Counted from the stretch's first letter, positions 1 through 54,253 are shown. The stretch: 54,253 bases of DNA from a virus (IMGVR_UViG_3300037258_001211:1-54253); one strand, 5' to 3'. Program-made: numbers and translations. Notes: generated by a model not told the origin, from the sequence alone.

Positions 1-255
1 CGTAGCGGCAGCGGAGATATCATTGCCGGCTGCGGAGATCGCGGTGATTGCGGTGCTCACCGTCGTCGCCGTGGCACCGCTGAGCCCCGCCTTGGTGAGC
101 TGCGGCATCGCTAGAACGATATCTTGCCCGACCGATTGCAGAGCTGCGACGAAGGCCGGAATCGCCGCCGGTCCCGAACATCCATCCAAGAGCATAGCGA
201 CCGGGACGATAGAGGTAGCAGTCAGCAGGCGGCGGCGAGTGATGATCGTGTTCAT
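1..255 (-). CDS. Lipoprotein with twin-arginine-like leader, partial (runs off window); possible spanin/lysis accessory
   Basis: Not in ORF track; my translation MNTIITRRRLLTATSIVPVAMLLDGC-SGPAAIPAF...; AAGGA RBS; lipobox-like LDGC; lies in lysis region. Confidence 0.7.
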   Translation of the reverse strand, partial: MNTIITRRRLLTATSIVPVAMLLDGCSGPAAIPAFVAALQSVGQDIVLAMPQLTKAGLSGATATTVSTAITAISAAGNDISAAAT

Positions 256-282
256 AGTCGTATTCCTTTATGAGTGCCCCGG

Positions 283-537
283 CTAACTGGTCGCCTTGGT
301 GAAATCGAGGTAGTATTCTTCGCCTTCGGCGAATTTGCCGATCAGCGCAGGATTAGCGACGGTCAACGTCAACATGCCGGATGGCGAGAATTTGGCGTAG
401 GAGTTGTTCTCGTCGCTTCCGTCTTCTGGATATTTCGATGCTGCGACGGCATTGAAGTACAGGGTTTCCTGGCCCTGTTCTTCCGCGTACCGCTTGTCGA
501 TGAAGTTGATCCGCATCTTTGCGCGCATGGTAGTCAT
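283..537 (-). CDS. Conserved-looking phage hypothetical protein
   Basis: 84 aa, AGGAG RBS, co-oriented with the late operon. Confidence 0.75.
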   Translation of the reverse strand: MTTMRAKMRINFIDKRYAEEQGQETLYFNAVAASKYPEDGSDENNSYAKFSPSGMLTLTVANPALIGKFAEGEEYYLDFTKATS

Positions 538-548
538 GGATTTTCTCC

Positions 549-821
549 TTAGACGGGTTTGACGGGTGCGCCGGCCTGCGCAGAAGCGACGGCGGCGGCG
601 TGCGTGGTGTCGGCGTGTTGGAACTCGGCGATGACCTGCCAGCCGATGCCGACCAGCGTCGAGACCGCTCCCGCCAGTGCGGCGAGGGTGCTCTGATCGT
701 TCAGCGCCGCCGGCAGCGTGAGGCCGAGGACGCCCGCAACCAGCAAGACAGCGCGGAGCACGGCGAGCACGAGTTGGGCCGGCGCCGGATTGGGCGTCGA
801 TACGGTTACGGTGTCGCTCAT
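549..821 (-). CDS. Putative holin (two TM segments)
   Basis: 90 aa, two hydrophobic helices, downstream of endolysin. Confidence 0.65.
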   Translation of the reverse strand: MSDTVTVSTPNPAPAQLVLAVLRAVLLVAGVLGLTLPAALNDQSTLAALAGAVSTLVGIGWQVIAEFQHADTTHAAAVASAQAGAPVKPV

Positions 822-925
822 GGGATGGCTTTCAGTGATGAAGAGGATGGGTAGACGGGCGGCTCTTCCCCGCCCTGGCGGCTTTCCTGCGGTGCGCCGC
901 TTCGCTCGAAATCAGTTGCGCGGGA

Positions 926-1321
926 CTACCGCTCTGCTGGCGGCGGTGGAAATGTCGGGGCAGGCGGCGGCACGTAACCTGGAGGCGCAATAACTGCCGC
1001 CCGCTCACGTGCAGCGAGGAAGGGATCGGCAAGTTCGCCCGTTTCCTCTTCCCGAAGCTCCCAGTGGATCGCCTCTTTCGGTTCTCCGGGGCCGCGCAGC
1101 CAGTTGATCCGCAGCTTGCGCGCGGGCTCTACCAGAGCCTCGGGAGAACCATTAGCGCCCGCTTCGGCCTCTGCCAGCGCATAGGCCACAACATTGGCCC
1201 GATCGACGTTATCGAACTCGCCGAATTCGATTGACTTCTGATTTCCGAAATCATCGTCCGCCGTGAAGTCGGTGACGATGTAGCGAACCACCGGGCGCAC
1301 CCGGATTTCGTGGTACGGCAT
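926..1321 (-). CDS. Hypothetical protein with Pro-rich C-terminus
   Basis: Start moved to ATG 1321 (MPYHEIRVRPVVRYIVT), GAAAGGA RBS. Confidence 0.65.
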   Translation of the reverse strand: MPYHEIRVRPVVRYIVTDFTADDDFGNQKSIEFGEFDNVDRANVVAYALAEAEAGANGSPEALVEPARKLRINWLRGPGEPKEAIHWELREEETGELADPFLAARERAAVIAPPGYVPPPAPTFPPPPAER

Positions 1322-1605
1322 GATCGTTTCCTTTCGACCTCCGCAGAGGCCATTGGGTTTGGGATGGGCAAAGGGCACGCCGGCAGCGGGACACGCCCGC
1401 TACTGGCGGCCTCGGTCGCGCGGCGCCCATCCCTGAGACCGCGCGGTCGAGCTAAATGATTGAAACGGCGCGCATATCTGCTTTAAGAGCGGATTCACCG
1501 ATATTTTGTCGGTACATCGCGGTACCAACGATGCGTCCGCTCAGTCGCCCCGACGCCGGGCGCGGTCGAGCTTGTGGAATCAGTGGGTTGTGGTAGAATT
1601 GCCGA

Positions 1606-1845
1606 GTGAAGAAGCGGCACAAGAGTCCGAGCCAATTGCGGCGCACTCAGGGGTCACGTCACCGCCGCGAACAGCGCATTCGGTTGGCGGAAGCCCAGAA
1701 TTGGCGATGCGCTTACTGCGGCTGCGTCATGGACATCGCGACATCTACAGTTGAGCACGTTGTTCCGCTTAGCAGAGGCGGCACAAACACGTGGCTTAAC
1801 TGCGTCGCCGCTTGCGCCCCGTGCAATCAGGCGCAGCCGTTTTGA
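1606..1845 (+). CDS. Small HNH endonuclease
   Basis: CAYCG...TVEHVVPLSRGGTN...NCVAACAPCN motif. Confidence 0.8.
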   Translation: MKKRHKSPSQLRRTQGSRHRREQRIRLAEAQNWRCAYCGCVMDIATSTVEHVVPLSRGGTNTWLNCVAACAPCNQAQPF

Positions 1846-1964
1846 AATGGAATGACCCTAGATTTGACCGAGGGTCATAGAGTTCCGCCAGCACCGATGC
1901 AGGCACGGCCCTAACCCCTCGCTAGCAGAGGCACATCAGCGCTGGCGGAGGGGCGGCGGCGCGA

Positions 1965-2132
1965 TTACGCGGGTAATGGATTTCCGGCGATGATCGCGGC
2001 CCTCTTTTCGCAGTCCTCGCGGCTGTACGCGGTGAAGTGCACGAGCCCGTCGACGACGTATGCCCAGCGGCCATCGCCGAGGGGGACAACCTCGGCCTTC
2101 GCGCTGCGGGGCTTCGCGCTCAGAGCGGCCAT
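1965..2132 (-). CDS. Small hypothetical protein
   Basis: ATG immediately after endolysin stop; 55 aa. Confidence 0.5.
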   Translation of the reverse strand: MAALSAKPRSAKAEVVPLGDGRWAYVVDGLVHFTAYSREDCEKRAAIIAGNPLPA

Positions 2133-2133
2133 G

Positions 2134-2922
2134 TCAGCGGCTCGCGTAATAGGCGGCAAACGCCGCTGCGGTGCGAGGCCCCCACAACCCGTCTATCGCG
2201 CCCTTGTAGAGCCCTTCGCCCTTAAGAGCCGCCTGAACGTCTTTCAGGGCCGGGAGAATATCCGCTGATCCGACATAGGGGATCGGCAGGGGCTCGTCGG
2301 GCGCATCGCTTACGATCGCCCACCCGCCGTAGTCAGCCGTCTCGACCTCATCGCTATCGACTGCGATCCCGAGCCCAAGATGCTGTTTGTCGCCGACATC
2401 CTGGATCATCGTCGCCCTGCCGCTTGCGGCGAAGTCTCGGCTTCCGCGCATCCCCATGCCGCCGGCAAGCCAGGCGTAATCGGCAATCCCTTGGTCGAGT
2501 GCGGCTTGGCAGATCGCCCCGTTTGCGTAGACCCCGAGCTTGTACGGAGGGGTTTCGGCATAGGCCAGGTTGAGCGCTGTCTTGAAGGCGGCGAAATAGG
2601 CCAGCACGGCGGGTTGCTGCGCGATGGTCGTGTCCTGATCGTCAGCGACATAGATCGCCGAGCCCAGCGGCTGTTTGAGAGCGATGGCGATCGCCACCGC
2701 CTTCGACCCGTCGAGCGCGCCGGCAACCGATCCGCCGAGCGCGCGGTTTGCCGTCGTCTCGAAGACGGAGACGGTGCTCATTCCCTCGGCTGAGATTGCC
2801 GCGATCTCTCCCGCTGAGGTGCGCCCAAGATAGCGACATACGGCAATGACGCCATCGGCCTTCGCCTTTGGGAGCACGCGGGACACGTCCTGATCGGCAT
2901 CGAATGCCAGCATAATCGTCAT
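2134..2922 (-). CDS. Endolysin: DUF1906/Rv2525c-like glycoside hydrolase plus C-terminal peptidoglycan-binding domain
   Basis: FDAD...AVCRYL...SVFET...AIYVADDQD...GVYANG; C-terminal VQAALKGEGLYKGAIDGLWGPRTAAAF. Confidence 0.85.
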   Translation of the reverse strand: MTIMLAFDADQDVSRVLPKAKADGVIAVCRYLGRTSAGEIAAISAEGMSTVSVFETTANRALGGSVAGALDGSKAVAIAIALKQPLGSAIYVADDQDTTIAQQPAVLAYFAAFKTALNLAYAETPPYKLGVYANGAICQAALDQGIADYAWLAGGMGMRGSRDFAASGRATMIQDVGDKQHLGLGIAVDSDEVETADYGGWAIVSDAPDEPLPIPYVGSADILPALKDVQAALKGEGLYKGAIDGLWGPRTAAAFAAYYASR

Positions 2923-3098
2923 CGGTTCACCTTTGGCGGATAGGGGCTATCGAGGTGGACATAGATCGAGCCGCATTGCGGGCACTTCGTCGCCCAGCTA
3001 TCGCCCATGTACTTGCCCTCGACGTTGTGTGAGGGACGCGGGCGATCTCGGAATTGATGCTGGCAGCCGCAGCAAGTAAATGGCGCGTCAGGTGGCAT
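2919..3098 (-). CDS. Small zinc-ribbon protein
   Basis: CCGC...KCPQCGS; stop overlaps endolysin start (ATGA). Confidence 0.6.
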   Translation of the reverse strand: MPPDAPFTCCGCQHQFRDRPRPSHNVEGKYMGDSWATKCPQCGSIYVHLDSPYPPKVNR

Positions 3099-3104
3099 CG
3101 GGTG

Positions 3105-3133
3105 TTCCATTTCGGGTGGGTTTCGGGTAGAAT
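3105..3133 (+). promoter_or_regulatory. Sigma70-type promoter for the tRNA
   Basis: TTCCAT-N17-TAGAAT, 17 nt upstream of the tRNA 5' end. Confidence 0.6.
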
Positions 3134-3150
3134 CTTTGGGTTGCTGGCGT

Positions 3151-3237
3151 GCCCGCTTGGCGGAACTGGCATACGCGACAGGCTTAAACCCTGCTGCCCC
3201 TCGGGGATTCTCGGTTCAAATCCGAGAGCGGGCCCCA
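3151..3237 (+). tRNA. tRNA-Leu(UAA), type II, encoded CCA, atypical C73
   Basis: Acceptor GCCCGCT/AGCGGGC; D-arm GCG..TGG..CGC; anticodon loop CT-TAA-AC; long variable arm CCCC/GGGG; T-arm CTCGG-TTCAAAT-CCGAG. Confidence 0.9.
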
Positions 3238-3244
3238 GCAATTC

Positions 3245-3487
3245 TCAGCAGAAGCTCCCCGCCGCCGCGTTCTCTCCGTCCACCGCGAGGGCGATCGCAG
3301 GCTGCTCTTCCGGCCTCGGCTGAAACGCCACGCTCCCCGCTCCCTCGCAGGTGGGGCAGGTCTTGATCGGCGCCGGCATGATGTCGGTCGGGTCGAGGTC
3401 GCCATTCGGCAGCCGGCGGCGTTCTCGGGGGACGATGCCTCTGCCAGAACAGGAGGCGCAGGGCTTGCGGTGAGCGGGCGCGGTCAT
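3245..3487 (-). CDS. Small protein with DnaJ-type CxxCxGxG zinc-finger motifs
   Basis: CASCSGRG and CPTCEGAG; ATGA overlap with upstream gene. Confidence 0.65.
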   Translation of the reverse strand: MTAPAHRKPCASCSGRGIVPRERRRLPNGDLDPTDIMPAPIKTCPTCEGAGSVAFQPRPEEQPAIALAVDGENAAAGSFC

Positions 3488-3954
3488 TTGGCTAAAAAAT
3501 GTTCCCAGGCCCAGGCCGCGCCGGTAACTATCGCCACGACCCAGGGCAGCACCCGGTTGAACGCCAGAAGCATGGCCCTGCTGCCCTGCTGCCGTTTCCA
3601 CCCGTCGATTACCTCGCGGAGGTCACTCCGCATTCCCCGGAACTCTTCGATGACGGCATTGACGGACGGCGCGGCGGCCACCATTGCATCGACCTGGCCA
3701 CGGATATGGCTAAGAGCGGCTTTGCAAGCCTCTTCGGCGATGACGATTTTTTGCAGCTCGTTATTAACGCCGTGCATCGAGGCCCGAACGTGCTCCATAT
3801 CGCCTTTCAGCGCATCGCATTTGACCTCGACCGCCGCGAGCCGCTCGCCGTGCCGCGTCAAGGGAGCGAGTAATCCTCCCATTTGATCTGGCGGGTTCGT
3901 CGTTATCACGGCGTCACCATCCATAATTTGCGCCCCCGATAACGAAGCGTTCAC
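3484..3954 (-). CDS. Coiled-coil protein with C-terminal TM helix (lysis/holin-associated candidate)
   Basis: Heptad-like region then LPWVVAIVTGAAWAW; start may be ATG 3924. Confidence 0.7.
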   Translation of the reverse strand: MNASLSGAQIMDGDAVITTNPPDQMGGLLAPLTRHGERLAAVEVKCDALKGDMEHVRASMHGVNNELQKIVIAEEACKAALSHIRGQVDAMVAAAPSVNAVIEEFRGMRSDLREVIDGWKRQQGSRAMLLAFNRVLPWVVAIVTGAAWAWEHFLAK

Positions 3955-4062
3955 AGTTCAACGACAGGCTGGGCACGGCCATTCGTCTGGCACTCCTGAT
4001 GTGCTGGTGGTGGTCAGGGGCGGCGCGAGCTCGCACCTTGCGCCGCCCCGCTCCTATGCGGC

Positions 4063-4962
4063 ATGGTGCGCGGGATGCGGGATTTCCTCGATAATCTGCC
4101 GCCCGAATTCGAGCCGGAGATATACCGATCACTCTATGGCGATCTCGCGCACATGGACGATACGGCGCTTTTCAACCATTACCGTAAACACGGCAGCGTC
4201 GAGGGGCGGCGCGCCAACCGGCTGAAGGACCGCCAAGACTTCGCGGCGACAATTCCCATCGAAACAAAAGCCCTTGAGATTGGCCCCTTCACGCGCCCGA
4301 TGCTTGCCGGAGCGAACGTCGCGTATTTCGACGTGCTTCCCTCAGACGCGCTGGTCGAGCGCGCGCGGCAGCACAATCTTGATCCCCAGAACGTCCCGCC
4401 ACACATCGACTATGTGTCCCCGACCGGCGATCTATCGATCATCGACCGGATATTCGATGTAGTCGTTGGCAGCAACTGTTTGGAGCACCAGCCCGATCCT
4501 ATTAGGCACCTACAGGGCGTCGCTCGGCTTTTGCAACCCGGTGGTGCCTATTACATGGTTGTGCCAGATCACCGATATTGCTTCGACCACTTCATCCCGC
4601 CCAGCAATATCGCCGAAATGCTCGCCGCTTATTCAGGTGGGAGGGAAGTCCACACCTGGAGAAGCGTCATTGAACACGCGGCGATGACAACTCACAACGA
4701 TTTCACCCGACACTGGCAGGGCGACCACGGGGTGCAGTTCTCTAATTTCGGAGCGCGCTACGCTGCGGCCCTGAAGCAGTTCACAGATTCTCAGGGTCGC
4801 TATATCGATGTTCATGCGTGGTATTTCACGCCAGACACCTTGGCGGTAATAATTGATCTTCTGCGGGAAACCGGCCTGATCGATTTTCATCTAGCGCGCC
4901 TTTATCGAGGACGCTACGGCTTCGCCGAATTTTGGGCCGTTCTACGGAAGCCCCCGACTTAA
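4063..4962 (+). CDS. Class I SAM-dependent methyltransferase (moron, likely surface-glycan related)
   Basis: ALEIGPF...YFDV...FDVVVGSNCLEHQPDP...LLQPGG motifs; N-terminal FEPEIYRSLYGDL...HYRKHG repeat; opposite strand to late genes. Confidence 0.8.
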   Translation: MVRGMRDFLDNLPPEFEPEIYRSLYGDLAHMDDTALFNHYRKHGSVEGRRANRLKDRQDFAATIPIETKALEIGPFTRPMLAGANVAYFDVLPSDALVERARQHNLDPQNVPPHIDYVSPTGDLSIIDRIFDVVVGSNCLEHQPDPIRHLQGVARLLQPGGAYYMVVPDHRYCFDHFIPPSNIAEMLAAYSGGREVHTWRSVIEHAAMTTHNDFTRHWQGDHGVQFSNFGARYAAALKQFTDSQGRYIDVHAWYFTPDTLAVIIDLLRETGLIDFHLARLYRGRYGFAEFWAVLRKPPT

Positions 4963-7314
4963 TCAAGGAACATTAGCTATAGTGGCGGCCCATTTGACAG
5001 TTGCCGTACTCGCGGCGCTAGATGAAGGGACCACCTTTATCGACCAAGTATCGCCCGCCGCAAAATTCACCGAACCACTTCCGACGCCAGTTGCATTGGT
5101 TCCCGAAATGGTACACGTCATTGATTGATCCGCATTTCCTTTTGTCATCGTAAGCGTGATCGTCTGTCCGGCGCCGGGAGCGGTCGGGGTGCTACAACCG
5201 AAATTACTCATCCGCGACGGTATGGCAATGTTGGCGTTCGTCAAACCCTGAGAAGCATTGCTGATAGCGCCGACTCCGACGAACAACGTTCCGCCACCCC
5301 CAACCACAGCGGCGGCGGTATTGCCTCCGATCGAGGTCCGGTTTGGATAGATCGTGTTTGAGGCGCTGTCGCTCAGATTAACGGTATTGCCTGACCACAC
5401 ATTCGGCCCGATTGTCCAGCCCGTTGCACTCGACCCCAGCGTGACGCCCGCCGCAAGAGAGAGAAATTCGTTTCCCTGAATAATGCCGGTGCCTGCGTTC
5501 TGATCAATCAGAATGCCGGTGCCGTCACCCGGTGTCGGCGATGTGCTGAAGTTGTTGTTGTTGAAAACGAAGTGGCTCGCGTTCGACGAATTTACGTGGA
5601 TGCCCACATTACCAGATTGAATGACATCGAACTCGTTTCCGCTGACGATCATGCCGCCAATCAAACCGGTCACGAGGATAGAGTCGCCGGTATTGAGGCC
5701 GAATTCGTTATTGCTGATATTGAGGGCCGTGCCACCGGCACTGCCGTTGACAATAACGCTAGTCAACACCTCATCCAGGGCGGAATTAACGATCTTTACA
5801 CCTTGCACATAACTACCGTAGATGATGCCGTAACGTCCTCCAATTACACGGACGCCGTTGAAATCATGATCAACGGACTGAGATGCTGACGACAAACCCG
5901 CGAGGGAAAAGCCGTCACCATTTGAACCTGTGGTGCCCTGGAATATCGTCACTCCGTCATAGGCTATGTCGGATATTCCCTGCTCGGCAAAGGCTGTCGT
6001 CCAGTAATCAGTGGTTCCCGAGCCATCTCCACCACGGAACGTGACGTTCGTAAGGGATGTTTGCGCCGACCCGGCTTCATTGCCGACGCTGGTGTTGAGT
6101 TGGACCAGCGAAAGGCCCGTGCCGCCGCCTGCGTTGTTGGTTTTGAACGTCAGGTCATTGTTTGTGAGGCTCGCGTGTTCGTCGGTATAGCTGAGTTGTA
6201 ACCCGCCGCTCGCCGCTGCCCACGCCAGTATCGAAACATCTTGCCCGGCTCCCGACAGGTGAAACGAGGTGGCGGAGGGGATAGTGTTCGTGACCTGAGA
6301 AGTCAGCTTGAACACACCGGCGGGGACGAAGACCCAATTCCTACCCGACGCCAAGCTCGCGGTGATCGCATTGCTGATCGCGGTAGTGTCGTCAGTCGAA
6401 CCGTCCGGAACCGCGCCATATTGACGGATATCGTCATAATGACCCTGCGGGACCGCTTTCCACGAATTGCCATCGCTCGCGTCGACACAAGAACCGCCAT
6501 CATCGACCATGCCGTTATCGGAGCAGGTACCGCTTTGCACGATAAAGAACAACGGACCCGCGTGGTTACCATCCGCGAAGTCATCCCGCCAGACGCCATT
6601 TGGATACGTCAGCGTCGAGGCGAGCGCGAGTGCTGCGTTGGTCGCGACGTGGGGCGTGATATTGCTGTTGCCGCTCGTCGTCACCCCCGCGATCGCACCG
6701 CCAGTAATGGCTACCGCGCTCGCGTCCTGTGTCGCGATGGAGCCGAGCCCGATATCGGTGCGGAACTGCGATGCTGTCGTAGTCGAGCCAAGCGCGAAGG
6801 TGGTTGACCCCAGCGTGAACGAGGGCAATACACCGCTATCCGTCAGCAATTTGCCACTCGTCGCGCCGAAGAGCGGAAGATGCCCGGTTACCGCGCTATC
6901 TGGCCCGATCACGTCTCCGAAGCCAGGGCCGGGAAACGGATAGGTCGTGCCGTTCACGCGGACATGCAGAGCCTTGTCCAGAAGACCCCCATAGCTGTCG
7001 AGCGTGATGAGACCGTTGCCGCTGCTGTCGTGACCGAGGCACAGCGCGTTGTACTGGCTTCCCGTGTTTACCGTGTTGAAGCACTGGCCGAGCGCCAGGT
7101 TGTCTTGCACCGCAAAGGGATTGAGACCCCGGCCGAGCGGATCGCCCAGAAGACCGCCAACGTCCTGTATCTCCCCATCGCGCGTGATCTTCACCATGTC
7201 GTTAGGCGCGATCATCGTGCCGCGCTGATGGACAGGCGTCGATTGTGCCCAAGCGAGCGACGGGAGAAGCACCAGCACGGCAAGCGCGCGGAGCATCAAG
7301 GTCTTCGTGGTCAT
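4963..7314 (-). CDS. Tailspike/depolymerase-like beta-helix protein 1 with N-terminal signal peptide
   Basis: DIRQYGAVPDGSTDDTTAI...VFVPAGVFKL (Pectate_lyase_3-like); Asn/Gly/Ser-rich beta-helix; AGGAG RBS before ATG 7314. Confidence 0.85.
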   Translation of the reverse strand: MTTKTLMLRALAVLVLLPSLAWAQSTPVHQRGTMIAPNDMVKITRDGEIQDVGGLLGDPLGRGLNPFAVQDNLALGQCFNTVNTGSQYNALCLGHDSSGNGLITLDSYGGLLDKALHVRVNGTTYPFPGPGFGDVIGPDSAVTGHLPLFGATSGKLLTDSGVLPSFTLGSTTFALGSTTTASQFRTDIGLGSIATQDASAVAITGGAIAGVTTSGNSNITPHVATNAALALASTLTYPNGVWRDDFADGNHAGPLFFIVQSGTCSDNGMVDDGGSCVDASDGNSWKAVPQGHYDDIRQYGAVPDGSTDDTTAISNAITASLASGRNWVFVPAGVFKLTSQVTNTIPSATSFHLSGAGQDVSILAWAAASGGLQLSYTDEHASLTNNDLTFKTNNAGGGTGLSLVQLNTSVGNEAGSAQTSLTNVTFRGGDGSGTTDYWTTAFAEQGISDIAYDGVTIFQGTTGSNGDGFSLAGLSSASQSVDHDFNGVRVIGGRYGIIYGSYVQGVKIVNSALDEVLTSVIVNGSAGGTALNISNNEFGLNTGDSILVTGLIGGMIVSGNEFDVIQSGNVGIHVNSSNASHFVFNNNNFSTSPTPGDGTGILIDQNAGTGIIQGNEFLSLAAGVTLGSSATGWTIGPNVWSGNTVNLSDSASNTIYPNRTSIGGNTAAAVVGGGGTLFVGVGAISNASQGLTNANIAIPSRMSNFGCSTPTAPGAGQTITLTMTKGNADQSMTCTISGTNATGVGSGSVNFAAGDTWSIKVVPSSSAASTATVKWAATIANVP

Positions 7315-7387
7315 GGCGCTCCTGATGTGCTGGGCATAGCCAAGGGAGGCGCGAGTTGCGCCTTGAGCTGCGTCGATCAACTTTCGG

Positions 7388-10300
7388 CTATTGGGTTAGG
7401 GCGGCTGCCTTGGCCTGATTGGCCTGAGCCATGATGTCGTTCGCGCCGCCGAAACTCTGCGTCATCACCGTGACCGCTGCGGCTTCGCGCCAGCGCTCGA
7501 CCGTATCCTTGATCTGTTTTATCCGCACGCCGGCCGGTATCATGCTGTTAAACGCGGGCGACACCATCGCGTCGAGTTCCATCTTGATCATGCGCCCCGA
7601 GATCCGGGCATAATCGTCGTACTGCTGCGGGGTAAGCTGAACTCCTCGGATTTTCCGCGACACAGGACCGATCCCGATATGCAGCGCATCCATCGCCTGG
7701 ACGACCTTATCGTTGGCGTAGCGATCGACGGTTCCCGAACCTGTCGTAATCGGCTCGCCGAAGATGTCGCGGCGGGGATAGAGGGTTTCCGAGACAAAGG
7801 GGATATGGGCGCGGGCGGCGTCAAGGATGCCTTGGGCCTCGGTCGATTCACGGGTCTCGCGCTGATAAGGGTCAACGAACCGCGCGGCCTGTCCTAACCC
7901 GACCGAGAACGGCAACCAACTCGTCGCGAAATTCTGTATCCAGCGGTCGCCGTATTCCTCGGGATGATAGATCGCGTCGGTGAGGTCTTTGACGCCGCGC
8001 ATGAAGGTCTCGTCGAGAACCGAATGCGTGAGGCTTTCCATGAACGCCGCCGCGAGGTGCGCGCCGTCCTTTTCGCCCCAGCCCCGCGCCGTTTCGGTCA
8101 TGTTGGAGGCAAACCGCATCAGCATCCCGAGATGCCCGAGCCCCTGATACGAGAGCGTGATCGGTCCGACCGACATGCTATTCGGGCGATGATCGAGGAG
8201 CCAAACACGCCGCTGCTCGGGATCGGTCGGGCCGTCGCCGGTGATGAAGCCTTCCAGAACCCCGACCATCGCCGTCGCCATAAGCCCAGTTCCGGCCACG
8301 ACCTTGCCGATTTGCCTATCGAACGCGGCCCCCCCGCTTTGCATTGTCAGATTGCCGCGAACCTCACTCGACGCGAGCCCAAGCGGTGTCCGCTCGACGA
8401 AAGCGTTACGGACGATCTCAGAGCCGATCCGCATGAAGGGGGCGATGATCTTTGCCGGGAGCCAGCTGTTGGTAAATCGTGTTAGTGCCGCGCCCGCCGA
8501 ATGATAATCTTGGGGCCGCATGTAAAGCTCTTTCAGAGCGTTCCCGGCGGCCTCTTCCATCATCTCCGGCGTCGGGCTTTCGGTCAGTCTCGCGACGTGG
8601 AGATCGCGCGCATCGCCTTCCAGCCCCTTCGCCAAGGCATCACGCATCGCGAGCCCCTGGATTTCTTGCTCGTAACGGATTGCCTTGAAAAACGAGTGGA
8701 TCGAGCCGACCGCACGGCCTGGCGTTCCGAGCACTTTGCCGATACGCCCAGGGATGGGGATCAGAAGGCTTTGATCGATCATCCGGCTCGGAATGCGCTC
8801 GCCCGGCAGCGGCTTTGAATTCCAGTATTTCCACGCCTCGATCGCGGCCGGAATGCCTTCCCGGAAACCTTTTGCCAACCCATAGAGCTGCGCGCTGGCC
8901 TCGGCGAAATGCACCCGATCCGCCACGGGAATGCCTAGCGCTTCACGCGCCGCGCCCGACGTTGCCGCGATCGGCATCTCAACAAGAGGCGTCCATAGCG
9001 CATTAATCGCGTTGCCGACCGAGTAACGAAGATGGGTCAGCGGCCCCGAGATCAGCGCGTTGATGTAGTAGAAGACGATCGCGTTCCTGATCTTGCCATT
9101 CGCCGTGTCGCCGACAAACCGGCTGATCTGCCCGGGAGTCCGCAACGTGCTGCCGAATCGCGCCATCAAACGAAGCTGGTTGAGGTCGCGGCCTGTGTTC
9201 TGCTTGAGAAACTGGTTGAGGTCGCGGGTTTGTTCCCAGCCTTCCAGATTGCGGAACGCCCGGCCAGCGCGGCCCCATTCAGCCGTCGCCTGGGCAACCT
9301 TGCCCTGGATCATCTCATGCCGCGCCAGCTTCTTGGCAAGCCCGGCAAGGTCGGCGTCTGTCCCGCTGGCGGCCTTCTCCATCGCGGCTCGCACATCTGA
9401 AGCGGATTGCACAAGCATCTTGCGGGCGGCAAGGATTTGCTCGGCGCTGAATGCGTCGCCGATCTTCTTCCGATCGAGAAACGCGGGGTCTTTGCCCACC
9501 GCATCGGCGAGGTCGAGCATCTGACCATCGCTGATTTCGCCGCGCCGCTGGGTGACGAAATCGCCGTTGCGCTCGGCAACGTCGCGGAAAACCTGATCGA
9601 TATCTTCGGGCTGGTTGAGGTTGTCGAGCCGGATGTTGCCGGCCTTGTCGATCAGTCCGTCGTCTGTCGGCCCGAAGCTGGCGTTTGGCTCGGTGGGAGC
9701 TTCACCAGTTGACGCACCGCTGCGTCTTGCAGTCCCAACGCTGCGTCCGCCTTGTCGAACGCCGCCTTGTACAGCTTCCTCGCCCCCTGCGGGAGGTCCG
9801 GGTGGTTCAGAGCCGCCTTCGCCTTTCGGCGCATTTCCAGCAGCCTCTGTCTCCGACTTATAGGCATTTTCCAGATCCTCTAAGGATCGCGTGTTATCTG
9901 TATCATGAATCGCGTCCGGTTCCCATGCGTCTCCGCGAGACTCCATGAATGCTTTGGCGCGCTCGTCAGCTGCCGCGAAATCACGCTCGGCCTCGGCATC
10001 CATTGCGCCGATTTCGCGAGCGCGTTCCTCCATTGACAATTGTTCGGCGGCTAGATCGAAAAACTGCTCGCGGGTATAGTCGCGCGGGTCAACACCGAGC
10101 ACGTTCGCGATGCGGTCGATCTCCGCGTTGCTGCCCAGCGCCTTTTGATAAGCGTCCACGGCTGCGGCATCGTGCACGGAATAGCGCGGCTCGCCATTCA
10201 GATCAGCGCGAATAGCCTCGTACAAGTCGTTGATTGTCGGACGCTCAGAGTGTTCGGGGAAGTACCCCTCTTCCCATGCTTTTAGAGCCGCGTCGTCATG

Positions 10301-12484
10301 CGACATGCCCGTTCGGGCTTTGATAAGGCCCTTCGCATTAGGGTGATCGGCGATGGTCCTGATGTCGCTAGGATTGGCTTTGGCGTCTTCTCGCCCGCGC
10401 GCCGTGTTGACGCGACGCGAAAAGGTATCATCCCGTAGGCCGCCATTCTTCTTCAGCCAGTCCACGAGCCGCAGCGGAGCGCGAGGAACGGGAGCATAGA
10501 CGGACTTTGCACCACTCGCGGTCGGCCCCAACTCCCGCGCAGCACGAGGCGGCGTTTCCGGTGCAATGACCGGCTTTTCATCCTTGGTCGCGAGCATCCG
10601 GTCGAACACGCCCCGGATGTCATCATTGATCGGCGACCGCAGTTGCGTGGCCGTCTGATAAATGCGGGTCAGCCAGTCGCGGAACTTGGCGAAGACGCCA
10701 GCCAGTTTCGCGGAGGGAGCATGGCCCTCCATCATATAGCGCTCGAAACCGCGGGCGAACTTCTCGTGCGCCTTGGTCGGGATTTCCTCGCCGGATTTCG
10801 TGCCGAGCCAATCGTGAATGGTCTGTGCGTCTGCTTTCAGATCATCAGGTGCGCGCGGATCAGCGGCGTCGCCCATCATCTCTTCAAGCCAAGCGTGACC
10901 CGTCTCGTGGACGAAGGTCGAGGCATCGGCATCCTTGAACAGCTTGATCGTGGCCTTGGCGTTGTCGGTCGCGAGGCGGATGCTGCCCCGACGGGTTTGG
11001 TTGAGAGTCTGCGCCATCTCCATCGCCGGCTGTACGCCACGTCCGGCTTTTACGGCCGGGGCTTCTGCCGAATAGAGGTCTTCTGCCGTTCCCTTCGCGC
11101 CCTCAAACCGAGCGGCGCGCGCTTCGTAATGCGCCTGCACAAGTGCCCCGGCCGCGTTCGCTTCCTCGGCCGGGCGGCCAGCGGCGGCAAGCTGTTTCGA
11201 CACATCGCCCGCGATGCCGCCTTCGATCGGTGCGGCTGGCGTCCGCGCCTGAGTTTTAGCGGGCGCAGAAGCCGGTTGCGCGGTCGGGGCCGGCTGTTCA
11301 CTCGGAACCGTCGCCTCCGCCGCTGTGGCGGGCACCTGTGGGGTTGTTTGCTCAGGGCCGGCTTGCGGTGCGGTTTCGGGAACAGGTGCCTCTACGGGCT
11401 GCGCAGCGGGTTCCGCAGCCTGCGTCTCGGGGAACTGTTCGGCGGCTTGACGGTAGGCTGCCGACACGTCAGGCGCGAGGTCGCGCATCTGCACGTCCGT
11501 CGCCTGCATATCTTGCCTGATCTTCGCCATCTCTGGCGTATCGGTCGAACGCGCATCCGCAAGCGCTCGTGCTGCGCGGTCGGTCAGCCGGCTCTCGACG
11601 CCGTTCACCTTATCGAGGATGGCATTGACCTGTTGGTTGCGTATCTCGTCGATCCACTGACGGAACGTGTCACGCTGGCCGGACAGGGCGTCGTACTCGG
11701 CGAATGTGTCCGGAGCGATCTGGCGCGCGGCCTCGTGGATATCGGCAGGCGGCTGCTGCGGTGTTGGCGCTTCTGGAGCGGCTTCTGGCACCGGCGCTTC
11801 AACAGGCGCGGCTTGTGGCTGCACAACGCGCTCCGTTGCGCTCGGAACGCCGGTCGGGGCGAGAGCTTGGGTTGCTTCCGGCAAGCCCTGATAGCCCGCT
11901 TCGCCAGCGCCGACCGTCTTCAAATCGGCCGCACGCGCCAGCGTTGGCGGCAATTGCCCATGCGCCGCGTAATCCTGCGGGGTCGGTATGTTCACAGGCA
12001 ATCCCGTGAGATGCCCGGCGGGGAATGCCTCCATCAACGCTTGCGTGGTGGCAGCGGCAGCGCCGACCAGGCCCGGCACTTGCTCAGCCTCGCTGAGCGC
12101 CGCGCCACCAGCGCCCATGATGCCCTTTGCCGTTCTGGTGGCGGCATCGATGGCGACCGCCGCCGGTCGGATCAGCGCCTCGTTGAACGACTTGTAGAGG
12201 CTCGCCCGATTGTTCTGGTAGTCGTTGAAGACGCCGGCCTTTTTCAGCATCTCCTCGCCTTCGGGATCGAGCCCAAGAGGCGTTGAGCCCCACCCGCTCT
12301 TGAACCCCTGCCCCAGTACGTCGAGAATTCGCCCGGGTGTTCCCTGGCTGAAATACTCGTCCATGTCCGCGCCGCCGAGCGCGAGATCGTTCGTATTGAC
12401 CGGAGCCGGCCCGAACGCCTGCGTCGCGGTCGGAACTGGCTTCGGCCCGAACGCCTGCGTCGCTGTGGGAAGTTGGTCGGCCAT
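7388..12484 (-). CDS. Large internal virion/ejection protein (polyvalent, HExxH motif)
   Basis: 1698 aa; ADASTFVHETGH motif; third gene of the ejection cluster. Confidence 0.8.
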   Translation of the reverse strand: MADQLPTATQAFGPKPVPTATQAFGPAPVNTNDLALGGADMDEYFSQGTPGRILDVLGQGFKSGWGSTPLGLDPEGEEMLKKAGVFNDYQNNRASLYKSFNEALIRPAAVAIDAATRTAKGIMGAGGAALSEAEQVPGLVGAAAATTQALMEAFPAGHLTGLPVNIPTPQDYAAHGQLPPTLARAADLKTVGAGEAGYQGLPEATQALAPTGVPSATERVVQPQAAPVEAPVPEAAPEAPTPQQPPADIHEAARQIAPDTFAEYDALSGQRDTFRQWIDEIRNQQVNAILDKVNGVESRLTDRAARALADARSTDTPEMAKIRQDMQATDVQMRDLAPDVSAAYRQAAEQFPETQAAEPAAQPVEAPVPETAPQAGPEQTTPQVPATAAEATVPSEQPAPTAQPASAPAKTQARTPAAPIEGGIAGDVSKQLAAAGRPAEEANAAGALVQAHYEARAARFEGAKGTAEDLYSAEAPAVKAGRGVQPAMEMAQTLNQTRRGSIRLATDNAKATIKLFKDADASTFVHETGHAWLEEMMGDAADPRAPDDLKADAQTIHDWLGTKSGEEIPTKAHEKFARGFERYMMEGHAPSAKLAGVFAKFRDWLTRIYQTATQLRSPINDDIRGVFDRMLATKDEKPVIAPETPPRAARELGPTASGAKSVYAPVPRAPLRLVDWLKKNGGLRDDTFSRRVNTARGREDAKANPSDIRTIADHPNAKGLIKARTGMSHDDAALKAWEEGYFPEHSERPTINDLYEAIRADLNGEPRYSVHDAAAVDAYQKALGSNAEIDRIANVLGVDPRDYTREQFFDLAAEQLSMEERAREIGAMDAEAERDFAAADERAKAFMESRGDAWEPDAIHDTDNTRSLEDLENAYKSETEAAGNAPKGEGGSEPPGPPAGGEEAVQGGVRQGGRSVGTARRSGASTGEAPTEPNASFGPTDDGLIDKAGNIRLDNLNQPEDIDQVFRDVAERNGDFVTQRRGEISDGQMLDLADAVGKDPAFLDRKKIGDAFSAEQILAARKMLVQSASDVRAAMEKAASGTDADLAGLAKKLARHEMIQGKVAQATAEWGRAGRAFRNLEGWEQTRDLNQFLKQNTGRDLNQLRLMARFGSTLRTPGQISRFVGDTANGKIRNAIVFYYINALISGPLTHLRYSVGNAINALWTPLVEMPIAATSGAAREALGIPVADRVHFAEASAQLYGLAKGFREGIPAAIEAWKYWNSKPLPGERIPSRMIDQSLLIPIPGRIGKVLGTPGRAVGSIHSFFKAIRYEQEIQGLAMRDALAKGLEGDARDLHVARLTESPTPEMMEEAAGNALKELYMRPQDYHSAGAALTRFTNSWLPAKIIAPFMRIGSEIVRNAFVERTPLGLASSEVRGNLTMQSGGAAFDRQIGKVVAGTGLMATAMVGVLEGFITGDGPTDPEQRRVWLLDHRPNSMSVGPITLSYQGLGHLGMLMRFASNMTETARGWGEKDGAHLAAAFMESLTHSVLDETFMRGVKDLTDAIYHPEEYGDRWIQNFATSWLPFSVGLGQAARFVDPYQRETRESTEAQGILDAARAHIPFVSETLYPRRDIFGEPITTGSGTVDRYANDKVVQAMDALHIGIGPVSRKIRGVQLTPQQYDDYARISGRMIKMELDAMVSPAFNSMIPAGVRIKQIKDTVERWREAAAVTVMTQSFGGANDIMAQANQAKAAALTQ
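12407..12463 (-). repeat. 21-bp direct repeat (36-bp period) encoding PTATQAFGP twice
   Basis: cggcccgaacgcctgcgtcgc at 12407 and 12443. Confidence 0.85.
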
Positions 12485-14808
12485 CAGCGGAGCGGCACTT
12501 GCGGTTGGTATCCTGTCGGAGGCGGGGGCGCCCCATCAGGTACGATCCACCCTTTCTGGATCGCCGTCGCAATCGCGCGGTCGCGGAGGGCCGGGTCTTT
12601 CGCCACTGCCGCTTTCATGTCATCGAGGCTCGTGATCGCGTTGAGATCGATAGGATTGGTCGCCCCGAATGCGCCCTGTGCTTGGCTGCCGCTATCCATC
12701 GACTTCGTGTAATCAGAAAGCGCCTGCCCCATCGTGCGCTTGAACGGCTGGATCGTCTCTGGTGCACCGAGATAGTCGGGCTTCTTCGGGTTCAGCAGAT
12801 CGTCGGGATTCTTGCCCTGCGCCCGGTATTCGGCGACCTTGCCCTCGACCATCTGGCGATATTCGTAAGCTTTTTCCTTGCCGAGCGCATCGTTGGGAAG
12901 ACCCGGGAAGACGCCCGATTTATCGATCTGCGGTGTGATGCCCGTGAAAAACTCCTCCAGTCGTTTGGGGAATGGGTGGTCGCCCGGCGAGGACAACTCG
13001 TCGAACTTCTTCAGCGTGTAGTCGAGATCGGTGCGGTTGAGGCTGTGCATCTGGTCATAGACCTGATCCCGCGTCGTGATCTTGTTTGGATTGCCAAAGG
13101 GTAGCCTCATGCGGTCGATCAACGATTGCGCGGCGTTGTAGCTTTGCCCAGCCGGGACGGTTGAGCCCGGCGGATTGTTGATGAGATCGATCATCGCTTT
13201 GCGACGGTCGGGGTTTCCATCGAAGGCCGGGTCGGTCGCGATCTGCTGCGCCGTGATTGACGGTTGCTGACTGTACACGTCGGCGTAAATTGCGTTTTCA
13301 CGCTGGCGCATCGTGGCTTGTTGGAGTTGCGTCTGCACCTGCACGGCACGCGAGGCATCGGCTTCCTGCGCCTGATAGAGCACCTCGGCGTGGTTGAAGG
13401 CCGCATCGCGCTCCTGATCGTTGCGGAGCGTCGGGTCGGATTGGATGTTCTGCCATACCTGGGTGAGCATCGGCAGGCCGGTGCGGTTCGTTATCGGCGC
13501 GGCGTCAGAGGTGGGCTGAGGCGCAGTCGGCACAGCCGCGCCAACCCGCGACGCCGTGAGTTGCCGCACATCGCCCGCCGTGGCATTGGCGATATTCGGG
13601 TTGGCGTTTAGTACGGCCGGCGGAAAGAGTTGGCTCATCGGCGTGGATGGATCGGCGCTGAGTACCTTCGCCGCCCCGCCGGCACCGAGGAAATGCGCCA
13701 GATACAGCGCGCCATCGTCGGTCGGTAGATTTTGCGCGGTCAGCGATGCCGCGTTCTGCTGGGCGTAAGCCGCAGTCATTTGGCGCGACAGATTGGGATC
13801 ACCCTTCAGCGCCAGAATTTGCGCGTCGCTCTTGCCCTGTGCGACTGCTGGAGCCGCGCTTTTGACCATCGCCAGCCATGTAGAGTCGATGAATTGGCCC
13901 GGCCCACTGGCACTCGACAGCGGATTGCTGACGTTCTGACCGCCGCTTTCCGACCCGATAATGCGATCCGCGAGCGATCCCGAAAGTGCCGGCGTGCCCC
14001 CGGGCGTGCCGCCCATTCCGAGCGCCCGGTTCGCCGCTCCCGCAACCCGCAGTCCGACGCCCTTCGCCTCGGCCTTAGCGCGAATGACTTCCTGTGTGAT
14101 CGGGTCGAGGTCGCCGGCATGTTGGTCAAGTAGCGCGGTCGCCGCCTCGGGCTGCCCAACGTTGATGAGATGGTCCGCGCGCCCCGCGATAAGCTGCCGC
14201 TGCGCGCCCTTCCCGACCGTGTAAGCCTGCTCGTTCGTCAGCGCGCCCGATGCGATGCCCTGTTTGGTGAGGTTGTCGATATTGGCGAGCGCCGCCGGGA
14301 AAGCAACGGGATCAGTCGCCGTCGCGCCTATCTGCGAGAGGTTGTCGAGCTGTGCCTTGGTGCCGGCGACGTATTGGTCGCGGTAGATCGACGTATTGCG
14401 CAGTTGCGCATCGGCTTGGCCTTGCGCTGCGACATGCGCCCGCTCAGCCTGCCACATCTTCGCGGCGCCGGGATCGCTGAACGCGCTGGTCGCATCTTGA
14501 AGCGCCGCGCCATACTGCTGACCGAGCGCCGTCACCTTGGCCGGGTCGGTCTCGGTCTTCATCTGCTCGTTGAGTTGGATAACCTGGCCCGTCAGGTTCG
14601 CATCCGCCGTCGCGCGGTCCATCCGCACCTTGGCGATGTCGCCATAGGCCCCAACGGTCTCCGCCGCTTTCCCGGCCTTCTCCAATCCCTGCCCAAGCCC
14701 ACCCTGTGCCGCGATGACGGGATCGGTGGAATTGAAAGACGGGATCGCACCAGACGGCTGCGGAACAGCCGCCCCAAGCGATGTGAAGTCGGGGAGCGTG
14801 ATCGACAT
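12484..14808 (-). CDS. Internal virion protein with lytic transglycosylase-like domain
   Basis: IIGSESGG...SSASGPGQFIDSTW...LYLAHFLGAGGA. Confidence 0.85.
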   Translation of the reverse strand: MSITLPDFTSLGAAVPQPSGAIPSFNSTDPVIAAQGGLGQGLEKAGKAAETVGAYGDIAKVRMDRATADANLTGQVIQLNEQMKTETDPAKVTALGQQYGAALQDATSAFSDPGAAKMWQAERAHVAAQGQADAQLRNTSIYRDQYVAGTKAQLDNLSQIGATATDPVAFPAALANIDNLTKQGIASGALTNEQAYTVGKGAQRQLIAGRADHLINVGQPEAATALLDQHAGDLDPITQEVIRAKAEAKGVGLRVAGAANRALGMGGTPGGTPALSGSLADRIIGSESGGQNVSNPLSSASGPGQFIDSTWLAMVKSAAPAVAQGKSDAQILALKGDPNLSRQMTAAYAQQNAASLTAQNLPTDDGALYLAHFLGAGGAAKVLSADPSTPMSQLFPPAVLNANPNIANATAGDVRQLTASRVGAAVPTAPQPTSDAAPITNRTGLPMLTQVWQNIQSDPTLRNDQERDAAFNHAEVLYQAQEADASRAVQVQTQLQQATMRQRENAIYADVYSQQPSITAQQIATDPAFDGNPDRRKAMIDLINNPPGSTVPAGQSYNAAQSLIDRMRLPFGNPNKITTRDQVYDQMHSLNRTDLDYTLKKFDELSSPGDHPFPKRLEEFFTGITPQIDKSGVFPGLPNDALGKEKAYEYRQMVEGKVAEYRAQGKNPDDLLNPKKPDYLGAPETIQPFKRTMGQALSDYTKSMDSGSQAQGAFGATNPIDLNAITSLDDMKAAVAKDPALRDRAIATAIQKGWIVPDGAPPPPTGYQPQVPLR

Positions 14809-15554
14809 CAGAGCTGCCCGTAAGGCGCGGAGCCGATCTTCGTGTAGTAGCGAAGAGAGGCCCTATTCGTAGCGAAATTCGAGAATCCGGAGAGCAACGT
14901 CGTCGCGGCGTTGAGCGGGGCAGCTTGGCCGGCACGATTGCCCTGGAATAGATCGATCGATCCTTGGTATTGATCGGCTTGCGCGCGAGACTGGCCGTTG
15001 TAGAGCGCCGTGAGAGCGTTGTAATCGCCCTGTTGCGCCACCTGACCTTCGACGTTCAAGACGCTGGGATCGGTTGCCGAACCGCCCGACGCGGCGGAAA
15101 TCGCCTGATCGCGCGACAGCGTGAATTGGGTTTGCCGATTGGTCTGTTCCTGCTGGCGCTGGGCAGCCGCCGCGTCCTGGTTGGCTTTCTGCTGAAGCGC
15201 TTCGTTCTGGGCCTGTCCCAGCTCTTCCTGATATTTGCCTTGGTCTAGCGCGGATTTCGCCGACAGAGCCGTGCCGCCGATATTGGCGATCGCGCCAAGT
15301 GTGCCGAGAGAGGGAAGTGCAATTGCGGCCGCCGGAACCAGTGATGCGGCTGCAGCTGATCCCGCCGCTGCACCAAAACTCGCCAAACTTACGGGCGCCA
15401 AGGTCGCCGCACCTGCAGACCCCGCCGCGCCAGCCAGCCCCGCCAATTCCCCGATGCCAAAATCATGACAGAGGCTCGGCGGTTCATACCCATCCGCGAC
15501 GGGCATCCCGAGGTCGAGGCTATGCTTGATCAGGCGGAAAAATCGCATTTCCAC
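14808..15554 (-). CDS. Internal virion protein (T7 gp14-like position)
   Basis: Ala/Gly-rich hydrophobic N-terminus, Gln-rich coil, AASGGS motif; synteny. Confidence 0.7.
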   Translation of the reverse strand: MEMRFFRLIKHSLDLGMPVADGYEPPSLCHDFGIGELAGLAGAAGSAGAATLAPVSLASFGAAAGSAAAASLVPAAAIALPSLGTLGAIANIGGTALSAKSALDQGKYQEELGQAQNEALQQKANQDAAAAQRQQEQTNRQTQFTLSRDQAISAASGGSATDPSVLNVEGQVAQQGDYNALTALYNGQSRAQADQYQGSIDLFQGNRAGQAAPLNAATTLLSGFSNFATNRASLRYYTKIGSAPYGQL

Positions 15555-15931
15555 ACAGGGCGCCCATCGTCAGCAGGAGGAAGGGAGAGATCTGGAGCAA
15601 AACCAAGACGGCGAAGCCAGCGTTCGGCGCCCGCGATCCGGTCGCTGCAATAAGCGTGGACAGCGAGCGCACCGTGGGTTTTCAGCCCAGCAATCCAACC
15701 CGATACGGCGCGATGAATGAGGAAGGCGGAGATCGGCCCTCGCGTATCGACCCATGCCCACAGCCTGCCGTATTCGTCGCGGCTGATGATGCCGATCCCG
15801 ATCAACTGCCCATCCTGTTCGACGACTTCACCCCACCAATCGACGCACCAGCGAGGATCCGGATCTCGGCCCGAATAGGCGCGGAAATCATCAGGGTTTG
15901 CCGGGCGGAGGATCTGGCGGGTTCGGCTCAT
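15530..15931 (-). CDS. GNAT-like virion assembly protein (T7 gp13-like position)
   Basis: LIGIGII...AERWLRRLGF; follows tail tubular B. Confidence 0.65.
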   Translation of the reverse strand: MSRTRQILRPANPDDFRAYSGRDPDPRWCVDWWGEVVEQDGQLIGIGIISRDEYGRLWAWVDTRGPISAFLIHRAVSGWIAGLKTHGALAVHAYCSDRIAGAERWLRRLGFAPDLSLPPADDGRPVWKCDFSA

Positions 15932-18614
15932 TGGTCCCCATCTGCAACACCAGCGCCATCAGCGTGCAGGGATAAGGGCTCTGCACCTGCACGCAGACGC
16001 GCGCATCGCTGTCCCAGCCGCCGTTAAACGAACCGGGGACCACATCAAAAGCGGTTAGCACCTCGGTTCCCACGAGCGGGCGCCCTTTGTAAGTCGCCGG
16101 CAATCCGGTCATCGTCGTGAAGTCGCGGCCGATCCGGACGCCTTTCCACCCGACATCGGCCATGACGAGCCCAACCCGCGAGACACGTTTCTGCATTTCA
16201 AGCGGGGTGCCACGCTCGGCCGCAAAGGCGAGTTTCCCCGTCTTTAGCTGAGCCGTGTAGGGGAGCCCGACAACCGCATTCGAGACGGCGGTTGAGAGCC
16301 CGGTGATCTGCCCACCAGTGACCGTTTTTGGCGCATCAGCGGTGACGATAGGCTTGCCATCGCCCCATACCACGACCTCTTTGCCTTCAAGATGCGAAAG
16401 CCCCGTGATCGTCGTCGTCGGAGAGCCTGAATAGACGATATGACTGTCGATCGTCTTGCTCAGCGTCCCGCCCACGCATTCGGTGCGCTTCGCCAGCTTT
16501 TCGACATAGCGCTTGGTCGTTCCGCTGATCGTGCGGGCGACGATGAAGTAAACGTCGTCTTCGTCCGATCCTGGCAGTACCGCGACGCGCTCGATCAACC
16601 CGTCTGTCGATACCGGCGTCCACGCCACGACATCGTCATCGACATCATAGGTCAGGACCGCACAGGTCCCATCACCGAGAACGCACCAAATCCGCGTATC
16701 GGGGTAACGCTGAACCGCGATATCGACCACGCCGGCTGCGCACATCTCCTGTTTGAGCCGGGTCAGCTCCCGTGGGGTATAATCAGTCTGCTGGATCGTA
16801 AAACTGAGTTCGAATACGCGTTGGTCGTCGCGGCCAACATGGATGATATTTTGATCGACCTTGATCGGCCGCACTTTTGCGGTGCCTTTTGTGGAGCACG
16901 CACGGGCGACAAAAGCAGTGGGAGTCAGTTCCTCATCAAAAGCCGAAGCGCGGATCGAGACAGCTTGGGTCGACGTTCCGCCAAGCAGCCGCTGAACCGA
17001 GATCAGCCAACGGAGTCCATCCGCGCCGCCCGTGGCAATCGTCCGATCGATGGGGCCGCTATCTCCAATGGTCGCGGCGTCGAAACTGTCGAACGCGTCC
17101 GATACAGAAGCATCAAGCGATATGCCGGTGCCCCATGCCAACCGTCCTTCATGGAGTGCCACCGCCCCGGGCCAGCCGCGAAAATCAGACCATTCTCCCT
17201 CCGACCATTGCGCGGTCGGGTTCGTCGAGCCGAATTGCGCGAGGACATCGGCGGTTGCGGAAACGCCGCTGGCAACTGCGGTAATCCGCGCAATCCCAGT
17301 CTGACTGGCACTGACATAGGAAAGTTCAGTGATCGCCGCGCCGCTGGTATAATCGCCTGTCTTGATGCCGAGCCGGTAAAAGATGATCTGATTGTCGAGG
17401 GTGTCATCGAATGATTCAGAGGTCGGGGCCGTCCAGGTTTTTACATCGCTCCAACTGCCGATTGCCCCGATCGAGCGCTGCAACGTGATCGTCGCTGAGA
17501 ATGTCCCAGAGATAAAGATTGCGAAGACGCGCTGGGAAGCGCCACCTCCGATGCCAGCCGTGTTGCTTAGACCGGCGACACGGATAGGATCGCCGAATTC
17601 GTTCTCGGCCCCTAAAGTCGCCACGGCAGCTTCGCCCGGCTGTACGAGTTGAAAGAGCGCTCCTACATGTCCTGACATGAAAATGTCACGGGTTGCCGTC
17701 AGCGTTACCGAGCCGTGGACATCGGAGGGCGAGATTTGCGCAGAGGTCTGGTTTGCAAGTCGGAACGGGCCGTCAGAGGCCAGATAAAGGGAAATTCCCC
17801 ACGATCTGGAATCCGATGCATGTCGCTCAATGCGTCGCTGCTGAACCCCATCGCAGGCGACGAAGACGACATCTTCCGACTGGTCGTAGCGGATCAGATC
17901 GAAATCGGTCCACGGCACAGGGATCGACACCGGCCCGGCACCCTCGACATTGATGCTATCAACCAAAGCCGCAAAGGCATCGTCGGCGCCGAGCCGGATC
18001 GTGAAATCCCCTGTTGGGGTAAAAGCAAAGCTATAGGTGCCCGGAAGCAATGATACGCTGAGGTAGGTTCCGTCGCCGGCTGATGTGCCGACCGTCAGGG
18101 AAACAGTGCCGTGCGCGATCACCACCCTCAAGGCATGCTCGACGCCCGTTTGGCTGACTGTGACCGCTTGGTCCCGATAGGCGAAATTCGTTCCAGTCCC
18201 GACGAGCGACAGCATGCCCGGCGAAACCCAGGAGCTCGTGGCGCCGGACTCGTTAGAATTGGTCCAGCCCGTCAGATCGGAAGTGAAATTGCCGTTTGTG
18301 ACCGCCGCACTGACCGCAACGCGGCTCACCCATTCGTCATCGACGAGGAACTGCATCCCGGCCGATGTGACGACAAACAGCGTCTTATGCGTCTCGTCGA
18401 AATAGAACTCGCCGAGCCACCCCGCTGCGTCTCCAGCCACCTCAACGATCATCGCCGTGCCGGGCCGCACCATCGTCGGCCCCAGCACATGTGGAAGCCA
18501 GTTAAGCTGTGACTCGCAGGCGATCTTGATCTTGGCGAGATCGATGCGGGCCAGCGCGAGGCGCGACACCTCCCCAGCATTGAGGCTGGCTAATAAAATT
18601 TCCTGATCAGCCAT
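15891..18614 (-). CDS. Tail tubular protein B (nozzle, T7 gp12-like)
   Basis: SLNAGEVS N-terminus, RPGT, GWPGAVALHEGRL, VVGLPYTA; 907 aa. Confidence 0.88.
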   Translation of the reverse strand: MADQEILLASLNAGEVSRLALARIDLAKIKIACESQLNWLPHVLGPTMVRPGTAMIVEVAGDAAGWLGEFYFDETHKTLFVVTSAGMQFLVDDEWVSRVAVSAAVTNGNFTSDLTGWTNSNESGATSSWVSPGMLSLVGTGTNFAYRDQAVTVSQTGVEHALRVVIAHGTVSLTVGTSAGDGTYLSVSLLPGTYSFAFTPTGDFTIRLGADDAFAALVDSINVEGAGPVSIPVPWTDFDLIRYDQSEDVVFVACDGVQQRRIERHASDSRSWGISLYLASDGPFRLANQTSAQISPSDVHGSVTLTATRDIFMSGHVGALFQLVQPGEAAVATLGAENEFGDPIRVAGLSNTAGIGGGASQRVFAIFISGTFSATITLQRSIGAIGSWSDVKTWTAPTSESFDDTLDNQIIFYRLGIKTGDYTSGAAITELSYVSASQTGIARITAVASGVSATADVLAQFGSTNPTAQWSEGEWSDFRGWPGAVALHEGRLAWGTGISLDASVSDAFDSFDAATIGDSGPIDRTIATGGADGLRWLISVQRLLGGTSTQAVSIRASAFDEELTPTAFVARACSTKGTAKVRPIKVDQNIIHVGRDDQRVFELSFTIQQTDYTPRELTRLKQEMCAAGVVDIAVQRYPDTRIWCVLGDGTCAVLTYDVDDDVVAWTPVSTDGLIERVAVLPGSDEDDVYFIVARTISGTTKRYVEKLAKRTECVGGTLSKTIDSHIVYSGSPTTTITGLSHLEGKEVVVWGDGKPIVTADAPKTVTGGQITGLSTAVSNAVVGLPYTAQLKTGKLAFAAERGTPLEMQKRVSRVGLVMADVGWKGVRIGRDFTTMTGLPATYKGRPLVGTEVLTAFDVVPGSFNGGWDSDARVCVQVQSPYPCTLMALVLQMGTNEPNPPDPPPGKP

Positions 18615-20213
18615 TTACGGGATTTCGCCGGGCAACAGGATATCGATGAAGTCCTGGGAGCGGCGACTGTATCGGGCGCTCACAAACCGTCCGGATTTCT
18701 TGACCCGGGGCATGTCGCGCTCGTCATCGAGCGACTCGGCCTGGCGACATTGGAGCTGGAAGAATTCGAGCTTTTCCTTTGCCGCCGCCGCCATCTTCGG
18801 GTCTTGACGGGCTTCCAAATGCTGAAGCCACGCCAGCACGGCATCGCGGAAGTTCGATGACCATTTGGTCGAGTCCAGCCCGCGTCGGGTCAGATAGCGG
18901 AGCACGATCGGGGTGAAGTTCGCGTGGATCGCCCCGTTTTCCTCGCGGTAATCGACATCCTGCCAGATCGGCCGGAAGCCATTGAGCCACGGGAAATAGG
19001 CTCGCACGGTCCGGACCCAATCGCTCGGCAACGGCATCCGATAGCCATATCCGGGAGACGGCGCTCCATCGAACGACAAATCATCGGGGTTAGCGTCTGC
19101 GGCGAGGCTTACCGTATCGATGCAGAACCGCCAGCGCGCCTTTTCGAGCGCCATGCGCACGGCCTGCATGAACTGACCGGACAACTGAAACCGCAGCCAG
19201 TCATCAACGCCGAGACTGTGCGCCTCTAACGCGTCGGCGAGGAGCTTCTGATAAGCCACCCCTTTCGTCTGGGTCGCCTCTGGCTTCTGCCCGTCGTCCT
19301 CGTCGTCATCCTGCCATTCGAGATAGGCTTGGACGGCTTGAAGGACGAGTTCGGGCCATTTGGTCGTGTCGAGCGCGTCGGTCGAGAGATACCGGGCCGT
19401 AAAGGCTTCCCGATCGGTGCTCCAGTCTCGCGCATCCTCACGGATGTTGATCGGACAGTCCTGCCCGTCGATCCCGATGTAAAGCGCGTGGGTCCGCATC
19501 CAATCGGTCGGCAGAGCAAACCGATAGGGAAACCCGTCGTCGGGATCGGATGTGCTCTGTTCGGTGATCGCAACCGTCTTTACCGCTCCGGGGAAAGTCC
19601 AGAACCCTTGCGCGATCACCGTCCGCGAAGCGCGCAGGAACGCGCTGGTCCGCTGGTAGGCGAGCCATTCTTCCTCGGCGATCGCATCGAGCCGGATCGC
19701 TTCCGGCAGGATCGACGAGAACAGCTGCGACATCCGCGCCGGCGCTGATCGTTCCCCCGTCACCCGCTCCGCGACCATGAAAGCGAGGTACGCGGCGGCG
19801 GCTTGGGAGAAGTGCGGCGGCCAATTCGCCACGGCAGGGTCCGCATAGGTGCTCGACACGTACCGGATCACCGGGGCAACGGCGATATTGACCGAGACCG
19901 CCGATCCCTGCTCGGTCAGATCGAACGGCAATTCGCGCCCACTCTGGTCGATGAAGATCGCATGGGTGCGTAGCCAATCGGTCGGCAGCGGATAGGCCGT
20001 CGTGTAGCCTGGCACCGGAGTCGCCGAGCCAGACATCACGACGGTTTTGAGCGCGAAGCGCCACGGTGCCTGGCTGAGTACGAACGCGATCGCGTCTGCC
20101 CAAGCGTCGTCAAGCGCGTATCGGCTCTCGACATCATCCGTAAGCGCCGCCAGCCGCGCATCCGCGAGGTTGCGGAGCGCTTCCTGATAGATCGAGAGCT
20201 TGGTCGCGGCCAC
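18615..20213 (-). CDS. Tail tubular protein A (adaptor), three tandem domains
   Basis: TKLSIYQEALRNL N-terminus; three W.F..KT/DTV...LP.DW.RT repeats. Confidence 0.8.
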   Translation of the reverse strand: MAATKLSIYQEALRNLADARLAALTDDVESRYALDDAWADAIAFVLSQAPWRFALKTVVMSGSATPVPGYTTAYPLPTDWLRTHAIFIDQSGRELPFDLTEQGSAVSVNIAVAPVIRYVSSTYADPAVANWPPHFSQAAAAYLAFMVAERVTGERSAPARMSQLFSSILPEAIRLDAIAEEEWLAYQRTSAFLRASRTVIAQGFWTFPGAVKTVAITEQSTSDPDDGFPYRFALPTDWMRTHALYIGIDGQDCPINIREDARDWSTDREAFTARYLSTDALDTTKWPELVLQAVQAYLEWQDDDEDDGQKPEATQTKGVAYQKLLADALEAHSLGVDDWLRFQLSGQFMQAVRMALEKARWRFCIDTVSLAADANPDDLSFDGAPSPGYGYRMPLPSDWVRTVRAYFPWLNGFRPIWQDVDYREENGAIHANFTPIVLRYLTRRGLDSTKWSSNFRDAVLAWLQHLEARQDPKMAAAAKEKLEFFQLQCRQAESLDDERDMPRVKKSGRFVSARYSRRSQDFIDILLPGEIP

Positions 20214-20216
20214 GGA

Positions 20217-20669
20217 TTATGCCGCTCGGCTCTGCTTTGCGGCTTTGATCTCAGCGAGCTTCGCCATCGCCGCGTCGCGCGAGGGGAAATCCCGCTCGAT
20301 CAGGTTCTTGCCGCGATCGATGATGCGAAACCGATGCGTCGGACCACCCCACTCGATGATATATCCGTCCGGGTCGGCTTTCTCGCTCTCCACCGTGGAG
20401 ACGGCGCTGGTCGTCACGCGCAGCACGCGCACATGCGCCCAGAAAAAGCGCGGATCGACGGCCGTCACGCGGACATCCATATCGAGCGTCCCGTCCTCGG
20501 TCACGATCTCGATCCGATCGTTCACCTTCAGCCGACGCGCGACGAACTGCCAGAATTCGGGGTTCTGCACGTCCTCGGCGGTAAACCCGGCCGGCACGGA
20601 GACAAAAAACACGGTCGTCTCGGTTTCCTGGCGAGCGAGCCGGGTCGGCAGTTTGCTGAGCGTGAGCAT
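20217..20669 (-). CDS. Phage hypothetical protein
   Basis: AGGAGAG RBS before ATG 20669. Confidence 0.7.
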   Translation of the reverse strand: MLTLSKLPTRLARQETETTVFFVSVPAGFTAEDVQNPEFWQFVARRLKVNDRIEIVTEDGTLDMDVRVTAVDPRFFWAHVRVLRVTTSAVSTVESEKADPDGYIIEWGGPTHRFRIIDRGKNLIERDFPSRDAAMAKLAEIKAAKQSRAA

Positions 20670-20683
20670 GGGCTCTCCTGTGA

Positions 20684-20718
20684 AGAAAAGGCGGAGCCCG
20701 AAGGCCCCGCCCACTTTC
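20684..20718 (-). terminator. Rho-independent terminator after capsid/decoration genes
   Basis: GGCGGGGCC-TTCG-GGCTCCGCC followed by TTTTCTT on the minus strand. Confidence 0.75.
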
Positions 20719-20719
20719 G

Positions 20720-20983
20720 TTACTCGGCGATCACGACTCCGGTCGAGGACATCGTATCGCCGCTCGACGTGACCGTGAGGATATTCGCCATCGTGGTCGC
20801 CGGGGTCGTGGTGTCGACGACATAGACCACATCGCGGACATTCATCCCCCGGGCCAAGGCGTCGGTGATGAAGTGTGACGCTTTGACCGTCGCGAAGGTG
20901 TCGGCGCTCTTGTAGACCCAGACCTTGAACCCCCCGTTCGTGGTCTGGTTGAGAATGCTCAGATTGTTGCCGTCATAAGCCAT
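20720..20983 (-). CDS. Putative capsid decoration/cement protein
   Basis: 87 aa, beta-rich, directly after capsid gene, GAAAGG RBS. Confidence 0.6.
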   Translation of the reverse strand: MAYDGNNLSILNQTTNGGFKVWVYKSADTFATVKASHFITDALARGMNVRDVVYVVDTTTPATTMANILTVTSSGDTMSSTGVVIAE

Positions 20984-21037
20984 CGATTTGGCCTTTCATG
21001 CAAAGAGGAAGGCCCCACCGGAGCGGGGCCTCCGGTG

Positions 21038-21880
21038 TTACGAGTAGGCGGAATCGTCGTGCGTGAACTTGATGATCCCGGAGTTCTGCAGAAGCGCAGC
21101 GCCGTGGTACACCTTGTGCAGCACGTAGCTCGCATCCTCGCCCGGCACCTGGCCGATCTCCGCAGACACGCCGCTCGGGCTGATGGTGTGACCCATCGCG
21201 TTCCGGTGCCATGCGAGGCAGGTGCAGGCGCTCGTGCCCACCCCGGTCAGGCCCGGATGTTCCGCCCAGTTGATCCCCATCCAGTATTTCCACATGCCCT
21301 GGACCGGGATGCCGTTCTGCATCGAGCCGCCGGTGTCGCTGTAGTTGACATTGGCGAACGACGTGATGTCGGTCATGTAGGCGAACGCGGCATTCGACAG
21401 CGCGCAGAACAGGTTGCCACGATCGGCCTCGCCGGCATGCGCATTGCGCAGCTTGGTCGAGATCGTGTTCGCGACGGTCTTGTTCATCGTGACCGTACCG
21501 GAGATCGAGACCGAGCCAGCGGCGAGCCCCTGGATGATCACGTCGTCGATCTTGCGGTTCATCACGGCGACGCCGTTGTTCCGCATGATCGTCAGCTGGT
21601 CAGACTGCGCGGTGAAGATGTCGAAACCGTTGCGGACCTGCTTGTCGTAGGCCGCCGCGATCGTCACCGGCACCTGGGTCTGCGAGTCATCCGAAACCGG
21701 GATGAGCCCGTTCGACCCGCGCGTCACCGCCGAGCGATTACCGCTGCCGGCAACGAGGAAAACCAGCTGACCACCCTGATTGATGACTTCGCTGGTGACT
21801 GCCTGCCGCAGAAAGCCGGGATTGGCTTCAAAAGCGGCGACATACTGCTCACGATATTTGACTTCTTGAACTGAAGGCAT
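21038..21880 (-). CDS. Major capsid protein
   Basis: 280 aa after scaffold; AVMNRKIDDVII and AWHRNAMGH motifs; strong AAGGAG RBS. Confidence 0.85.
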   Translation of the reverse strand: MPSVQEVKYREQYVAAFEANPGFLRQAVTSEVINQGGQLVFLVAGSGNRSAVTRGSNGLIPVSDDSQTQVPVTIAAAYDKQVRNGFDIFTAQSDQLTIMRNNGVAVMNRKIDDVIIQGLAAGSVSISGTVTMNKTVANTISTKLRNAHAGEADRGNLFCALSNAAFAYMTDITSFANVNYSDTGGSMQNGIPVQGMWKYWMGINWAEHPGLTGVGTSACTCLAWHRNAMGHTISPSGVSAEIGQVPGEDASYVLHKVYHGAALLQNSGIIKFTHDDSAYS

Positions 21881-22069
21881 GGCCCTTGCTCCTTTTGAGG
21901 GGCGTTGCAGGGCCGTCCGATCGGGTTGTCCGCTGTCACAGGGTCAATGCGGGTTGTCGGCAAGAGGCCGAGGCCGCGACCGCGTTCTTGCGGGTGCGTC
22001 ACTTCTGGCGGGTTAGGTGTTGGTCGGGTTGCCGGTGCCGCTCACGCGGGTTGTCGGCGGGTGAAATTC

Positions 22070-23044
22070 TCAGGCCGCGCGGCCACGTTCCTCGCGCCGC
22101 AGCCGGGCCGTATAAAGCTCGTCAAGCCGGGCGTCTTCCGACTTGCTCAGCTTCGTAGTGACGGCTTTCTTGTTGAGGTCGGCGATCTCTTCATCGATCG
22201 ACTTGCCGCCGCCGGCACCATCGCCGCCGATCAGCGCCTCGTCATCCGCATAGGATCGCGCCATCGCGACGATACCTTTGACGAACGGGGCGTAATTGCC
22301 GATCTGCACTCCGCTGGGGAGCCGTGCGCTGAGCACCTGTTCCAGCGCTTCATCCGACCCCTCGAAATGCTTGGCGAGGAATTCCTGCGCGAGCCCCATG
22401 TTGCGGGTGTACTCGCGGCCCTTCCACTCGCCCCGAAGCTCGGCGATGCTGCTGAGGTTCGCCTCCTGTGCGGAACTTCCGAACTCGGCGCGGGTCTCGC
22501 CCATCCGCTTCATGTAGAAGTCGAACGCGGCTTTCGCGGCAGCCGGCGGTACATGCGCCGCCTTCATGTGCTGTTGGAACGCGGCGAGCGTCGCGGTATC
22601 GGCCTCGGTCGCGCCCATCTCCTGCGGGAACGAGAGCTTGTAGCCTTCGGGCGCCTCGGGGATGCCCATCTGCTTGTCATAAGCCGCGACCTCTTCCGGC
22701 GTCGCATCTTCGGGCAGAGCGGGCGACCCACTGGTCAGCCGCTTTTGCAGATCGCGGTAGGATTTGGAGAAGTTCTCCGGGCTCGCGAACCGCTTCAGAT
22801 GGCGGAGCGCCGCGTCGTCGCTGCCGGCCAGAGCTTCGCGCCAGTCCTCGCGCCACGATACGGGGTGCTCGCCTTCGGTTGCCTCAGTGCCGCCGCCCAG
22901 TGCGGTAGCCTCGGCACCCGTAGCGGCCGGAGCACCTTCCGTACTAGCGGGAGGCGCTTCGCCTCCGCCGCCGGCATTGCCATCGCCCTCGGTCGTAGCA
23001 AAACACAGGCGCGGTGCGCCCCAATCTTTCCAGTCAATCAGCAT
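22070..23044 (-). CDS. Capsid scaffolding protein
   Basis: Acidic Ala/Gly N-terminus, GIPEAPEGYKL, ELRGEW; position between portal region and capsid. Confidence 0.8.
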   Translation of the reverse strand: MLIDWKDWGAPRLCFATTEGDGNAGGGGEAPPASTEGAPAATGAEATALGGGTEATEGEHPVSWREDWREALAGSDDAALRHLKRFASPENFSKSYRDLQKRLTSGSPALPEDATPEEVAAYDKQMGIPEAPEGYKLSFPQEMGATEADTATLAAFQQHMKAAHVPPAAAKAAFDFYMKRMGETRAEFGSSAQEANLSSIAELRGEWKGREYTRNMGLAQEFLAKHFEGSDEALEQVLSARLPSGVQIGNYAPFVKGIVAMARSYADDEALIGGDGAGGGKSIDEEIADLNKKAVTTKLSKSEDARLDELYTARLRREERGRAA

Positions 23045-23221
23045 GGGAAAGCCCCAAGAAGGTGGGGCGCCTACACAGGTGGCTGCCTGCGACTGCCGAT
23101 GGCCGGCAGCGGATTATTGGTTAATTTGGCAGCGCCTTACGTCCGTGGCTGCGGACGACGGGATAGAAGAGCGGTTATTCGCTAGATGAGCGCCGCTTAG
23201 GTTTGCGATTGTTTATCATGG

Positions 23222-24034
23222 TCATCTCCGGGCCAGCGCTTCGGCAAACCAGCGTGCGATTTCCTGAGGATCTTCGCTGCCGATGAGCGACGAACATGCC
23301 CACAGGAGCGTTGCCTTGCGGGCTGGGAGCTGTAGCGCCATGAACGCTTTTTTGAAGATGGTCGGAGAGACCTTCTGTTTTTCTTCAGCTTTCACCAACT
23401 GGGCAAGCGCTCTATAGTTGGCGCTTCCGCTTTTACCGTGTTTTCTAAGTCTTTTTATTTCGCGTTCACCAAGAGTTCCGAGACGCAAATAAGCGGTAAG
23501 GTTCGATTTCGACAATCCGAAGCGCGTTGCGGCCCATTTATAGAACACGCGCCCATCTCTCGTCTGTTCTAAATGAGTCTCAGAATTATTGATGACTCTA
23601 ACAACGCCGCCCCGCGTGAGACCGACTTCCTTTCCGATGTCTTCGTAACTTAGACCTTCGCTTCGCAACTCTCTCATCTTGTTCAATCGCGATTGATATA
23701 TTGTATGGGCGTGTTTGAAAAAGATTTCTTGAAGTCGCGCAAGTTCGCATCCCACACGATGCCGCTTACTTTCTGCTGACTTGTCAGCCTCGATACTTTC
23801 CCCAAGCGCTTTGTCAACAATCGATGCCTGCGCTTCGATCTCGATATCCTCGGCCGACACATTGAACACCGCTGCTGGCGGTCCATTGTGCGTCCGAGGC
23901 GGAAGCATGTCGGCGGCGTCGTTCTCTTCGCCAGGACGCATAATCCGATGCAGCGCCTTTAATTCACCGCCGCCTTTCCAATCTGCTCCGCGTTGATCCA
24001 TCATGTGTGTCTCCATCGGCGCCCGGCCAGCCAC
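23222..24034 (-). CDS. Lower-GC inserted HTH protein (DUF3102-like)
   Basis: GLSYEDIGKEVGLTRGGV HTH; FYKWAATRFGLSKSNLTAYLRL; visibly more AT-rich than flanks. Confidence 0.65.
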   Translation of the reverse strand: MAGRAPMETHMMDQRGADWKGGGELKALHRIMRPGEENDAADMLPPRTHNGPPAAVFNVSAEDIEIEAQASIVDKALGESIEADKSAESKRHRVGCELARLQEIFFKHAHTIYQSRLNKMRELRSEGLSYEDIGKEVGLTRGGVVRVINNSETHLEQTRDGRVFYKWAATRFGLSKSNLTAYLRLGTLGEREIKRLRKHGKSGSANYRALAQLVKAEEKQKVSPTIFKKAFMALQLPARKATLLWACSSLIGSEDPQEIARWFAEALARR

Positions 24035-24135
24035 GCCCGGCGCGATACAGGGGTACGATGTCGTACACCGGGGCCGATGAAGCTCCTATGTTCGTCCATC
24101 GCGCTCTATCCGCAGTGGCTGCTGCGGAATTCGGT

Positions 24136-24468
24136 TCAGATAGATTTCGGTCGCCGCTTGGCGCGCTCGGTCATCGTCCGTGCGGGCGGCAATTCGGGTT
24201 CGGGTTCTTCGACCATCGGCGCCGCGACGATCCGGCGAAGCTGAAGCCCGACAAATCGGCGGCCCTCTCGCCAGGCCATGACCATCGGCACATCATCGGC
24301 GAGCACGAAGCTCATCCGGTCGGTTCCGGCGAGGTTGTCGAGGATGAAACGGTATGCCTCTATCTGCTGAAGCTCGCTCGCTCGACCAGCCGCCAGCGCC
24401 TTCACGGCGCGGCCGGTCTCGCGCGGCACTTCGACCTGAGCATCGGCCTCTAAGTCTTTAAGACGCAT
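24136..24468 (-). CDS. Bbp19-like phage protein
   Basis: MAWREGRRFVGLQL motif directly after portal. Confidence 0.75.
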   Translation of the reverse strand: MRLKDLEADAQVEVPRETGRAVKALAAGRASELQQIEAYRFILDNLAGTDRMSFVLADDVPMVMAWREGRRFVGLQLRRIVAAPMVEEPEPELPPARTMTERAKRRPKSI

Positions 24469-26166
24469 CTACGTGGGGCCATACGGCACTTGCTGGTCGG
24501 CCGGCTGCGCTGGATTGAGCAACCCGTTGACCTTCGCCGCTGCGTCAGCCCCTTGGCCGACGATCTGCGCCGCTTGTCCCGCCGCCTGCATCCCGGCGAC
24601 GACATTCCCCGCCGCCGCGTTGGCTGTCAGTGTCGCCTTGAGCTGGTCATCCGGCGTGATCCAGTCAGCCGGTCCCCCAGAGCCCCGCGCACCGTCCTGC
24701 ACCATCTTGATCACATCGACCGCATGGCCGGCATCGGGGTTGATCTGTCTAGCGCCCGCCACGAGCCCGAGCACGGTCGTCGCCTGGTTGACCTTGTTGC
24801 GCTCCATCGCGTCCTGGAGGGGATTGGAGAACGTGAACTCCAGGTCCGATCCAGACAGGGCGCGCGGCCAGCTCTCCGCCGGCCCAAATGCCCCCATATC
24901 CATGAACGCATCGAAGATCGCGCTCAGTACCGCCTCGGTGTCGGCTTCCCACGGCTCGAATAGCGGGATATTCGCGCGGATGAATTCCTCGACGAGTTGG
25001 GCCGTCTCGAACGCCGTCTTGGCCTGCTGCGGGAGGTTGAGCTTTGTCAGATACCAACCGTCTTTTATGGCGGCGGCCTTCATCTGGATCAGCTCGGCCC
25101 CGATCGCGATGTTCTGGTTGTGCGGCAGCAGCGGCTCGATCGCTGGCCCCATCTTCTCGTCATACGCCTTGTCGACCCAGGTAATCCCGGAGGCGCCCAT
25201 GTCGATTTCCGACTTGACGGCACCCCGCGTCGCCTTCATCGGCGGGTCGAGCGCCTTTTCGCCGGCCTCCAGCAGAATCCGCGCCATCATCTGCATACCG
25301 CGCGCATCGGAAAGGGTCGTCAGCGCGGCGGGAGAGATCGCGTATTGCGTGCCGGTCAGGGTTTCCCAGCGCTGCACCACGTAGCGGAACCGCGTGCTCG
25401 GCGCTTCCCGCAACAAAGTCTGATGGTCGCTGTCGTAATAGACCGAGGCCCACGGAGCTTTGCGCCCCGGCTTCTTGTAGAAGCTATATTCATCAGCACG
25501 CATCATGACGTGGCAGAGCTTGAACTCCTTATCGGGTTCCTTCTCCGCCGCCTCTTTGATTTCCCGGTGCACATTGGCTTTGGGAAACTGCCGGATGATA
25601 TGCCGGGCCGAGGCTTTGAACCGCCGGGCGACAAAATCCTGATTGACCCCGTTCTCGTCGTCAAGCCACACGACATCGCGGAGATGCCAGTTCCGCACCA
25701 GCAATTGCCGGCGGCCGGCATCGCTCATGATCGTCTCGACCGACTGCACCGCGTTGCCAAAGGTCACGAGAAACTGATCGGCCTCTTTCTGTGCCCGGAC
25801 AAATCCCGTCTTCTGCTGGTACATCAGCGTGCGCATCAGGTGGTTGACCTGATCGAGCTTCGCTGCGACCTCAGTGCGCTCGTTTATCCCTTCGTCAGCC
25901 GCCTGTACTTTGGCCCATTCCTGACCCCGAGGGCGCAGCATCGAGGCCCGTGCGTTCCCGAGATCGCGGCGGCTCAGCACCGGAGCGGAGTCGAACAGAT
26001 CGATCGCGTATTCCGTGCCGAGCGAGCGTTCTGTCGTGAAATCCGCGCGCTCCGGCCAGAAATTGTATGCGAGCTCCTGATTGAGCGCGTCGAGGTTGCT
26101 CTTCCGATTGAAAAGCTTGTCCTCGCGCCGCTTCAGCTCGGCCGCATTTTCGTCACCAGTGGGCAT
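24469..26166 (-). CDS. Portal (head-to-tail connector)
   Basis: 565 aa; LFDSAP, LVTFGNAV, RWETLTGTQYAISPA, KTAFE motifs. Confidence 0.92.
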   Translation of the reverse strand: MPTGDENAAELKRREDKLFNRKSNLDALNQELAYNFWPERADFTTERSLGTEYAIDLFDSAPVLSRRDLGNARASMLRPRGQEWAKVQAADEGINERTEVAAKLDQVNHLMRTLMYQQKTGFVRAQKEADQFLVTFGNAVQSVETIMSDAGRRQLLVRNWHLRDVVWLDDENGVNQDFVARRFKASARHIIRQFPKANVHREIKEAAEKEPDKEFKLCHVMMRADEYSFYKKPGRKAPWASVYYDSDHQTLLREAPSTRFRYVVQRWETLTGTQYAISPAALTTLSDARGMQMMARILLEAGEKALDPPMKATRGAVKSEIDMGASGITWVDKAYDEKMGPAIEPLLPHNQNIAIGAELIQMKAAAIKDGWYLTKLNLPQQAKTAFETAQLVEEFIRANIPLFEPWEADTEAVLSAIFDAFMDMGAFGPAESWPRALSGSDLEFTFSNPLQDAMERNKVNQATTVLGLVAGARQINPDAGHAVDVIKMVQDGARGSGGPADWITPDDQLKATLTANAAAGNVVAGMQAAGQAAQIVGQGADAAAKVNGLLNPAQPADQQVPYGPT

Positions 26167-26172
26167 CGTGTC

Positions 26173-26469
26173 TTACGGGGTGCCCAACTTGGTGCCGGCA
26201 TAGTTGTTTTGGTTGCCCGACAAGAGCGTCGATGCTCGGCCAGAACGCGCTGCCGCAGCTCCGATCGCGCTTTGCTGCGCGGCCAAAGCGGCAGGGTCGT
26301 TCGGATCGGGCATCGGCATCGGAGGCGGGGGAGGCGGAGGCTTTGGCGGCCCGCTGAACAGCGATTGATAGCGCTTCCGCTCAACCGTGAACGGTGCCGC
26401 TATCCGCACGCCCGCGCGCCAATGGCTATGACGCCGGCCATCAGCCAACGTCGCGAGCAGAGCAGACAT
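26173..26469 (-). CDS. Small Pro-rich virion protein preceding portal
   Basis: SLFSGPPKPPPPPPPMPMPDP...SGRASTLL...KLG. Confidence 0.7.
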   Translation of the reverse strand: MSALLATLADGRRHSHWRAGVRIAAPFTVERKRYQSLFSGPPKPPPPPPPMPMPDPNDPAALAAQQSAIGAAAARSGRASTLLSGNQNNYAGTKLGTP

Positions 26470-26870
26470 CAGCCGTAATTCCCGGCCGCGAGGGTCAGCG
26501 GGACATACACGATCCCGTCGATCTCGACGCAGACCTTGAACGCGGTCTTCGACGTATCGGTGATCGACAGCTCATAGGTGCCGTTGGCGATGTTTTGCAC
26601 CATCAGCGCCTTTTTCGCGACGAAGGTGCTGAGGATTTGGCCCGTGGTGCCAGCGGTCTTGTCCGTGACCGTACCCGAGGCCGTCGTCGCCGTGAGCCCG
26701 AGCCCCGTCGCGCTGTCGCTCAGGTACACCAAAAACGATTTCGGGCCAACTGGCTTGCCGTTGTTGTTCTTCAACGTCAGCGTCACGAGCGTGGCGTTCG
26801 AGCCATCGGTCGCCACCACCGCCGTCACGTAATGCGGGCGATCGTACATCCACTGTTGAGAATCCGGCAT
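26469..26870 (-). CDS. Thr-rich beta-sandwich putative structural protein
   Basis: 133 aa, GAAAGG RBS, between TerL and portal. Confidence 0.7.
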   Translation of the reverse strand: MPDSQQWMYDRPHYVTAVVATDGSNATLVTLTLKNNNGKPVGPKSFLVYLSDSATGLGLTATTASGTVTDKTAGTTGQILSTFVAKKALMVQNIANGTYELSITDTSKTAFKVCVEIDGIVYVPLTLAAGNYG

Positions 26871-26891
26871 GACAGAGACCTTTCGTAAGAA

Positions 26892-28526
26892 TTACCGACG
26901 CCGCTTGACGCGCTCATACCCAACCCGGGCCTTCGTCTGGAGAGGTTGCGGCATTCCCCGCATCGCCGCTCGCTCATCACCGTGTGCCCAGGCCATGACC
27001 ACGGCATCCGCCTTATCGGGAGACCGGCCCAACCGCTTCCGGATCTGCTCTTTCATCTCGATCTGGATCGTCTTCGCTTCCGGCACTCGTTGCGGCATCG
27101 CCAGTTCGGCGGCCAACTCCGGGTCAGGGGGAAGCGCGATATCGGCGCCAGTCTCGGGGTCCAAGGCTTCACGGAAGCGCCACCATGCTTCTGCGCGCTT
27201 ATTGGCGAACCGCTCGATCCCGTTCGCGCTCATCGCGTGGCTTGGGCCGATCCCAAAGAACCCCACAACCCCATCCTCGGGGAGTTGTGTGCGGAGATGC
27301 CCGTAAGCCGTCGAGCCCCAACCACCGCCGAGATCGATAACCACCGTGCAGCCATCCCGCATGACGCTGAACACATGCCCCGCGACCGCAGGCCCATCCT
27401 TCGTGTCGACCCCATCGACCGCTTTTACAGGCGCGAACCAACTGCCGTAGCGTGGGGCGAGGGTCGTGCGATCGGGACCGCCTTGCGCGACATCGACACC
27501 TAACGCCGTCATCGGCATCTTCGGGTGTTCCGGCGTCCACCTCAGCCGCGCCAGTCTGATCCAATCCGAGGGGATGACTTGCCATGCCGCATCCTCGCGC
27601 CCGGCGAAGAAGTCACCCTTGAGAAGCTGAGAACGAAGCGGTTCCGGCAGGTTTTGCAGTGTCGCCCGGTAGTCTGTCCGAGCCAGAAAAGGGTTATCGT
27701 CGAGCGTCGCCGGCAGATAGGTCCGCGAGCGCGCCGTATAATCCTCATCGTCGACATGATATGGACCGGGGCCATCGACCCAGCGCGTCTTGCCTTTGAC
27801 GACGATAAACCAGCGCAATTCCCCGGGCTGTGCGGGATTGGGAAACCCCGGATCAAGCCACGGCGCGAACCACTCGACAACCCAAAACCCCTCCGCACCG
27901 CGCGGCGGATTGGATGCCATGATGACGCGGCACCGCTGTTTCGGATCGGTCGATCGTACCCAGCCGATCAGCGCCGAAACCTGTTCCTCCAGAAACTCCC
28001 CGGCTTCATCAAGACCGAGAAAATCACGCGGTCTGCCAGCGTAGTCGTTCCAGTCGTCCGGTTCCCGACAGCCGCCAAGCCGGATCGTCCTTGGCCCTTG
28101 GCTATGTGTCCCGCCGTTCCCTTCGTAGCGCCAGCCGTCACGGCCGAGCATCTGGTGGAGATCGGCGATCAGCCCGTCAAGCTCGGTCGATTGTCGGCGC
28201 AGGATCAACGAACGTTGGTGTTCGGTCGCCGCGCAGCCGAGCAGGAGATACGATTTCGAGCCGCCCGCCTGCCCGCCAAACAGCAGTTCATCCGCGAGGC
28301 TGCGCAACGCCGCCGTCTGCGGGCCAGGGAGCGGGATAAACGGCTGGCTGAGCGCCGAACCCAGCGCCTTGACGACTTGCCCCCGTTGGTCTTCGCTGAG
28401 CCGCGCAAGATCGCCTTCGAGGGTTTTCAGCTGTTCCGTTGCCGGGAGCGACAGGAATTCCGCCAGCGCGTTCGCCCCTACGGCGTCACGATTGGCGCCT
28501 GACGGCTTCACCAGAGCCGCGAGCAA
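26892..28526 (-). CDS. terL: Terminase large subunit
   Basis: Walker A LLFGGQAGGSKS, Walker B LGLDEAGEF, ASNPP, nuclease GVDVAQGG and SPDKADA; start uncertain. Confidence 0.93.
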   Translation of the reverse strand: MLAALVKPSGANRDAVGANALAEFLSLPATEQLKTLEGDLARLSEDQRGQVVKALGSALSQPFIPLPGPQTAALRSLADELLFGGQAGGSKSYLLLGCAATEHQRSLILRRQSTELDGLIADLHQMLGRDGWRYEGNGGTHSQGPRTIRLGGCREPDDWNDYAGRPRDFLGLDEAGEFLEEQVSALIGWVRSTDPKQRCRVIMASNPPRGAEGFWVVEWFAPWLDPGFPNPAQPGELRWFIVVKGKTRWVDGPGPYHVDDEDYTARSRTYLPATLDDNPFLARTDYRATLQNLPEPLRSQLLKGDFFAGREDAAWQVIPSDWIRLARLRWTPEHPKMPMTALGVDVAQGGPDRTTLAPRYGSWFAPVKAVDGVDTKDGPAVAGHVFSVMRDGCTVVIDLGGGWGSTAYGHLRTQLPEDGVVGFFGIGPSHAMSANGIERFANKRAEAWWRFREALDPETGADIALPPDPELAAELAMPQRVPEAKTIQIEMKEQIRKRLGRSPDKADAVVMAWAHGDERAAMRGMPQPLQTKARVGYERVKRRR

Positions 28527-28541
28527 TGTGCCGAGCAGGGT

Positions 28542-28907
28542 CTAGCGCCCCTCTAGCACTATGATTGTCGAGCCCACAGTGCTGATCCCGTGCACGATCC
28601 CGGTCGGCACCGTCCCAGCTTCCCAGCATTTGACGCCGCCGTCTTTGGCTACCAGCCAGCCCTGCCCCGCGACAGCCACAGTGCCATTGAACGCGAGCGT
28701 CATATCATCGTCGCCGATGTTCTGGAGGCACAACGAGCGATCGGCCGGCCCTGCGTTGAGCGGTCCATCGGTCGCGGCCGACAACGTGACCACGGTTTGC
28801 GTGATCGCTACACCAGTCGGCGGTTCCGCCATCGCCGCGACAGGCAGCAGCAGCGCCGCAACCACGATCAGAACTCTCATCATCGCTTTCTTCCCGCGCA
28901 TGGTCAT
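28542..28907 (-). CDS. Small beta-rich spike/penton-like protein with signal peptide
   Basis: MMRVLIVVAALLLPVAAMA|EPP...LCLQNIGDDDM...IIVLEG. Confidence 0.65.
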   Translation of the reverse strand: MTMRGKKAMMRVLIVVAALLLPVAAMAEPPTGVAITQTVVTLSAATDGPLNAGPADRSLCLQNIGDDDMTLAFNGTVAVAGQGWLVAKDGGVKCWEAGTVPTGIVHGISTVGSTIIVLEGR

Positions 28908-31036
28908 TGCGTCTGATAGGTGCCGGAGACAATCAGCGTTTCGCCGTCCGCGCCGGGGTAGGTGTTGTCGTAATTATGGATGAGCATCGTCGCGCTATTG
29001 CTCGGGACGAACCCCACCAGCATACTCCCCGAAACCACCGTCGCCTGTCCCGCAACGACCGTCGCTTCCGTCGCCGTGGTCGGCAAAGTGATACTCAGAT
29101 CAGTGGCGCATGACCCGTTAGTCGTATCGGTGATAACGGCCTGGAACGTTGCGATCTTGCGCAGCCTGTCGACCACATAAGTGCCCGTCGCCGTGATATC
29201 CGACTTTGTGCCACTTCCACAGCCAACTGTTGGCGTATAAGTGGTTCGCTGGATCGCTCCGCAATCCGCGCTGTAGGATGCTGTGCTGTTGCCCACCGGC
29301 AAGGCTCCGGGATTTATGCCGGCGTTCTCCGCCGTGCAATTGATCCCATATCCACCATTGTTGATGATGGCCGTCGCGCTCGACGTATCAACAACAACGT
29401 CGCCATCTTCAACAAGAATGCCGTCGGTCCCGGCATTGAATATAAAGGGCGAGGAAATGCTGACCACTCCGCCAGCCATTGCTTTTATGTCGATATTGGA
29501 CGTGGCCGCGCTCGCCACCCATCCGGCGATCTGAATCAAATCCCCGCCGTGGCTATCATTGATCTCGACATTCGGCCCGATCGCCGAGCTATCGATCGTC
29601 GCGCCTTTTTCGAGGAAGATTTCCCGGTTTACCTCATCGGCCAGCGCGTTATCGACCAGCACATTGGTCCCCGCGCTCGTCACGTCGCCGATCAGGTGGA
29701 ACCCACCAAACGCACCGCCAATATGGATGCCCACGGCCATCGCTTTGCCGTTGGCCGGGCTGATCTTGCCCCCGATAATCCAGAAATCAGCTTTGAACTT
29801 ACCGGCGCCGACGCCGCCGTTGACCTCGACACCATCATTTTGCGCCGATGCCTGCCCTTCATACGAAGAGACATGATCGCACTGGTCGCACCACAGCCCG
29901 TTCCAGAGATTGCCGTTACCCTCCTGCCCGTCAATATCGACGTTCCACAGTGAGGTATGCCCGACTTGCTCCAGGTGAAAGGCGGCGCTCGTCGTCATCA
30001 CCGTGTTGGACGCGATCCTGAAATTTTTGAACACGAGCCCTTGCGAGGCAGAGCCAGAAGTCGACCCGATCGCGATAAGGTCGCCAGTGGTCCCGGCGCC
30101 CGTATAGAGGAACCCCGACGCCGGCCCGCTTCCGTAAATGCCCCAGTTCGATGCGCCGGAAGCGCCCCACGCCTGCGCGGTTTCAAAGCCAATCAGACCG
30201 GGGGGTAGGAGCAACTTACCATGATTGGCGACAGCCCACGCCACGCTCGCAGCGAGGGCGGTGCTGTTGTCGGTCGCGCCGCCGTCCGCGACGACGCCCC
30301 ACTCGCGAATGTCTGCCCCTGACGCAGGGAACACAGCGAGCCAGCACTTATTGTCCGCGCTCTTGACCTCTGAGCCGTCATCGCCATTGCCGGTATTGAG
30401 GCCACACGCCGAGCTGCTGGCAATATAATCGAGGGGCGGCACATCGCCCGCCGCATAGAATCCTATGCGTCGCACCCGGGCTGGCATCGATGCGGTCGAA
30501 CGCGCCTTGAGCACGGTGTTCGTTTCGATCAGCGGGGCAAATGTCCCGCCCGCATCCGCCGCCGCAGTGCCATCGGTCGAGTTCCACAACATCCCATTGC
30601 CGACGACCGTGGTTAGCGGGCCGACGACGTTTCCGTTCCCCTGCCCGGGGATCGAATAGGTCTGGCCGTTGATGCGGATGTGCGCCCCTTGATCCGAGAG
30701 ACCAAAGCTGTCGACCGTCAGAAGCGCGTTGCCGTCCGCATCATGACCGAGGCAGAACGCCCGATAATCGCCACCCGTCGCCGCCGTGTTGGCACACACC
30801 CCGGGGCCAAGGCTGTCCTCGACCGCGAACGGGAGAACACCGCGTCCGTTCGCGTCTCCCAGCACATTGCCCGCATCGCCGATCTGACCATCGCGCCAGA
30901 ACTTAGCGAGACCGCCTGGCAGGGTAAGCGTGCCGCTCTGGTACACCGGGACCGATTGCCCGCTCGCCACGATCGGCGTGCAGACTATCGCCAGCCCGGC
31001 AAGCGCCGCGCCGTATCGACGCCCCAACAGGGTCAT
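28904..31036 (-). CDS. Tailspike/depolymerase-like beta-helix protein 2 with N-terminal signal peptide
   Basis: DIREWGVVADGGATDNSTAL...LLLPPG; N-terminal domain homologous to 4963..7314. Confidence 0.85.
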   Translation of the reverse strand: MTLLGRRYGAALAGLAIVCTPIVASGQSVPVYQSGTLTLPGGLAKFWRDGQIGDAGNVLGDANGRGVLPFAVEDSLGPGVCANTAATGGDYRAFCLGHDADGNALLTVDSFGLSDQGAHIRINGQTYSIPGQGNGNVVGPLTTVVGNGMLWNSTDGTAAADAGGTFAPLIETNTVLKARSTASMPARVRRIGFYAAGDVPPLDYIASSSACGLNTGNGDDGSEVKSADNKCWLAVFPASGADIREWGVVADGGATDNSTALAASVAWAVANHGKLLLPPGLIGFETAQAWGASGASNWGIYGSGPASGFLYTGAGTTGDLIAIGSTSGSASQGLVFKNFRIASNTVMTTSAAFHLEQVGHTSLWNVDIDGQEGNGNLWNGLWCDQCDHVSSYEGQASAQNDGVEVNGGVGAGKFKADFWIIGGKISPANGKAMAVGIHIGGAFGGFHLIGDVTSAGTNVLVDNALADEVNREIFLEKGATIDSSAIGPNVEINDSHGGDLIQIAGWVASAATSNIDIKAMAGGVVSISSPFIFNAGTDGILVEDGDVVVDTSSATAIINNGGYGINCTAENAGINPGALPVGNSTASYSADCGAIQRTTYTPTVGCGSGTKSDITATGTYVVDRLRKIATFQAVITDTTNGSCATDLSITLPTTATEATVVAGQATVVSGSMLVGFVPSNSATMLIHNYDNTYPGADGETLIVSGTYQTQ

Positions 31037-31135
31037 TCGGTCTCTTTCAACCAGAGATGTACAAGGATTTTGGAGAAGAGGGTGTTTCCCCGAGAATTTT
31101 GGCACTCGGTGAATATCTACGGTAGAATGCCGCCC

Positions 31136-31549
31136 CTATTCGGGCTTCTTCGCCCCGTGCAGGATGCCCAGCAGCGCCAGCGCGACCTTCGTATGATCAG
31201 CCTCGGGCGGAATCAGATCCTTGCCGTCAGCGCCAACGATCTCGGTCTTCTCGCGGAAGTCCTCGGGCGCGTGGTTTTTGAGGCCGAATATGACCATTGT
31301 GGCCTGCCCACTTTGGCCGCCTTCACTCGCCACTCCGCGCGCCCGATCCTCCCACCAGCGGGCCCGTTTTGACTTCGCGCGCCCTACGGCTTCTGAAAAT
31401 GCTGGAAATTCCGCGATCCACTCGTTGATCGTTGAACGCGCGACGCCGATCTCGCCAGCGAATGCAGTCAGCGAATAACCTTGATCGCAGAAGGTCACGA
31501 CCTCCTCGCAATAGGCCGGGCTGTATTTTGAGGGGCGACCGATGGGCAT
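31136..31549 (-). CDS. terS: Terminase small subunit
   Basis: MPIGRPSKYSPAYCE...GVARSTINEW...FSEA...IFGLKN. Confidence 0.85.
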   Translation of the reverse strand: MPIGRPSKYSPAYCEEVVTFCDQGYSLTAFAGEIGVARSTINEWIAEFPAFSEAVGRAKSKRARWWEDRARGVASEGGQSGQATMVIFGLKNHAPEDFREKTEIVGADGKDLIPPEADHTKVALALLGILHGAKKPE

Positions 31550-31553
31550 CCGG

Positions 31554-31763
31554 CTACTTCGCCTTGATCCCGAGCTTGCGCCGCGCTTCAGCCTTGATGC
31601 GCGCTTCCGTTGCGGCGCTGATATTGCCGGCGCGCTCTGACCGCGTTGCGCCACTGATGGCGAGCCTAGCATGGGTCGCGTCGTTCATCGGGAAGCTGCG
31701 GCCCGGACCAGCAAAATCCGAGCTCGGCATCTTTTTGCGCTTGGCTGCACTAAGGACGGTCAT
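31554..31763 (-). CDS. Small basic phage protein (DUF6582-like)
   Basis: LSAAKRKKMPSSDFAGPGRSFPMNDATHAR. Confidence 0.7.
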   Translation of the reverse strand: MTVLSAAKRKKMPSSDFAGPGRSFPMNDATHARLAISGATRSERAGNISAATEARIKAEARRKLGIKAK

Positions 31764-31962
31764 GCTCGCTCTTTCACGAGAGAGATAGCGGGTGTAGGGT
31801 TTCCGCTCTGTGGGAGCGAAGGACATGCGGGTTTTGATATTGGTGATTGTCGTCGTCGGCGCGGGCATATTCGCCTATGGGGCGCTGTCGCGGCAGCCGA
31901 ATGTCGTGGCTGAGATGGGCGTGGCGGCCGGGAGGGCCGGCATCGCGGCGAGATAATGCGCC

Positions 31963-31998
31963 AGCCAGCAATGCTACCGCAGCCAGCAATGCTACCGC
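31963..31998 (-). promoter_or_regulatory. Perfect 18-bp tandem repeat with ops-like core GCGGTAG
   Basis: GCGGTAGCATTGCTGGCT x2 on the minus strand, downstream of the nusG paralog. Confidence 0.65.
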
Positions 31999-32044
31999 GC
32001 GGTTCCACCCCGGCTATCCGCCGCGTGAACACCGCGCATGCGTT

Positions 32045-32074
32045 CTTATCGCACATATTGGGATAGGCCGTCAA
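32045..32074 (-). promoter_or_regulatory. Putative late promoter
   Basis: TTGACG-N17/18-(C)GATAAG immediately after the nusG-like stop. Confidence 0.55.
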
Positions 32075-32076
32075 TC

Positions 32077-32577
32077 TCACACCAACTCTAGCTCGCGCTC
32101 GTCGACGGTCATCTTTATGCCAAGCATATTGCGGATGATCGCCTTTCCGCTTCCGCTCAATCCTTCGATGATAGCCTCGATGCGGGAACCGTGGAAATCG
32201 AACGCCACAGCTCCTCCAATGGTCAGATCGGGGCGGCGGGCACGCTTGTCTCCCGGCCGAGGCTCGTCAAATGCTCCCGCCATCTCTTTCCGCCACAGGC
32301 CCATTACCTCCTCATCGCCCATGACCGCGATTTCTCCGCTCATCCGCATGGGGCCAACCGTGCCGGATACGGGCTGAGCGAAGCCGCGCCAGTCCTGAAC
32401 AAAGACGTAACTGGGCAGAAGCGGCAGCATTCGGAGCGCATAAGGCCGATCGCGCCCATGCGGCCAGTAAATTTTGCGATAGGTCAGCAGCAACGACCGA
32501 TTTCCGGCCTGGCGAATGCTTTTGGCCGCGATCTCTTCCGCGCCCGGCTTCGTGACGATGATGGTCCACGGCACCAT
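32077..32577 (-). CDS. NusG/RfaH-family antiterminator
   Basis: WTIIVTKPGAE...PLLPSYVFV NGN domain; degenerate KOW C-terminus; occupies the lambda Q position. Confidence 0.85.
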   Translation of the reverse strand: MVPWTIIVTKPGAEEIAAKSIRQAGNRSLLLTYRKIYWPHGRDRPYALRMLPLLPSYVFVQDWRGFAQPVSGTVGPMRMSGEIAVMGDEEVMGLWRKEMAGAFDEPRPGDKRARRPDLTIGGAVAFDFHGSRIEAIIEGLSGSGKAIIRNMLGIKMTVDERELELV

Positions 32578-32649
32578 GATTTCCTGTTCCCCAAAGATCA
32601 CTTTCCCCGATTACGTGAATTGCTGGCGAGACGGATCACCACGCAGCGA

Positions 32650-32928
32650 TCATCGCCCATTGATTTGATCCTTGAACGCCCCGGCTGGCTTAAAGACGAT
32701 CGCCGTATGTGCCGGAACCTCAACGGGCTCTCCGGTGCGGGGGTTGCGGCGCATCGCGGTCCGACGGTGCTTCATGGTGAAGCTACCGAAGCCGGCGAGG
32801 CGCACGCCATCTCCCACACTCATCTGAGTCACGATACGGTGAAAAACCGCACTCACAGCCGCAGCCGCGTCGCGACTAGTTAGGCCCGTGTCCCACGAAA
32901 CGGCGGCGATCAGCTCTTGCTTGTTCAT
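32650..32928 (-). CDS. hup: HU family DNA-binding protein
   Basis: MNKQELIAAV...VRLAGFGSF...RNPRTGE...FKPAGAFKD. Confidence 0.93.
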   Translation of the reverse strand: MNKQELIAAVSWDTGLTSRDAAAAVSAVFHRIVTQMSVGDGVRLAGFGSFTMKHRRTAMRRNPRTGEPVEVPAHTAIVFKPAGAFKDQINGR

Positions 32929-33176
32929 GATGATGTTCTCCTTGGGGTGTTTCGGCGTCGTAGGATTTCTTCGGCCTCACGCAAGACGGCCTCTTCGTGA
33001 TCGATGCGACGGCTCGCTTTGATCGCCGCGACCTCGGCAGGGGTGCGTCGCTTTCCGCCGATGCTGGTCATGCACGTACACCCGGCGTACGTGATCCCCG
33101 GACTTCTCTCGTGAAACGCGCATGTGCGATGCTCGTAAGTGAGTTCCCACTCGTCCTCGTCGTGGCGGATCAGCAT
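32925..33176 (-). CDS. Hypothetical protein
   Basis: Translationally coupled to both neighbours. Confidence 0.6.
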   Translation of the reverse strand: MLIRHDEDEWELTYEHRTCAFHERSPGITYAGCTCMTSIGGKRRTPAEVAAIKASRRIDHEEAVLREAEEILRRRNTPRRTSS

Positions 33177-33794
33177 CTACGGCTCCTCATCTTCCATAAG
33201 TCCGGTATCGATCAGGGATTGACGATCAGCGGCGAGCTTTTCGGGCGAGGGTTGCTCGCTCCGACGCACAGAGGCTTCCGGCGCATCGGCAACGTTCACG
33301 ATCTTCTTGCACGCCTCCGCATAGGTGCCGCCAGCCTCAAGATACGCGTCGAAATCGTCGTAGCCCTGTTTCCGCGCCCAGTCGTTGGCGAACGATCGAG
33401 CCTCTAGGCTTTCGTAATCCGTCAGGGCTCTCCGCTCGGGGCGTCGGGGTGCCGGCAGAGCTTTGAGGCGGGCATCCTCGTGCCGATCGTGGTTGATCGC
33501 GATGCAGCGTGCCCGGATATCGGCCGGCGTCGGGCGCTTGCTCTGCGTGCGCCGCCAATCCGTGCACGCGTCAGCGACGATTTCGGGGCCGAACCCTTTC
33601 AGATCGTCGACCCAATCTTTCGCCATCGACGCCCGCGCCGCATCAGAGATTTGCCCAGCCCAGAAATGCAGCAGAAGGCGAGCGACAACCCCCGCAATTT
33701 CACGCTCGGGTGACGTAATCGAACGCTGCGAGTTCAGCGTCGTGGGGACTGATCCGGCCCGCGAAACCTCGTCCATTATCCAATTTCCCGTCAT
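33177..33794 (-). CDS. Replication accessory protein (helicase-loader position)
   Basis: DWVDDL...ACTDWRRT..RPTPADIR; follows the initiator. Confidence 0.65.
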   Translation of the reverse strand: MTGNWIMDEVSRAGSVPTTLNSQRSITSPEREIAGVVARLLLHFWAGQISDAARASMAKDWVDDLKGFGPEIVADACTDWRRTQSKRPTPADIRARCIAINHDRHEDARLKALPAPRRPERRALTDYESLEARSFANDWARKQGYDDFDAYLEAGGTYAEACKKIVNVADAPEASVRRSEQPSPEKLAADRQSLIDTGLMEDEEP

Positions 33795-34491
33795 TCTGCG
33801 CCGGCTCGTCGAGCCAGCGGTTTCCGTTCAGCCAAGTCGCGGGGTTACACCACGCCCTATCTGGAGGCTTGGTCGCCACATAGCGGCGCAAGCCCTCCAG
33901 CAGCCGTTCGGGGCTGGCTCGTGCCAGAGCGGAGCGATAGGCCTTCTCGGCAGTGGCCCGCCCGACCTTGTGCGGGTACTCGGCGTACCAGCCATCGAAG
34001 GATTTCGGGATCGCGCGCACGATAGGTGAGCGAAGCGAACCTTCTTCTTCTTTCCTTATTTCAACCCCTTGATAAGACGCGCGCGTATCCGGGGCAAAAT
34101 CGTTCCAAGATCGTTCCAGTTTCGTTTCATCGGTACTATTTTTCTCGTCTTTCTGGTACGAAAAGTCGTTGTAATTGCAGATCGTTATAAGGAATTGCCG
34201 GCCTATTTTTTTCGTACCGATGAAACGATGCTGGTACAATTCTGAAACGAAACGCGCGACTTTCGTAGTAGGCCAGCCCCACTGACCCCCCATATCTCGT
34301 ATGCTGATCGACAACTCGCCGCGGGCGAGCTCCACCATTTGCCCCTCGATCTTGGCAGCCGTCGCTTTGAATGCGGCTTTCTCGACCAGCCACATCCATG
34401 CGGCGTGCCGGCTCAACGGCTCGCGGTTCGGCGACCCGAAAATCGGGTGCTCCATCCATCCGCGCTGGATCGTGTAATAGCCTTGGCCCAT
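33700..34491 (-). CDS. Phage replication initiator (lambda O-like)
   Basis: GYYTIQRGWMEHP...AWMWLV...LARGEL...ITICNYNDF; C-terminal WYAEYPHKVGR...NPATWLNGNRW. Confidence 0.85.
   Translation of the reverse strand: MGQGYYTIQRGWMEHPIFGSPNREPLSRHAAWMWLVEKAAFKATAAKIEGQMVELARGELSISIRDMGGQWGWPTTKVARFVSELYQHRFIGTKKIGRQFLITICNYNDFSYQKDEKNSTDETKLERSWNDFAPDTRASYQGVEIRKEEEGSLRSPIVRAIPKSFDGWYAEYPHKVGRATAEKAYRSALARASPERLLEGLRRYVATKPPDRAWCNPATWLNGNRWLDEPAQNDGKLDNGRGFAGRISPHDAELAAFDYVTRA
34097..34129. repeat. Three 11-bp tandem repeats inside the initiator gene (candidate origin iterons)
   Basis: aaatcgttcca-agatcgttcca-gtttcgtttca next to an AT-rich stretch. Confidence 0.55.
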
Positions 34492-34529
34492 GTGCGTCGC
34501 GCTCTCCCCAGCGCTAAAAATGTGTTCAG

Positions 34530-35339
34530 TTAAAACGCTGCGCTGCATCCCGAAGGAGAGCGCGTGATCGCCCGCGATATGGACCCCGCGGAGCCATGGT
34601 CGTCCGCTGCTTGCGGGCTGTCGGCGAACATGTCGGAAGGCGCTCCAGGAATGGGGCCGGCGAACTGGCGGCGCTCGTGCGGCCATGTCGGCGCGCCATA
34701 CGTGATTGGGCGCTCGCCGATCGGCAGTCCCGCCTTTCGGAGTTTCTTCGCTCTCTGCCTGACCGCGCCCTCACCATGACCCGGAAACAGAGCCACGATC
34801 TGTTCGACCGATAAGTCGGAGGTCCAAACGCGGACCAAGAGAGCTTCATCTGTGTCGCTCCACGATCCGGGCCTATTTGAGCTCTGCCCTATCCCTGCTA
34901 TGTGCGGCGTGGTCATATTGCCTCCGTAAGACCTTCCGCGGATGTGCCGCCATCGGCGCTCTTCCAGAGCCTTAACGATCGCGGCCACGTCTGCGGCCAA
35001 TTCGCCGTCGACCTCGACGAGGTCAGCTATCTTGCGCCGCGCGTGCAGAACGGTGGTATGATCGCGGCCACCAAAACGGCGCCCGATCATGGGAAGGCTG
35101 TTCCGCGTGAGGATGCAGCAAAGGTACATTGCGACCTGGCGCGGCCTCGCATATTGGCGACGCCGGCTGCCGTAACTGCCGCCCATGACAACATCGGCCT
35201 CGTCGAGCCAGCCCGTTGATATTCCGAACCGCCCGGCGACGGCGTGCTGTATTTCAGCAATCTGCGGCGCGTTCACGTTGTCTCCGTTGGTACGGTCCGT
35301 AGAGCGGCAGCTGATCGCGTGAGGCTCCGGACCGCTCAT
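34530..35339 (-). CDS. DnaA C-terminal HTH domain fused to a GcrA-like HTH
   Basis: [10 protein letters not shown]...[20 protein letters not shown]; second half WSDTDEALL...AVRQRAKKL. Confidence 0.8.
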
Positions 35340-35364
35340 CCATACCTCCGGGCGGTATACGGGG

Positions 35365-35793
35365 TCATGCGCTCACCAGGGGGCGCACCGTCACGACAAT
35401 CTTAGGCTGATGGCTGTAAACCTTCTGCAAGGTGCCGTACTCGACGATCAGTGCATCGTCGCGGAATACCACGCCGTTCAGTGCATCCTCGACCTGCTTG
35501 ACCAGATTGGAGAGGTCCGGCTTTTTTGTCGGTCGAAGTTCCCGGCGTAGCGCACTTGCGGCCTTTGCTTTCGAGAAGCTCTTTGGGATCGCAAATTCGA
35601 CAGTGAGATCGAGGCAAATGGCCTCATCAAAGAGCACGCGCCCCGCCATCTCCTGTTGCGCTAGCAGTTTGAGCGCGACGGCGTTGTTGCGCTGCCGGGC
35701 CGGCGTGAAGGGGATGTTGCGCTTGCCAAGGCGAGCCCGCGCCCAGGCTACGGGCTCGCCCAAAAGGCAAACGGTTATAGAGCCATCCGTCAC
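35365..35793 (-). CDS. rusA: RusA Holliday junction resolvase
   Basis: [30 protein letters not shown]. Confidence 0.9.
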
Positions 35794-36260
35794 TTATCGC
35801 GGCCCTTGAACGGCATGATCTCGCCGGTATCCGGGTCGACAAGCGCGGTCTGATCGGGATCGGGCTTGGCTGGTGCCTTCTCGCCCATGTACGGCTCGCA
35901 ATCCGCGACCACGATCAGCGCCGACTTGCCGACCGCATCGAGAAGTTCATACCGCAGCGGATCGTGGCGGGATGCCTTCAGTACAACCTTGATCCCGTCC
36001 TTGGCCGTGCACTGTTCGACCGTCGCCGTGATTGTCGGTTTGCCATTGGCCGCGATGAGTTTGACGGCCTCGTTCACGAGATGCGCGGAGACACGCTCGA
36101 CGCCTTCGATCATCTCGCGCTGTTCTTGCTCCGACATGACGGTGTAGGGTTTTGGCATTGCCCGCAGGCGATCGAGGATCGCGTCGCGGAGATCGCCGTA
36201 AAGCGTATCGGTACTGGGAAGCGCGTCTTGCTCGTCCTCTTTGACTGCTGCTGTGGCCAT
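35790..36260 (-). CDS. Phage hypothetical protein
   Basis: 156 aa, GAGGGG RBS, coupled to rusA. Confidence 0.75.
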   Translation of the reverse strand: MATAAVKEDEQDALPSTDTLYGDLRDAILDRLRAMPKPYTVMSEQEQREMIEGVERVSAHLVNEAVKLIAANGKPTITATVEQCTAKDGIKVVLKASRHDPLRYELLDAVGKSALIVVADCEPYMGEKAPAKPDPDQTALVDPDTGEIMPFKGRDK

Positions 36261-36308
36261 GTGTCAGTTCCCCTCGCGACAAAAGCCGGCCGCGCAACGG
36301 CATTCCTT

Positions 36309-36605
36309 TCAATCCGCCGCCGCAACCGCATGACGCGGGCGGTGGTAGTCGTTCCGGAGCTCTTCTGTGTTGGCTCGCCAGAACCGCTCGACCGGGTCAC
36401 GCACACGGCGGCGCGTGATGAAATACTGATACCGCTCGTCACCAAGACGCTTCTGTGTGAGATCGAGCCACCCTGCGAGGTATGCGGCACCGACGATCTC
36501 TTTCAGGACGAACTCTGCCGTCCTTCCGAGGAAGCCGGTGAAGTAGATACGGCGTTCGCCCGGCTGCGCGGTGTCACGCCATGCCTGTAGCTCGGCTGCG
36601 GTCAT
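36309..36605 (-). CDS. Hypothetical protein
   Basis: 98 aa, GAGGG RBS, in operon. Confidence 0.65.
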   Translation of the reverse strand: MTAAELQAWRDTAQPGERRIYFTGFLGRTAEFVLKEIVGAAYLAGWLDLTQKRLGDERYQYFITRRRVRDPVERFWRANTEELRNDYHRPRHAVAAAD

Positions 36606-36617
36606 TGCAATCGGCCC

Positions 36618-37097
36618 TCAGCGATTTTCTGCAAATGTCGTTTGACCGCATCCCGCAGCCGCCGCTTCTCTGCTGGTCGGGGGCACCTCTCGGCCAGGGC
36701 CGTCAATCGAAGTGCCGCGCGTCGGTGGAATGACCGGCGCATCTTTCCCCACCACCGCATCATCAAAACGCTCCTCGATCCGCGCCAGACGCGCGGCTAT
36801 TTCCAACATTTCGGCCGTATGAACGGCTTCGTTTGCCGGTGTCCCGGCCAACAAGGCATCGAACGCCGCCCCCAGCACGGCGCTCGCCTGGTTAAGCCGG
36901 TCGATCGTCCAATGAAGGCCGTTCCGCAGATTGCGGGCCTCACGCGGGCAACACAGAAAAATCCGCTCGACCGCTTTGTTTCGGTTGCGGTTCGGCGTCA
37001 GTCGATCAAGCGCCAGTGCGGCGCGCTGTCCGTAGTCGGCAGTCATCTTTTTCTTCGCTGAAATGGCATCATTAGTGCCGCCTTGTTCGCTCGCCAT
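36618..37097 (-). CDS. Hypothetical protein, possible transcription regulator
   Basis: 159 aa in early operon; helical, HTH-like middle. Confidence 0.55.
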   Translation of the reverse strand: MASEQGGTNDAISAKKKMTADYGQRAALALDRLTPNRNRNKAVERIFLCCPREARNLRNGLHWTIDRLNQASAVLGAAFDALLAGTPANEAVHTAEMLEIAARLARIEERFDDAVVGKDAPVIPPTRGTSIDGPGREVPPTSREAAAAGCGQTTFAENR

Positions 37098-37362
37098 CCG
37101 TCACGCTCACCAATAAGTTCGGGGGCATGGCGGACACAGCAACGAGGCGACGCGGAGGACGGACGAATGGATTGGTGAGGATCGGTGTCATTGTGGGGCG
37201 CTTGGTAGAGCGCCTCGACCCCGACCGGATACGAGAGATCATAGATACAACGACACCCGCAGAGCAGCGCGGCTCCCCCGAACCGATGCCGGACGGCCTT
37301 CCCCAAGGCACAACGGCGGCTTGCTCTGCGGGTGTTCCGCAAAAGGGTGAAAAGTGATGTCA

Positions 37363-38073
37363 TCAGCCCAACCCGATGATCAGTGGAGCGGCCCCGATGG
37401 GTTGCGCATCGCTCACGCCCCTGGGAAGAGGTTCGTCCAATGGACGGGCCGCATTAGGCTTGGGATATGGAAATTCCTTGAGGCCAAGGCGCCGAGCGCG
37501 CGAACGCCCTGCCACCACAAGCGGACGCCAATACAAATGTTTGCCATCATCAAAATGAGGATCAATGACATGACCAGGCAGGATTTGGCGCAGCTTATCG
37601 GGGCTTTGTGTTCCCCACTTAGAGTTGCAGGATCGGCCCGGCTTGAAGACCCCATTAACCGTAACGCCATCCATGCGCCGATCCCGGCACCCGGAATAAT
37701 GCCAGCCGGCAGCCTGATAGACGCCGCCGTGATGCCCTTGTTGCCGATCAGCGAAACCAACCGCGATGAGCCAGCCGTGCTTTTTGAGGCCCCCGCAAGC
37801 AAAGGCAATGAGCCTGGACAACGGTTCTGTGAATTCAGCAACACGCACAAGGCGCGACAGCTCGATCACTTCTTCGGTCCAGCGGGTCGGCGGTATGCTG
37901 AATATTACCGCAGCGAACACATCGCCATAATCGCCGAAGAGGCCGCCCCCACCGCGCGCAACATAGCAGTGTTGAATGTTTACGGGCATTCTCCGCGAAT
38001 AATGGTGAGCGCGGATCAACGGCCACACTTCGTCCGGTTCAGCTCCCGTCAAAAAGTAGTTAGTCGCGCTCAA
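37363..38073 (-). CDS. Mom-family (GNAT-fold) DNA adenine modification protein
   Basis: LIRAHHYSR...IELSRL...GFADRQQGHHGGVYQAAGWHYSG...KHLY...PYPK. Confidence 0.8.
   Translation of the reverse strand: MSATNYFLTGAEPDEVWPLIRAHHYSRRMPVNIQHCYVARGGGGLFGDYGDVFAAVIFSIPPTRWTEEVIELSRLVRVAEFTEPLSRLIAFACGGLKKHGWLIAVGFADRQQGHHGGVYQAAGWHYSGCRDRRMDGVTVNGVFKPGRSCNSKWGTQSPDKLRQILPGHVIDPHFDDGKHLYWRPLVVAGRSRARRLGLKEFPYPKPNAARPLDEPLPRGVSDAQPIGAAPLIIGLG
37384..37452 (-). ncRNA. tRNA-Gly-like cloverleaf embedded in the 3' end of the Mom-like gene
   Basis: GCGGCCC/GGGCCGC acceptor + T + CCA; GTCC-ATT-GGAC arm; TTCCCA-containing loop; CGATG-CGCAACC-CATCG arm. Confidence 0.7.
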
Positions 38074-38288
38074 TGCAGCCTCCGCAGATCGTCAGCCATG
38101 CGCCGGAGCATGGAGACGAATGAGGTTTCCTCACCGAACCAACTCGCGATGGTGTCGCAATCCGCAAGGGTCAGATCATGATCCTCGGCGACCGTCTCTT
38201 CGATGGCCCGGACGAGGCCGCCGCGCTCGATTGCGTCGGCGATCTTCCGGTACTCATGGGCGCGGACGAGGTGATTGCGGTCAGTCAT
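38070..38288 (-). CDS. Hypothetical protein
   Basis: 72 aa, coupled on both sides. Confidence 0.6.
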   Translation of the reverse strand: MTDRNHLVRAHEYRKIADAIERGGLVRAIEETVAEDHDLTLADCDTIASWFGEETSFVSMLRRMADDLRRLH

Positions 38289-39089
38289 CTACTTCACCGC
38301 TCGCAAGGCGATGGTGTTGTCGGCGACGGGCATATCCACGCGGGACATGAAGATTTCACGCGCCTCCGGGCCGGCCTTGTTCCATGCGGCCATAAGGGAA
38401 TCCACTTGTCGCTCGACCGTCTCAAAATCATTCAGCGGATCACGGGCCGGCGGTTGCGGTCGCGGTGCGGAACGCGCGGCGGCGTGCTCTCGCAAGGAGC
38501 GCAACTGTTCTTCTTTGCTCGGCTGTTTGGCGGCCGTCAGAAGAGCGGATTGATTATCGTCGAGATGAAGGGCGCGGGCCTCGGCTTTGGCCTCCGGGTC
38601 CAGCGCCGCGATCTTGACCGCACGCTGCGCATCGGTGCGCTCGATACCCAGTTCGCGAGTTGCCGCGCTGAGGCCACCAGTGATACCTCGTCCACCCTTG
38701 GCGGAAACTTGCGCAACTTGCCCAGGTTTTGCCGCCGTCCGCTCGTCAATCAACCCGATCCATTCAGCGATGGCGGAGGCGCGCTGTTCGACGGTCAGCT
38801 CGGCACGGTGAAGGTTCTCGGCGATTTCCCACAGCCGACGATCGATAGCGGAGAGGCTCACCACCACGCAATCAATGCGATCCCAGCCGAGGAGCCGGGC
38901 GGCCTCCAATCGATGCCGCCCGGCCACCAGCCGTACTGTCTCGCCGTCATCGGGCGTCCAGACCGATATCGGGGTCTGGAGCCCAATGACACTCATCGAC
39001 TCGGCGAGCGTCTTAATCCGCTCAGCGTCCGCATCGCGACGAGCGCCCACGATCTCGATATCGCCAACTGCGATGCGGTGGAGTTCCAT
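38289..39089 (-). CDS. ParB/Srx N-terminal domain protein
   Basis: LAESMSVIGLQTPISV...LVAGRHRLEAA...EIAENLHRAEL. Confidence 0.88.
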   Translation of the reverse strand: MELHRIAVGDIEIVGARRDADAERIKTLAESMSVIGLQTPISVWTPDDGETVRLVAGRHRLEAARLLGWDRIDCVVVSLSAIDRRLWEIAENLHRAELTVEQRASAIAEWIGLIDERTAAKPGQVAQVSAKGGRGITGGLSAATRELGIERTDAQRAVKIAALDPEAKAEARALHLDDNQSALLTAAKQPSKEEQLRSLREHAAARSAPRPQPPARDPLNDFETVERQVDSLMAAWNKAGPEAREIFMSRVDMPVADNTIALRAVK

Positions 39090-40006
39090 CAGATGATGCT
39101 CGGGAACGACTGGGTCGGGTTCTGTTCACCGCGCCAACGGAAGATGCCGATGCTGCGGCGCTGGCGCAGAGCATTCCAAGCCATGACCGTAAAGGCGGCG
39201 ATATAAATGTCAGACAACCGCTCGCCGCCCGTGCGCCCCTCAATCAGCCTATTGCGGAGCTTTAGCGCGGCATCTTTAGCGCCCAAGTTTATGCCGGATG
39301 CCGCACCATCGAAGAACCGCATCGCCTGTTCTGCGTTTTTCAGGGAGCACAGATGATGAAGCGCGGTCATCAGCGACGGCGGTGCCAAATCCCTGAACCG
39401 GCTTCCGGGAGCAACCGATTTTGGCAGATCGGGAGCCTGCGCCAAGTAGTAGCTATAAAGCTGGTCCGGAGTTGGCCCCTTGCCGGCCTCCGGGTTCATC
39501 ATCTTTGTGTTGTGGTACTTCCAAATCCACAGTGTCGCCGATGCCATTTTGTTCGCATCGGCGACGCCGTGAATGGAGAAGATGTCGCCGGCCGTGCGCT
39601 TGCGCCCAACGTCCATGAAGGCAAAAGCGTCGTCATCGACACCGAAGACAACAAAGGTCTGGAACTCGCGCTGAGAGGCGATGCAGGCGTGCAACCGATG
39701 CTGCCCATTGAGGAGCCGCCCGGACTTCGAGAGAATGACCGTCTCGCCCGTCAACTTCCAGCCACGCCGCATCTCGTTGGTGTATTTGTCGAGCGTCGAC
39801 GCCGAGAGAGTGCGATTGCGGTAATCTTCACCTTGGTTGCGCCGCAACAGTTCGTCGGCCATCAGCGGCGTGATGGTCATGACACATGCGGTCGGCTCAT
39901 CGCAGTTGGCGTGCCACGCAAGCTGCTTTTTGAACGGCGTCTTGCCGAGGCGGCTGAAAAGGCTTGCCCCAACGTCCGGTCGTTCTATACTCTTGGCTTC
40001 AAACAT
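39089..40006 (-). CDS. ParB-like (xGQHR motif) phage protein
   Basis: ITPLMADELLRRN...LLNGQHRLHA...MDVGRKRT. Confidence 0.75.
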   Translation of the reverse strand: MFEAKSIERPDVGASLFSRLGKTPFKKQLAWHANCDEPTACVMTITPLMADELLRRNQGEDYRNRTLSASTLDKYTNEMRRGWKLTGETVILSKSGRLLNGQHRLHACIASQREFQTFVVFGVDDDAFAFMDVGRKRTAGDIFSIHGVADANKMASATLWIWKYHNTKMMNPEAGKGPTPDQLYSYYLAQAPDLPKSVAPGSRFRDLAPPSLMTALHHLCSLKNAEQAMRFFDGAASGINLGAKDAALKLRNRLIEGRTGGERLSDIYIAAFTVMAWNALRQRRSIGIFRWRGEQNPTQSFPSII

Positions 40007-40209
40007 TTGTCGGTTTCCCCTTATCTAAAAAGCGTCGCCCTGACCGGTGGCGCTTTTTCTGTTGTCCCCATCCTCTCCGAAAAGGAGCCGGCACCCCGAA
40101 GAGCGCCGGCTAAGTTTAGGAGGGAGAAACGAACCATGCCGGATGGCATGGCCTCTACCGACGCGCCCGCGACGGCAAAGCTCGGGTGTGAGGTGATTGA
40201 ATGGGGCGC

Positions 40210-40371
40210 TCATCGACGCGACCAGCACCAATGAGTTGCGTAGATCATTGTCAAGAGATCGACGAAAATGCTGATTGCCAGCTTCCATCCGGGAACATCG
40301 CCGCCATACGCCATCAAGTAGTCGATACAGAAGGCGTTGACTGCGAAATTGGTGAGGCAGAGCACGATCAT
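40210..40371 (-). CDS. Small membrane protein
   Basis: 53 aa, two hydrophobic stretches. Confidence 0.45.
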   Translation of the reverse strand: MIVLCLTNFAVNAFCIDYLMAYGGDVPGWKLAISIFVDLLTMIYATHWCWSRR

Positions 40372-40462
40372 CTCTCCCCACCCCCAACACCGCAGAACGC
40401 GCCGACAAATATCGCCGTAGCGAAGGAGAGCGGCGCCCAGACGAGCAGGAGGTCGAGGACGA

Positions 40463-40663
40463 TCATCGCGGCCTCCGTGTCGGCAGTTGATCGAGGTGAT
40501 AGGTGGCGCAGCGATCGCAGAGCAGCGTGATCGGGTGATCGCAGGGCATCGGGTGGATCGCAGCCTCTTTGGAGCCGCGCGCAATCTCCAGCGCCTCCCT
40601 CAGCCCTTCGGCGATCTTGTCGAATGCCGACTTACGCGCGGCGGAGGGTGCGGAAGCGCGCAT
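40463..40663 (-). CDS. Small hypothetical protein
   Basis: SAFDKIAEGLREALEIARG; follows rnhA. Confidence 0.5.
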   Translation of the reverse strand: MRASAPSAARKSAFDKIAEGLREALEIARGSKEAAIHPMPCDHPITLLCDRCATYHLDQLPTRRPR

Positions 40664-40669
40664 GGCGGG

Positions 40670-41122
40670 TCAGACGGCTACGCGCGCTTGGCGCATCGCG
40701 TCGACGGCCAACCGGTCGGCGCGCTCATTCTCGATATGGCCGTTGTGCCCGCGCACCCACTGGAACCGGACATGATGCTGACTTATCGCGCGGTCGAGGC
40801 GGTGCCAGAGATCAAGGTTGAGAGGCGGCTTGCTATCCCATGAGTTTCGCAGCCGCCAGCCCTGCTTGCGCCACTTCGGCATCCCAGAGGTCGCGCCATT
40901 CACGACGTATTTGCTGTCGCTGACGATGACGACGTTGCAGGACACCGAGAGGCTTTCAAGCGCCATGATCGGCCCCATCAGCTCCATGCGGTTGTTCGTC
41001 GTCGCCGGATCAGCGCCGCAAAGTTCTTGCTCGGTCGCGCCGAAGCGAATGATCGCGCCCCAGCCGCCGGGGCCGGGATTGGGCTCGCAAGCGCCATCGG
41101 TGAAGATTTCAACGAAGGCCAT
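40670..41122 (-). CDS. rnhA: Ribonuclease HI
   Basis: FTDGAC.PNPGPGGWG, TTNNRMEL, SDSKYV, WVRGHNG..ENERADRLA: all four catalytic acidic residues present. Confidence 0.95.
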   Translation of the reverse strand: MAFVEIFTDGACEPNPGPGGWGAIIRFGATEQELCGADPATTNNRMELMGPIMALESLSVSCNVVIVSDSKYVVNGATSGMPKWRKQGWRLRNSWDSKPPLNLDLWHRLDRAISQHHVRFQWVRGHNGHIENERADRLAVDAMRQARVAV

Positions 41123-41334
41123 CAGGCGGCCTCTGGTGGCGATGCCCAGATATCCGGTCGCAATTCGTAGAGCGGGATGCCGAGCCCTTCGCTGATGCGC
41201 TTTGCGCGATCTACCGTGGGCACGCGGTCGCCGTTACGGCGCCACCAAATCACGGTCGAATGATCGACCCCCGCGACCTTGGCTAGCTCGCTTAGGCTTC
41301 CCGCGACTTCAATGATTTCATCAATGGTCTTCAT
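41122..41334 (-). CDS. cro: Cro-like (YdaS-type) regulator
   Basis: AGSLSELAKVAGVDHSTVIWW...LRPDIW. Confidence 0.88.
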   Translation of the reverse strand: MKTIDEIIEVAGSLSELAKVAGVDHSTVIWWRRNGDRVPTVDRAKRISEGLGIPLYELRPDIWASPPEAA

Positions 41335-41341
41335 CCAAAGG

Positions 41342-41394
41342 ATGTTGGCATTGCCAACCCGTAAGGTCAAGCCTAAAATGTTGGGTACGCCAAA
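41342..41394 (-). promoter_or_regulatory. PR/OR-like region: two operators overlapping the cro promoter
   Basis: GTTGGCATTGCCAAC (41344), GTTGGGTACGCCAAA (41380); TTGACC-N17-CAACAT on the minus strand. Confidence 0.8.
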
Positions 41395-41428
41395 CACTGA
41401 CTTTGCGCGCCCGTGCGATTATGCTCGA

Positions 41429-41815
41429 ATGCAGGCACAGAAAACGGGCAGAGCCGAGCGCGCCCAGGGCGATCCTGTCTTGGGCGCGATGATTCGTGCA
41501 AAGCGAGAGGAATTAAAACTTTCGCAATCTAAACTGGGAGAGGCTGTAGGGAAGAGCCGATCACACGTCGCCAATATAGAAGCGGGACGAGACGGCGCGG
41601 GAGCACGGATGCTAGCAGACATGGCGAAGACGCTAGGACTATCGCTTGACCGGCTGATGAACAGCCAACCCGCCGGCACGCCGGGCACATTCACGGTCAC
41701 GGTGACCGAGGACGAGGCCGACCTTCTCATCGCTACCCGCGGCCATCCTGTCGACGAAATCAAATCGCTCGCCAAGATGCTGCTCCGCGGAAACCAGAGC
41801 CCGAAGCAAAGCTGA
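41429..41815 (+). CDS. XRE-family CI-like repressor lacking an S24 domain
   Basis: IRAKREELKLSQSKLGEAVGKSRSHVANIEAG; divergent from cro; 128 aa. Confidence 0.88.
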   Translation: MQAQKTGRAERAQGDPVLGAMIRAKREELKLSQSKLGEAVGKSRSHVANIEAGRDGAGARMLADMAKTLGLSLDRLMNSQPAGTPGTFTVTVTEDEADLLIATRGHPVDEIKSLAKMLLRGNQSPKQS

Positions 41816-41837
41816 TCTACGCGACATTCTGACGCTG

Positions 41838-41889
41838 GTTGGGTTTCCCAACATATTTCCTTGACGACAAACGTTGGGAATGCCAACAT
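41838..41889 (+). promoter_or_regulatory. PL/OL-like region: two operators overlapping a promoter
   Basis: GTTGGGTTTCCCAAC (41838), GTTGGGAATGCCAAC (41873); TTGACG-N17-CAACAT. Confidence 0.8.
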
Positions 41890-41924
41890 CCCCTCACGCC
41901 ATACAGGTGATGAGGGACGAGACG

Positions 41925-42152
41925 ATGGGCAAACGACCAACATTGAGTGACGCAATGGAAGCCGTCGCCCGGAATCTGCGGGAATTCGGCTATCCCGATG
42001 TCACCAGAACGATGATCCGTGAGATTTACGATCAATGGGTCACAGGCGAGCGCTATCCCGATTTGCCACACGGCATCATCGCGGGCTTCGCTGAGCGCCA
42101 GTTCGCGGACCATGCCGAACTGTTAGCGTCTTTAGCGGCGAGTACCGTCTGA
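41925..42152 (+). CDS. Hypothetical early protein
   Basis: First ORF after PL, GAGGGA RBS. Confidence 0.65.
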   Translation: MGKRPTLSDAMEAVARNLREFGYPDVTRTMIREIYDQWVTGERYPDLPHGIIAGFAERQFADHAELLASLAASTV

Positions 42153-42334
42153 TGCCCCGCACCGACTACCTCGCCCTTGGGGCTGATCTCTGCCGACCCG
42201 TGACGATCCACGATCTTCCCGCGCCCTTTAACAGCAGGCCTGAGATCGAGGGCGAGTGCCCGGATTGCGGGCGGGAGATTTACGTCGGCTGCGATGTCGA
42301 TTGTGACCGCCTACGATGCGCCGAGAGGCGGTGA
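42152..42334 (+). CDS. Small Cys-containing protein
   Basis: CPDCG; TGATG coupling. Confidence 0.5.
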   Translation: MPRTDYLALGADLCRPVTIHDLPAPFNSRPEIEGECPDCGREIYVGCDVDCDRLRCAERR

Positions 42335-42337
42335 CGC

Positions 42338-42799
42338 ATGACCCATGTGTTCCCCTGCGCCGGTTGCCCTTTACGCGATGGATGCGACCAGCGGCAAGAG
42401 TTTGCTCAGCGCGCCAAAGCCTCGGGCGCCGGCTCAATCTCGCTCCGCTGCTCGATCTTGAAGGATGCAGTGCGCCCCGGACGCCGAGTGCAGATCATGA
42501 CGCCTGAGATTGAATACGATCGCTACGGCGAAGTGGTCATCCGAAAAGCGGCGGTATCGGCGACGATCACAACGATCGGCACGAAATACCAATTCGCCAG
42601 CGTGGTCGACCCCGGACAACTCCTACCTGATGACGGGGAAGAGAGGCGGCACCGCGGCAATGTTCGCTTCCGCCGCCGTCAGCCGCACTACCGCATCGTC
42701 CGCTTTCTCGATGAGCCCGACGCGGTTCTGTGCAGCAACGGGAATGTGCAGCGTGATGGCGTCTGCGACACCTATGACGGCACCTGTTTTTGCAAATAG
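42338..42799 (+). CDS. Cys-rich hypothetical protein
   Basis: CAGCP...C N-terminus, C-terminal Cys cluster. Confidence 0.65.
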   Translation: MTHVFPCAGCPLRDGCDQRQEFAQRAKASGAGSISLRCSILKDAVRPGRRVQIMTPEIEYDRYGEVVIRKAAVSATITTIGTKYQFASVVDPGQLLPDDGEERRHRGNVRFRRRQPHYRIVRFLDEPDAVLCSNGNVQRDGVCDTYDGTCFCK

Positions 42800-42840
42800 T
42801 TCGATGTCGATTGTGACCGGGTCGGGTGTGGAGAAAGACG

Positions 42841-43062
42841 GTGACGGATCGCGAGATGCTGGAACTGTGCCGGCTACACTTTGCCTTCCTCGGGAAGGCT
42901 TCCCAGCAAACCTATCTCCGCAACGTCGAGACCGGGAAGCGCATTACCTCGCGCCAGGTCATCCAAGACGAATGCCTCGCCGCCATCCGGGGCATCGAGG
43001 AACACGTTCGCGCCGCCGACGCGGTAGATGCCTTCGCTGAGGGCAGAAAGGATGTCGCGTAA
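42841..43062 (+). CDS. Hypothetical protein
   Basis: GGAG RBS, GTG start. Confidence 0.55.
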   Translation: MTDREMLELCRLHFAFLGKASQQTYLRNVETGKRITSRQVIQDECLAAIRGIEEHVRAADAVDAFAEGRKDVA

Positions 43063-43280
43063 TGCCCAACAACAACATCAGCCCCTACCTCCTACGCCCG
43101 CTGCGGACACTCGACGAAGCGATGGCGGCGATCACCCGGCCAGTGTCAAACTCGGATCGTCACCGCTTGGTGTTGCTGGCGCTCAAGACCGCGTTTGCCG
43201 CGCTTGAGGACGGCGACCTCTCGGCGACACGGGCGTTCATCGGCGACGCGCAGCTTCATCTGATGGAGATGGACGCATGA
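43062..43280 (+). CDS. Hypothetical protein
   Basis: TAATG coupling, AAGGA RBS. Confidence 0.6.
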   Translation: MPNNNISPYLLRPLRTLDEAMAAITRPVSNSDRHRLVLLALKTAFAALEDGDLSATRAFIGDAQLHLMEMDA

Positions 43281-43356
43281 GCGACAGGACGCTCTGGACG
43301 CTGACCGGCTTCGGCTGGGCGGCGATTGTCGCGATGCTCCTGCAGATGGCGGCGCG

Positions 43357-43614
43357 GTGATGGTCGACACCAAATTCCTTGACCCCGACCGGAGGGTCGC
43401 TCGCGCGCTCAGCCAGATAATGACTGGCGGCGATCACCTCGCGGCGCGCCTGGTCGCCCGCGTCGGCGCCGACTTCGCCATCCGCTTCCCTCCCGACACC
43501 GACCCGGAACATGTCTTGGACGTGCTCGGCGCGACGGCGGATTACGACATGTGGTGTTGCTGGGCGGCGATCATGCGCGGCCGGGCAATCCTTGAGGAAC
43601 CCTCCGATGATTGA
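43357..43614 (+). CDS. Hypothetical protein
   Basis: 85 aa in operon. Confidence 0.6.
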   Translation: MMVDTKFLDPDRRVARALSQIMTGGDHLAARLVARVGADFAIRFPPDTDPEHVLDVLGATADYDMWCCWAAIMRGRAILEEPSDD

Positions 43615-44098
43615 CGACGGGAGACGCACGATGACACTAGCGATCGCGCACAGCAGGGAACTGATCGCGCTGCTTGCTCCGCGCATCTTTGCGCGTGCAA
43701 TGCCGGAACCAAATACGGGGTGTTTTCTGTATGTCAGCCCTTTGACGAGCTCGGGGTATGGCAAGATCGGCTATCAACGTCGCTATTATCAGGCTCACCG
43801 GATAGCACTCGAATCGATGGTTGGGCCGCTCCCCATTGATGTCGTCGTCGATCACAAGTGCCGTGTGCCGTCGTGTGTGAACCCGGCACATTTGGAGCCG
43901 GTTTCTCCGCGAGAGAATGTAATGCGCGGCCTTAGTCTCGTTGCCGCCAATGCACGCAAGACCCATTGTAATGGCGGCCATCCACTCGACGGCAGAAATC
44001 TTTACATACTACCTAACGGGCACCGTAGCTGCCGCACGTGCAGAAATGCTGCATCCATAAAATACCAACATAGTCGAGGGCACTCCGATGTTCAGTGA
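43607..44098 (+). CDS. HNH homing-type endonuclease
   Basis: PEPNTGC...GYG...AHR...DHKCRVPSCVNPAHLEPVSPREN...KTHCNGGH...CRTC. Confidence 0.9.
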   Translation: MIDDGRRTMTLAIAHSRELIALLAPRIFARAMPEPNTGCFLYVSPLTSSGYGKIGYQRRYYQAHRIALESMVGPLPIDVVVDHKCRVPSCVNPAHLEPVSPRENVMRGLSLVAANARKTHCNGGHPLDGRNLYILPNGHRSCRTCRNAASIKYQHSRGHSDVQ

Positions 44099-44267
44099 GA
44101 TGCCCGAGGACTTCGCCCCGCGCGGCCCGGCTCTCGCCGTCTGCCCGTCCCGGTTGGCGAGGGTGTGGAAGCGGATTGCACCCTTCGCGTTGCTGACGTT
44201 GCTCGCCGCGCCTGCGCTCTGGATGGGCGGGCGGTACGCGGTGCAGTGGGTAGAGAGGTGGTGGTGA
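44088..44267 (+). CDS. Small membrane protein (not in ORF track)
   Basis: 59 aa MFSEMPEDF...IAPFALLTLLAAPALWMGG...; GAGGG RBS; TGATG coupling to next gene. Confidence 0.5.
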   Translation: MFSEMPEDFAPRGPALAVCPSRLARVWKRIAPFALLTLLAAPALWMGGRYAVQWVERWW

Positions 44268-44473
44268 TGACTGAACTTAATGAGCCGGTCCTCGCGGACG
44301 ATTACCCGATCTACGCCGACTATCTCTACGTCGTCGACGGGGAGGTCTACCTGAGCGACTGGCATGGGATCACCGCAGCCGAATTGCGGCGTGAACTTGG
44401 CGCGGCCGAGATACGGAGCTGCGACATTTTCGGGCGCCAAGACGCCGCAAAGACAGAGGGAGAGCCGGGATGA
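44267..44473 (+). CDS. Hypothetical protein
   Basis: MTELNEPVLADDYPIYADYLYVVDG. Confidence 0.6.
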   Translation: MTELNEPVLADDYPIYADYLYVVDGEVYLSDWHGITAAELRRELGAAEIRSCDIFGRQDAAKTEGEPG

Positions 44474-44784
44474 CCCTCCAAGAGATGAAGGCTGCCGGCC
44501 GCAAAGCTGCCGAGATCGAAGCCGCGCTCAGCGTCTTGGTGCTCGCGAGGATCAAGCTGGCCGCGGTAAATCGGCACGTGAAGAGCGGACAGGTCTGGTC
44601 ACCGAAATTCCTGATCAAGGAAGGGCGCCCTTATCACAACGACGAAGTCGCGGTCCAATTGACCGTGCCCGCCGAATATCTCCAGCAATGGGCGGTTGAC
44701 GAAGTCCGCAGCGCCGAGCGCGCGGTCATAGCAGCCGGCGGCAGCGTACCCACGATGGCACCTAACAAGGCGGCACGGCCATGA
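44470..44784 (+). CDS. Hypothetical protein
   Basis: ATGA coupling, 104 aa. Confidence 0.6.
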   Translation: MTLQEMKAAGRKAAEIEAALSVLVLARIKLAAVNRHVKSGQVWSPKFLIKEGRPYHNDEVAVQLTVPAEYLQQWAVDEVRSAERAVIAAGGSVPTMAPNKAARP

Positions 44785-44881
44785 CCCGTGAAGCGTGGAT
44801 CGACGCTCTCCTGTGGTTCGGTGCGCTGTGCATGGCGACGACCGGCTTCTGGATGCTGGCGCAGATCGTCGGGAGGGTTTG

Positions 44882-45694
44882 ATGACCGAACAATTCACCT
44901 TGGAGAACCCTATGCCCAACGATGTTATCGACCGTGTGCCAGCGCGCACCGATGCCCGGCAGATGGCCACCGTTACCAGTGAAGCCGGATCGCTCATGGA
45001 GGTCATCAGCCGAGCCGCCGCAGACCCCGCGACCGACGTGGACAAGCTCGAACGCCTCTTGGGCATGTACGAGCGGATCACCGCGCGATCGGCTGAGAAA
45101 GCATATCACGCCGCGATGTCAGAGGCGCAGGCTGAAATGCGGCCTGTCGCAGCCGACGCCAACAACCCGCAAACCAGGAGCAAATACGCCAGCTTCGTTG
45201 CTCTCGACCGGGCACTCCGGCCTGTCTACACGAAGCACGGCTTTTCGCTCAGCTATGACACCGACGACGGCGCCCCGCCCGATTGCGTGCGGATGGTTTG
45301 TAAGGTGTCGCATCGCGACGGGCACGCCGAACGCCCCCGGATCGACATGCCGGCAGACGGCAAGGGTGCCAAGGGTGGCGACGTGATGACTAAGACGCAC
45401 GCCACCGGCGCGGCCATGACCTACGGTCAACGCTATCTGTTGAAGATGATCTTCAACATCGCGGTCGGGGATGACGACGACGGCAATTGGACCCCTCCCA
45501 GCATCAACTCGATCAGCACGGATCAGCTAAACGAACTTTTGGGGCTGGCCGATGACGCCGAAGTCGACAAGCAACACTTTTGCGGTTGGCTGGGCGACGG
45601 GATCGACAGCTTTGCCGCCATCCCCGCCAGTCTATACCCGAGGGCAAAGACCGCATTGGCGGGACGCGTCGCTAAGCGGAGGGCTCAGCAATGA
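44882..45694 (+). CDS. erf: ERF-family single-strand annealing protein
   Basis: DVDKLERL...SKYA...KHGFSL...H..GH...GAAMTYGQRYLL..IFNI..GDDDDGN. Confidence 0.9.
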   Translation: MTEQFTLENPMPNDVIDRVPARTDARQMATVTSEAGSLMEVISRAAADPATDVDKLERLLGMYERITARSAEKAYHAAMSEAQAEMRPVAADANNPQTRSKYASFVALDRALRPVYTKHGFSLSYDTDDGAPPDCVRMVCKVSHRDGHAERPRIDMPADGKGAKGGDVMTKTHATGAAMTYGQRYLLKMIFNIAVGDDDDGNWTPPSINSISTDQLNELLGLADDAEVDKQHFCGWLGDGIDSFAAIPASLYPRAKTALAGRVAKRRAQQ

Positions 45695-46347
45695 TCGAGG
45701 TATTCGATTGTGACCAGGGCTCCGAAGAATGGCTCCGTTGTCGCCTCGGGCTCCCGACCGCCAGCGAGTTTGCCACGGTGCTCGCCAAAGGCAAAGGAGG
45801 CGGTGAAAGCCTGACTCGCGCGAAATACCTGCGCACGCTCGCAGCCGAGATCGTGACCGGCGAGCCCGGCGAAAGCTACAGCAACGCCTTCATGGAGCGC
45901 GGCAAGGCGCAGGAAGCTGAGGCACGATCCCTTTATGCTTTCACCCATGACTGCGAGCCGGCGCTGGTCGGTTTCATTCGCAGCGGCGGACGGGGGTGCT
46001 CGCCGGATGCGTTGATCGGTTCTGATGGGCTACTCGAAGTAAAAACACGCATGGGGCATCTTCAAGTCGAGCTTTTGTTGCGCGACGAATTTCCCCTCGA
46101 CCATCGCGCCCAGTGTCAGGGCAATCTTTTGGTGACCGAGCGCGAGTGGATCGATCTCGCTTGTTATAGCCCCGGCCTGCCGCTATTCGTCAGCCGCCAA
46201 TACCGCGATGACGAATATATCCGCTCACTCGACCGCGCCATCGGGTTTTTCAATGAGGAACTCGCTACGATGGTCGAGCGCATCCGGCGCTACGGCACCA
46301 CACCCCGCGCTGTCGTGCGCGCGGCTCTAGAAGCGAGTGTCGCATGA
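45691..46347 (+). CDS. YqaJ/lambda-exonuclease family protein
   Basis: QGSEEWLRCRLGLPTASE...MERG...GCSPDALIG..GLLEVK...QCQG. Confidence 0.92.
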   Translation: MIEVFDCDQGSEEWLRCRLGLPTASEFATVLAKGKGGGESLTRAKYLRTLAAEIVTGEPGESYSNAFMERGKAQEAEARSLYAFTHDCEPALVGFIRSGGRGCSPDALIGSDGLLEVKTRMGHLQVELLLRDEFPLDHRAQCQGNLLVTEREWIDLACYSPGLPLFVSRQYRDDEYIRSLDRAIGFFNEELATMVERIRRYGTTPRAVVRAALEASVA

Positions 46348-46850
46348 GCACGTCGGCACCCCTAGATTTTTGGTGGCGCGGCGACGCGATGGTGCCGCGC
46401 AATCTCCGCGCCGCTGAGCGGCAATATACCCTTGGCGAGGTCTACCGTCTCGAACACCGCGAGGATCGCAGCGCAGCAAGCCACGGCCACTTTTTCGCCT
46501 CTCTCGCCGAGGCTCACGCCAACCTGCCCGACCACCTAGCCGAGCGATTTGCGACACCGGACCATCTTCGGAAGCACGCCCTTTGCATGACGGGCTGGCG
46601 AGACGAACGATCGATCGTCTGCTCATCGAAAGCGGAAGCTCGCCGGCTCGCGGCCTTCATTGCTCCGATGGACGAGTACGCCATCATCAGCGTGACCGAG
46701 GCCGTGGTCGTGTGCTGGACCGCCAAGTCTCAGAGCGTTCGCGCGATGGGCAAAGCGGCATTCCAGAAGAGCAAAGATGATGTGCTCGGCTTCATCGCCA
46801 GCCTCATTGGAACCACTCCCGAGGCTCTATCACAAGCGAGGGCAGCATGA
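46344..46850 (+). CDS. NinB-like recombination accessory protein
   Basis: RSAASHGHFFA...KSQSVRAMGKAAF; follows the exonuclease. Confidence 0.6.
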   Translation: MSTSAPLDFWWRGDAMVPRNLRAAERQYTLGEVYRLEHREDRSAASHGHFFASLAEAHANLPDHLAERFATPDHLRKHALCMTGWRDERSIVCSSKAEARRLAAFIAPMDEYAIISVTEAVVVCWTAKSQSVRAMGKAAFQKSKDDVLGFIASLIGTTPEALSQARAA

Positions 46851-47536
46851 AGCGTGATCCGATCGTCGGCATCTACACCGAAGACGAACTTCGGAAGGCC
46901 GCGTGGATCATTGGCCCGCATGGTGCCGCAGCGCGAGCGCTTGCGGATGCTGAACGCCGCCGTAGCGAAGGCGAGGACGTGGCGTTCTACCGAACCCGAA
47001 GCAACTGCATCCTCGTCGGTCCGAATGTCGATGCGATTATGGAGTTGGTCGCGCCTCGTGCCACAGACGGGGCCGGTGAACTCTTGGGTGACGCCTCAAA
47101 CACCGATTGGCACAAAGGCAATCCGATGACCGACACCCTCAACCACGCCATCCCCGAACCGAGTGAATGGGCGATGAACGAAGCAAAGCGGCTTCAATAC
47201 GATGACAAACAGCCTACTTGGGCGCTCGTCCCGCGATATGACATCGCCCGAGCCCTCGACGCCGCCAAGGCTGCGGGAGAGGCGAGAGCGACCAATCCGT
47301 GCGCCAAGATATTCGACCACAAGTGGCTCGATCCCGCGTGCGTCGAGAGCGGCTGTAAGTCATTGCTTTCCTACACTGACGGCGTCGCCTATCGGGACGG
47401 TGTGGCTGCGGGACGTGCGGAGATGCAGGCTCTCCTGGTTTCCCGTTTCCACAAAATGTTCGCGGAGAGCTACGCCGAGGCGCTTCTTAAACAGGTCGCC
47501 CTCCCCATAGATGACACAGAGGAGCCGACCCCGTGA
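46847..47536 (+). CDS. Hypothetical protein (possibly two fused small genes)
   Basis: ATGA coupling; internal AAGG-N-ATG at about 47126. Confidence 0.55.
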   Translation: MKRDPIVGIYTEDELRKAAWIIGPHGAAARALADAERRRSEGEDVAFYRTRSNCILVGPNVDAIMELVAPRATDGAGELLGDASNTDWHKGNPMTDTLNHAIPEPSEWAMNEAKRLQYDDKQPTWALVPRYDIARALDAAKAAGEARATNPCAKIFDHKWLDPACVESGCKSLLSYTDGVAYRDGVAAGRAEMQALLVSRFHKMFAESYAEALLKQVALPIDDTEEPTP

Positions 47537-47742
47537 CCGGAGACGAAGCCGTACCCGTGTGGGCGCTTGATCGTGCCGAGAAGATCCTTGGCATGCCGCG
47601 CGCGTCGAGCGTGACGCGGAACGTCGCCGCGGCCTTGCGCGATGCCCGTCAATCCGGTCGCGAGGAATTGGCGACGGAGTTTCGGGGCGCCGTCTCTGCG
47701 CTTCACGATGTGGTCGCGCGAGCCGTGCAGAGGAGCCGGTGA
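47533..47742 (+). CDS. Hypothetical protein
   Basis: GAGGAG RBS, GTGA coupling. Confidence 0.55.
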   Translation: MTGDEAVPVWALDRAEKILGMPRASSVTRNVAAALRDARQSGREELATEFRGAVSALHDVVARAVQRSR

Positions 47743-47743
47743 C

Positions 47744-48034
47744 ATGACCATACTGGACGAGGCGATCCGGGCGGCGTGCACCACAGACTCGCGAAACGCG
47801 AGTTGTGATTGGCCGTCAAAAGGCTGCGATCAGAACTGCGAACATTTCCCCGAGGCAATCAAAGTTGCCGTCGCCGTCCTCCTTCCCGCTAAGCCGACGG
47901 CGGAAGTGATCGCCGCTATTCGCACCGAGACGGACTTTGTGAATTTCAGCGAAGCCTTAAATACCGAGCGAGCGACCTTCGCTTATGCTGGCCTACGACG
48001 CGGCCTCGGTCTCGATGCCGGGGAGCCGGGGTGA
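47744..48034 (+). CDS. Hypothetical protein
   Basis: AGGAG RBS. Confidence 0.55.
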   Translation: MTILDEAIRAACTTDSRNASCDWPSKGCDQNCEHFPEAIKVAVAVLLPAKPTAEVIAAIRTETDFVNFSEALNTERATFAYAGLRRGLGLDAGEPG

Positions 48035-48342
48035 TGACAGACATCACAGCGGCAAACCTGCTTCATCGCGGGTACAGAGAATGGGCCGGATCGGGTAGAG
48101 GCGAGGAACGCTTTTTTCAGAAATGCTTCTCGGATGCCGATGGGAAACGGTTCTACCTCAATTTCCGAGAATGGCAATTCCCTGACCGCGTTTCGTTCGA
48201 TGCTGAACTGTCTTTCGATACGGACGACGGTGCGGCCTGGATCACGCTGAAGGCGCCGACGATCGAACAATCCGAGGCACGCGCCGAAACTATGTGGGCG
48301 GCCGGCGGAAGCGTCTATTACGAGCGGTCGGAGCCGGGGTGA
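48031..48342 (+). CDS. Hypothetical protein
   Basis: 103 aa flanked by 15-bp direct repeats. Confidence 0.6.
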   Translation: MMTDITAANLLHRGYREWAGSGRGEERFFQKCFSDADGKRFYLNFREWQFPDRVSFDAELSFDTDDGAAWITLKAPTIEQSEARAETMWAAGGSVYYERSEPG

Positions 48343-48752
48343 TGCCGCGTCCAGCCCCACGCATCGCCCGCTCTGTCATCAAAGCGAAGCCGCGCGTCAA
48401 CCCGCGTCGCGCCGCCGCCCACCTCGCCTTCGTCCGCGATATCGGCATTTGCATCGCCTGCGGAGCCGAGTGCCGGTGTCAGGCGATGCACGTCCGCAAC
48501 AACACGGATGGCGGAATGGGGTTGAAGCCGTCTGACCGTTTCAGCCTGCCGGGCTGTGCGACGTGTCACGCGCGCCAGCACCGCCAAGGCGAACAGACCT
48601 TTTGGGGCGAGCTCGGCATCGACCCTCTCGACGCCGCTTGCCGGCTCTGGACCGTCAGCGGCGATATCGAGGCTGGCAGGCGGATCATCTTCCGGGCGCG
48701 CCAGGCCATTGCGCTTCACGCCAGCACGCACATGGAGGAAGTCGCCCCATGA
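48342..48752 (+). CDS. DUF968-like (HNH-related) protein
   Basis: AHLAFVR...CIACG...QAMHVR...GMGLKPSDRFSLPGCATCHARQH..GE.TFW. Confidence 0.8.
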   Translation: MPRPAPRIARSVIKAKPRVNPRRAAAHLAFVRDIGICIACGAECRCQAMHVRNNTDGGMGLKPSDRFSLPGCATCHARQHRQGEQTFWGELGIDPLDAACRLWTVSGDIEAGRRIIFRARQAIALHASTHMEEVAP

Positions 48753-49051
48753 CCGCGAACCTACCGGCACCTATTTCAGTGTCCCGCCAACTTGTCAAAG
48801 AGATCGCAATGGATATCGGCAAGGCTGTCGCAGCGCATATCGAGACCATGTACCCGGCCGCCGTCGCGGCGACTTCAAAGTCGATGCTGCTGTCGGTGCG
48901 AAACTCCACCTACAACGAAATCATCGCCGCGCTCGACGTGACTGACGAGGACGCCATTCGGGGCCGGCTGAAAGTCCGCAGGGCGCACCGCCGCAAGATA
49001 CGCGCGATGTACCGAACGATCCGCAGCACGGGGGAAACCTATGGCCGATAA
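48749..49051 (+). CDS. Hypothetical protein
   Basis: GGAGG RBS, ATGA coupling. Confidence 0.6.
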   Translation: MTANLPAPISVSRQLVKEIAMDIGKAVAAHIETMYPAAVAATSKSMLLSVRNSTYNEIIAALDVTDEDAIRGRLKVRRAHRRKIRAMYRTIRSTGETYGR

Positions 49052-49129
49052 CACACTGACGCCTCCGATGTCTGACCGCCCCTCCAAGGATCACCCGATC
49101 ATCTACAGCGCGCCGATGGAGGATTTGTA

Positions 49130-49576
49130 GTGGCACTGATCGATTTCGTCCGCGAGAGCAATTTCATCGAAGGAATCGTTCGCGATCCGACATCGGAAGA
49201 GGTCGAGGCGGCCGAGCGTTTCATGCGGCAATTCGAGATATCGGTCTCGCACCTCAGCGAATTCCAAGCCGTCGTCGCGCCGGGCCATCCGCTGCGGGAC
49301 CAAGAGGGGATGAATGTCCAGGTCGGTGCCCATATTGCGCCGGCTGGTGGACCAAATATCCCCCGTGTTTTAGCGGCGATCGTAGCGACCGCTAATCGTA
49401 ATGGCGACCCGTGGAAGACACACGTCAAATTCGAGATGTTGCATCCCTACATGGACGGCAACGGGCGCACCGGCCGCATGCTATGGGCTTGGCAAATGTA
49501 CGCGAGCGGACGCAATCCGTTCGGCCTCGGTTTCCTCCACCGCTTCTATTACCAGACCTTGAGCGCGCAACGATGA
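49130..49576 (+). CDS. Minimal Fic-domain protein
   Basis: ESNFIEG and HPYMDGNGRTGR. Confidence 0.9.
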   Translation: MALIDFVRESNFIEGIVRDPTSEEVEAAERFMRQFEISVSHLSEFQAVVAPGHPLRDQEGMNVQVGAHIAPAGGPNIPRVLAAIVATANRNGDPWKTHVKFEMLHPYMDGNGRTGRMLWAWQMYASGRNPFGLGFLHRFYYQTLSAQR

Positions 49577-49612
49577 TGTCTGACCTCACCCTATGGGATT
49601 GGGAGACCCCGC

Positions 49613-49945
49613 ATGGCTGACCGCGCTCCGCTACCGCGCTGGCTTGACGGCCTTGGTCCCGGAGATTTCCTCTTCAACGGCACCCGCTGCACACCCGAGC
49701 AATGGGACAGGCTTGACTGGTCGCGCGCCTATGCCGATGTGGGACCGTCGCTAATAGGAAATCTCGGTCCTTACTGGCATGTGCCCTGGGACGAAGATGA
49801 CGATGAGCTGTGGGCGCGGCTCTACCCGAAGGTGCTTCGCGGCAAGTGGCTATTGCTGATCCGCAGAGCTATCGCCGAGGCAGTCAGTAACGCCGCCAAA
49901 GGCGACGACGTAGAGCACATCTTGCGGATACTCACTGATGCCTGA
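49613..49945 (+). CDS. Hypothetical protein
   Basis: GGAG RBS, 110 aa. Confidence 0.6.
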   Translation: MADRAPLPRWLDGLGPGDFLFNGTRCTPEQWDRLDWSRAYADVGPSLIGNLGPYWHVPWDEDDDELWARLYPKVLRGKWLLLIRRAIAEAVSNAAKGDDVEHILRILTDA

Positions 49946-50026
49946 CGGCTCCGATCTCCCGCCGCTGATGTGCACGATGCTGGTCCCGGTCAATACCGCG
50001 TGTGCCCTTGTTGGAGCGCTGTGCGA

Positions 50027-50338
50027 ATGACCGAGAAACGACCGACCTTCGCGCAGCTCCGGCTATTAAAGCGTCTCGCCGACGCGCCCGGTTCGGAGCT
50101 CGTGATCCTGGCGGACGAAGCGTCCGGCTACAACGAAGTGCCCAAGTTTCACGGACGCTTTTATTTCCCGCCGTGCCCGACCTGCCACCACGCGACCTTC
50201 GAGCCCGTTTCATGGCTGCCGATACATGCGCTGGCCCAATCCGGCCTGATCGCCTCGCGGCTACGGGGGTTTGACCATTATCCCGTCGTGACGCCGGCAG
50301 GCTATGCCGTTTTAGAACGGGCCGCGCGCAATGCCTGA
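50027..50338 (+). CDS. Hypothetical protein (winged-helix-like with CxxC)
   Basis: GGAG RBS; CPTC; VVTPAGYAVL. Confidence 0.55.
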   Translation: MTEKRPTFAQLRLLKRLADAPGSELVILADEASGYNEVPKFHGRFYFPPCPTCHHATFEPVSWLPIHALAQSGLIASRLRGFDHYPVVTPAGYAVLERAARNA

Positions 50339-50437
50339 CCTCTTCACCCCTTCGCTGGCAACAGCGATGCGCCCAGGGACGCCTTACGCGGGTGCCCAAT
50401 CGCCGGGCGCGACCCTTCTATTTATCGAGGAGAGCCG

Positions 50438-50632
50438 GTGATGGCTGACCACGACCCCAGCGTCGAAGCTGAGCGTACTACGGGAGAAGAAACCCGCGCC
50501 ATAGTGCGCCGACGCTTCGGTCGCGGGCAGGGGAAGCGGTGCGCTGATCCCACCGTGATTGCCTGCACGATGTGGGCCTGCCAAGTCCGAGACCGGTGCC
50601 GCCTCATCCCAAAGGCGAGGCATAGCCCGTGA
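50438..50632 (+). CDS. Hypothetical protein
   Basis: GAGGAG RBS. Confidence 0.45.
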   Translation: MMADHDPSVEAERTTGEETRAIVRRRFGRGQGKRCADPTVIACTMWACQVRDRCRLIPKARHSP

Positions 50633-50690
50633 CCACCATCCCAGTACAGGCGCGCATCTCGTCACGATGGCTGGCCGAGGCGGGGTTGCG

Positions 50691-50921
50691 ATGAGCGCGG
50701 AAATGCGCCGGGCGAAGCGTATGTGCGCGACGTGCCCGTTCCGCCTTCCCCTCACCAAAGCCGAGCGGCAGGAGCTCGCCGCGATCGAGCCGGAAGGCTT
50801 CCCCTGCCATACTGAGCAGGGCTACGACTCGTGGTCCGATATCGAATGTCGCGGCCATTGGGAGGCGCGTAGACAATTTGCCCTCTTCGCGGTCGAGGCG
50901 GGGTTGCGGGCCGATGGGTGA
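50691..50921 (+). CDS. Small Cys/His protein
   Basis: MCATCPFR...FPCH...ECRG. Confidence 0.6.
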   Translation: MSAEMRRAKRMCATCPFRLPLTKAERQELAAIEPEGFPCHTEQGYDSWSDIECRGHWEARRQFALFAVEAGLRADG

Positions 50922-51177
50922 GCGACCGGGTCCGACCCGCTGGCCCCGGCTGATGTCGGAGGACGACGCCGCGCTTTATGTCGGCGTGTCTCCCGCGCGT
51001 TTCCGTATCGAACGCGATCGGGGCATGTGGCCCCAGCCGGTTGATCGCGCCTGTCGCCGAAACACCTATGATCGCGCAGCCTTGGACAGGGCTGTTGACC
51101 GCCTCGCCGGATACCAGGACCCTCAGGAGATCGAGGACGATCTAATCCGGCGGGCGGCATGGGCAGGTTCAAAATGA
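50914..51177 (+). CDS. xis: Excisionase-like winged-helix protein
   Basis: WPRLMSEDDAALYVGVS...WPQPV...YDRAALDRAVD; directly upstream of integrase. Confidence 0.8.
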   Translation: MGERPGPTRWPRLMSEDDAALYVGVSPARFRIERDRGMWPQPVDRACRRNTYDRAALDRAVDRLAGYQDPQEIEDDLIRRAAWAGSK

Positions 51178-52220
51178 GCGTCCCCTATCTCCGGTCGACC
51201 CCGAGCGGGTTCTATTGGGAGCCCAGCCGAAAACTGCGGGCGGCGGGGTTTGCGCCCGAGGCGCTGGGAAAGAATGCCGTGGCGGCCGTGTCGCGGGCTC
51301 GCGATCTCAATCTACAAGCCGAGTCTCAAAGCCCCCCGAGCAATCGTGACCCTCACCATGTCGCCGAGGGCACAATAGCATGGCTGATCCGGCAATGGCA
51401 GCGCTCGCCTGGCTGGGGCGATCTTGCTCCAGAAACCCGCAAATCCTACGGCGCCGCGTTTAAGGCGATCGAAGTATGGTGCGGGCACTATGAGCCCCGC
51501 GCCGTCACACGGAAGGCGATCAAGGCATGGCAGCGCGCCCTTGAGCGGGACCGCGGGCAAGCCATCGCGAACGTCATTTTGCTGCGGCTGCATCGGCTGA
51601 TGGAAATGGCGCGGGACGACGGATTGCTCGAATACAATCCCGCCAACAAATTGCGTCTCCGCAAGGTCGGGGGCAACCAAGAGCCCTGGCCACGCGAGGA
51701 CATCGAGACTGTGCGCGCGCAGGCGATCTCAATGGGGCGCCCGTCTATCGCGCTCGCCGTCTTGCTGGCGGCCAATCTCGGCCAGCGGGAGGCGGATATC
51801 ATCAAGCTCCCCCGCTCGCGCTATGACGCCTCTGCCGGCGTGTTCGATATCGTCCAACAGAAAACCAAAACCCGGATCGGCGTACCGGCGACCATAGAAC
51901 TCAGGGCCGCGATCGACGGCATCCCCGCCACGTCTCCGGTCTTCGTTGTGTCTGAGGAAACGGGGAGGCCCTATAAGGCAACGAATTTCCAGCATACGTT
52001 CCGCAGGATTTGCCGCGCCGCCGGACTCCCCGACAAGCGCCTCTTTATGAACCTGCGGCACACGGTAGCAACGATGCTCGGCGAGGCCGGCTGCACCGAC
52101 GATGAAATCCGCGCAATCACCGGGCATCTCGATCGCGCCGTCGTCGCGCGCTATCTCAAACCCAATACCGCGATGGCAAAAAGCGCGATCGCCAAGCTGG
52201 AGCAGCACAGGACGCGATGA
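51159..52220 (+). CDS. int: Tyrosine integrase
   Basis: LGQREADI (R), QQKT (K), FMNLRHT (xxLR), ITGH (H), ARY (Y). Confidence 0.93.
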   Translation: MGRFKMSVPYLRSTPSGFYWEPSRKLRAAGFAPEALGKNAVAAVSRARDLNLQAESQSPPSNRDPHHVAEGTIAWLIRQWQRSPGWGDLAPETRKSYGAAFKAIEVWCGHYEPRAVTRKAIKAWQRALERDRGQAIANVILLRLHRLMEMARDDGLLEYNPANKLRLRKVGGNQEPWPREDIETVRAQAISMGRPSIALAVLLAANLGQREADIIKLPRSRYDASAGVFDIVQQKTKTRIGVPATIELRAAIDGIPATSPVFVVSEETGRPYKATNFQHTFRRICRAAGLPDKRLFMNLRHTVATMLGEAGCTDDEIRAITGHLDRAVVARYLKPNTAMAKSAIAKLEQHRTR

Positions 52221-52224
52221 GCAT

Positions 52225-52292
52225 ATTTTCCGTCAAGGCCCCGAACGCCGCAGAAACCCTTGACCCGAAAATGCACCCCTATGACGGAAAAT
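52225..52292. repeat. 11-bp inverted repeat next to the prophage end (candidate integrase arm/attachment region)
   Basis: attttccgtca (52225) ... tgacggaaaat (52282). Confidence 0.55.
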
Positions 52293-52309
52293 CCGCACAA
52301 AACCCCACA

Positions 52310-52498
52310 AGTCGCGTACTCGTTGAGCACCTGTTCGGGCGTAATGCCCAGCTCCACCGCCCGCGCCGCGACCTCTTCGATCTCATGCGGTGCAACGGTT
52401 TGCTTCACCGTCGCCTTCCGCTTGGGAGCGGGCATCCGGCGCCGACCCCCTGTCGGTGCCCGCGCAGTACCGGTCCGAGGCGGTTTCTGAGATGCCAA
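52310..52498 (-). pseudogene. 5' fragment of a terminase-small-subunit-like gene interrupted by the prophage
   Basis: ...AARAVELGITPEQVLNEYA then loses plausibility; GC-rich codon pattern ends at about 52312. Confidence 0.6.
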
Positions 52499-52574
52499 GA
52501 GCGGACCTGATGTTTGGGTGGTCCCGGCGGCGGGTTCCGGCCTTGCCGTTTCCCAATCCGCTCAGGATGACCGT

Positions 52575-52603
52575 CTTGTACCTAAACGATCCGGATTTGT
52601 CAA
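52575..52603 (-). promoter_or_regulatory. Promoter upstream of the interrupted gene
   Basis: TTGACA-N17-TACAAG with AT-rich upstream element. Confidence 0.6.
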
Positions 52604-52628
52604 TTTGTAAATTGCATAATTATCAATT

Positions 52629-53180
52629 TCAGTGATGCCGGAAATGCGTTTCGAGCGCCCCGAGCGCCGCAACCAATATCCCCGACGCGGCCTCTTGGCT
52701 GACCCGCCGCCCGCTCCACCCCTGCTCGAGCGCCCATTCCTTCAGCGACCGCTCCCACCCGAGCACATGCCACAGACACGACCCCGCCGGCGAGGCGACC
52801 CCGCCCACCGCCTGGATCGCCCGCCACACCGTCTGCCGCGCCGCCTCGATCCTGAGCCCCGGCGCCTCGCGGTCGCGTCGCGCGTTCCTGTCGCCCATCC
52901 GGAGTTGCGACAGATCGATCGCCCGGATCGGGTCGAGCTGCGCCTGCGCGAACCGCGCCCGAAAATCCTCGCCCGCCTGCCGCATCCCCGCGCTGATCGA
53001 CCCGCGCCGCTCCATGATCTGCAGCGTATCGACCAGCCGATAAGGCCGCGCCGGCCGCCCCGCCTCGTCCGCAATAGTATGAGGAACCGCCTCGATTCGA
53101 TCCCGCCGCAACCGCTCCGGCGTAACCACTGCTTCCGCCCCGTCGCCTCGGACCCGTTCCCGCCGCTGCCGAGCCATCAC
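52629..53180 (-). CDS. DUF6456-domain protein (GafA/GafZ-like activator)
   Basis: DTLQIMERRGSISAGMRQAGEDFR...EAARQTVWRAI...LWHVLGWERSLKEWA...ILVAALGALETHF. Confidence 0.75.
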   Translation of the reverse strand: MMARQRRERVRGDGAEAVVTPERLRRDRIEAVPHTIADEAGRPARPYRLVDTLQIMERRGSISAGMRQAGEDFRARFAQAQLDPIRAIDLSQLRMGDRNARRDREAPGLRIEAARQTVWRAIQAVGGVASPAGSCLWHVLGWERSLKEWALEQGWSGRRVSQEAASGILVAALGALETHFRHH

Positions 53181-53500
53181 CGCCCTCCATTAGGAACATA
53201 ACAAGAACATTGCGGACGCGAAAAGCGCCGCGTCACCCGCTCGAGCTTTTTCAGAAAGTCGTCTGGCGGCCGCCGCGCCCGATCTCCCTGCCGGCCGCCG
53301 ACCATCTTCGCCAGCGCCTCGGCCTCACGCTTCATCCGCCGCGCTTCCGCGCCGCCGTTCCGGATGTGGCACAGCGCGTGATGCACCGGGCAATACGGCG
53401 ATTCCGCCTGCCGCCCCGCCCCGCAGACCGCGCCCTCCTCTCCGATATAGCGGCACCCATCATGATCGTCCCACGTCCCGTTCAGCCCGGCGATATTCAC
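53177..53500 (-). CDS. Small Cys/His protein resembling the GcrA C-terminal motif
   Basis: GCRYIG...CGA....SPYCPVHHALC; GTGA coupling to the DUF6456 gene. Confidence 0.7.
   Translation of the reverse strand: MNIAGLNGTWDDHDGCRYIGEEGAVCGAGRQAESPYCPVHHALCHIRNGGAEARRMKREAEALAKMVGGRQGDRARRPPDDFLKKLERVTRRFSRPQCSCYVPNGGR
53194..53208. promoter_or_regulatory. Alphaproteobacterial LexA (SOS) box
   Basis: GAAC-ataacaa-GAAC (GTTC-N7-GTTC on minus), just upstream of the DUF6456 RBS. Confidence 0.6.
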
Positions 53501-53584
53501 GCGCCGCCCCCTCTTGCGAATGTCGCACGAGGGTTATATGATCGGCTCTTGCCATGTCAACACGATAATTGCGATATTGAGAAT

Positions 53585-54253
53585 ATGGACGCTGCATGGC
53601 TACATCAGGCGCTGCAACGCGCCGGCGCCTCGCAGGCCGATCTGGCGCGGCATCTGGGCCTCGCCGCCTCGGCGATTTCGCGCATGACCAGCGGCGAGCG
53701 CCAGGTCAAGGCGATCGAGGTGCCGCATATCGCGACCTTCCTCGGCGTCTCGCAGGAGGAGGTGCTGCGCCACGCCCTCACCGACGGCGCCACCGCCCCC
53801 GCCGAACCCGCCCGCCGCGGCCGCCCGCCCCGCTCGGCCTCGCCGATCGCCGCGGCCCCGCCCCCCGGCGGCGAACTCGTCCCGATCAAAAGCGCCGGGC
53901 GCGGCGGTACCGACCAGCAGATGTTCCTCGAAGACGGCCCGATCGGCTACACCCCGCGCCCGGCGAATCTCAACGGCGTCCGCGACGCCTATGCGATCTA
54001 CATGATCGGCGACTCGATGGAGCCGCGCTACGAGCAGGGCTGGCTCCTGCACGTCAACCCGTTCAAGCCCCCCACCCGCGGCCGCGACGTCGTCCTCTAC
54101 AAGACCAGCCAAGCGGTCCTCATCAAGCAATTCGTCGGCTGGCAGGGCGACCACCTCGTCCTGCGCCAGCTCAACCCCGACGAAATCCTCCGCATCCCCC
54201 GCGCCGAGATCGTCGAGTGCCATCTGATCGTCGGCGTGGATCAGGAGGGATAA
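53585..54253 (+). CDS. XRE HTH + S24 peptidase repressor (CI/LexA-like, RogA-like position)
   Basis: SQADLARHLGLAASAISRM HTH; AG cleavage-type site; GDSMEPRY; VLIKQF. Confidence 0.92.
   Translation: MDAAWLHQALQRAGASQADLARHLGLAASAISRMTSGERQVKAIEVPHIATFLGVSQEEVLRHALTDGATAPAEPARRGRPPRSASPIAAAPPPGGELVPIKSAGRGGTDQQMFLEDGPIGYTPRPANLNGVRDAYAIYMIGDSMEPRYEQGWLLHVNPFKPPTRGRDVVLYKTSQAVLIKQFVGWQGDHLVLRQLNPDEILRIPRAEIVECHLIVGVDQEG

Follow-up and report, generated by a model that had tools for sequence, protein, structure and literature searches.

Two tailspike-like proteins of a provirus with a T7-type tail carry predicted Sec leaders and may join the particle from the periplasm

The stretch of DNA analysed here (the window) spans 54,253 nucleotides and represents a provirus with a completeness of 99%, the host of which is probably a diderm, an alphaproteobacterium. 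Its tail module is of the T7 type, with homologues of the portal, tubular A, tubular B and internal virion proteins encoded in T7 order, as judged from Pfam and PHROG matches (PF12236 and PHROGs 332, 394, 376, 418 and 6651). All genes described below lie on the minus strand. Tubular tail protein A, the adaptor (18615..20213; PHROG 394, E 1.9e-53, three matched stretches), is a fusion of three gp11-like domains, and tubular tail protein B, the nozzle (15891..18614; PHROG 376, E 2.5e-137), is 25-31% identical to its nearest cultured relatives. Internal virion or ejection proteins of 248, 774 and 1698 aa are encoded at 7388..15554 (PHROGs 418, 4067 and 6651), the large terminase at 26892..28526 (PHROG 979, E 2.9e-33) and the small terminase at 31136..31672 (PHROG 309, E 5.5e-25). 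The endolysin (2134..2922; PF08924, E 3.6e-17; PHROG 13480) has no membrane or SAR segment at its N-terminus and was not flagged in the leader scan of the window ORFs; because it lacks an export signal, lysis is expected to depend on holin lesions, and a 90-aa protein with two hydrophobic segments (549..821) is a candidate holin.

The provirus encodes only two spike-like proteins, of 783 and 710 aa. The gene for the 783-aa tailspike (P0004, 4963..7314) occupies the slot of T7 gp17, right after the internal virion protein genes, and its product matches the pectate-lyase-like family PF12708 (E 1.2e-11) as well as the PHROGs for tail spike protein (1.1e-9) and EPS depolymerase (2.7e-8). An AGGAG ribosome-binding site lies 4 nt 5' of the ATG at 7314. 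The predicted leader of 23 aa (7246..7314), with a K/R n-region and a hydrophobic core, reads MTTKTLMLRALAVLVLLPSLAWA and is followed by QSTPVHQ, with proline at -7, an A-W-A end and glutamine at +1. The mature protein opens with a module of about 135 aa (6832..7245), which is shared with the second spike, carries the cysteine pair C78/C92 and is predicted to be all-beta (AF2 model, mean pLDDT 75.1).

The second spike gene (P0005, 28904..31036) sits between the small and large terminase genes, and one further locus, L002, carries a spike in the same slot. The N-terminus of the 710-aa product consists of a predicted 26-aa leader (30959..31036), MTLLGRRYGAALAGLAIVCTPIVASG, ending in A-S-G and followed by QSVPVYQ with Q at +1; GAAAGAGA lies 5' of the ATG. 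Its shared N-terminal module is encoded at 30548..30958. This protein has no Pfam match, and its beta-helix body is assigned provisionally from an alignment to the 783-aa protein (629 columns) and from similarity at residues 170-233 to the annotated tail fiber proteins of Bcep43 and Bcep781; residues 168-341 also resemble a hypothetical protein from a Shewanella phage. The adjacent gene (P0003, 28542..28907) encodes a predicted small secreted protein of 121 aa with 2 cysteines, for which we found one homologue (63% identity) and no Pfam or PHROG match. The first ATG of this gene shares bases with the stop codon of the 710-aa gene (ATGA), and an alternative start at 28883 is preceded by GGGAAGAAAG; both starts yield a leader finishing in RVLIVVAALLLPVAAMA, ending in A-M-A and followed by EPP. 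The gene stops 15 nt before that of the large terminase. No coding-strand sigma-70-like promoter and no terminator was found between the genes of the stretch from the small terminase through the 710-aa and 121-aa genes to the large terminase.

The original prediction held that these three proteins carry cleavable Sec signal peptides, and the three leader-bearing N-termini are indeed present in the sequence where it had placed them. By a rule-based test (an 8-residue window with a hydropathy of at least 1.9, a length of 15-45, small residues at -1 and -3), the canonical leaders among the 67 ORFs of the window belong only to the two spikes and the 121-aa protein; three further ORFs were flagged, two of them for small membrane proteins and one with a start that is probably over-called. 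The three leaders reach 8-residue hydropathies of 2.75-3.54 and end, at -3 to -1, in AWA (783 aa), ASG (710 aa) and AMA (121 aa), and K or R precedes the hydrophobic core in all three as well as in the listed family members. On the basis of these features they are predicted to be of the Sec/signal-peptidase-I type. A lipoprotein signal was considered and rejected: the lipobox [LVI][ASTVI][GAS]C is absent from the window leaders, the mature chains open with Q or E, and A-I-V precedes the only cysteine of the 710-aa leader. A Tat signal was rejected as well, because an arginine pair occurs only in the 710-aa leader (GRRYGAA) and there without the S/T-R-R-x-F-L-K consensus; the leader of the 783-aa protein, like most in the family, is 17-26 aa long and contains K or only one R.

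Comparison of the two spikes by BLASTP (E 1e-50) showed strong identity from Q24 and Q27 onwards, so that homology begins at the predicted cleavage site, as had been proposed. Over 127 aa, the mature modules share 52% identity. The proposal that the two proteins then diverge in the beta-helix is only roughly right, as the bodies are still weakly homologous, with 28% identity over the 629 aligned columns and a 46-aa insert in the 783-aa spike. It had also been considered that the true starts might lie downstream of the hydrophobic segments; there is no in-frame start between these segments and the QS-PV-Q block, and the spike leaders must therefore be translated.

A profile search recovered 1,373 cluster representatives of the module family at E<=1e-3, from a profile that included leader columns and could thus favour leader-bearing matches. 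The leader test was passed by 139 of 154 family members, 6 more carry the same segment behind an over-called start, and 2 of the 154 have a hydrophobic start lacking small residues at -1 and -3. Family leaders vary in sequence and keep their n-h-c character and A-x-A end, often with a helix-breaking proline at about -6, and are followed by Q at +1 in 137 of the 154 members. In a second collection, unbiased for leaders since the search patterns were placed in the mature part, 45 of 49 module ORFs have a leader, the remainder being 3 truly leaderless proteins and 1 fragment. The module opens with a conserved Q-S-x-P-V-Y-Q-S-G block, and leaderless variants start exactly at the predicted cleavage point. 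With 3 leaders among 67 ORFs and their recurrence across the family, the leaders of the three window proteins are no chance feature. Among 50,697 records of cultured phages, the module was not found at the sensitivity of tblastn.

The cysteines of the family bear on the compartment in which the spikes fold. Mature window proteins contain 6 and 10 cysteines, and the mean cysteine content of mature family proteins is 1.6%. Even counts occur in 126 of 131 mature family proteins of at least 400 aa and odd counts in 5 (binomial p 2e-31, a value that overstates the evidence because the family samples, although cluster representatives, are phylogenetically non-independent); as a control, the other ORFs of the window gave 27 even and 24 odd counts. 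The module pair is all-or-none, with 2 or 0 cysteines and never 1. It is present in 170 leader-bearing members and absent from 16, whereas in the leaderless set it is present in 4 (3 truncated calls and 1 leader just under the threshold) and absent from 6; the p-values for this association (Fisher, 1.6e-4 raw and 1.1e-6 cleaned) are overstated for the same reason. The six true leaderless proteins contain 0, 0, 0, 1, 0 and 0 cysteines, and one of the cysteine-free members is 568 aa long. The QSG-VTPGH sub-family shows a like split: cysteine counts are even, from 2 to 20, in 23 of its 24 proteins with a leader, and lie at 0-2 in 16 of its 17 proteins without one; as an exception, L076:10249-12162 is leaderless yet has 18. 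Because leaders are conserved, cysteine counts are even and leaderless variants are cysteine-poor, export and periplasmic disulfide folding of the spikes, as predicted from sequence, are well supported, and both spikes very probably fold outside the cytoplasm, in which the rest of the particle is built. The original prediction of export with disulfide formation thus gains strong support at the sequence level, to which the all-or-none behaviour of the module pair also contributes.

The genes that encode the module always lie within virion modules, either between terminase genes (L002 and the window) or beside tubular-tail genes. The latter arrangement was seen in six loci (L001, L003, L048, L049, L051 and L063), in which the leader-bearing gene is directly upstream of the genes for tubular A, here three separate ones, and of that for tubular B. 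In another locus, L043, the module stands at the N-terminus of a protein that has no leader and that matches tail-fiber PHROGs. Neither a further receptor-binding candidate nor a carrier of the module motif without a leader turned up in Pfam, PHROG and motif searches of the window. The location in structural modules, the status of the spikes as sole receptor-binding candidates, the module on leaderless tail-fibre proteins and the adjacency to tubular-tail genes favour the reading of the spikes as virion proteins, and gene position together with the modular architecture suggests that they are incorporated into the particle. The AF2 model of the N-terminal module has no match among known particle-binding domains; position and analogy suggest a possible docking role, with tubular A as the candidate partner.

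We consider it somewhat probable that the two large genes encode receptor-binding tailspikes that are exported by Sec, fold in the periplasm and are joined to the particle at lysis through the N-terminal module. Each spike would comprise a cleavable Sec-type leader, the all-beta module of ~135 aa, a linker and a cysteine-paired, pectate-lyase-like beta-helix body. Synthesized late, alongside terminase and tail proteins, the spikes would pass SecYEG, be cut by signal peptidase I at A-x-A before the glutamine, and be oxidised and folded in the periplasm. Spike-less particles built in the cytoplasm would meet them only when the compartments are merged, first by holin lesions and then by lysis, and the module would dock the spikes onto the tubular tail. 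What the comparative data show is a conserved leader, a cysteine signature and a location in virion modules; that the leader is cut and the cysteines are oxidised, which protein serves as docking partner and when the spikes join are inferences, and addition at lysis in particular is conjectural. We found no published description of a Sec-exported spike route and, for tailed phages, no precedent for a periplasmic spike that joins a cytoplasmic particle at lysis.

Alternatively, the exported spikes could be free depolymerases rather than parts of the virion, cutting host surface polysaccharide in the periplasm or medium so as to ease release, reduce sticking of progeny to debris or block superinfection, with the module serving an envelope function. 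Export signals and paired cysteines would suit any secreted enzyme, the placement of the 710-aa gene between the terminase genes, beside the gene for a small, presumably secreted partner, is moron-like, and the module is missing from cultured phage records and resembles no particle-binding domain in fold. Exported bacterial enzymes of tailspike fold also exist: WceF of Pantoea stewartii is described as a trimeric tailspike-fold glycanase with a cleaved export signal, active outside the cytoplasm (PMC7949094). Unlike the window spikes, however, WceF is of cellular origin, encoded within an exopolysaccharide cluster, and is exported by Tat rather than Sec; it has neither a virion nor an anchor module. 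We regard the free-enzyme explanation as unlikely, albeit worth weighing, since it would leave the provirus without any receptor-binding protein and must contend with the canonical spike slot of the 783-aa gene, the module genes that abut tubular-tail genes in six loci, the leaderless tail-fiber proteins headed by the same module and an insert between the terminase genes that shows no promoter or terminator of its own. Moreover, a conserved N-terminal module with swapped C-terminal bodies is a hallmark of particle-anchored receptor-binding proteins.

Two further explanations concern the hydrophobic segment itself. It could be a signal anchor, uncut or cut late, that tethers the spikes at the periplasmic side of the inner membrane, in the manner of SAR endolysins, until depolarisation of the membrane by the holin frees them or passes them to particles. 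SAR domains have a high content of Gly, Ala and Ser and are not known to contain a signal-peptidase-I site. The family leaders bear the marks of signal peptidase I, namely small residues at -1 and -3 in the 139 members that passed the test, a frequent proline near -6, short cores and a near-invariant Q at +1, which makes an anchor improbable, even though the 2 members without such small residues would accommodate it and tethering would separate an active depolymerase from particles until lysis. Uncleaved Sec-dependent N-terminal anchors are established for P1 Lyz and phage 21 R, which, like Lys44 of fOg44, are made late by the phage, depend on the Sec system of the host and stay outside the cytoplasm until the holin fires (PMC6116005); these are lysis enzymes and differ in this from virion or receptor-binding proteins. 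Finally, the segment could be a structural element, buried in the trimer or in a tail socket, of spikes that fold in the cytoplasm. Virion proteins of tailed phages are normally made, folded and assembled there, and the leaderless relative with 18 cysteines would fit. We nevertheless hold this to be very improbable: unlike a packed helix, the segment varies freely in sequence while its n-h-c layout and A-x-A end are kept, the homology of the two window spikes begins only after it, leaderless variants open exactly at the predicted cleavage point, and the even counts in 126 of 131 proteins, along with the scarcity of cysteine in proteins without a leader, would be difficult to account for in a reducing cytoplasm.

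Podoviruses carry beta-helix tailspikes with an N-terminal particle-binding domain, such as P22 gp9, Sf6 gp14, HK620 gp9 and the epsilon15 tailspike; these are not known to carry a leader, and they fold in the cytoplasm. The window spikes resemble them in combining a conserved N-terminal putative anchor with an exchangeable pectate-lyase-like body (PF12708 and tail-spike PHROGs), and resemble T7 gp17 in gene position, after the internal virion proteins and near gp11/gp12-type tubular tail genes, but differ from the podovirus tailspikes in their leader and in a module without sequence or fold match to them. Also comparable are Bcep781 gp49 and Bcep43 gp48, annotated in GenBank as 'possible tail fiber; possible signal peptide domain'. 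The N-terminus of gp49 reads as a leader ending in A-F-A and followed by Q, its gene sits among tail genes, its body is homologous to the enzymatic body of the L003 spike (E 6e-46), and both Bcep proteins share a 64-aa cysteine-paired stretch with the 710-aa protein (45% identity). However, gp49 has another N-terminal module, made of fibre-like repeats, and belongs to a virulent, contractile-tailed Burkholderia myophage. The MAT fibre proteins of Bdellovibrio share the design logic of the window spikes, but they are cellular and displayed on the surface of the predator (PMC10769870).

Extending the proposed periplasmic route to the family, we suggest tentatively, as plausible if not quite probable, that a large uncultured group of tailed phages builds two-compartment particles, with heads and tails made in the cytoplasm and Sec-exported, leader-cleaved and disulfide-locked spikes, probably with an N-terminal Gln, in the periplasm, the two being joined only when the holin opens the inner membrane. 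Sister lineages encode, right before the exported spike, a small protein without a leader whose N-terminus carries the same putative docking motif of ~30 aa; this protein may hold the docking site, or prepare it, until the holin acts.

Rereading of the sequence gave the same three N-termini as the original prediction, those of the 783-aa tailspike-like protein (7314-4963, minus strand), the 710-aa spike-like protein (31036-28904, minus strand) and a small, predicted secreted 121-aa protein with 2 cysteines (28907-28542, minus strand). The ATG at 7314 is preceded by an AGGAG site and the ATG at 31036 by GAAAGAGA, and the start of the 121-aa gene overlaps the stop of the 710-aa gene. All three starts combine K/R residues, a hydrophobic core and a small-x-small end (AWA, ASG, AMA), a layout that was otherwise found among the 67 ORFs of the window only in two small membrane proteins and one probably over-called start. 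This survey led us to reject a chance origin of these leaders (the predicted N-terminal export signals). Placement of the true starts downstream of the hydrophobic segments was also rejected: no start codon lies between these segments and the conserved QS-PV-Q block, and the leader thus belongs to the protein. Neither a lipobox nor a twin-arginine consensus is present in the leaders, and lipoprotein and Tat signals were rejected accordingly.

The two large proteins were also predicted to become homologous at the cleavage site and to diverge further on. The former holds, with strong identity starting at Q24 and Q27, respectively (alignment E 1e-50), and the mature modules, the N-terminal parts of about 135 aa common to both spikes, being 52% identical over 127 aa. 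The latter holds in part: identity drops past the module, but the bodies still resemble each other weakly (about 28% identity overall), and the 783-aa protein has 46 aa inserted relative to the 710-aa protein.

A word-indexed search with the N-terminal 190 aa yielded 9 relatives, all with a leader ending right before Q-x-x-P-V-Y-Q. The family is far larger than this search showed: profile A1, built from these relatives with the leader columns included, matched 1,373 proteins at E<=1e-3 and 679 at E<=1e-10 among 1.84 billion cluster representatives. We aligned 150 listed proteins of the 1,373 with the 710-aa spike, P0009 (another family protein) and two locus proteins (n=154), and applied the leader rule to the segment ahead of the conserved Q column. 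The rule was passed by 139 sequences; 6 others have this segment too, preceded by an over-called start, 2 lack small residues at -1/-3 despite being hydrophobic, and in 7 the segment is short or absent. Q occupies +1 in 137/154 members. The leader sequences are highly diverse across the family with their layout kept, as is the case for export signals. Because profile A1 held leader columns, a second collection was made from mature-module patterns, which gave 50 viral loci. In 52 loci (the pattern-derived loci plus L001-L003), a leader heads 45 of the 49 module ORFs; of the remainder, 3 truly lack one and 1 is a fragment at a contig end. A large podovirus anchor-module family carrying a leader is newly defined here, and its profile of about 135 aa, with more than 1,000 clusters, provides a concrete handle on such proteins.

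The module has no Pfam match and was not found in cultured phages. In species-representative genomes, 7 pattern matches were obtained, none of which was confirmed by the module alignment scan, and the sub-family alignment A3 gave 83 pattern matches with none confirmed; a 59-sequence full-length alignment was rejected as a locus-scan query for being too diverse. Among the genomes searched, the module was found in none of 19 holding relatives of the large terminase (TerL) and none of 401 sampled Alphaproteobacteria, nor was it present within 10 kb at any of the 22 TerL-relative loci.

The cysteine pattern agrees with the leader evidence (INDEPENDENTLY). The mature spikes of the window contain 6 and 10 closely paired cysteines, and among 131 mature family proteins of 400 aa or more the count is even in 126 (mean 1.6% Cys; binomial p 2e-31, a value that, like those below, is generous because the family samples are not phylogenetically independent). 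In the control, the other 51 ORFs of the window, 27 counts are even and 24 odd. The C78/C92 pair of the module occurs as two or none, never as one (137 versus 17 of 154), and this all-or-none behaviour was also seen in the enlarged set (n=196). There, the pair is present in 170 and absent in 16 leader-bearing proteins, versus 4 and 6 leaderless ones (Fisher p 1.6e-4). Three of the 4 "leaderless" pair-carriers are 5'-truncated calls keeping the end of the leader and the fourth has a leader just below threshold; dropping the former and reassigning the latter brings the association to p 1.1e-6.

The six true leaderless proteins, in which M-x(3-8) runs straight into the conserved block, contain 0, 0, 0, 1, 0 and 0 cysteines, one of these proteins being 568 aa long. 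Such natural leaderless, cysteine-free variants are new. In the QSG-x-VTPGH sub-family, the 24 distinct leader-bearing proteins have 2-20 cysteines, the number being even in 23; of the 17 distinct leaderless proteins, 16 contain 0-2. There is one clear exception to the leader-cysteine rule: the protein encoded at L076:10249-12162 (L076 being one of the numbered viral loci) is leaderless and carries the opening motif, yet has 18 cysteines in about 620 aa. Folding of the leader-bearing members in an oxidising compartment, and of the leaderless ones in the cytoplasm, would be expected to give such a pattern, and the leader-cysteine correlation offers a simple test. Taken as sequence evidence, these data support well the export and extracytoplasmic folding of the leader-bearing spikes, which we consider highly probable.

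Rated 99% complete, this whole IMG/VR provirus record of 54,253 bases consists of a lysogeny/replication part and a minus-strand virion module. The former comprises an integrase gene (51159-52220), HTH repressors, ERF/YqaJ recombination genes, RusA and RNase H (40670-41122, minus strand), and a Fic/DOC-family gene (49130-49576, plus strand) also lies in the early/lysogeny region. The virion module runs from the small terminase gene (TerS; 31672-31136, minus strand) through the genes for the 710-aa spike, the 121-aa protein, TerL, a T7-type portal (PF12236, minus strand), capsid, tubular tail A (the adaptor), tubular tail B (the nozzle) and three internal virion proteins to the 783-aa gene. This last gene thus follows the internal virion proteins in the T7 fibre gene slot, and is convergent with a methyltransferase gene (4063-4962, plus strand), beyond which lie the lysis genes. 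Tubular tail A (18615-20213, minus strand; 532 aa) is a single fusion of three gp11-like domains encoded in L001, L003, L048, L049, L051 and L063 by three separate consecutive genes; in the tubular-A alignment, all paralogues are stacked on one domain. Among cultured phages, epsilon15-like and Pelagibacter podophages have the nozzle proteins closest to that of the window, with only 25-31% identity. Since TerL relatives with 41-54% identity sit in alphaproteobacterial MAGs, most of them Hyphomicrobiales, a diderm alphaproteobacterium is the probable host.

The matches and neighbourhoods of the spikes bear on whether they are virion components or stray secreted enzymes. The 783-aa protein matches PF12708 as well as tail-spike and EPS-depolymerase PHROGs; in the 710-aa protein, residues 170-233 match annotated tail fiber proteins of Burkholderia phages Bcep43 and Bcep781, and residues 168-341 a hypothetical protein of a Shewanella phage. 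In the same six loci with separate tubular-A genes, a leader-bearing gene lies immediately upstream of the three tubular-A genes and tubular B, a tight adjacency that is new, and L002 has it, like the window, between the two terminase genes. In L030, L042, L043, L061 and L065, which belong to other or unrecognised phage types, the neighbours still match tail fiber or virion structural families; L043 also has the module at the head of a leaderless protein with tail-fiber matches. Conserved N-terminal modules with exchangeable bodies are the usual design of particle-anchored receptor-binding proteins. Pfam and PHROG searches gave no other receptor-binding candidate in the window, which also encodes no leaderless protein with the opening motif of the module. 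Between TerS, the 710-aa gene, the small gene and TerL we found no coding-strand promoter-like site or terminator, which weakly disfavours an independently expressed moron. The module-family spikes thus look like virion parts rather than stray enzymes, and their membership of the virion is likely. For the combined reading, in which exported, extracytoplasmically folded spikes also belong to the virion, we lean slightly in favour.

The mature module is predicted as an all-beta domain (AF2, 40 sequences; mean pLDDT 75.1, core 84-92); a model of leader plus module from 11 sequences was discarded (pLDDT 46.9). No convincing fold relative emerged from Foldseek (best E 0.35 in PDB and 0.18 in BFVD), VIA-align (48,161 chains; best Z 4.2, with about 40 residues aligned) or an ESM Atlas look-up (best score 0.89, below the lead threshold), and phmmer of both spikes against PDB sequences gave no match. 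From these searches, neither novelty of the fold nor divergence from known anchors can be concluded.

Ordinary podovirus tailspikes resemble the window spikes in design and position but lack the leader. Bcep781 gp49, for which the GenBank annotation is 'possible tail fiber; possible signal peptide domain', starts with what looks like a leader with A-F-A at its end and Q as the next residue. Residues 129-692, the body of gp49, are homologous to the body of the L003 spike (E 6e-46), so that one enzymatic body would follow a leader in both, behind a myovirus-type fibre stem in gp49 and the podovirus module in L003. Thus, gp49 appears to be a cultured precedent for the leader, with a different anchor. 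In the full-text literature covered, with most subscription journals outside it, no account of the export of tailspikes or fibres was found for any tailed phage, Cellulophaga phages included; the matches concerned endolysins, spanins, an esterase, WceF and Bdellovibrio fibres. Also among the closest kinds, besides these tailspikes and gp49, are the Sec-exported endolysins (PMC6116005), the exported cellular tailspike-fold protein WceF (PMC7949094) and the exported cellular MAT fibres of Bdellovibrio, in which signal peptide, 130-aa domain and fibre follow one another in a strikingly similar way (PMC10769870).

Our comparison provides the leader, its conservation, the cysteine signature and the virion-module location; the later steps of the route proposed here we infer from general knowledge. 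According to the textbook view, tailed phages assemble wholly in the cytoplasm. The spikes would instead be exported by SecYEG, cut by signal peptidase I between A-x-A and Q, and oxidised by the Dsb system, and the N-terminal Gln may cyclise. They could then dock onto the adaptor/nozzle junction, where gp17 of T7 docks, in a last, separable step; in P22, spikes can be added to heads in vitro. Because the endolysin has no export or SAR segment, large holin lesions should be required for lysis, and these would let periplasmic spikes mix with cytoplasmic particles before or as the outer membrane fails. This joining at lysis is the weakest link of the proposal. If periplasmic maturation is true of the receptor-binding proteins in a widespread group of phages, assembly gains a previously unrecognised post-holin step, and the spikes could use disulfides, and perhaps other envelope modifications, for stability in soil and water. 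Active depolymerases would also be present in the envelope before lysis, which could affect receptor destruction and superinfection, and both biotechnological spike expression and host prediction from receptor-binding proteins would have to allow for leaders and oxidative folding.

Several further features were noted. A spanin pair was not identified in the window; a 156-aa coiled-coil protein with a C-terminal hydrophobic segment (3484-3954, minus strand) and a 90-aa protein with two hydrophobic segments (549-821, minus strand) flank the endolysin region and are candidate lysis proteins. The lysis region also contains a tRNA-Leu gene (anticodon TAA; 3151-3237, plus strand), oriented against its neighbours on either side. 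A 133-aa protein (26469-26870, minus strand), whose gene sits between those for the large terminase and the portal, has a weak Ig-like Invasin_D3 match (E 8.6e-4, under the Pfam cut-off) and may be a decoration or accessory protein. No Pfam or PHROG match was obtained for the 121-aa protein, which is translationally coupled to the 710-aa spike; a search of 5.8 billion clusters gave a single homologue, and L002 lacks the protein in the corresponding slot. This protein might partner the 710-aa spike in the periplasm.

At nine loci, the gene right before that of the exported spike encodes a small leaderless protein of about 160 aa with almost no cysteine (L030:9027-9515, L031:9920-10477, L032:9872-10477, L050:9779-10474, L052:9746-10468, L065:8926-9414, L068:9986-10477, L069:9878-10462 and L071:9977-10477). 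It opens with the motif of about 30 aa of the mature spike, LQSG-x-VTPGH..W..G-x-I-x-D-x-G, and might be an adaptor or a place-holder of the docking site. Finally, the G+C content of the window is 0.56 at 4001-6000 versus about 0.62 elsewhere; this stretch takes in the methyltransferase gene and, convergent with it, the 3' half of the 783-aa gene, which suggests a recently acquired receptor-binding body and moron.
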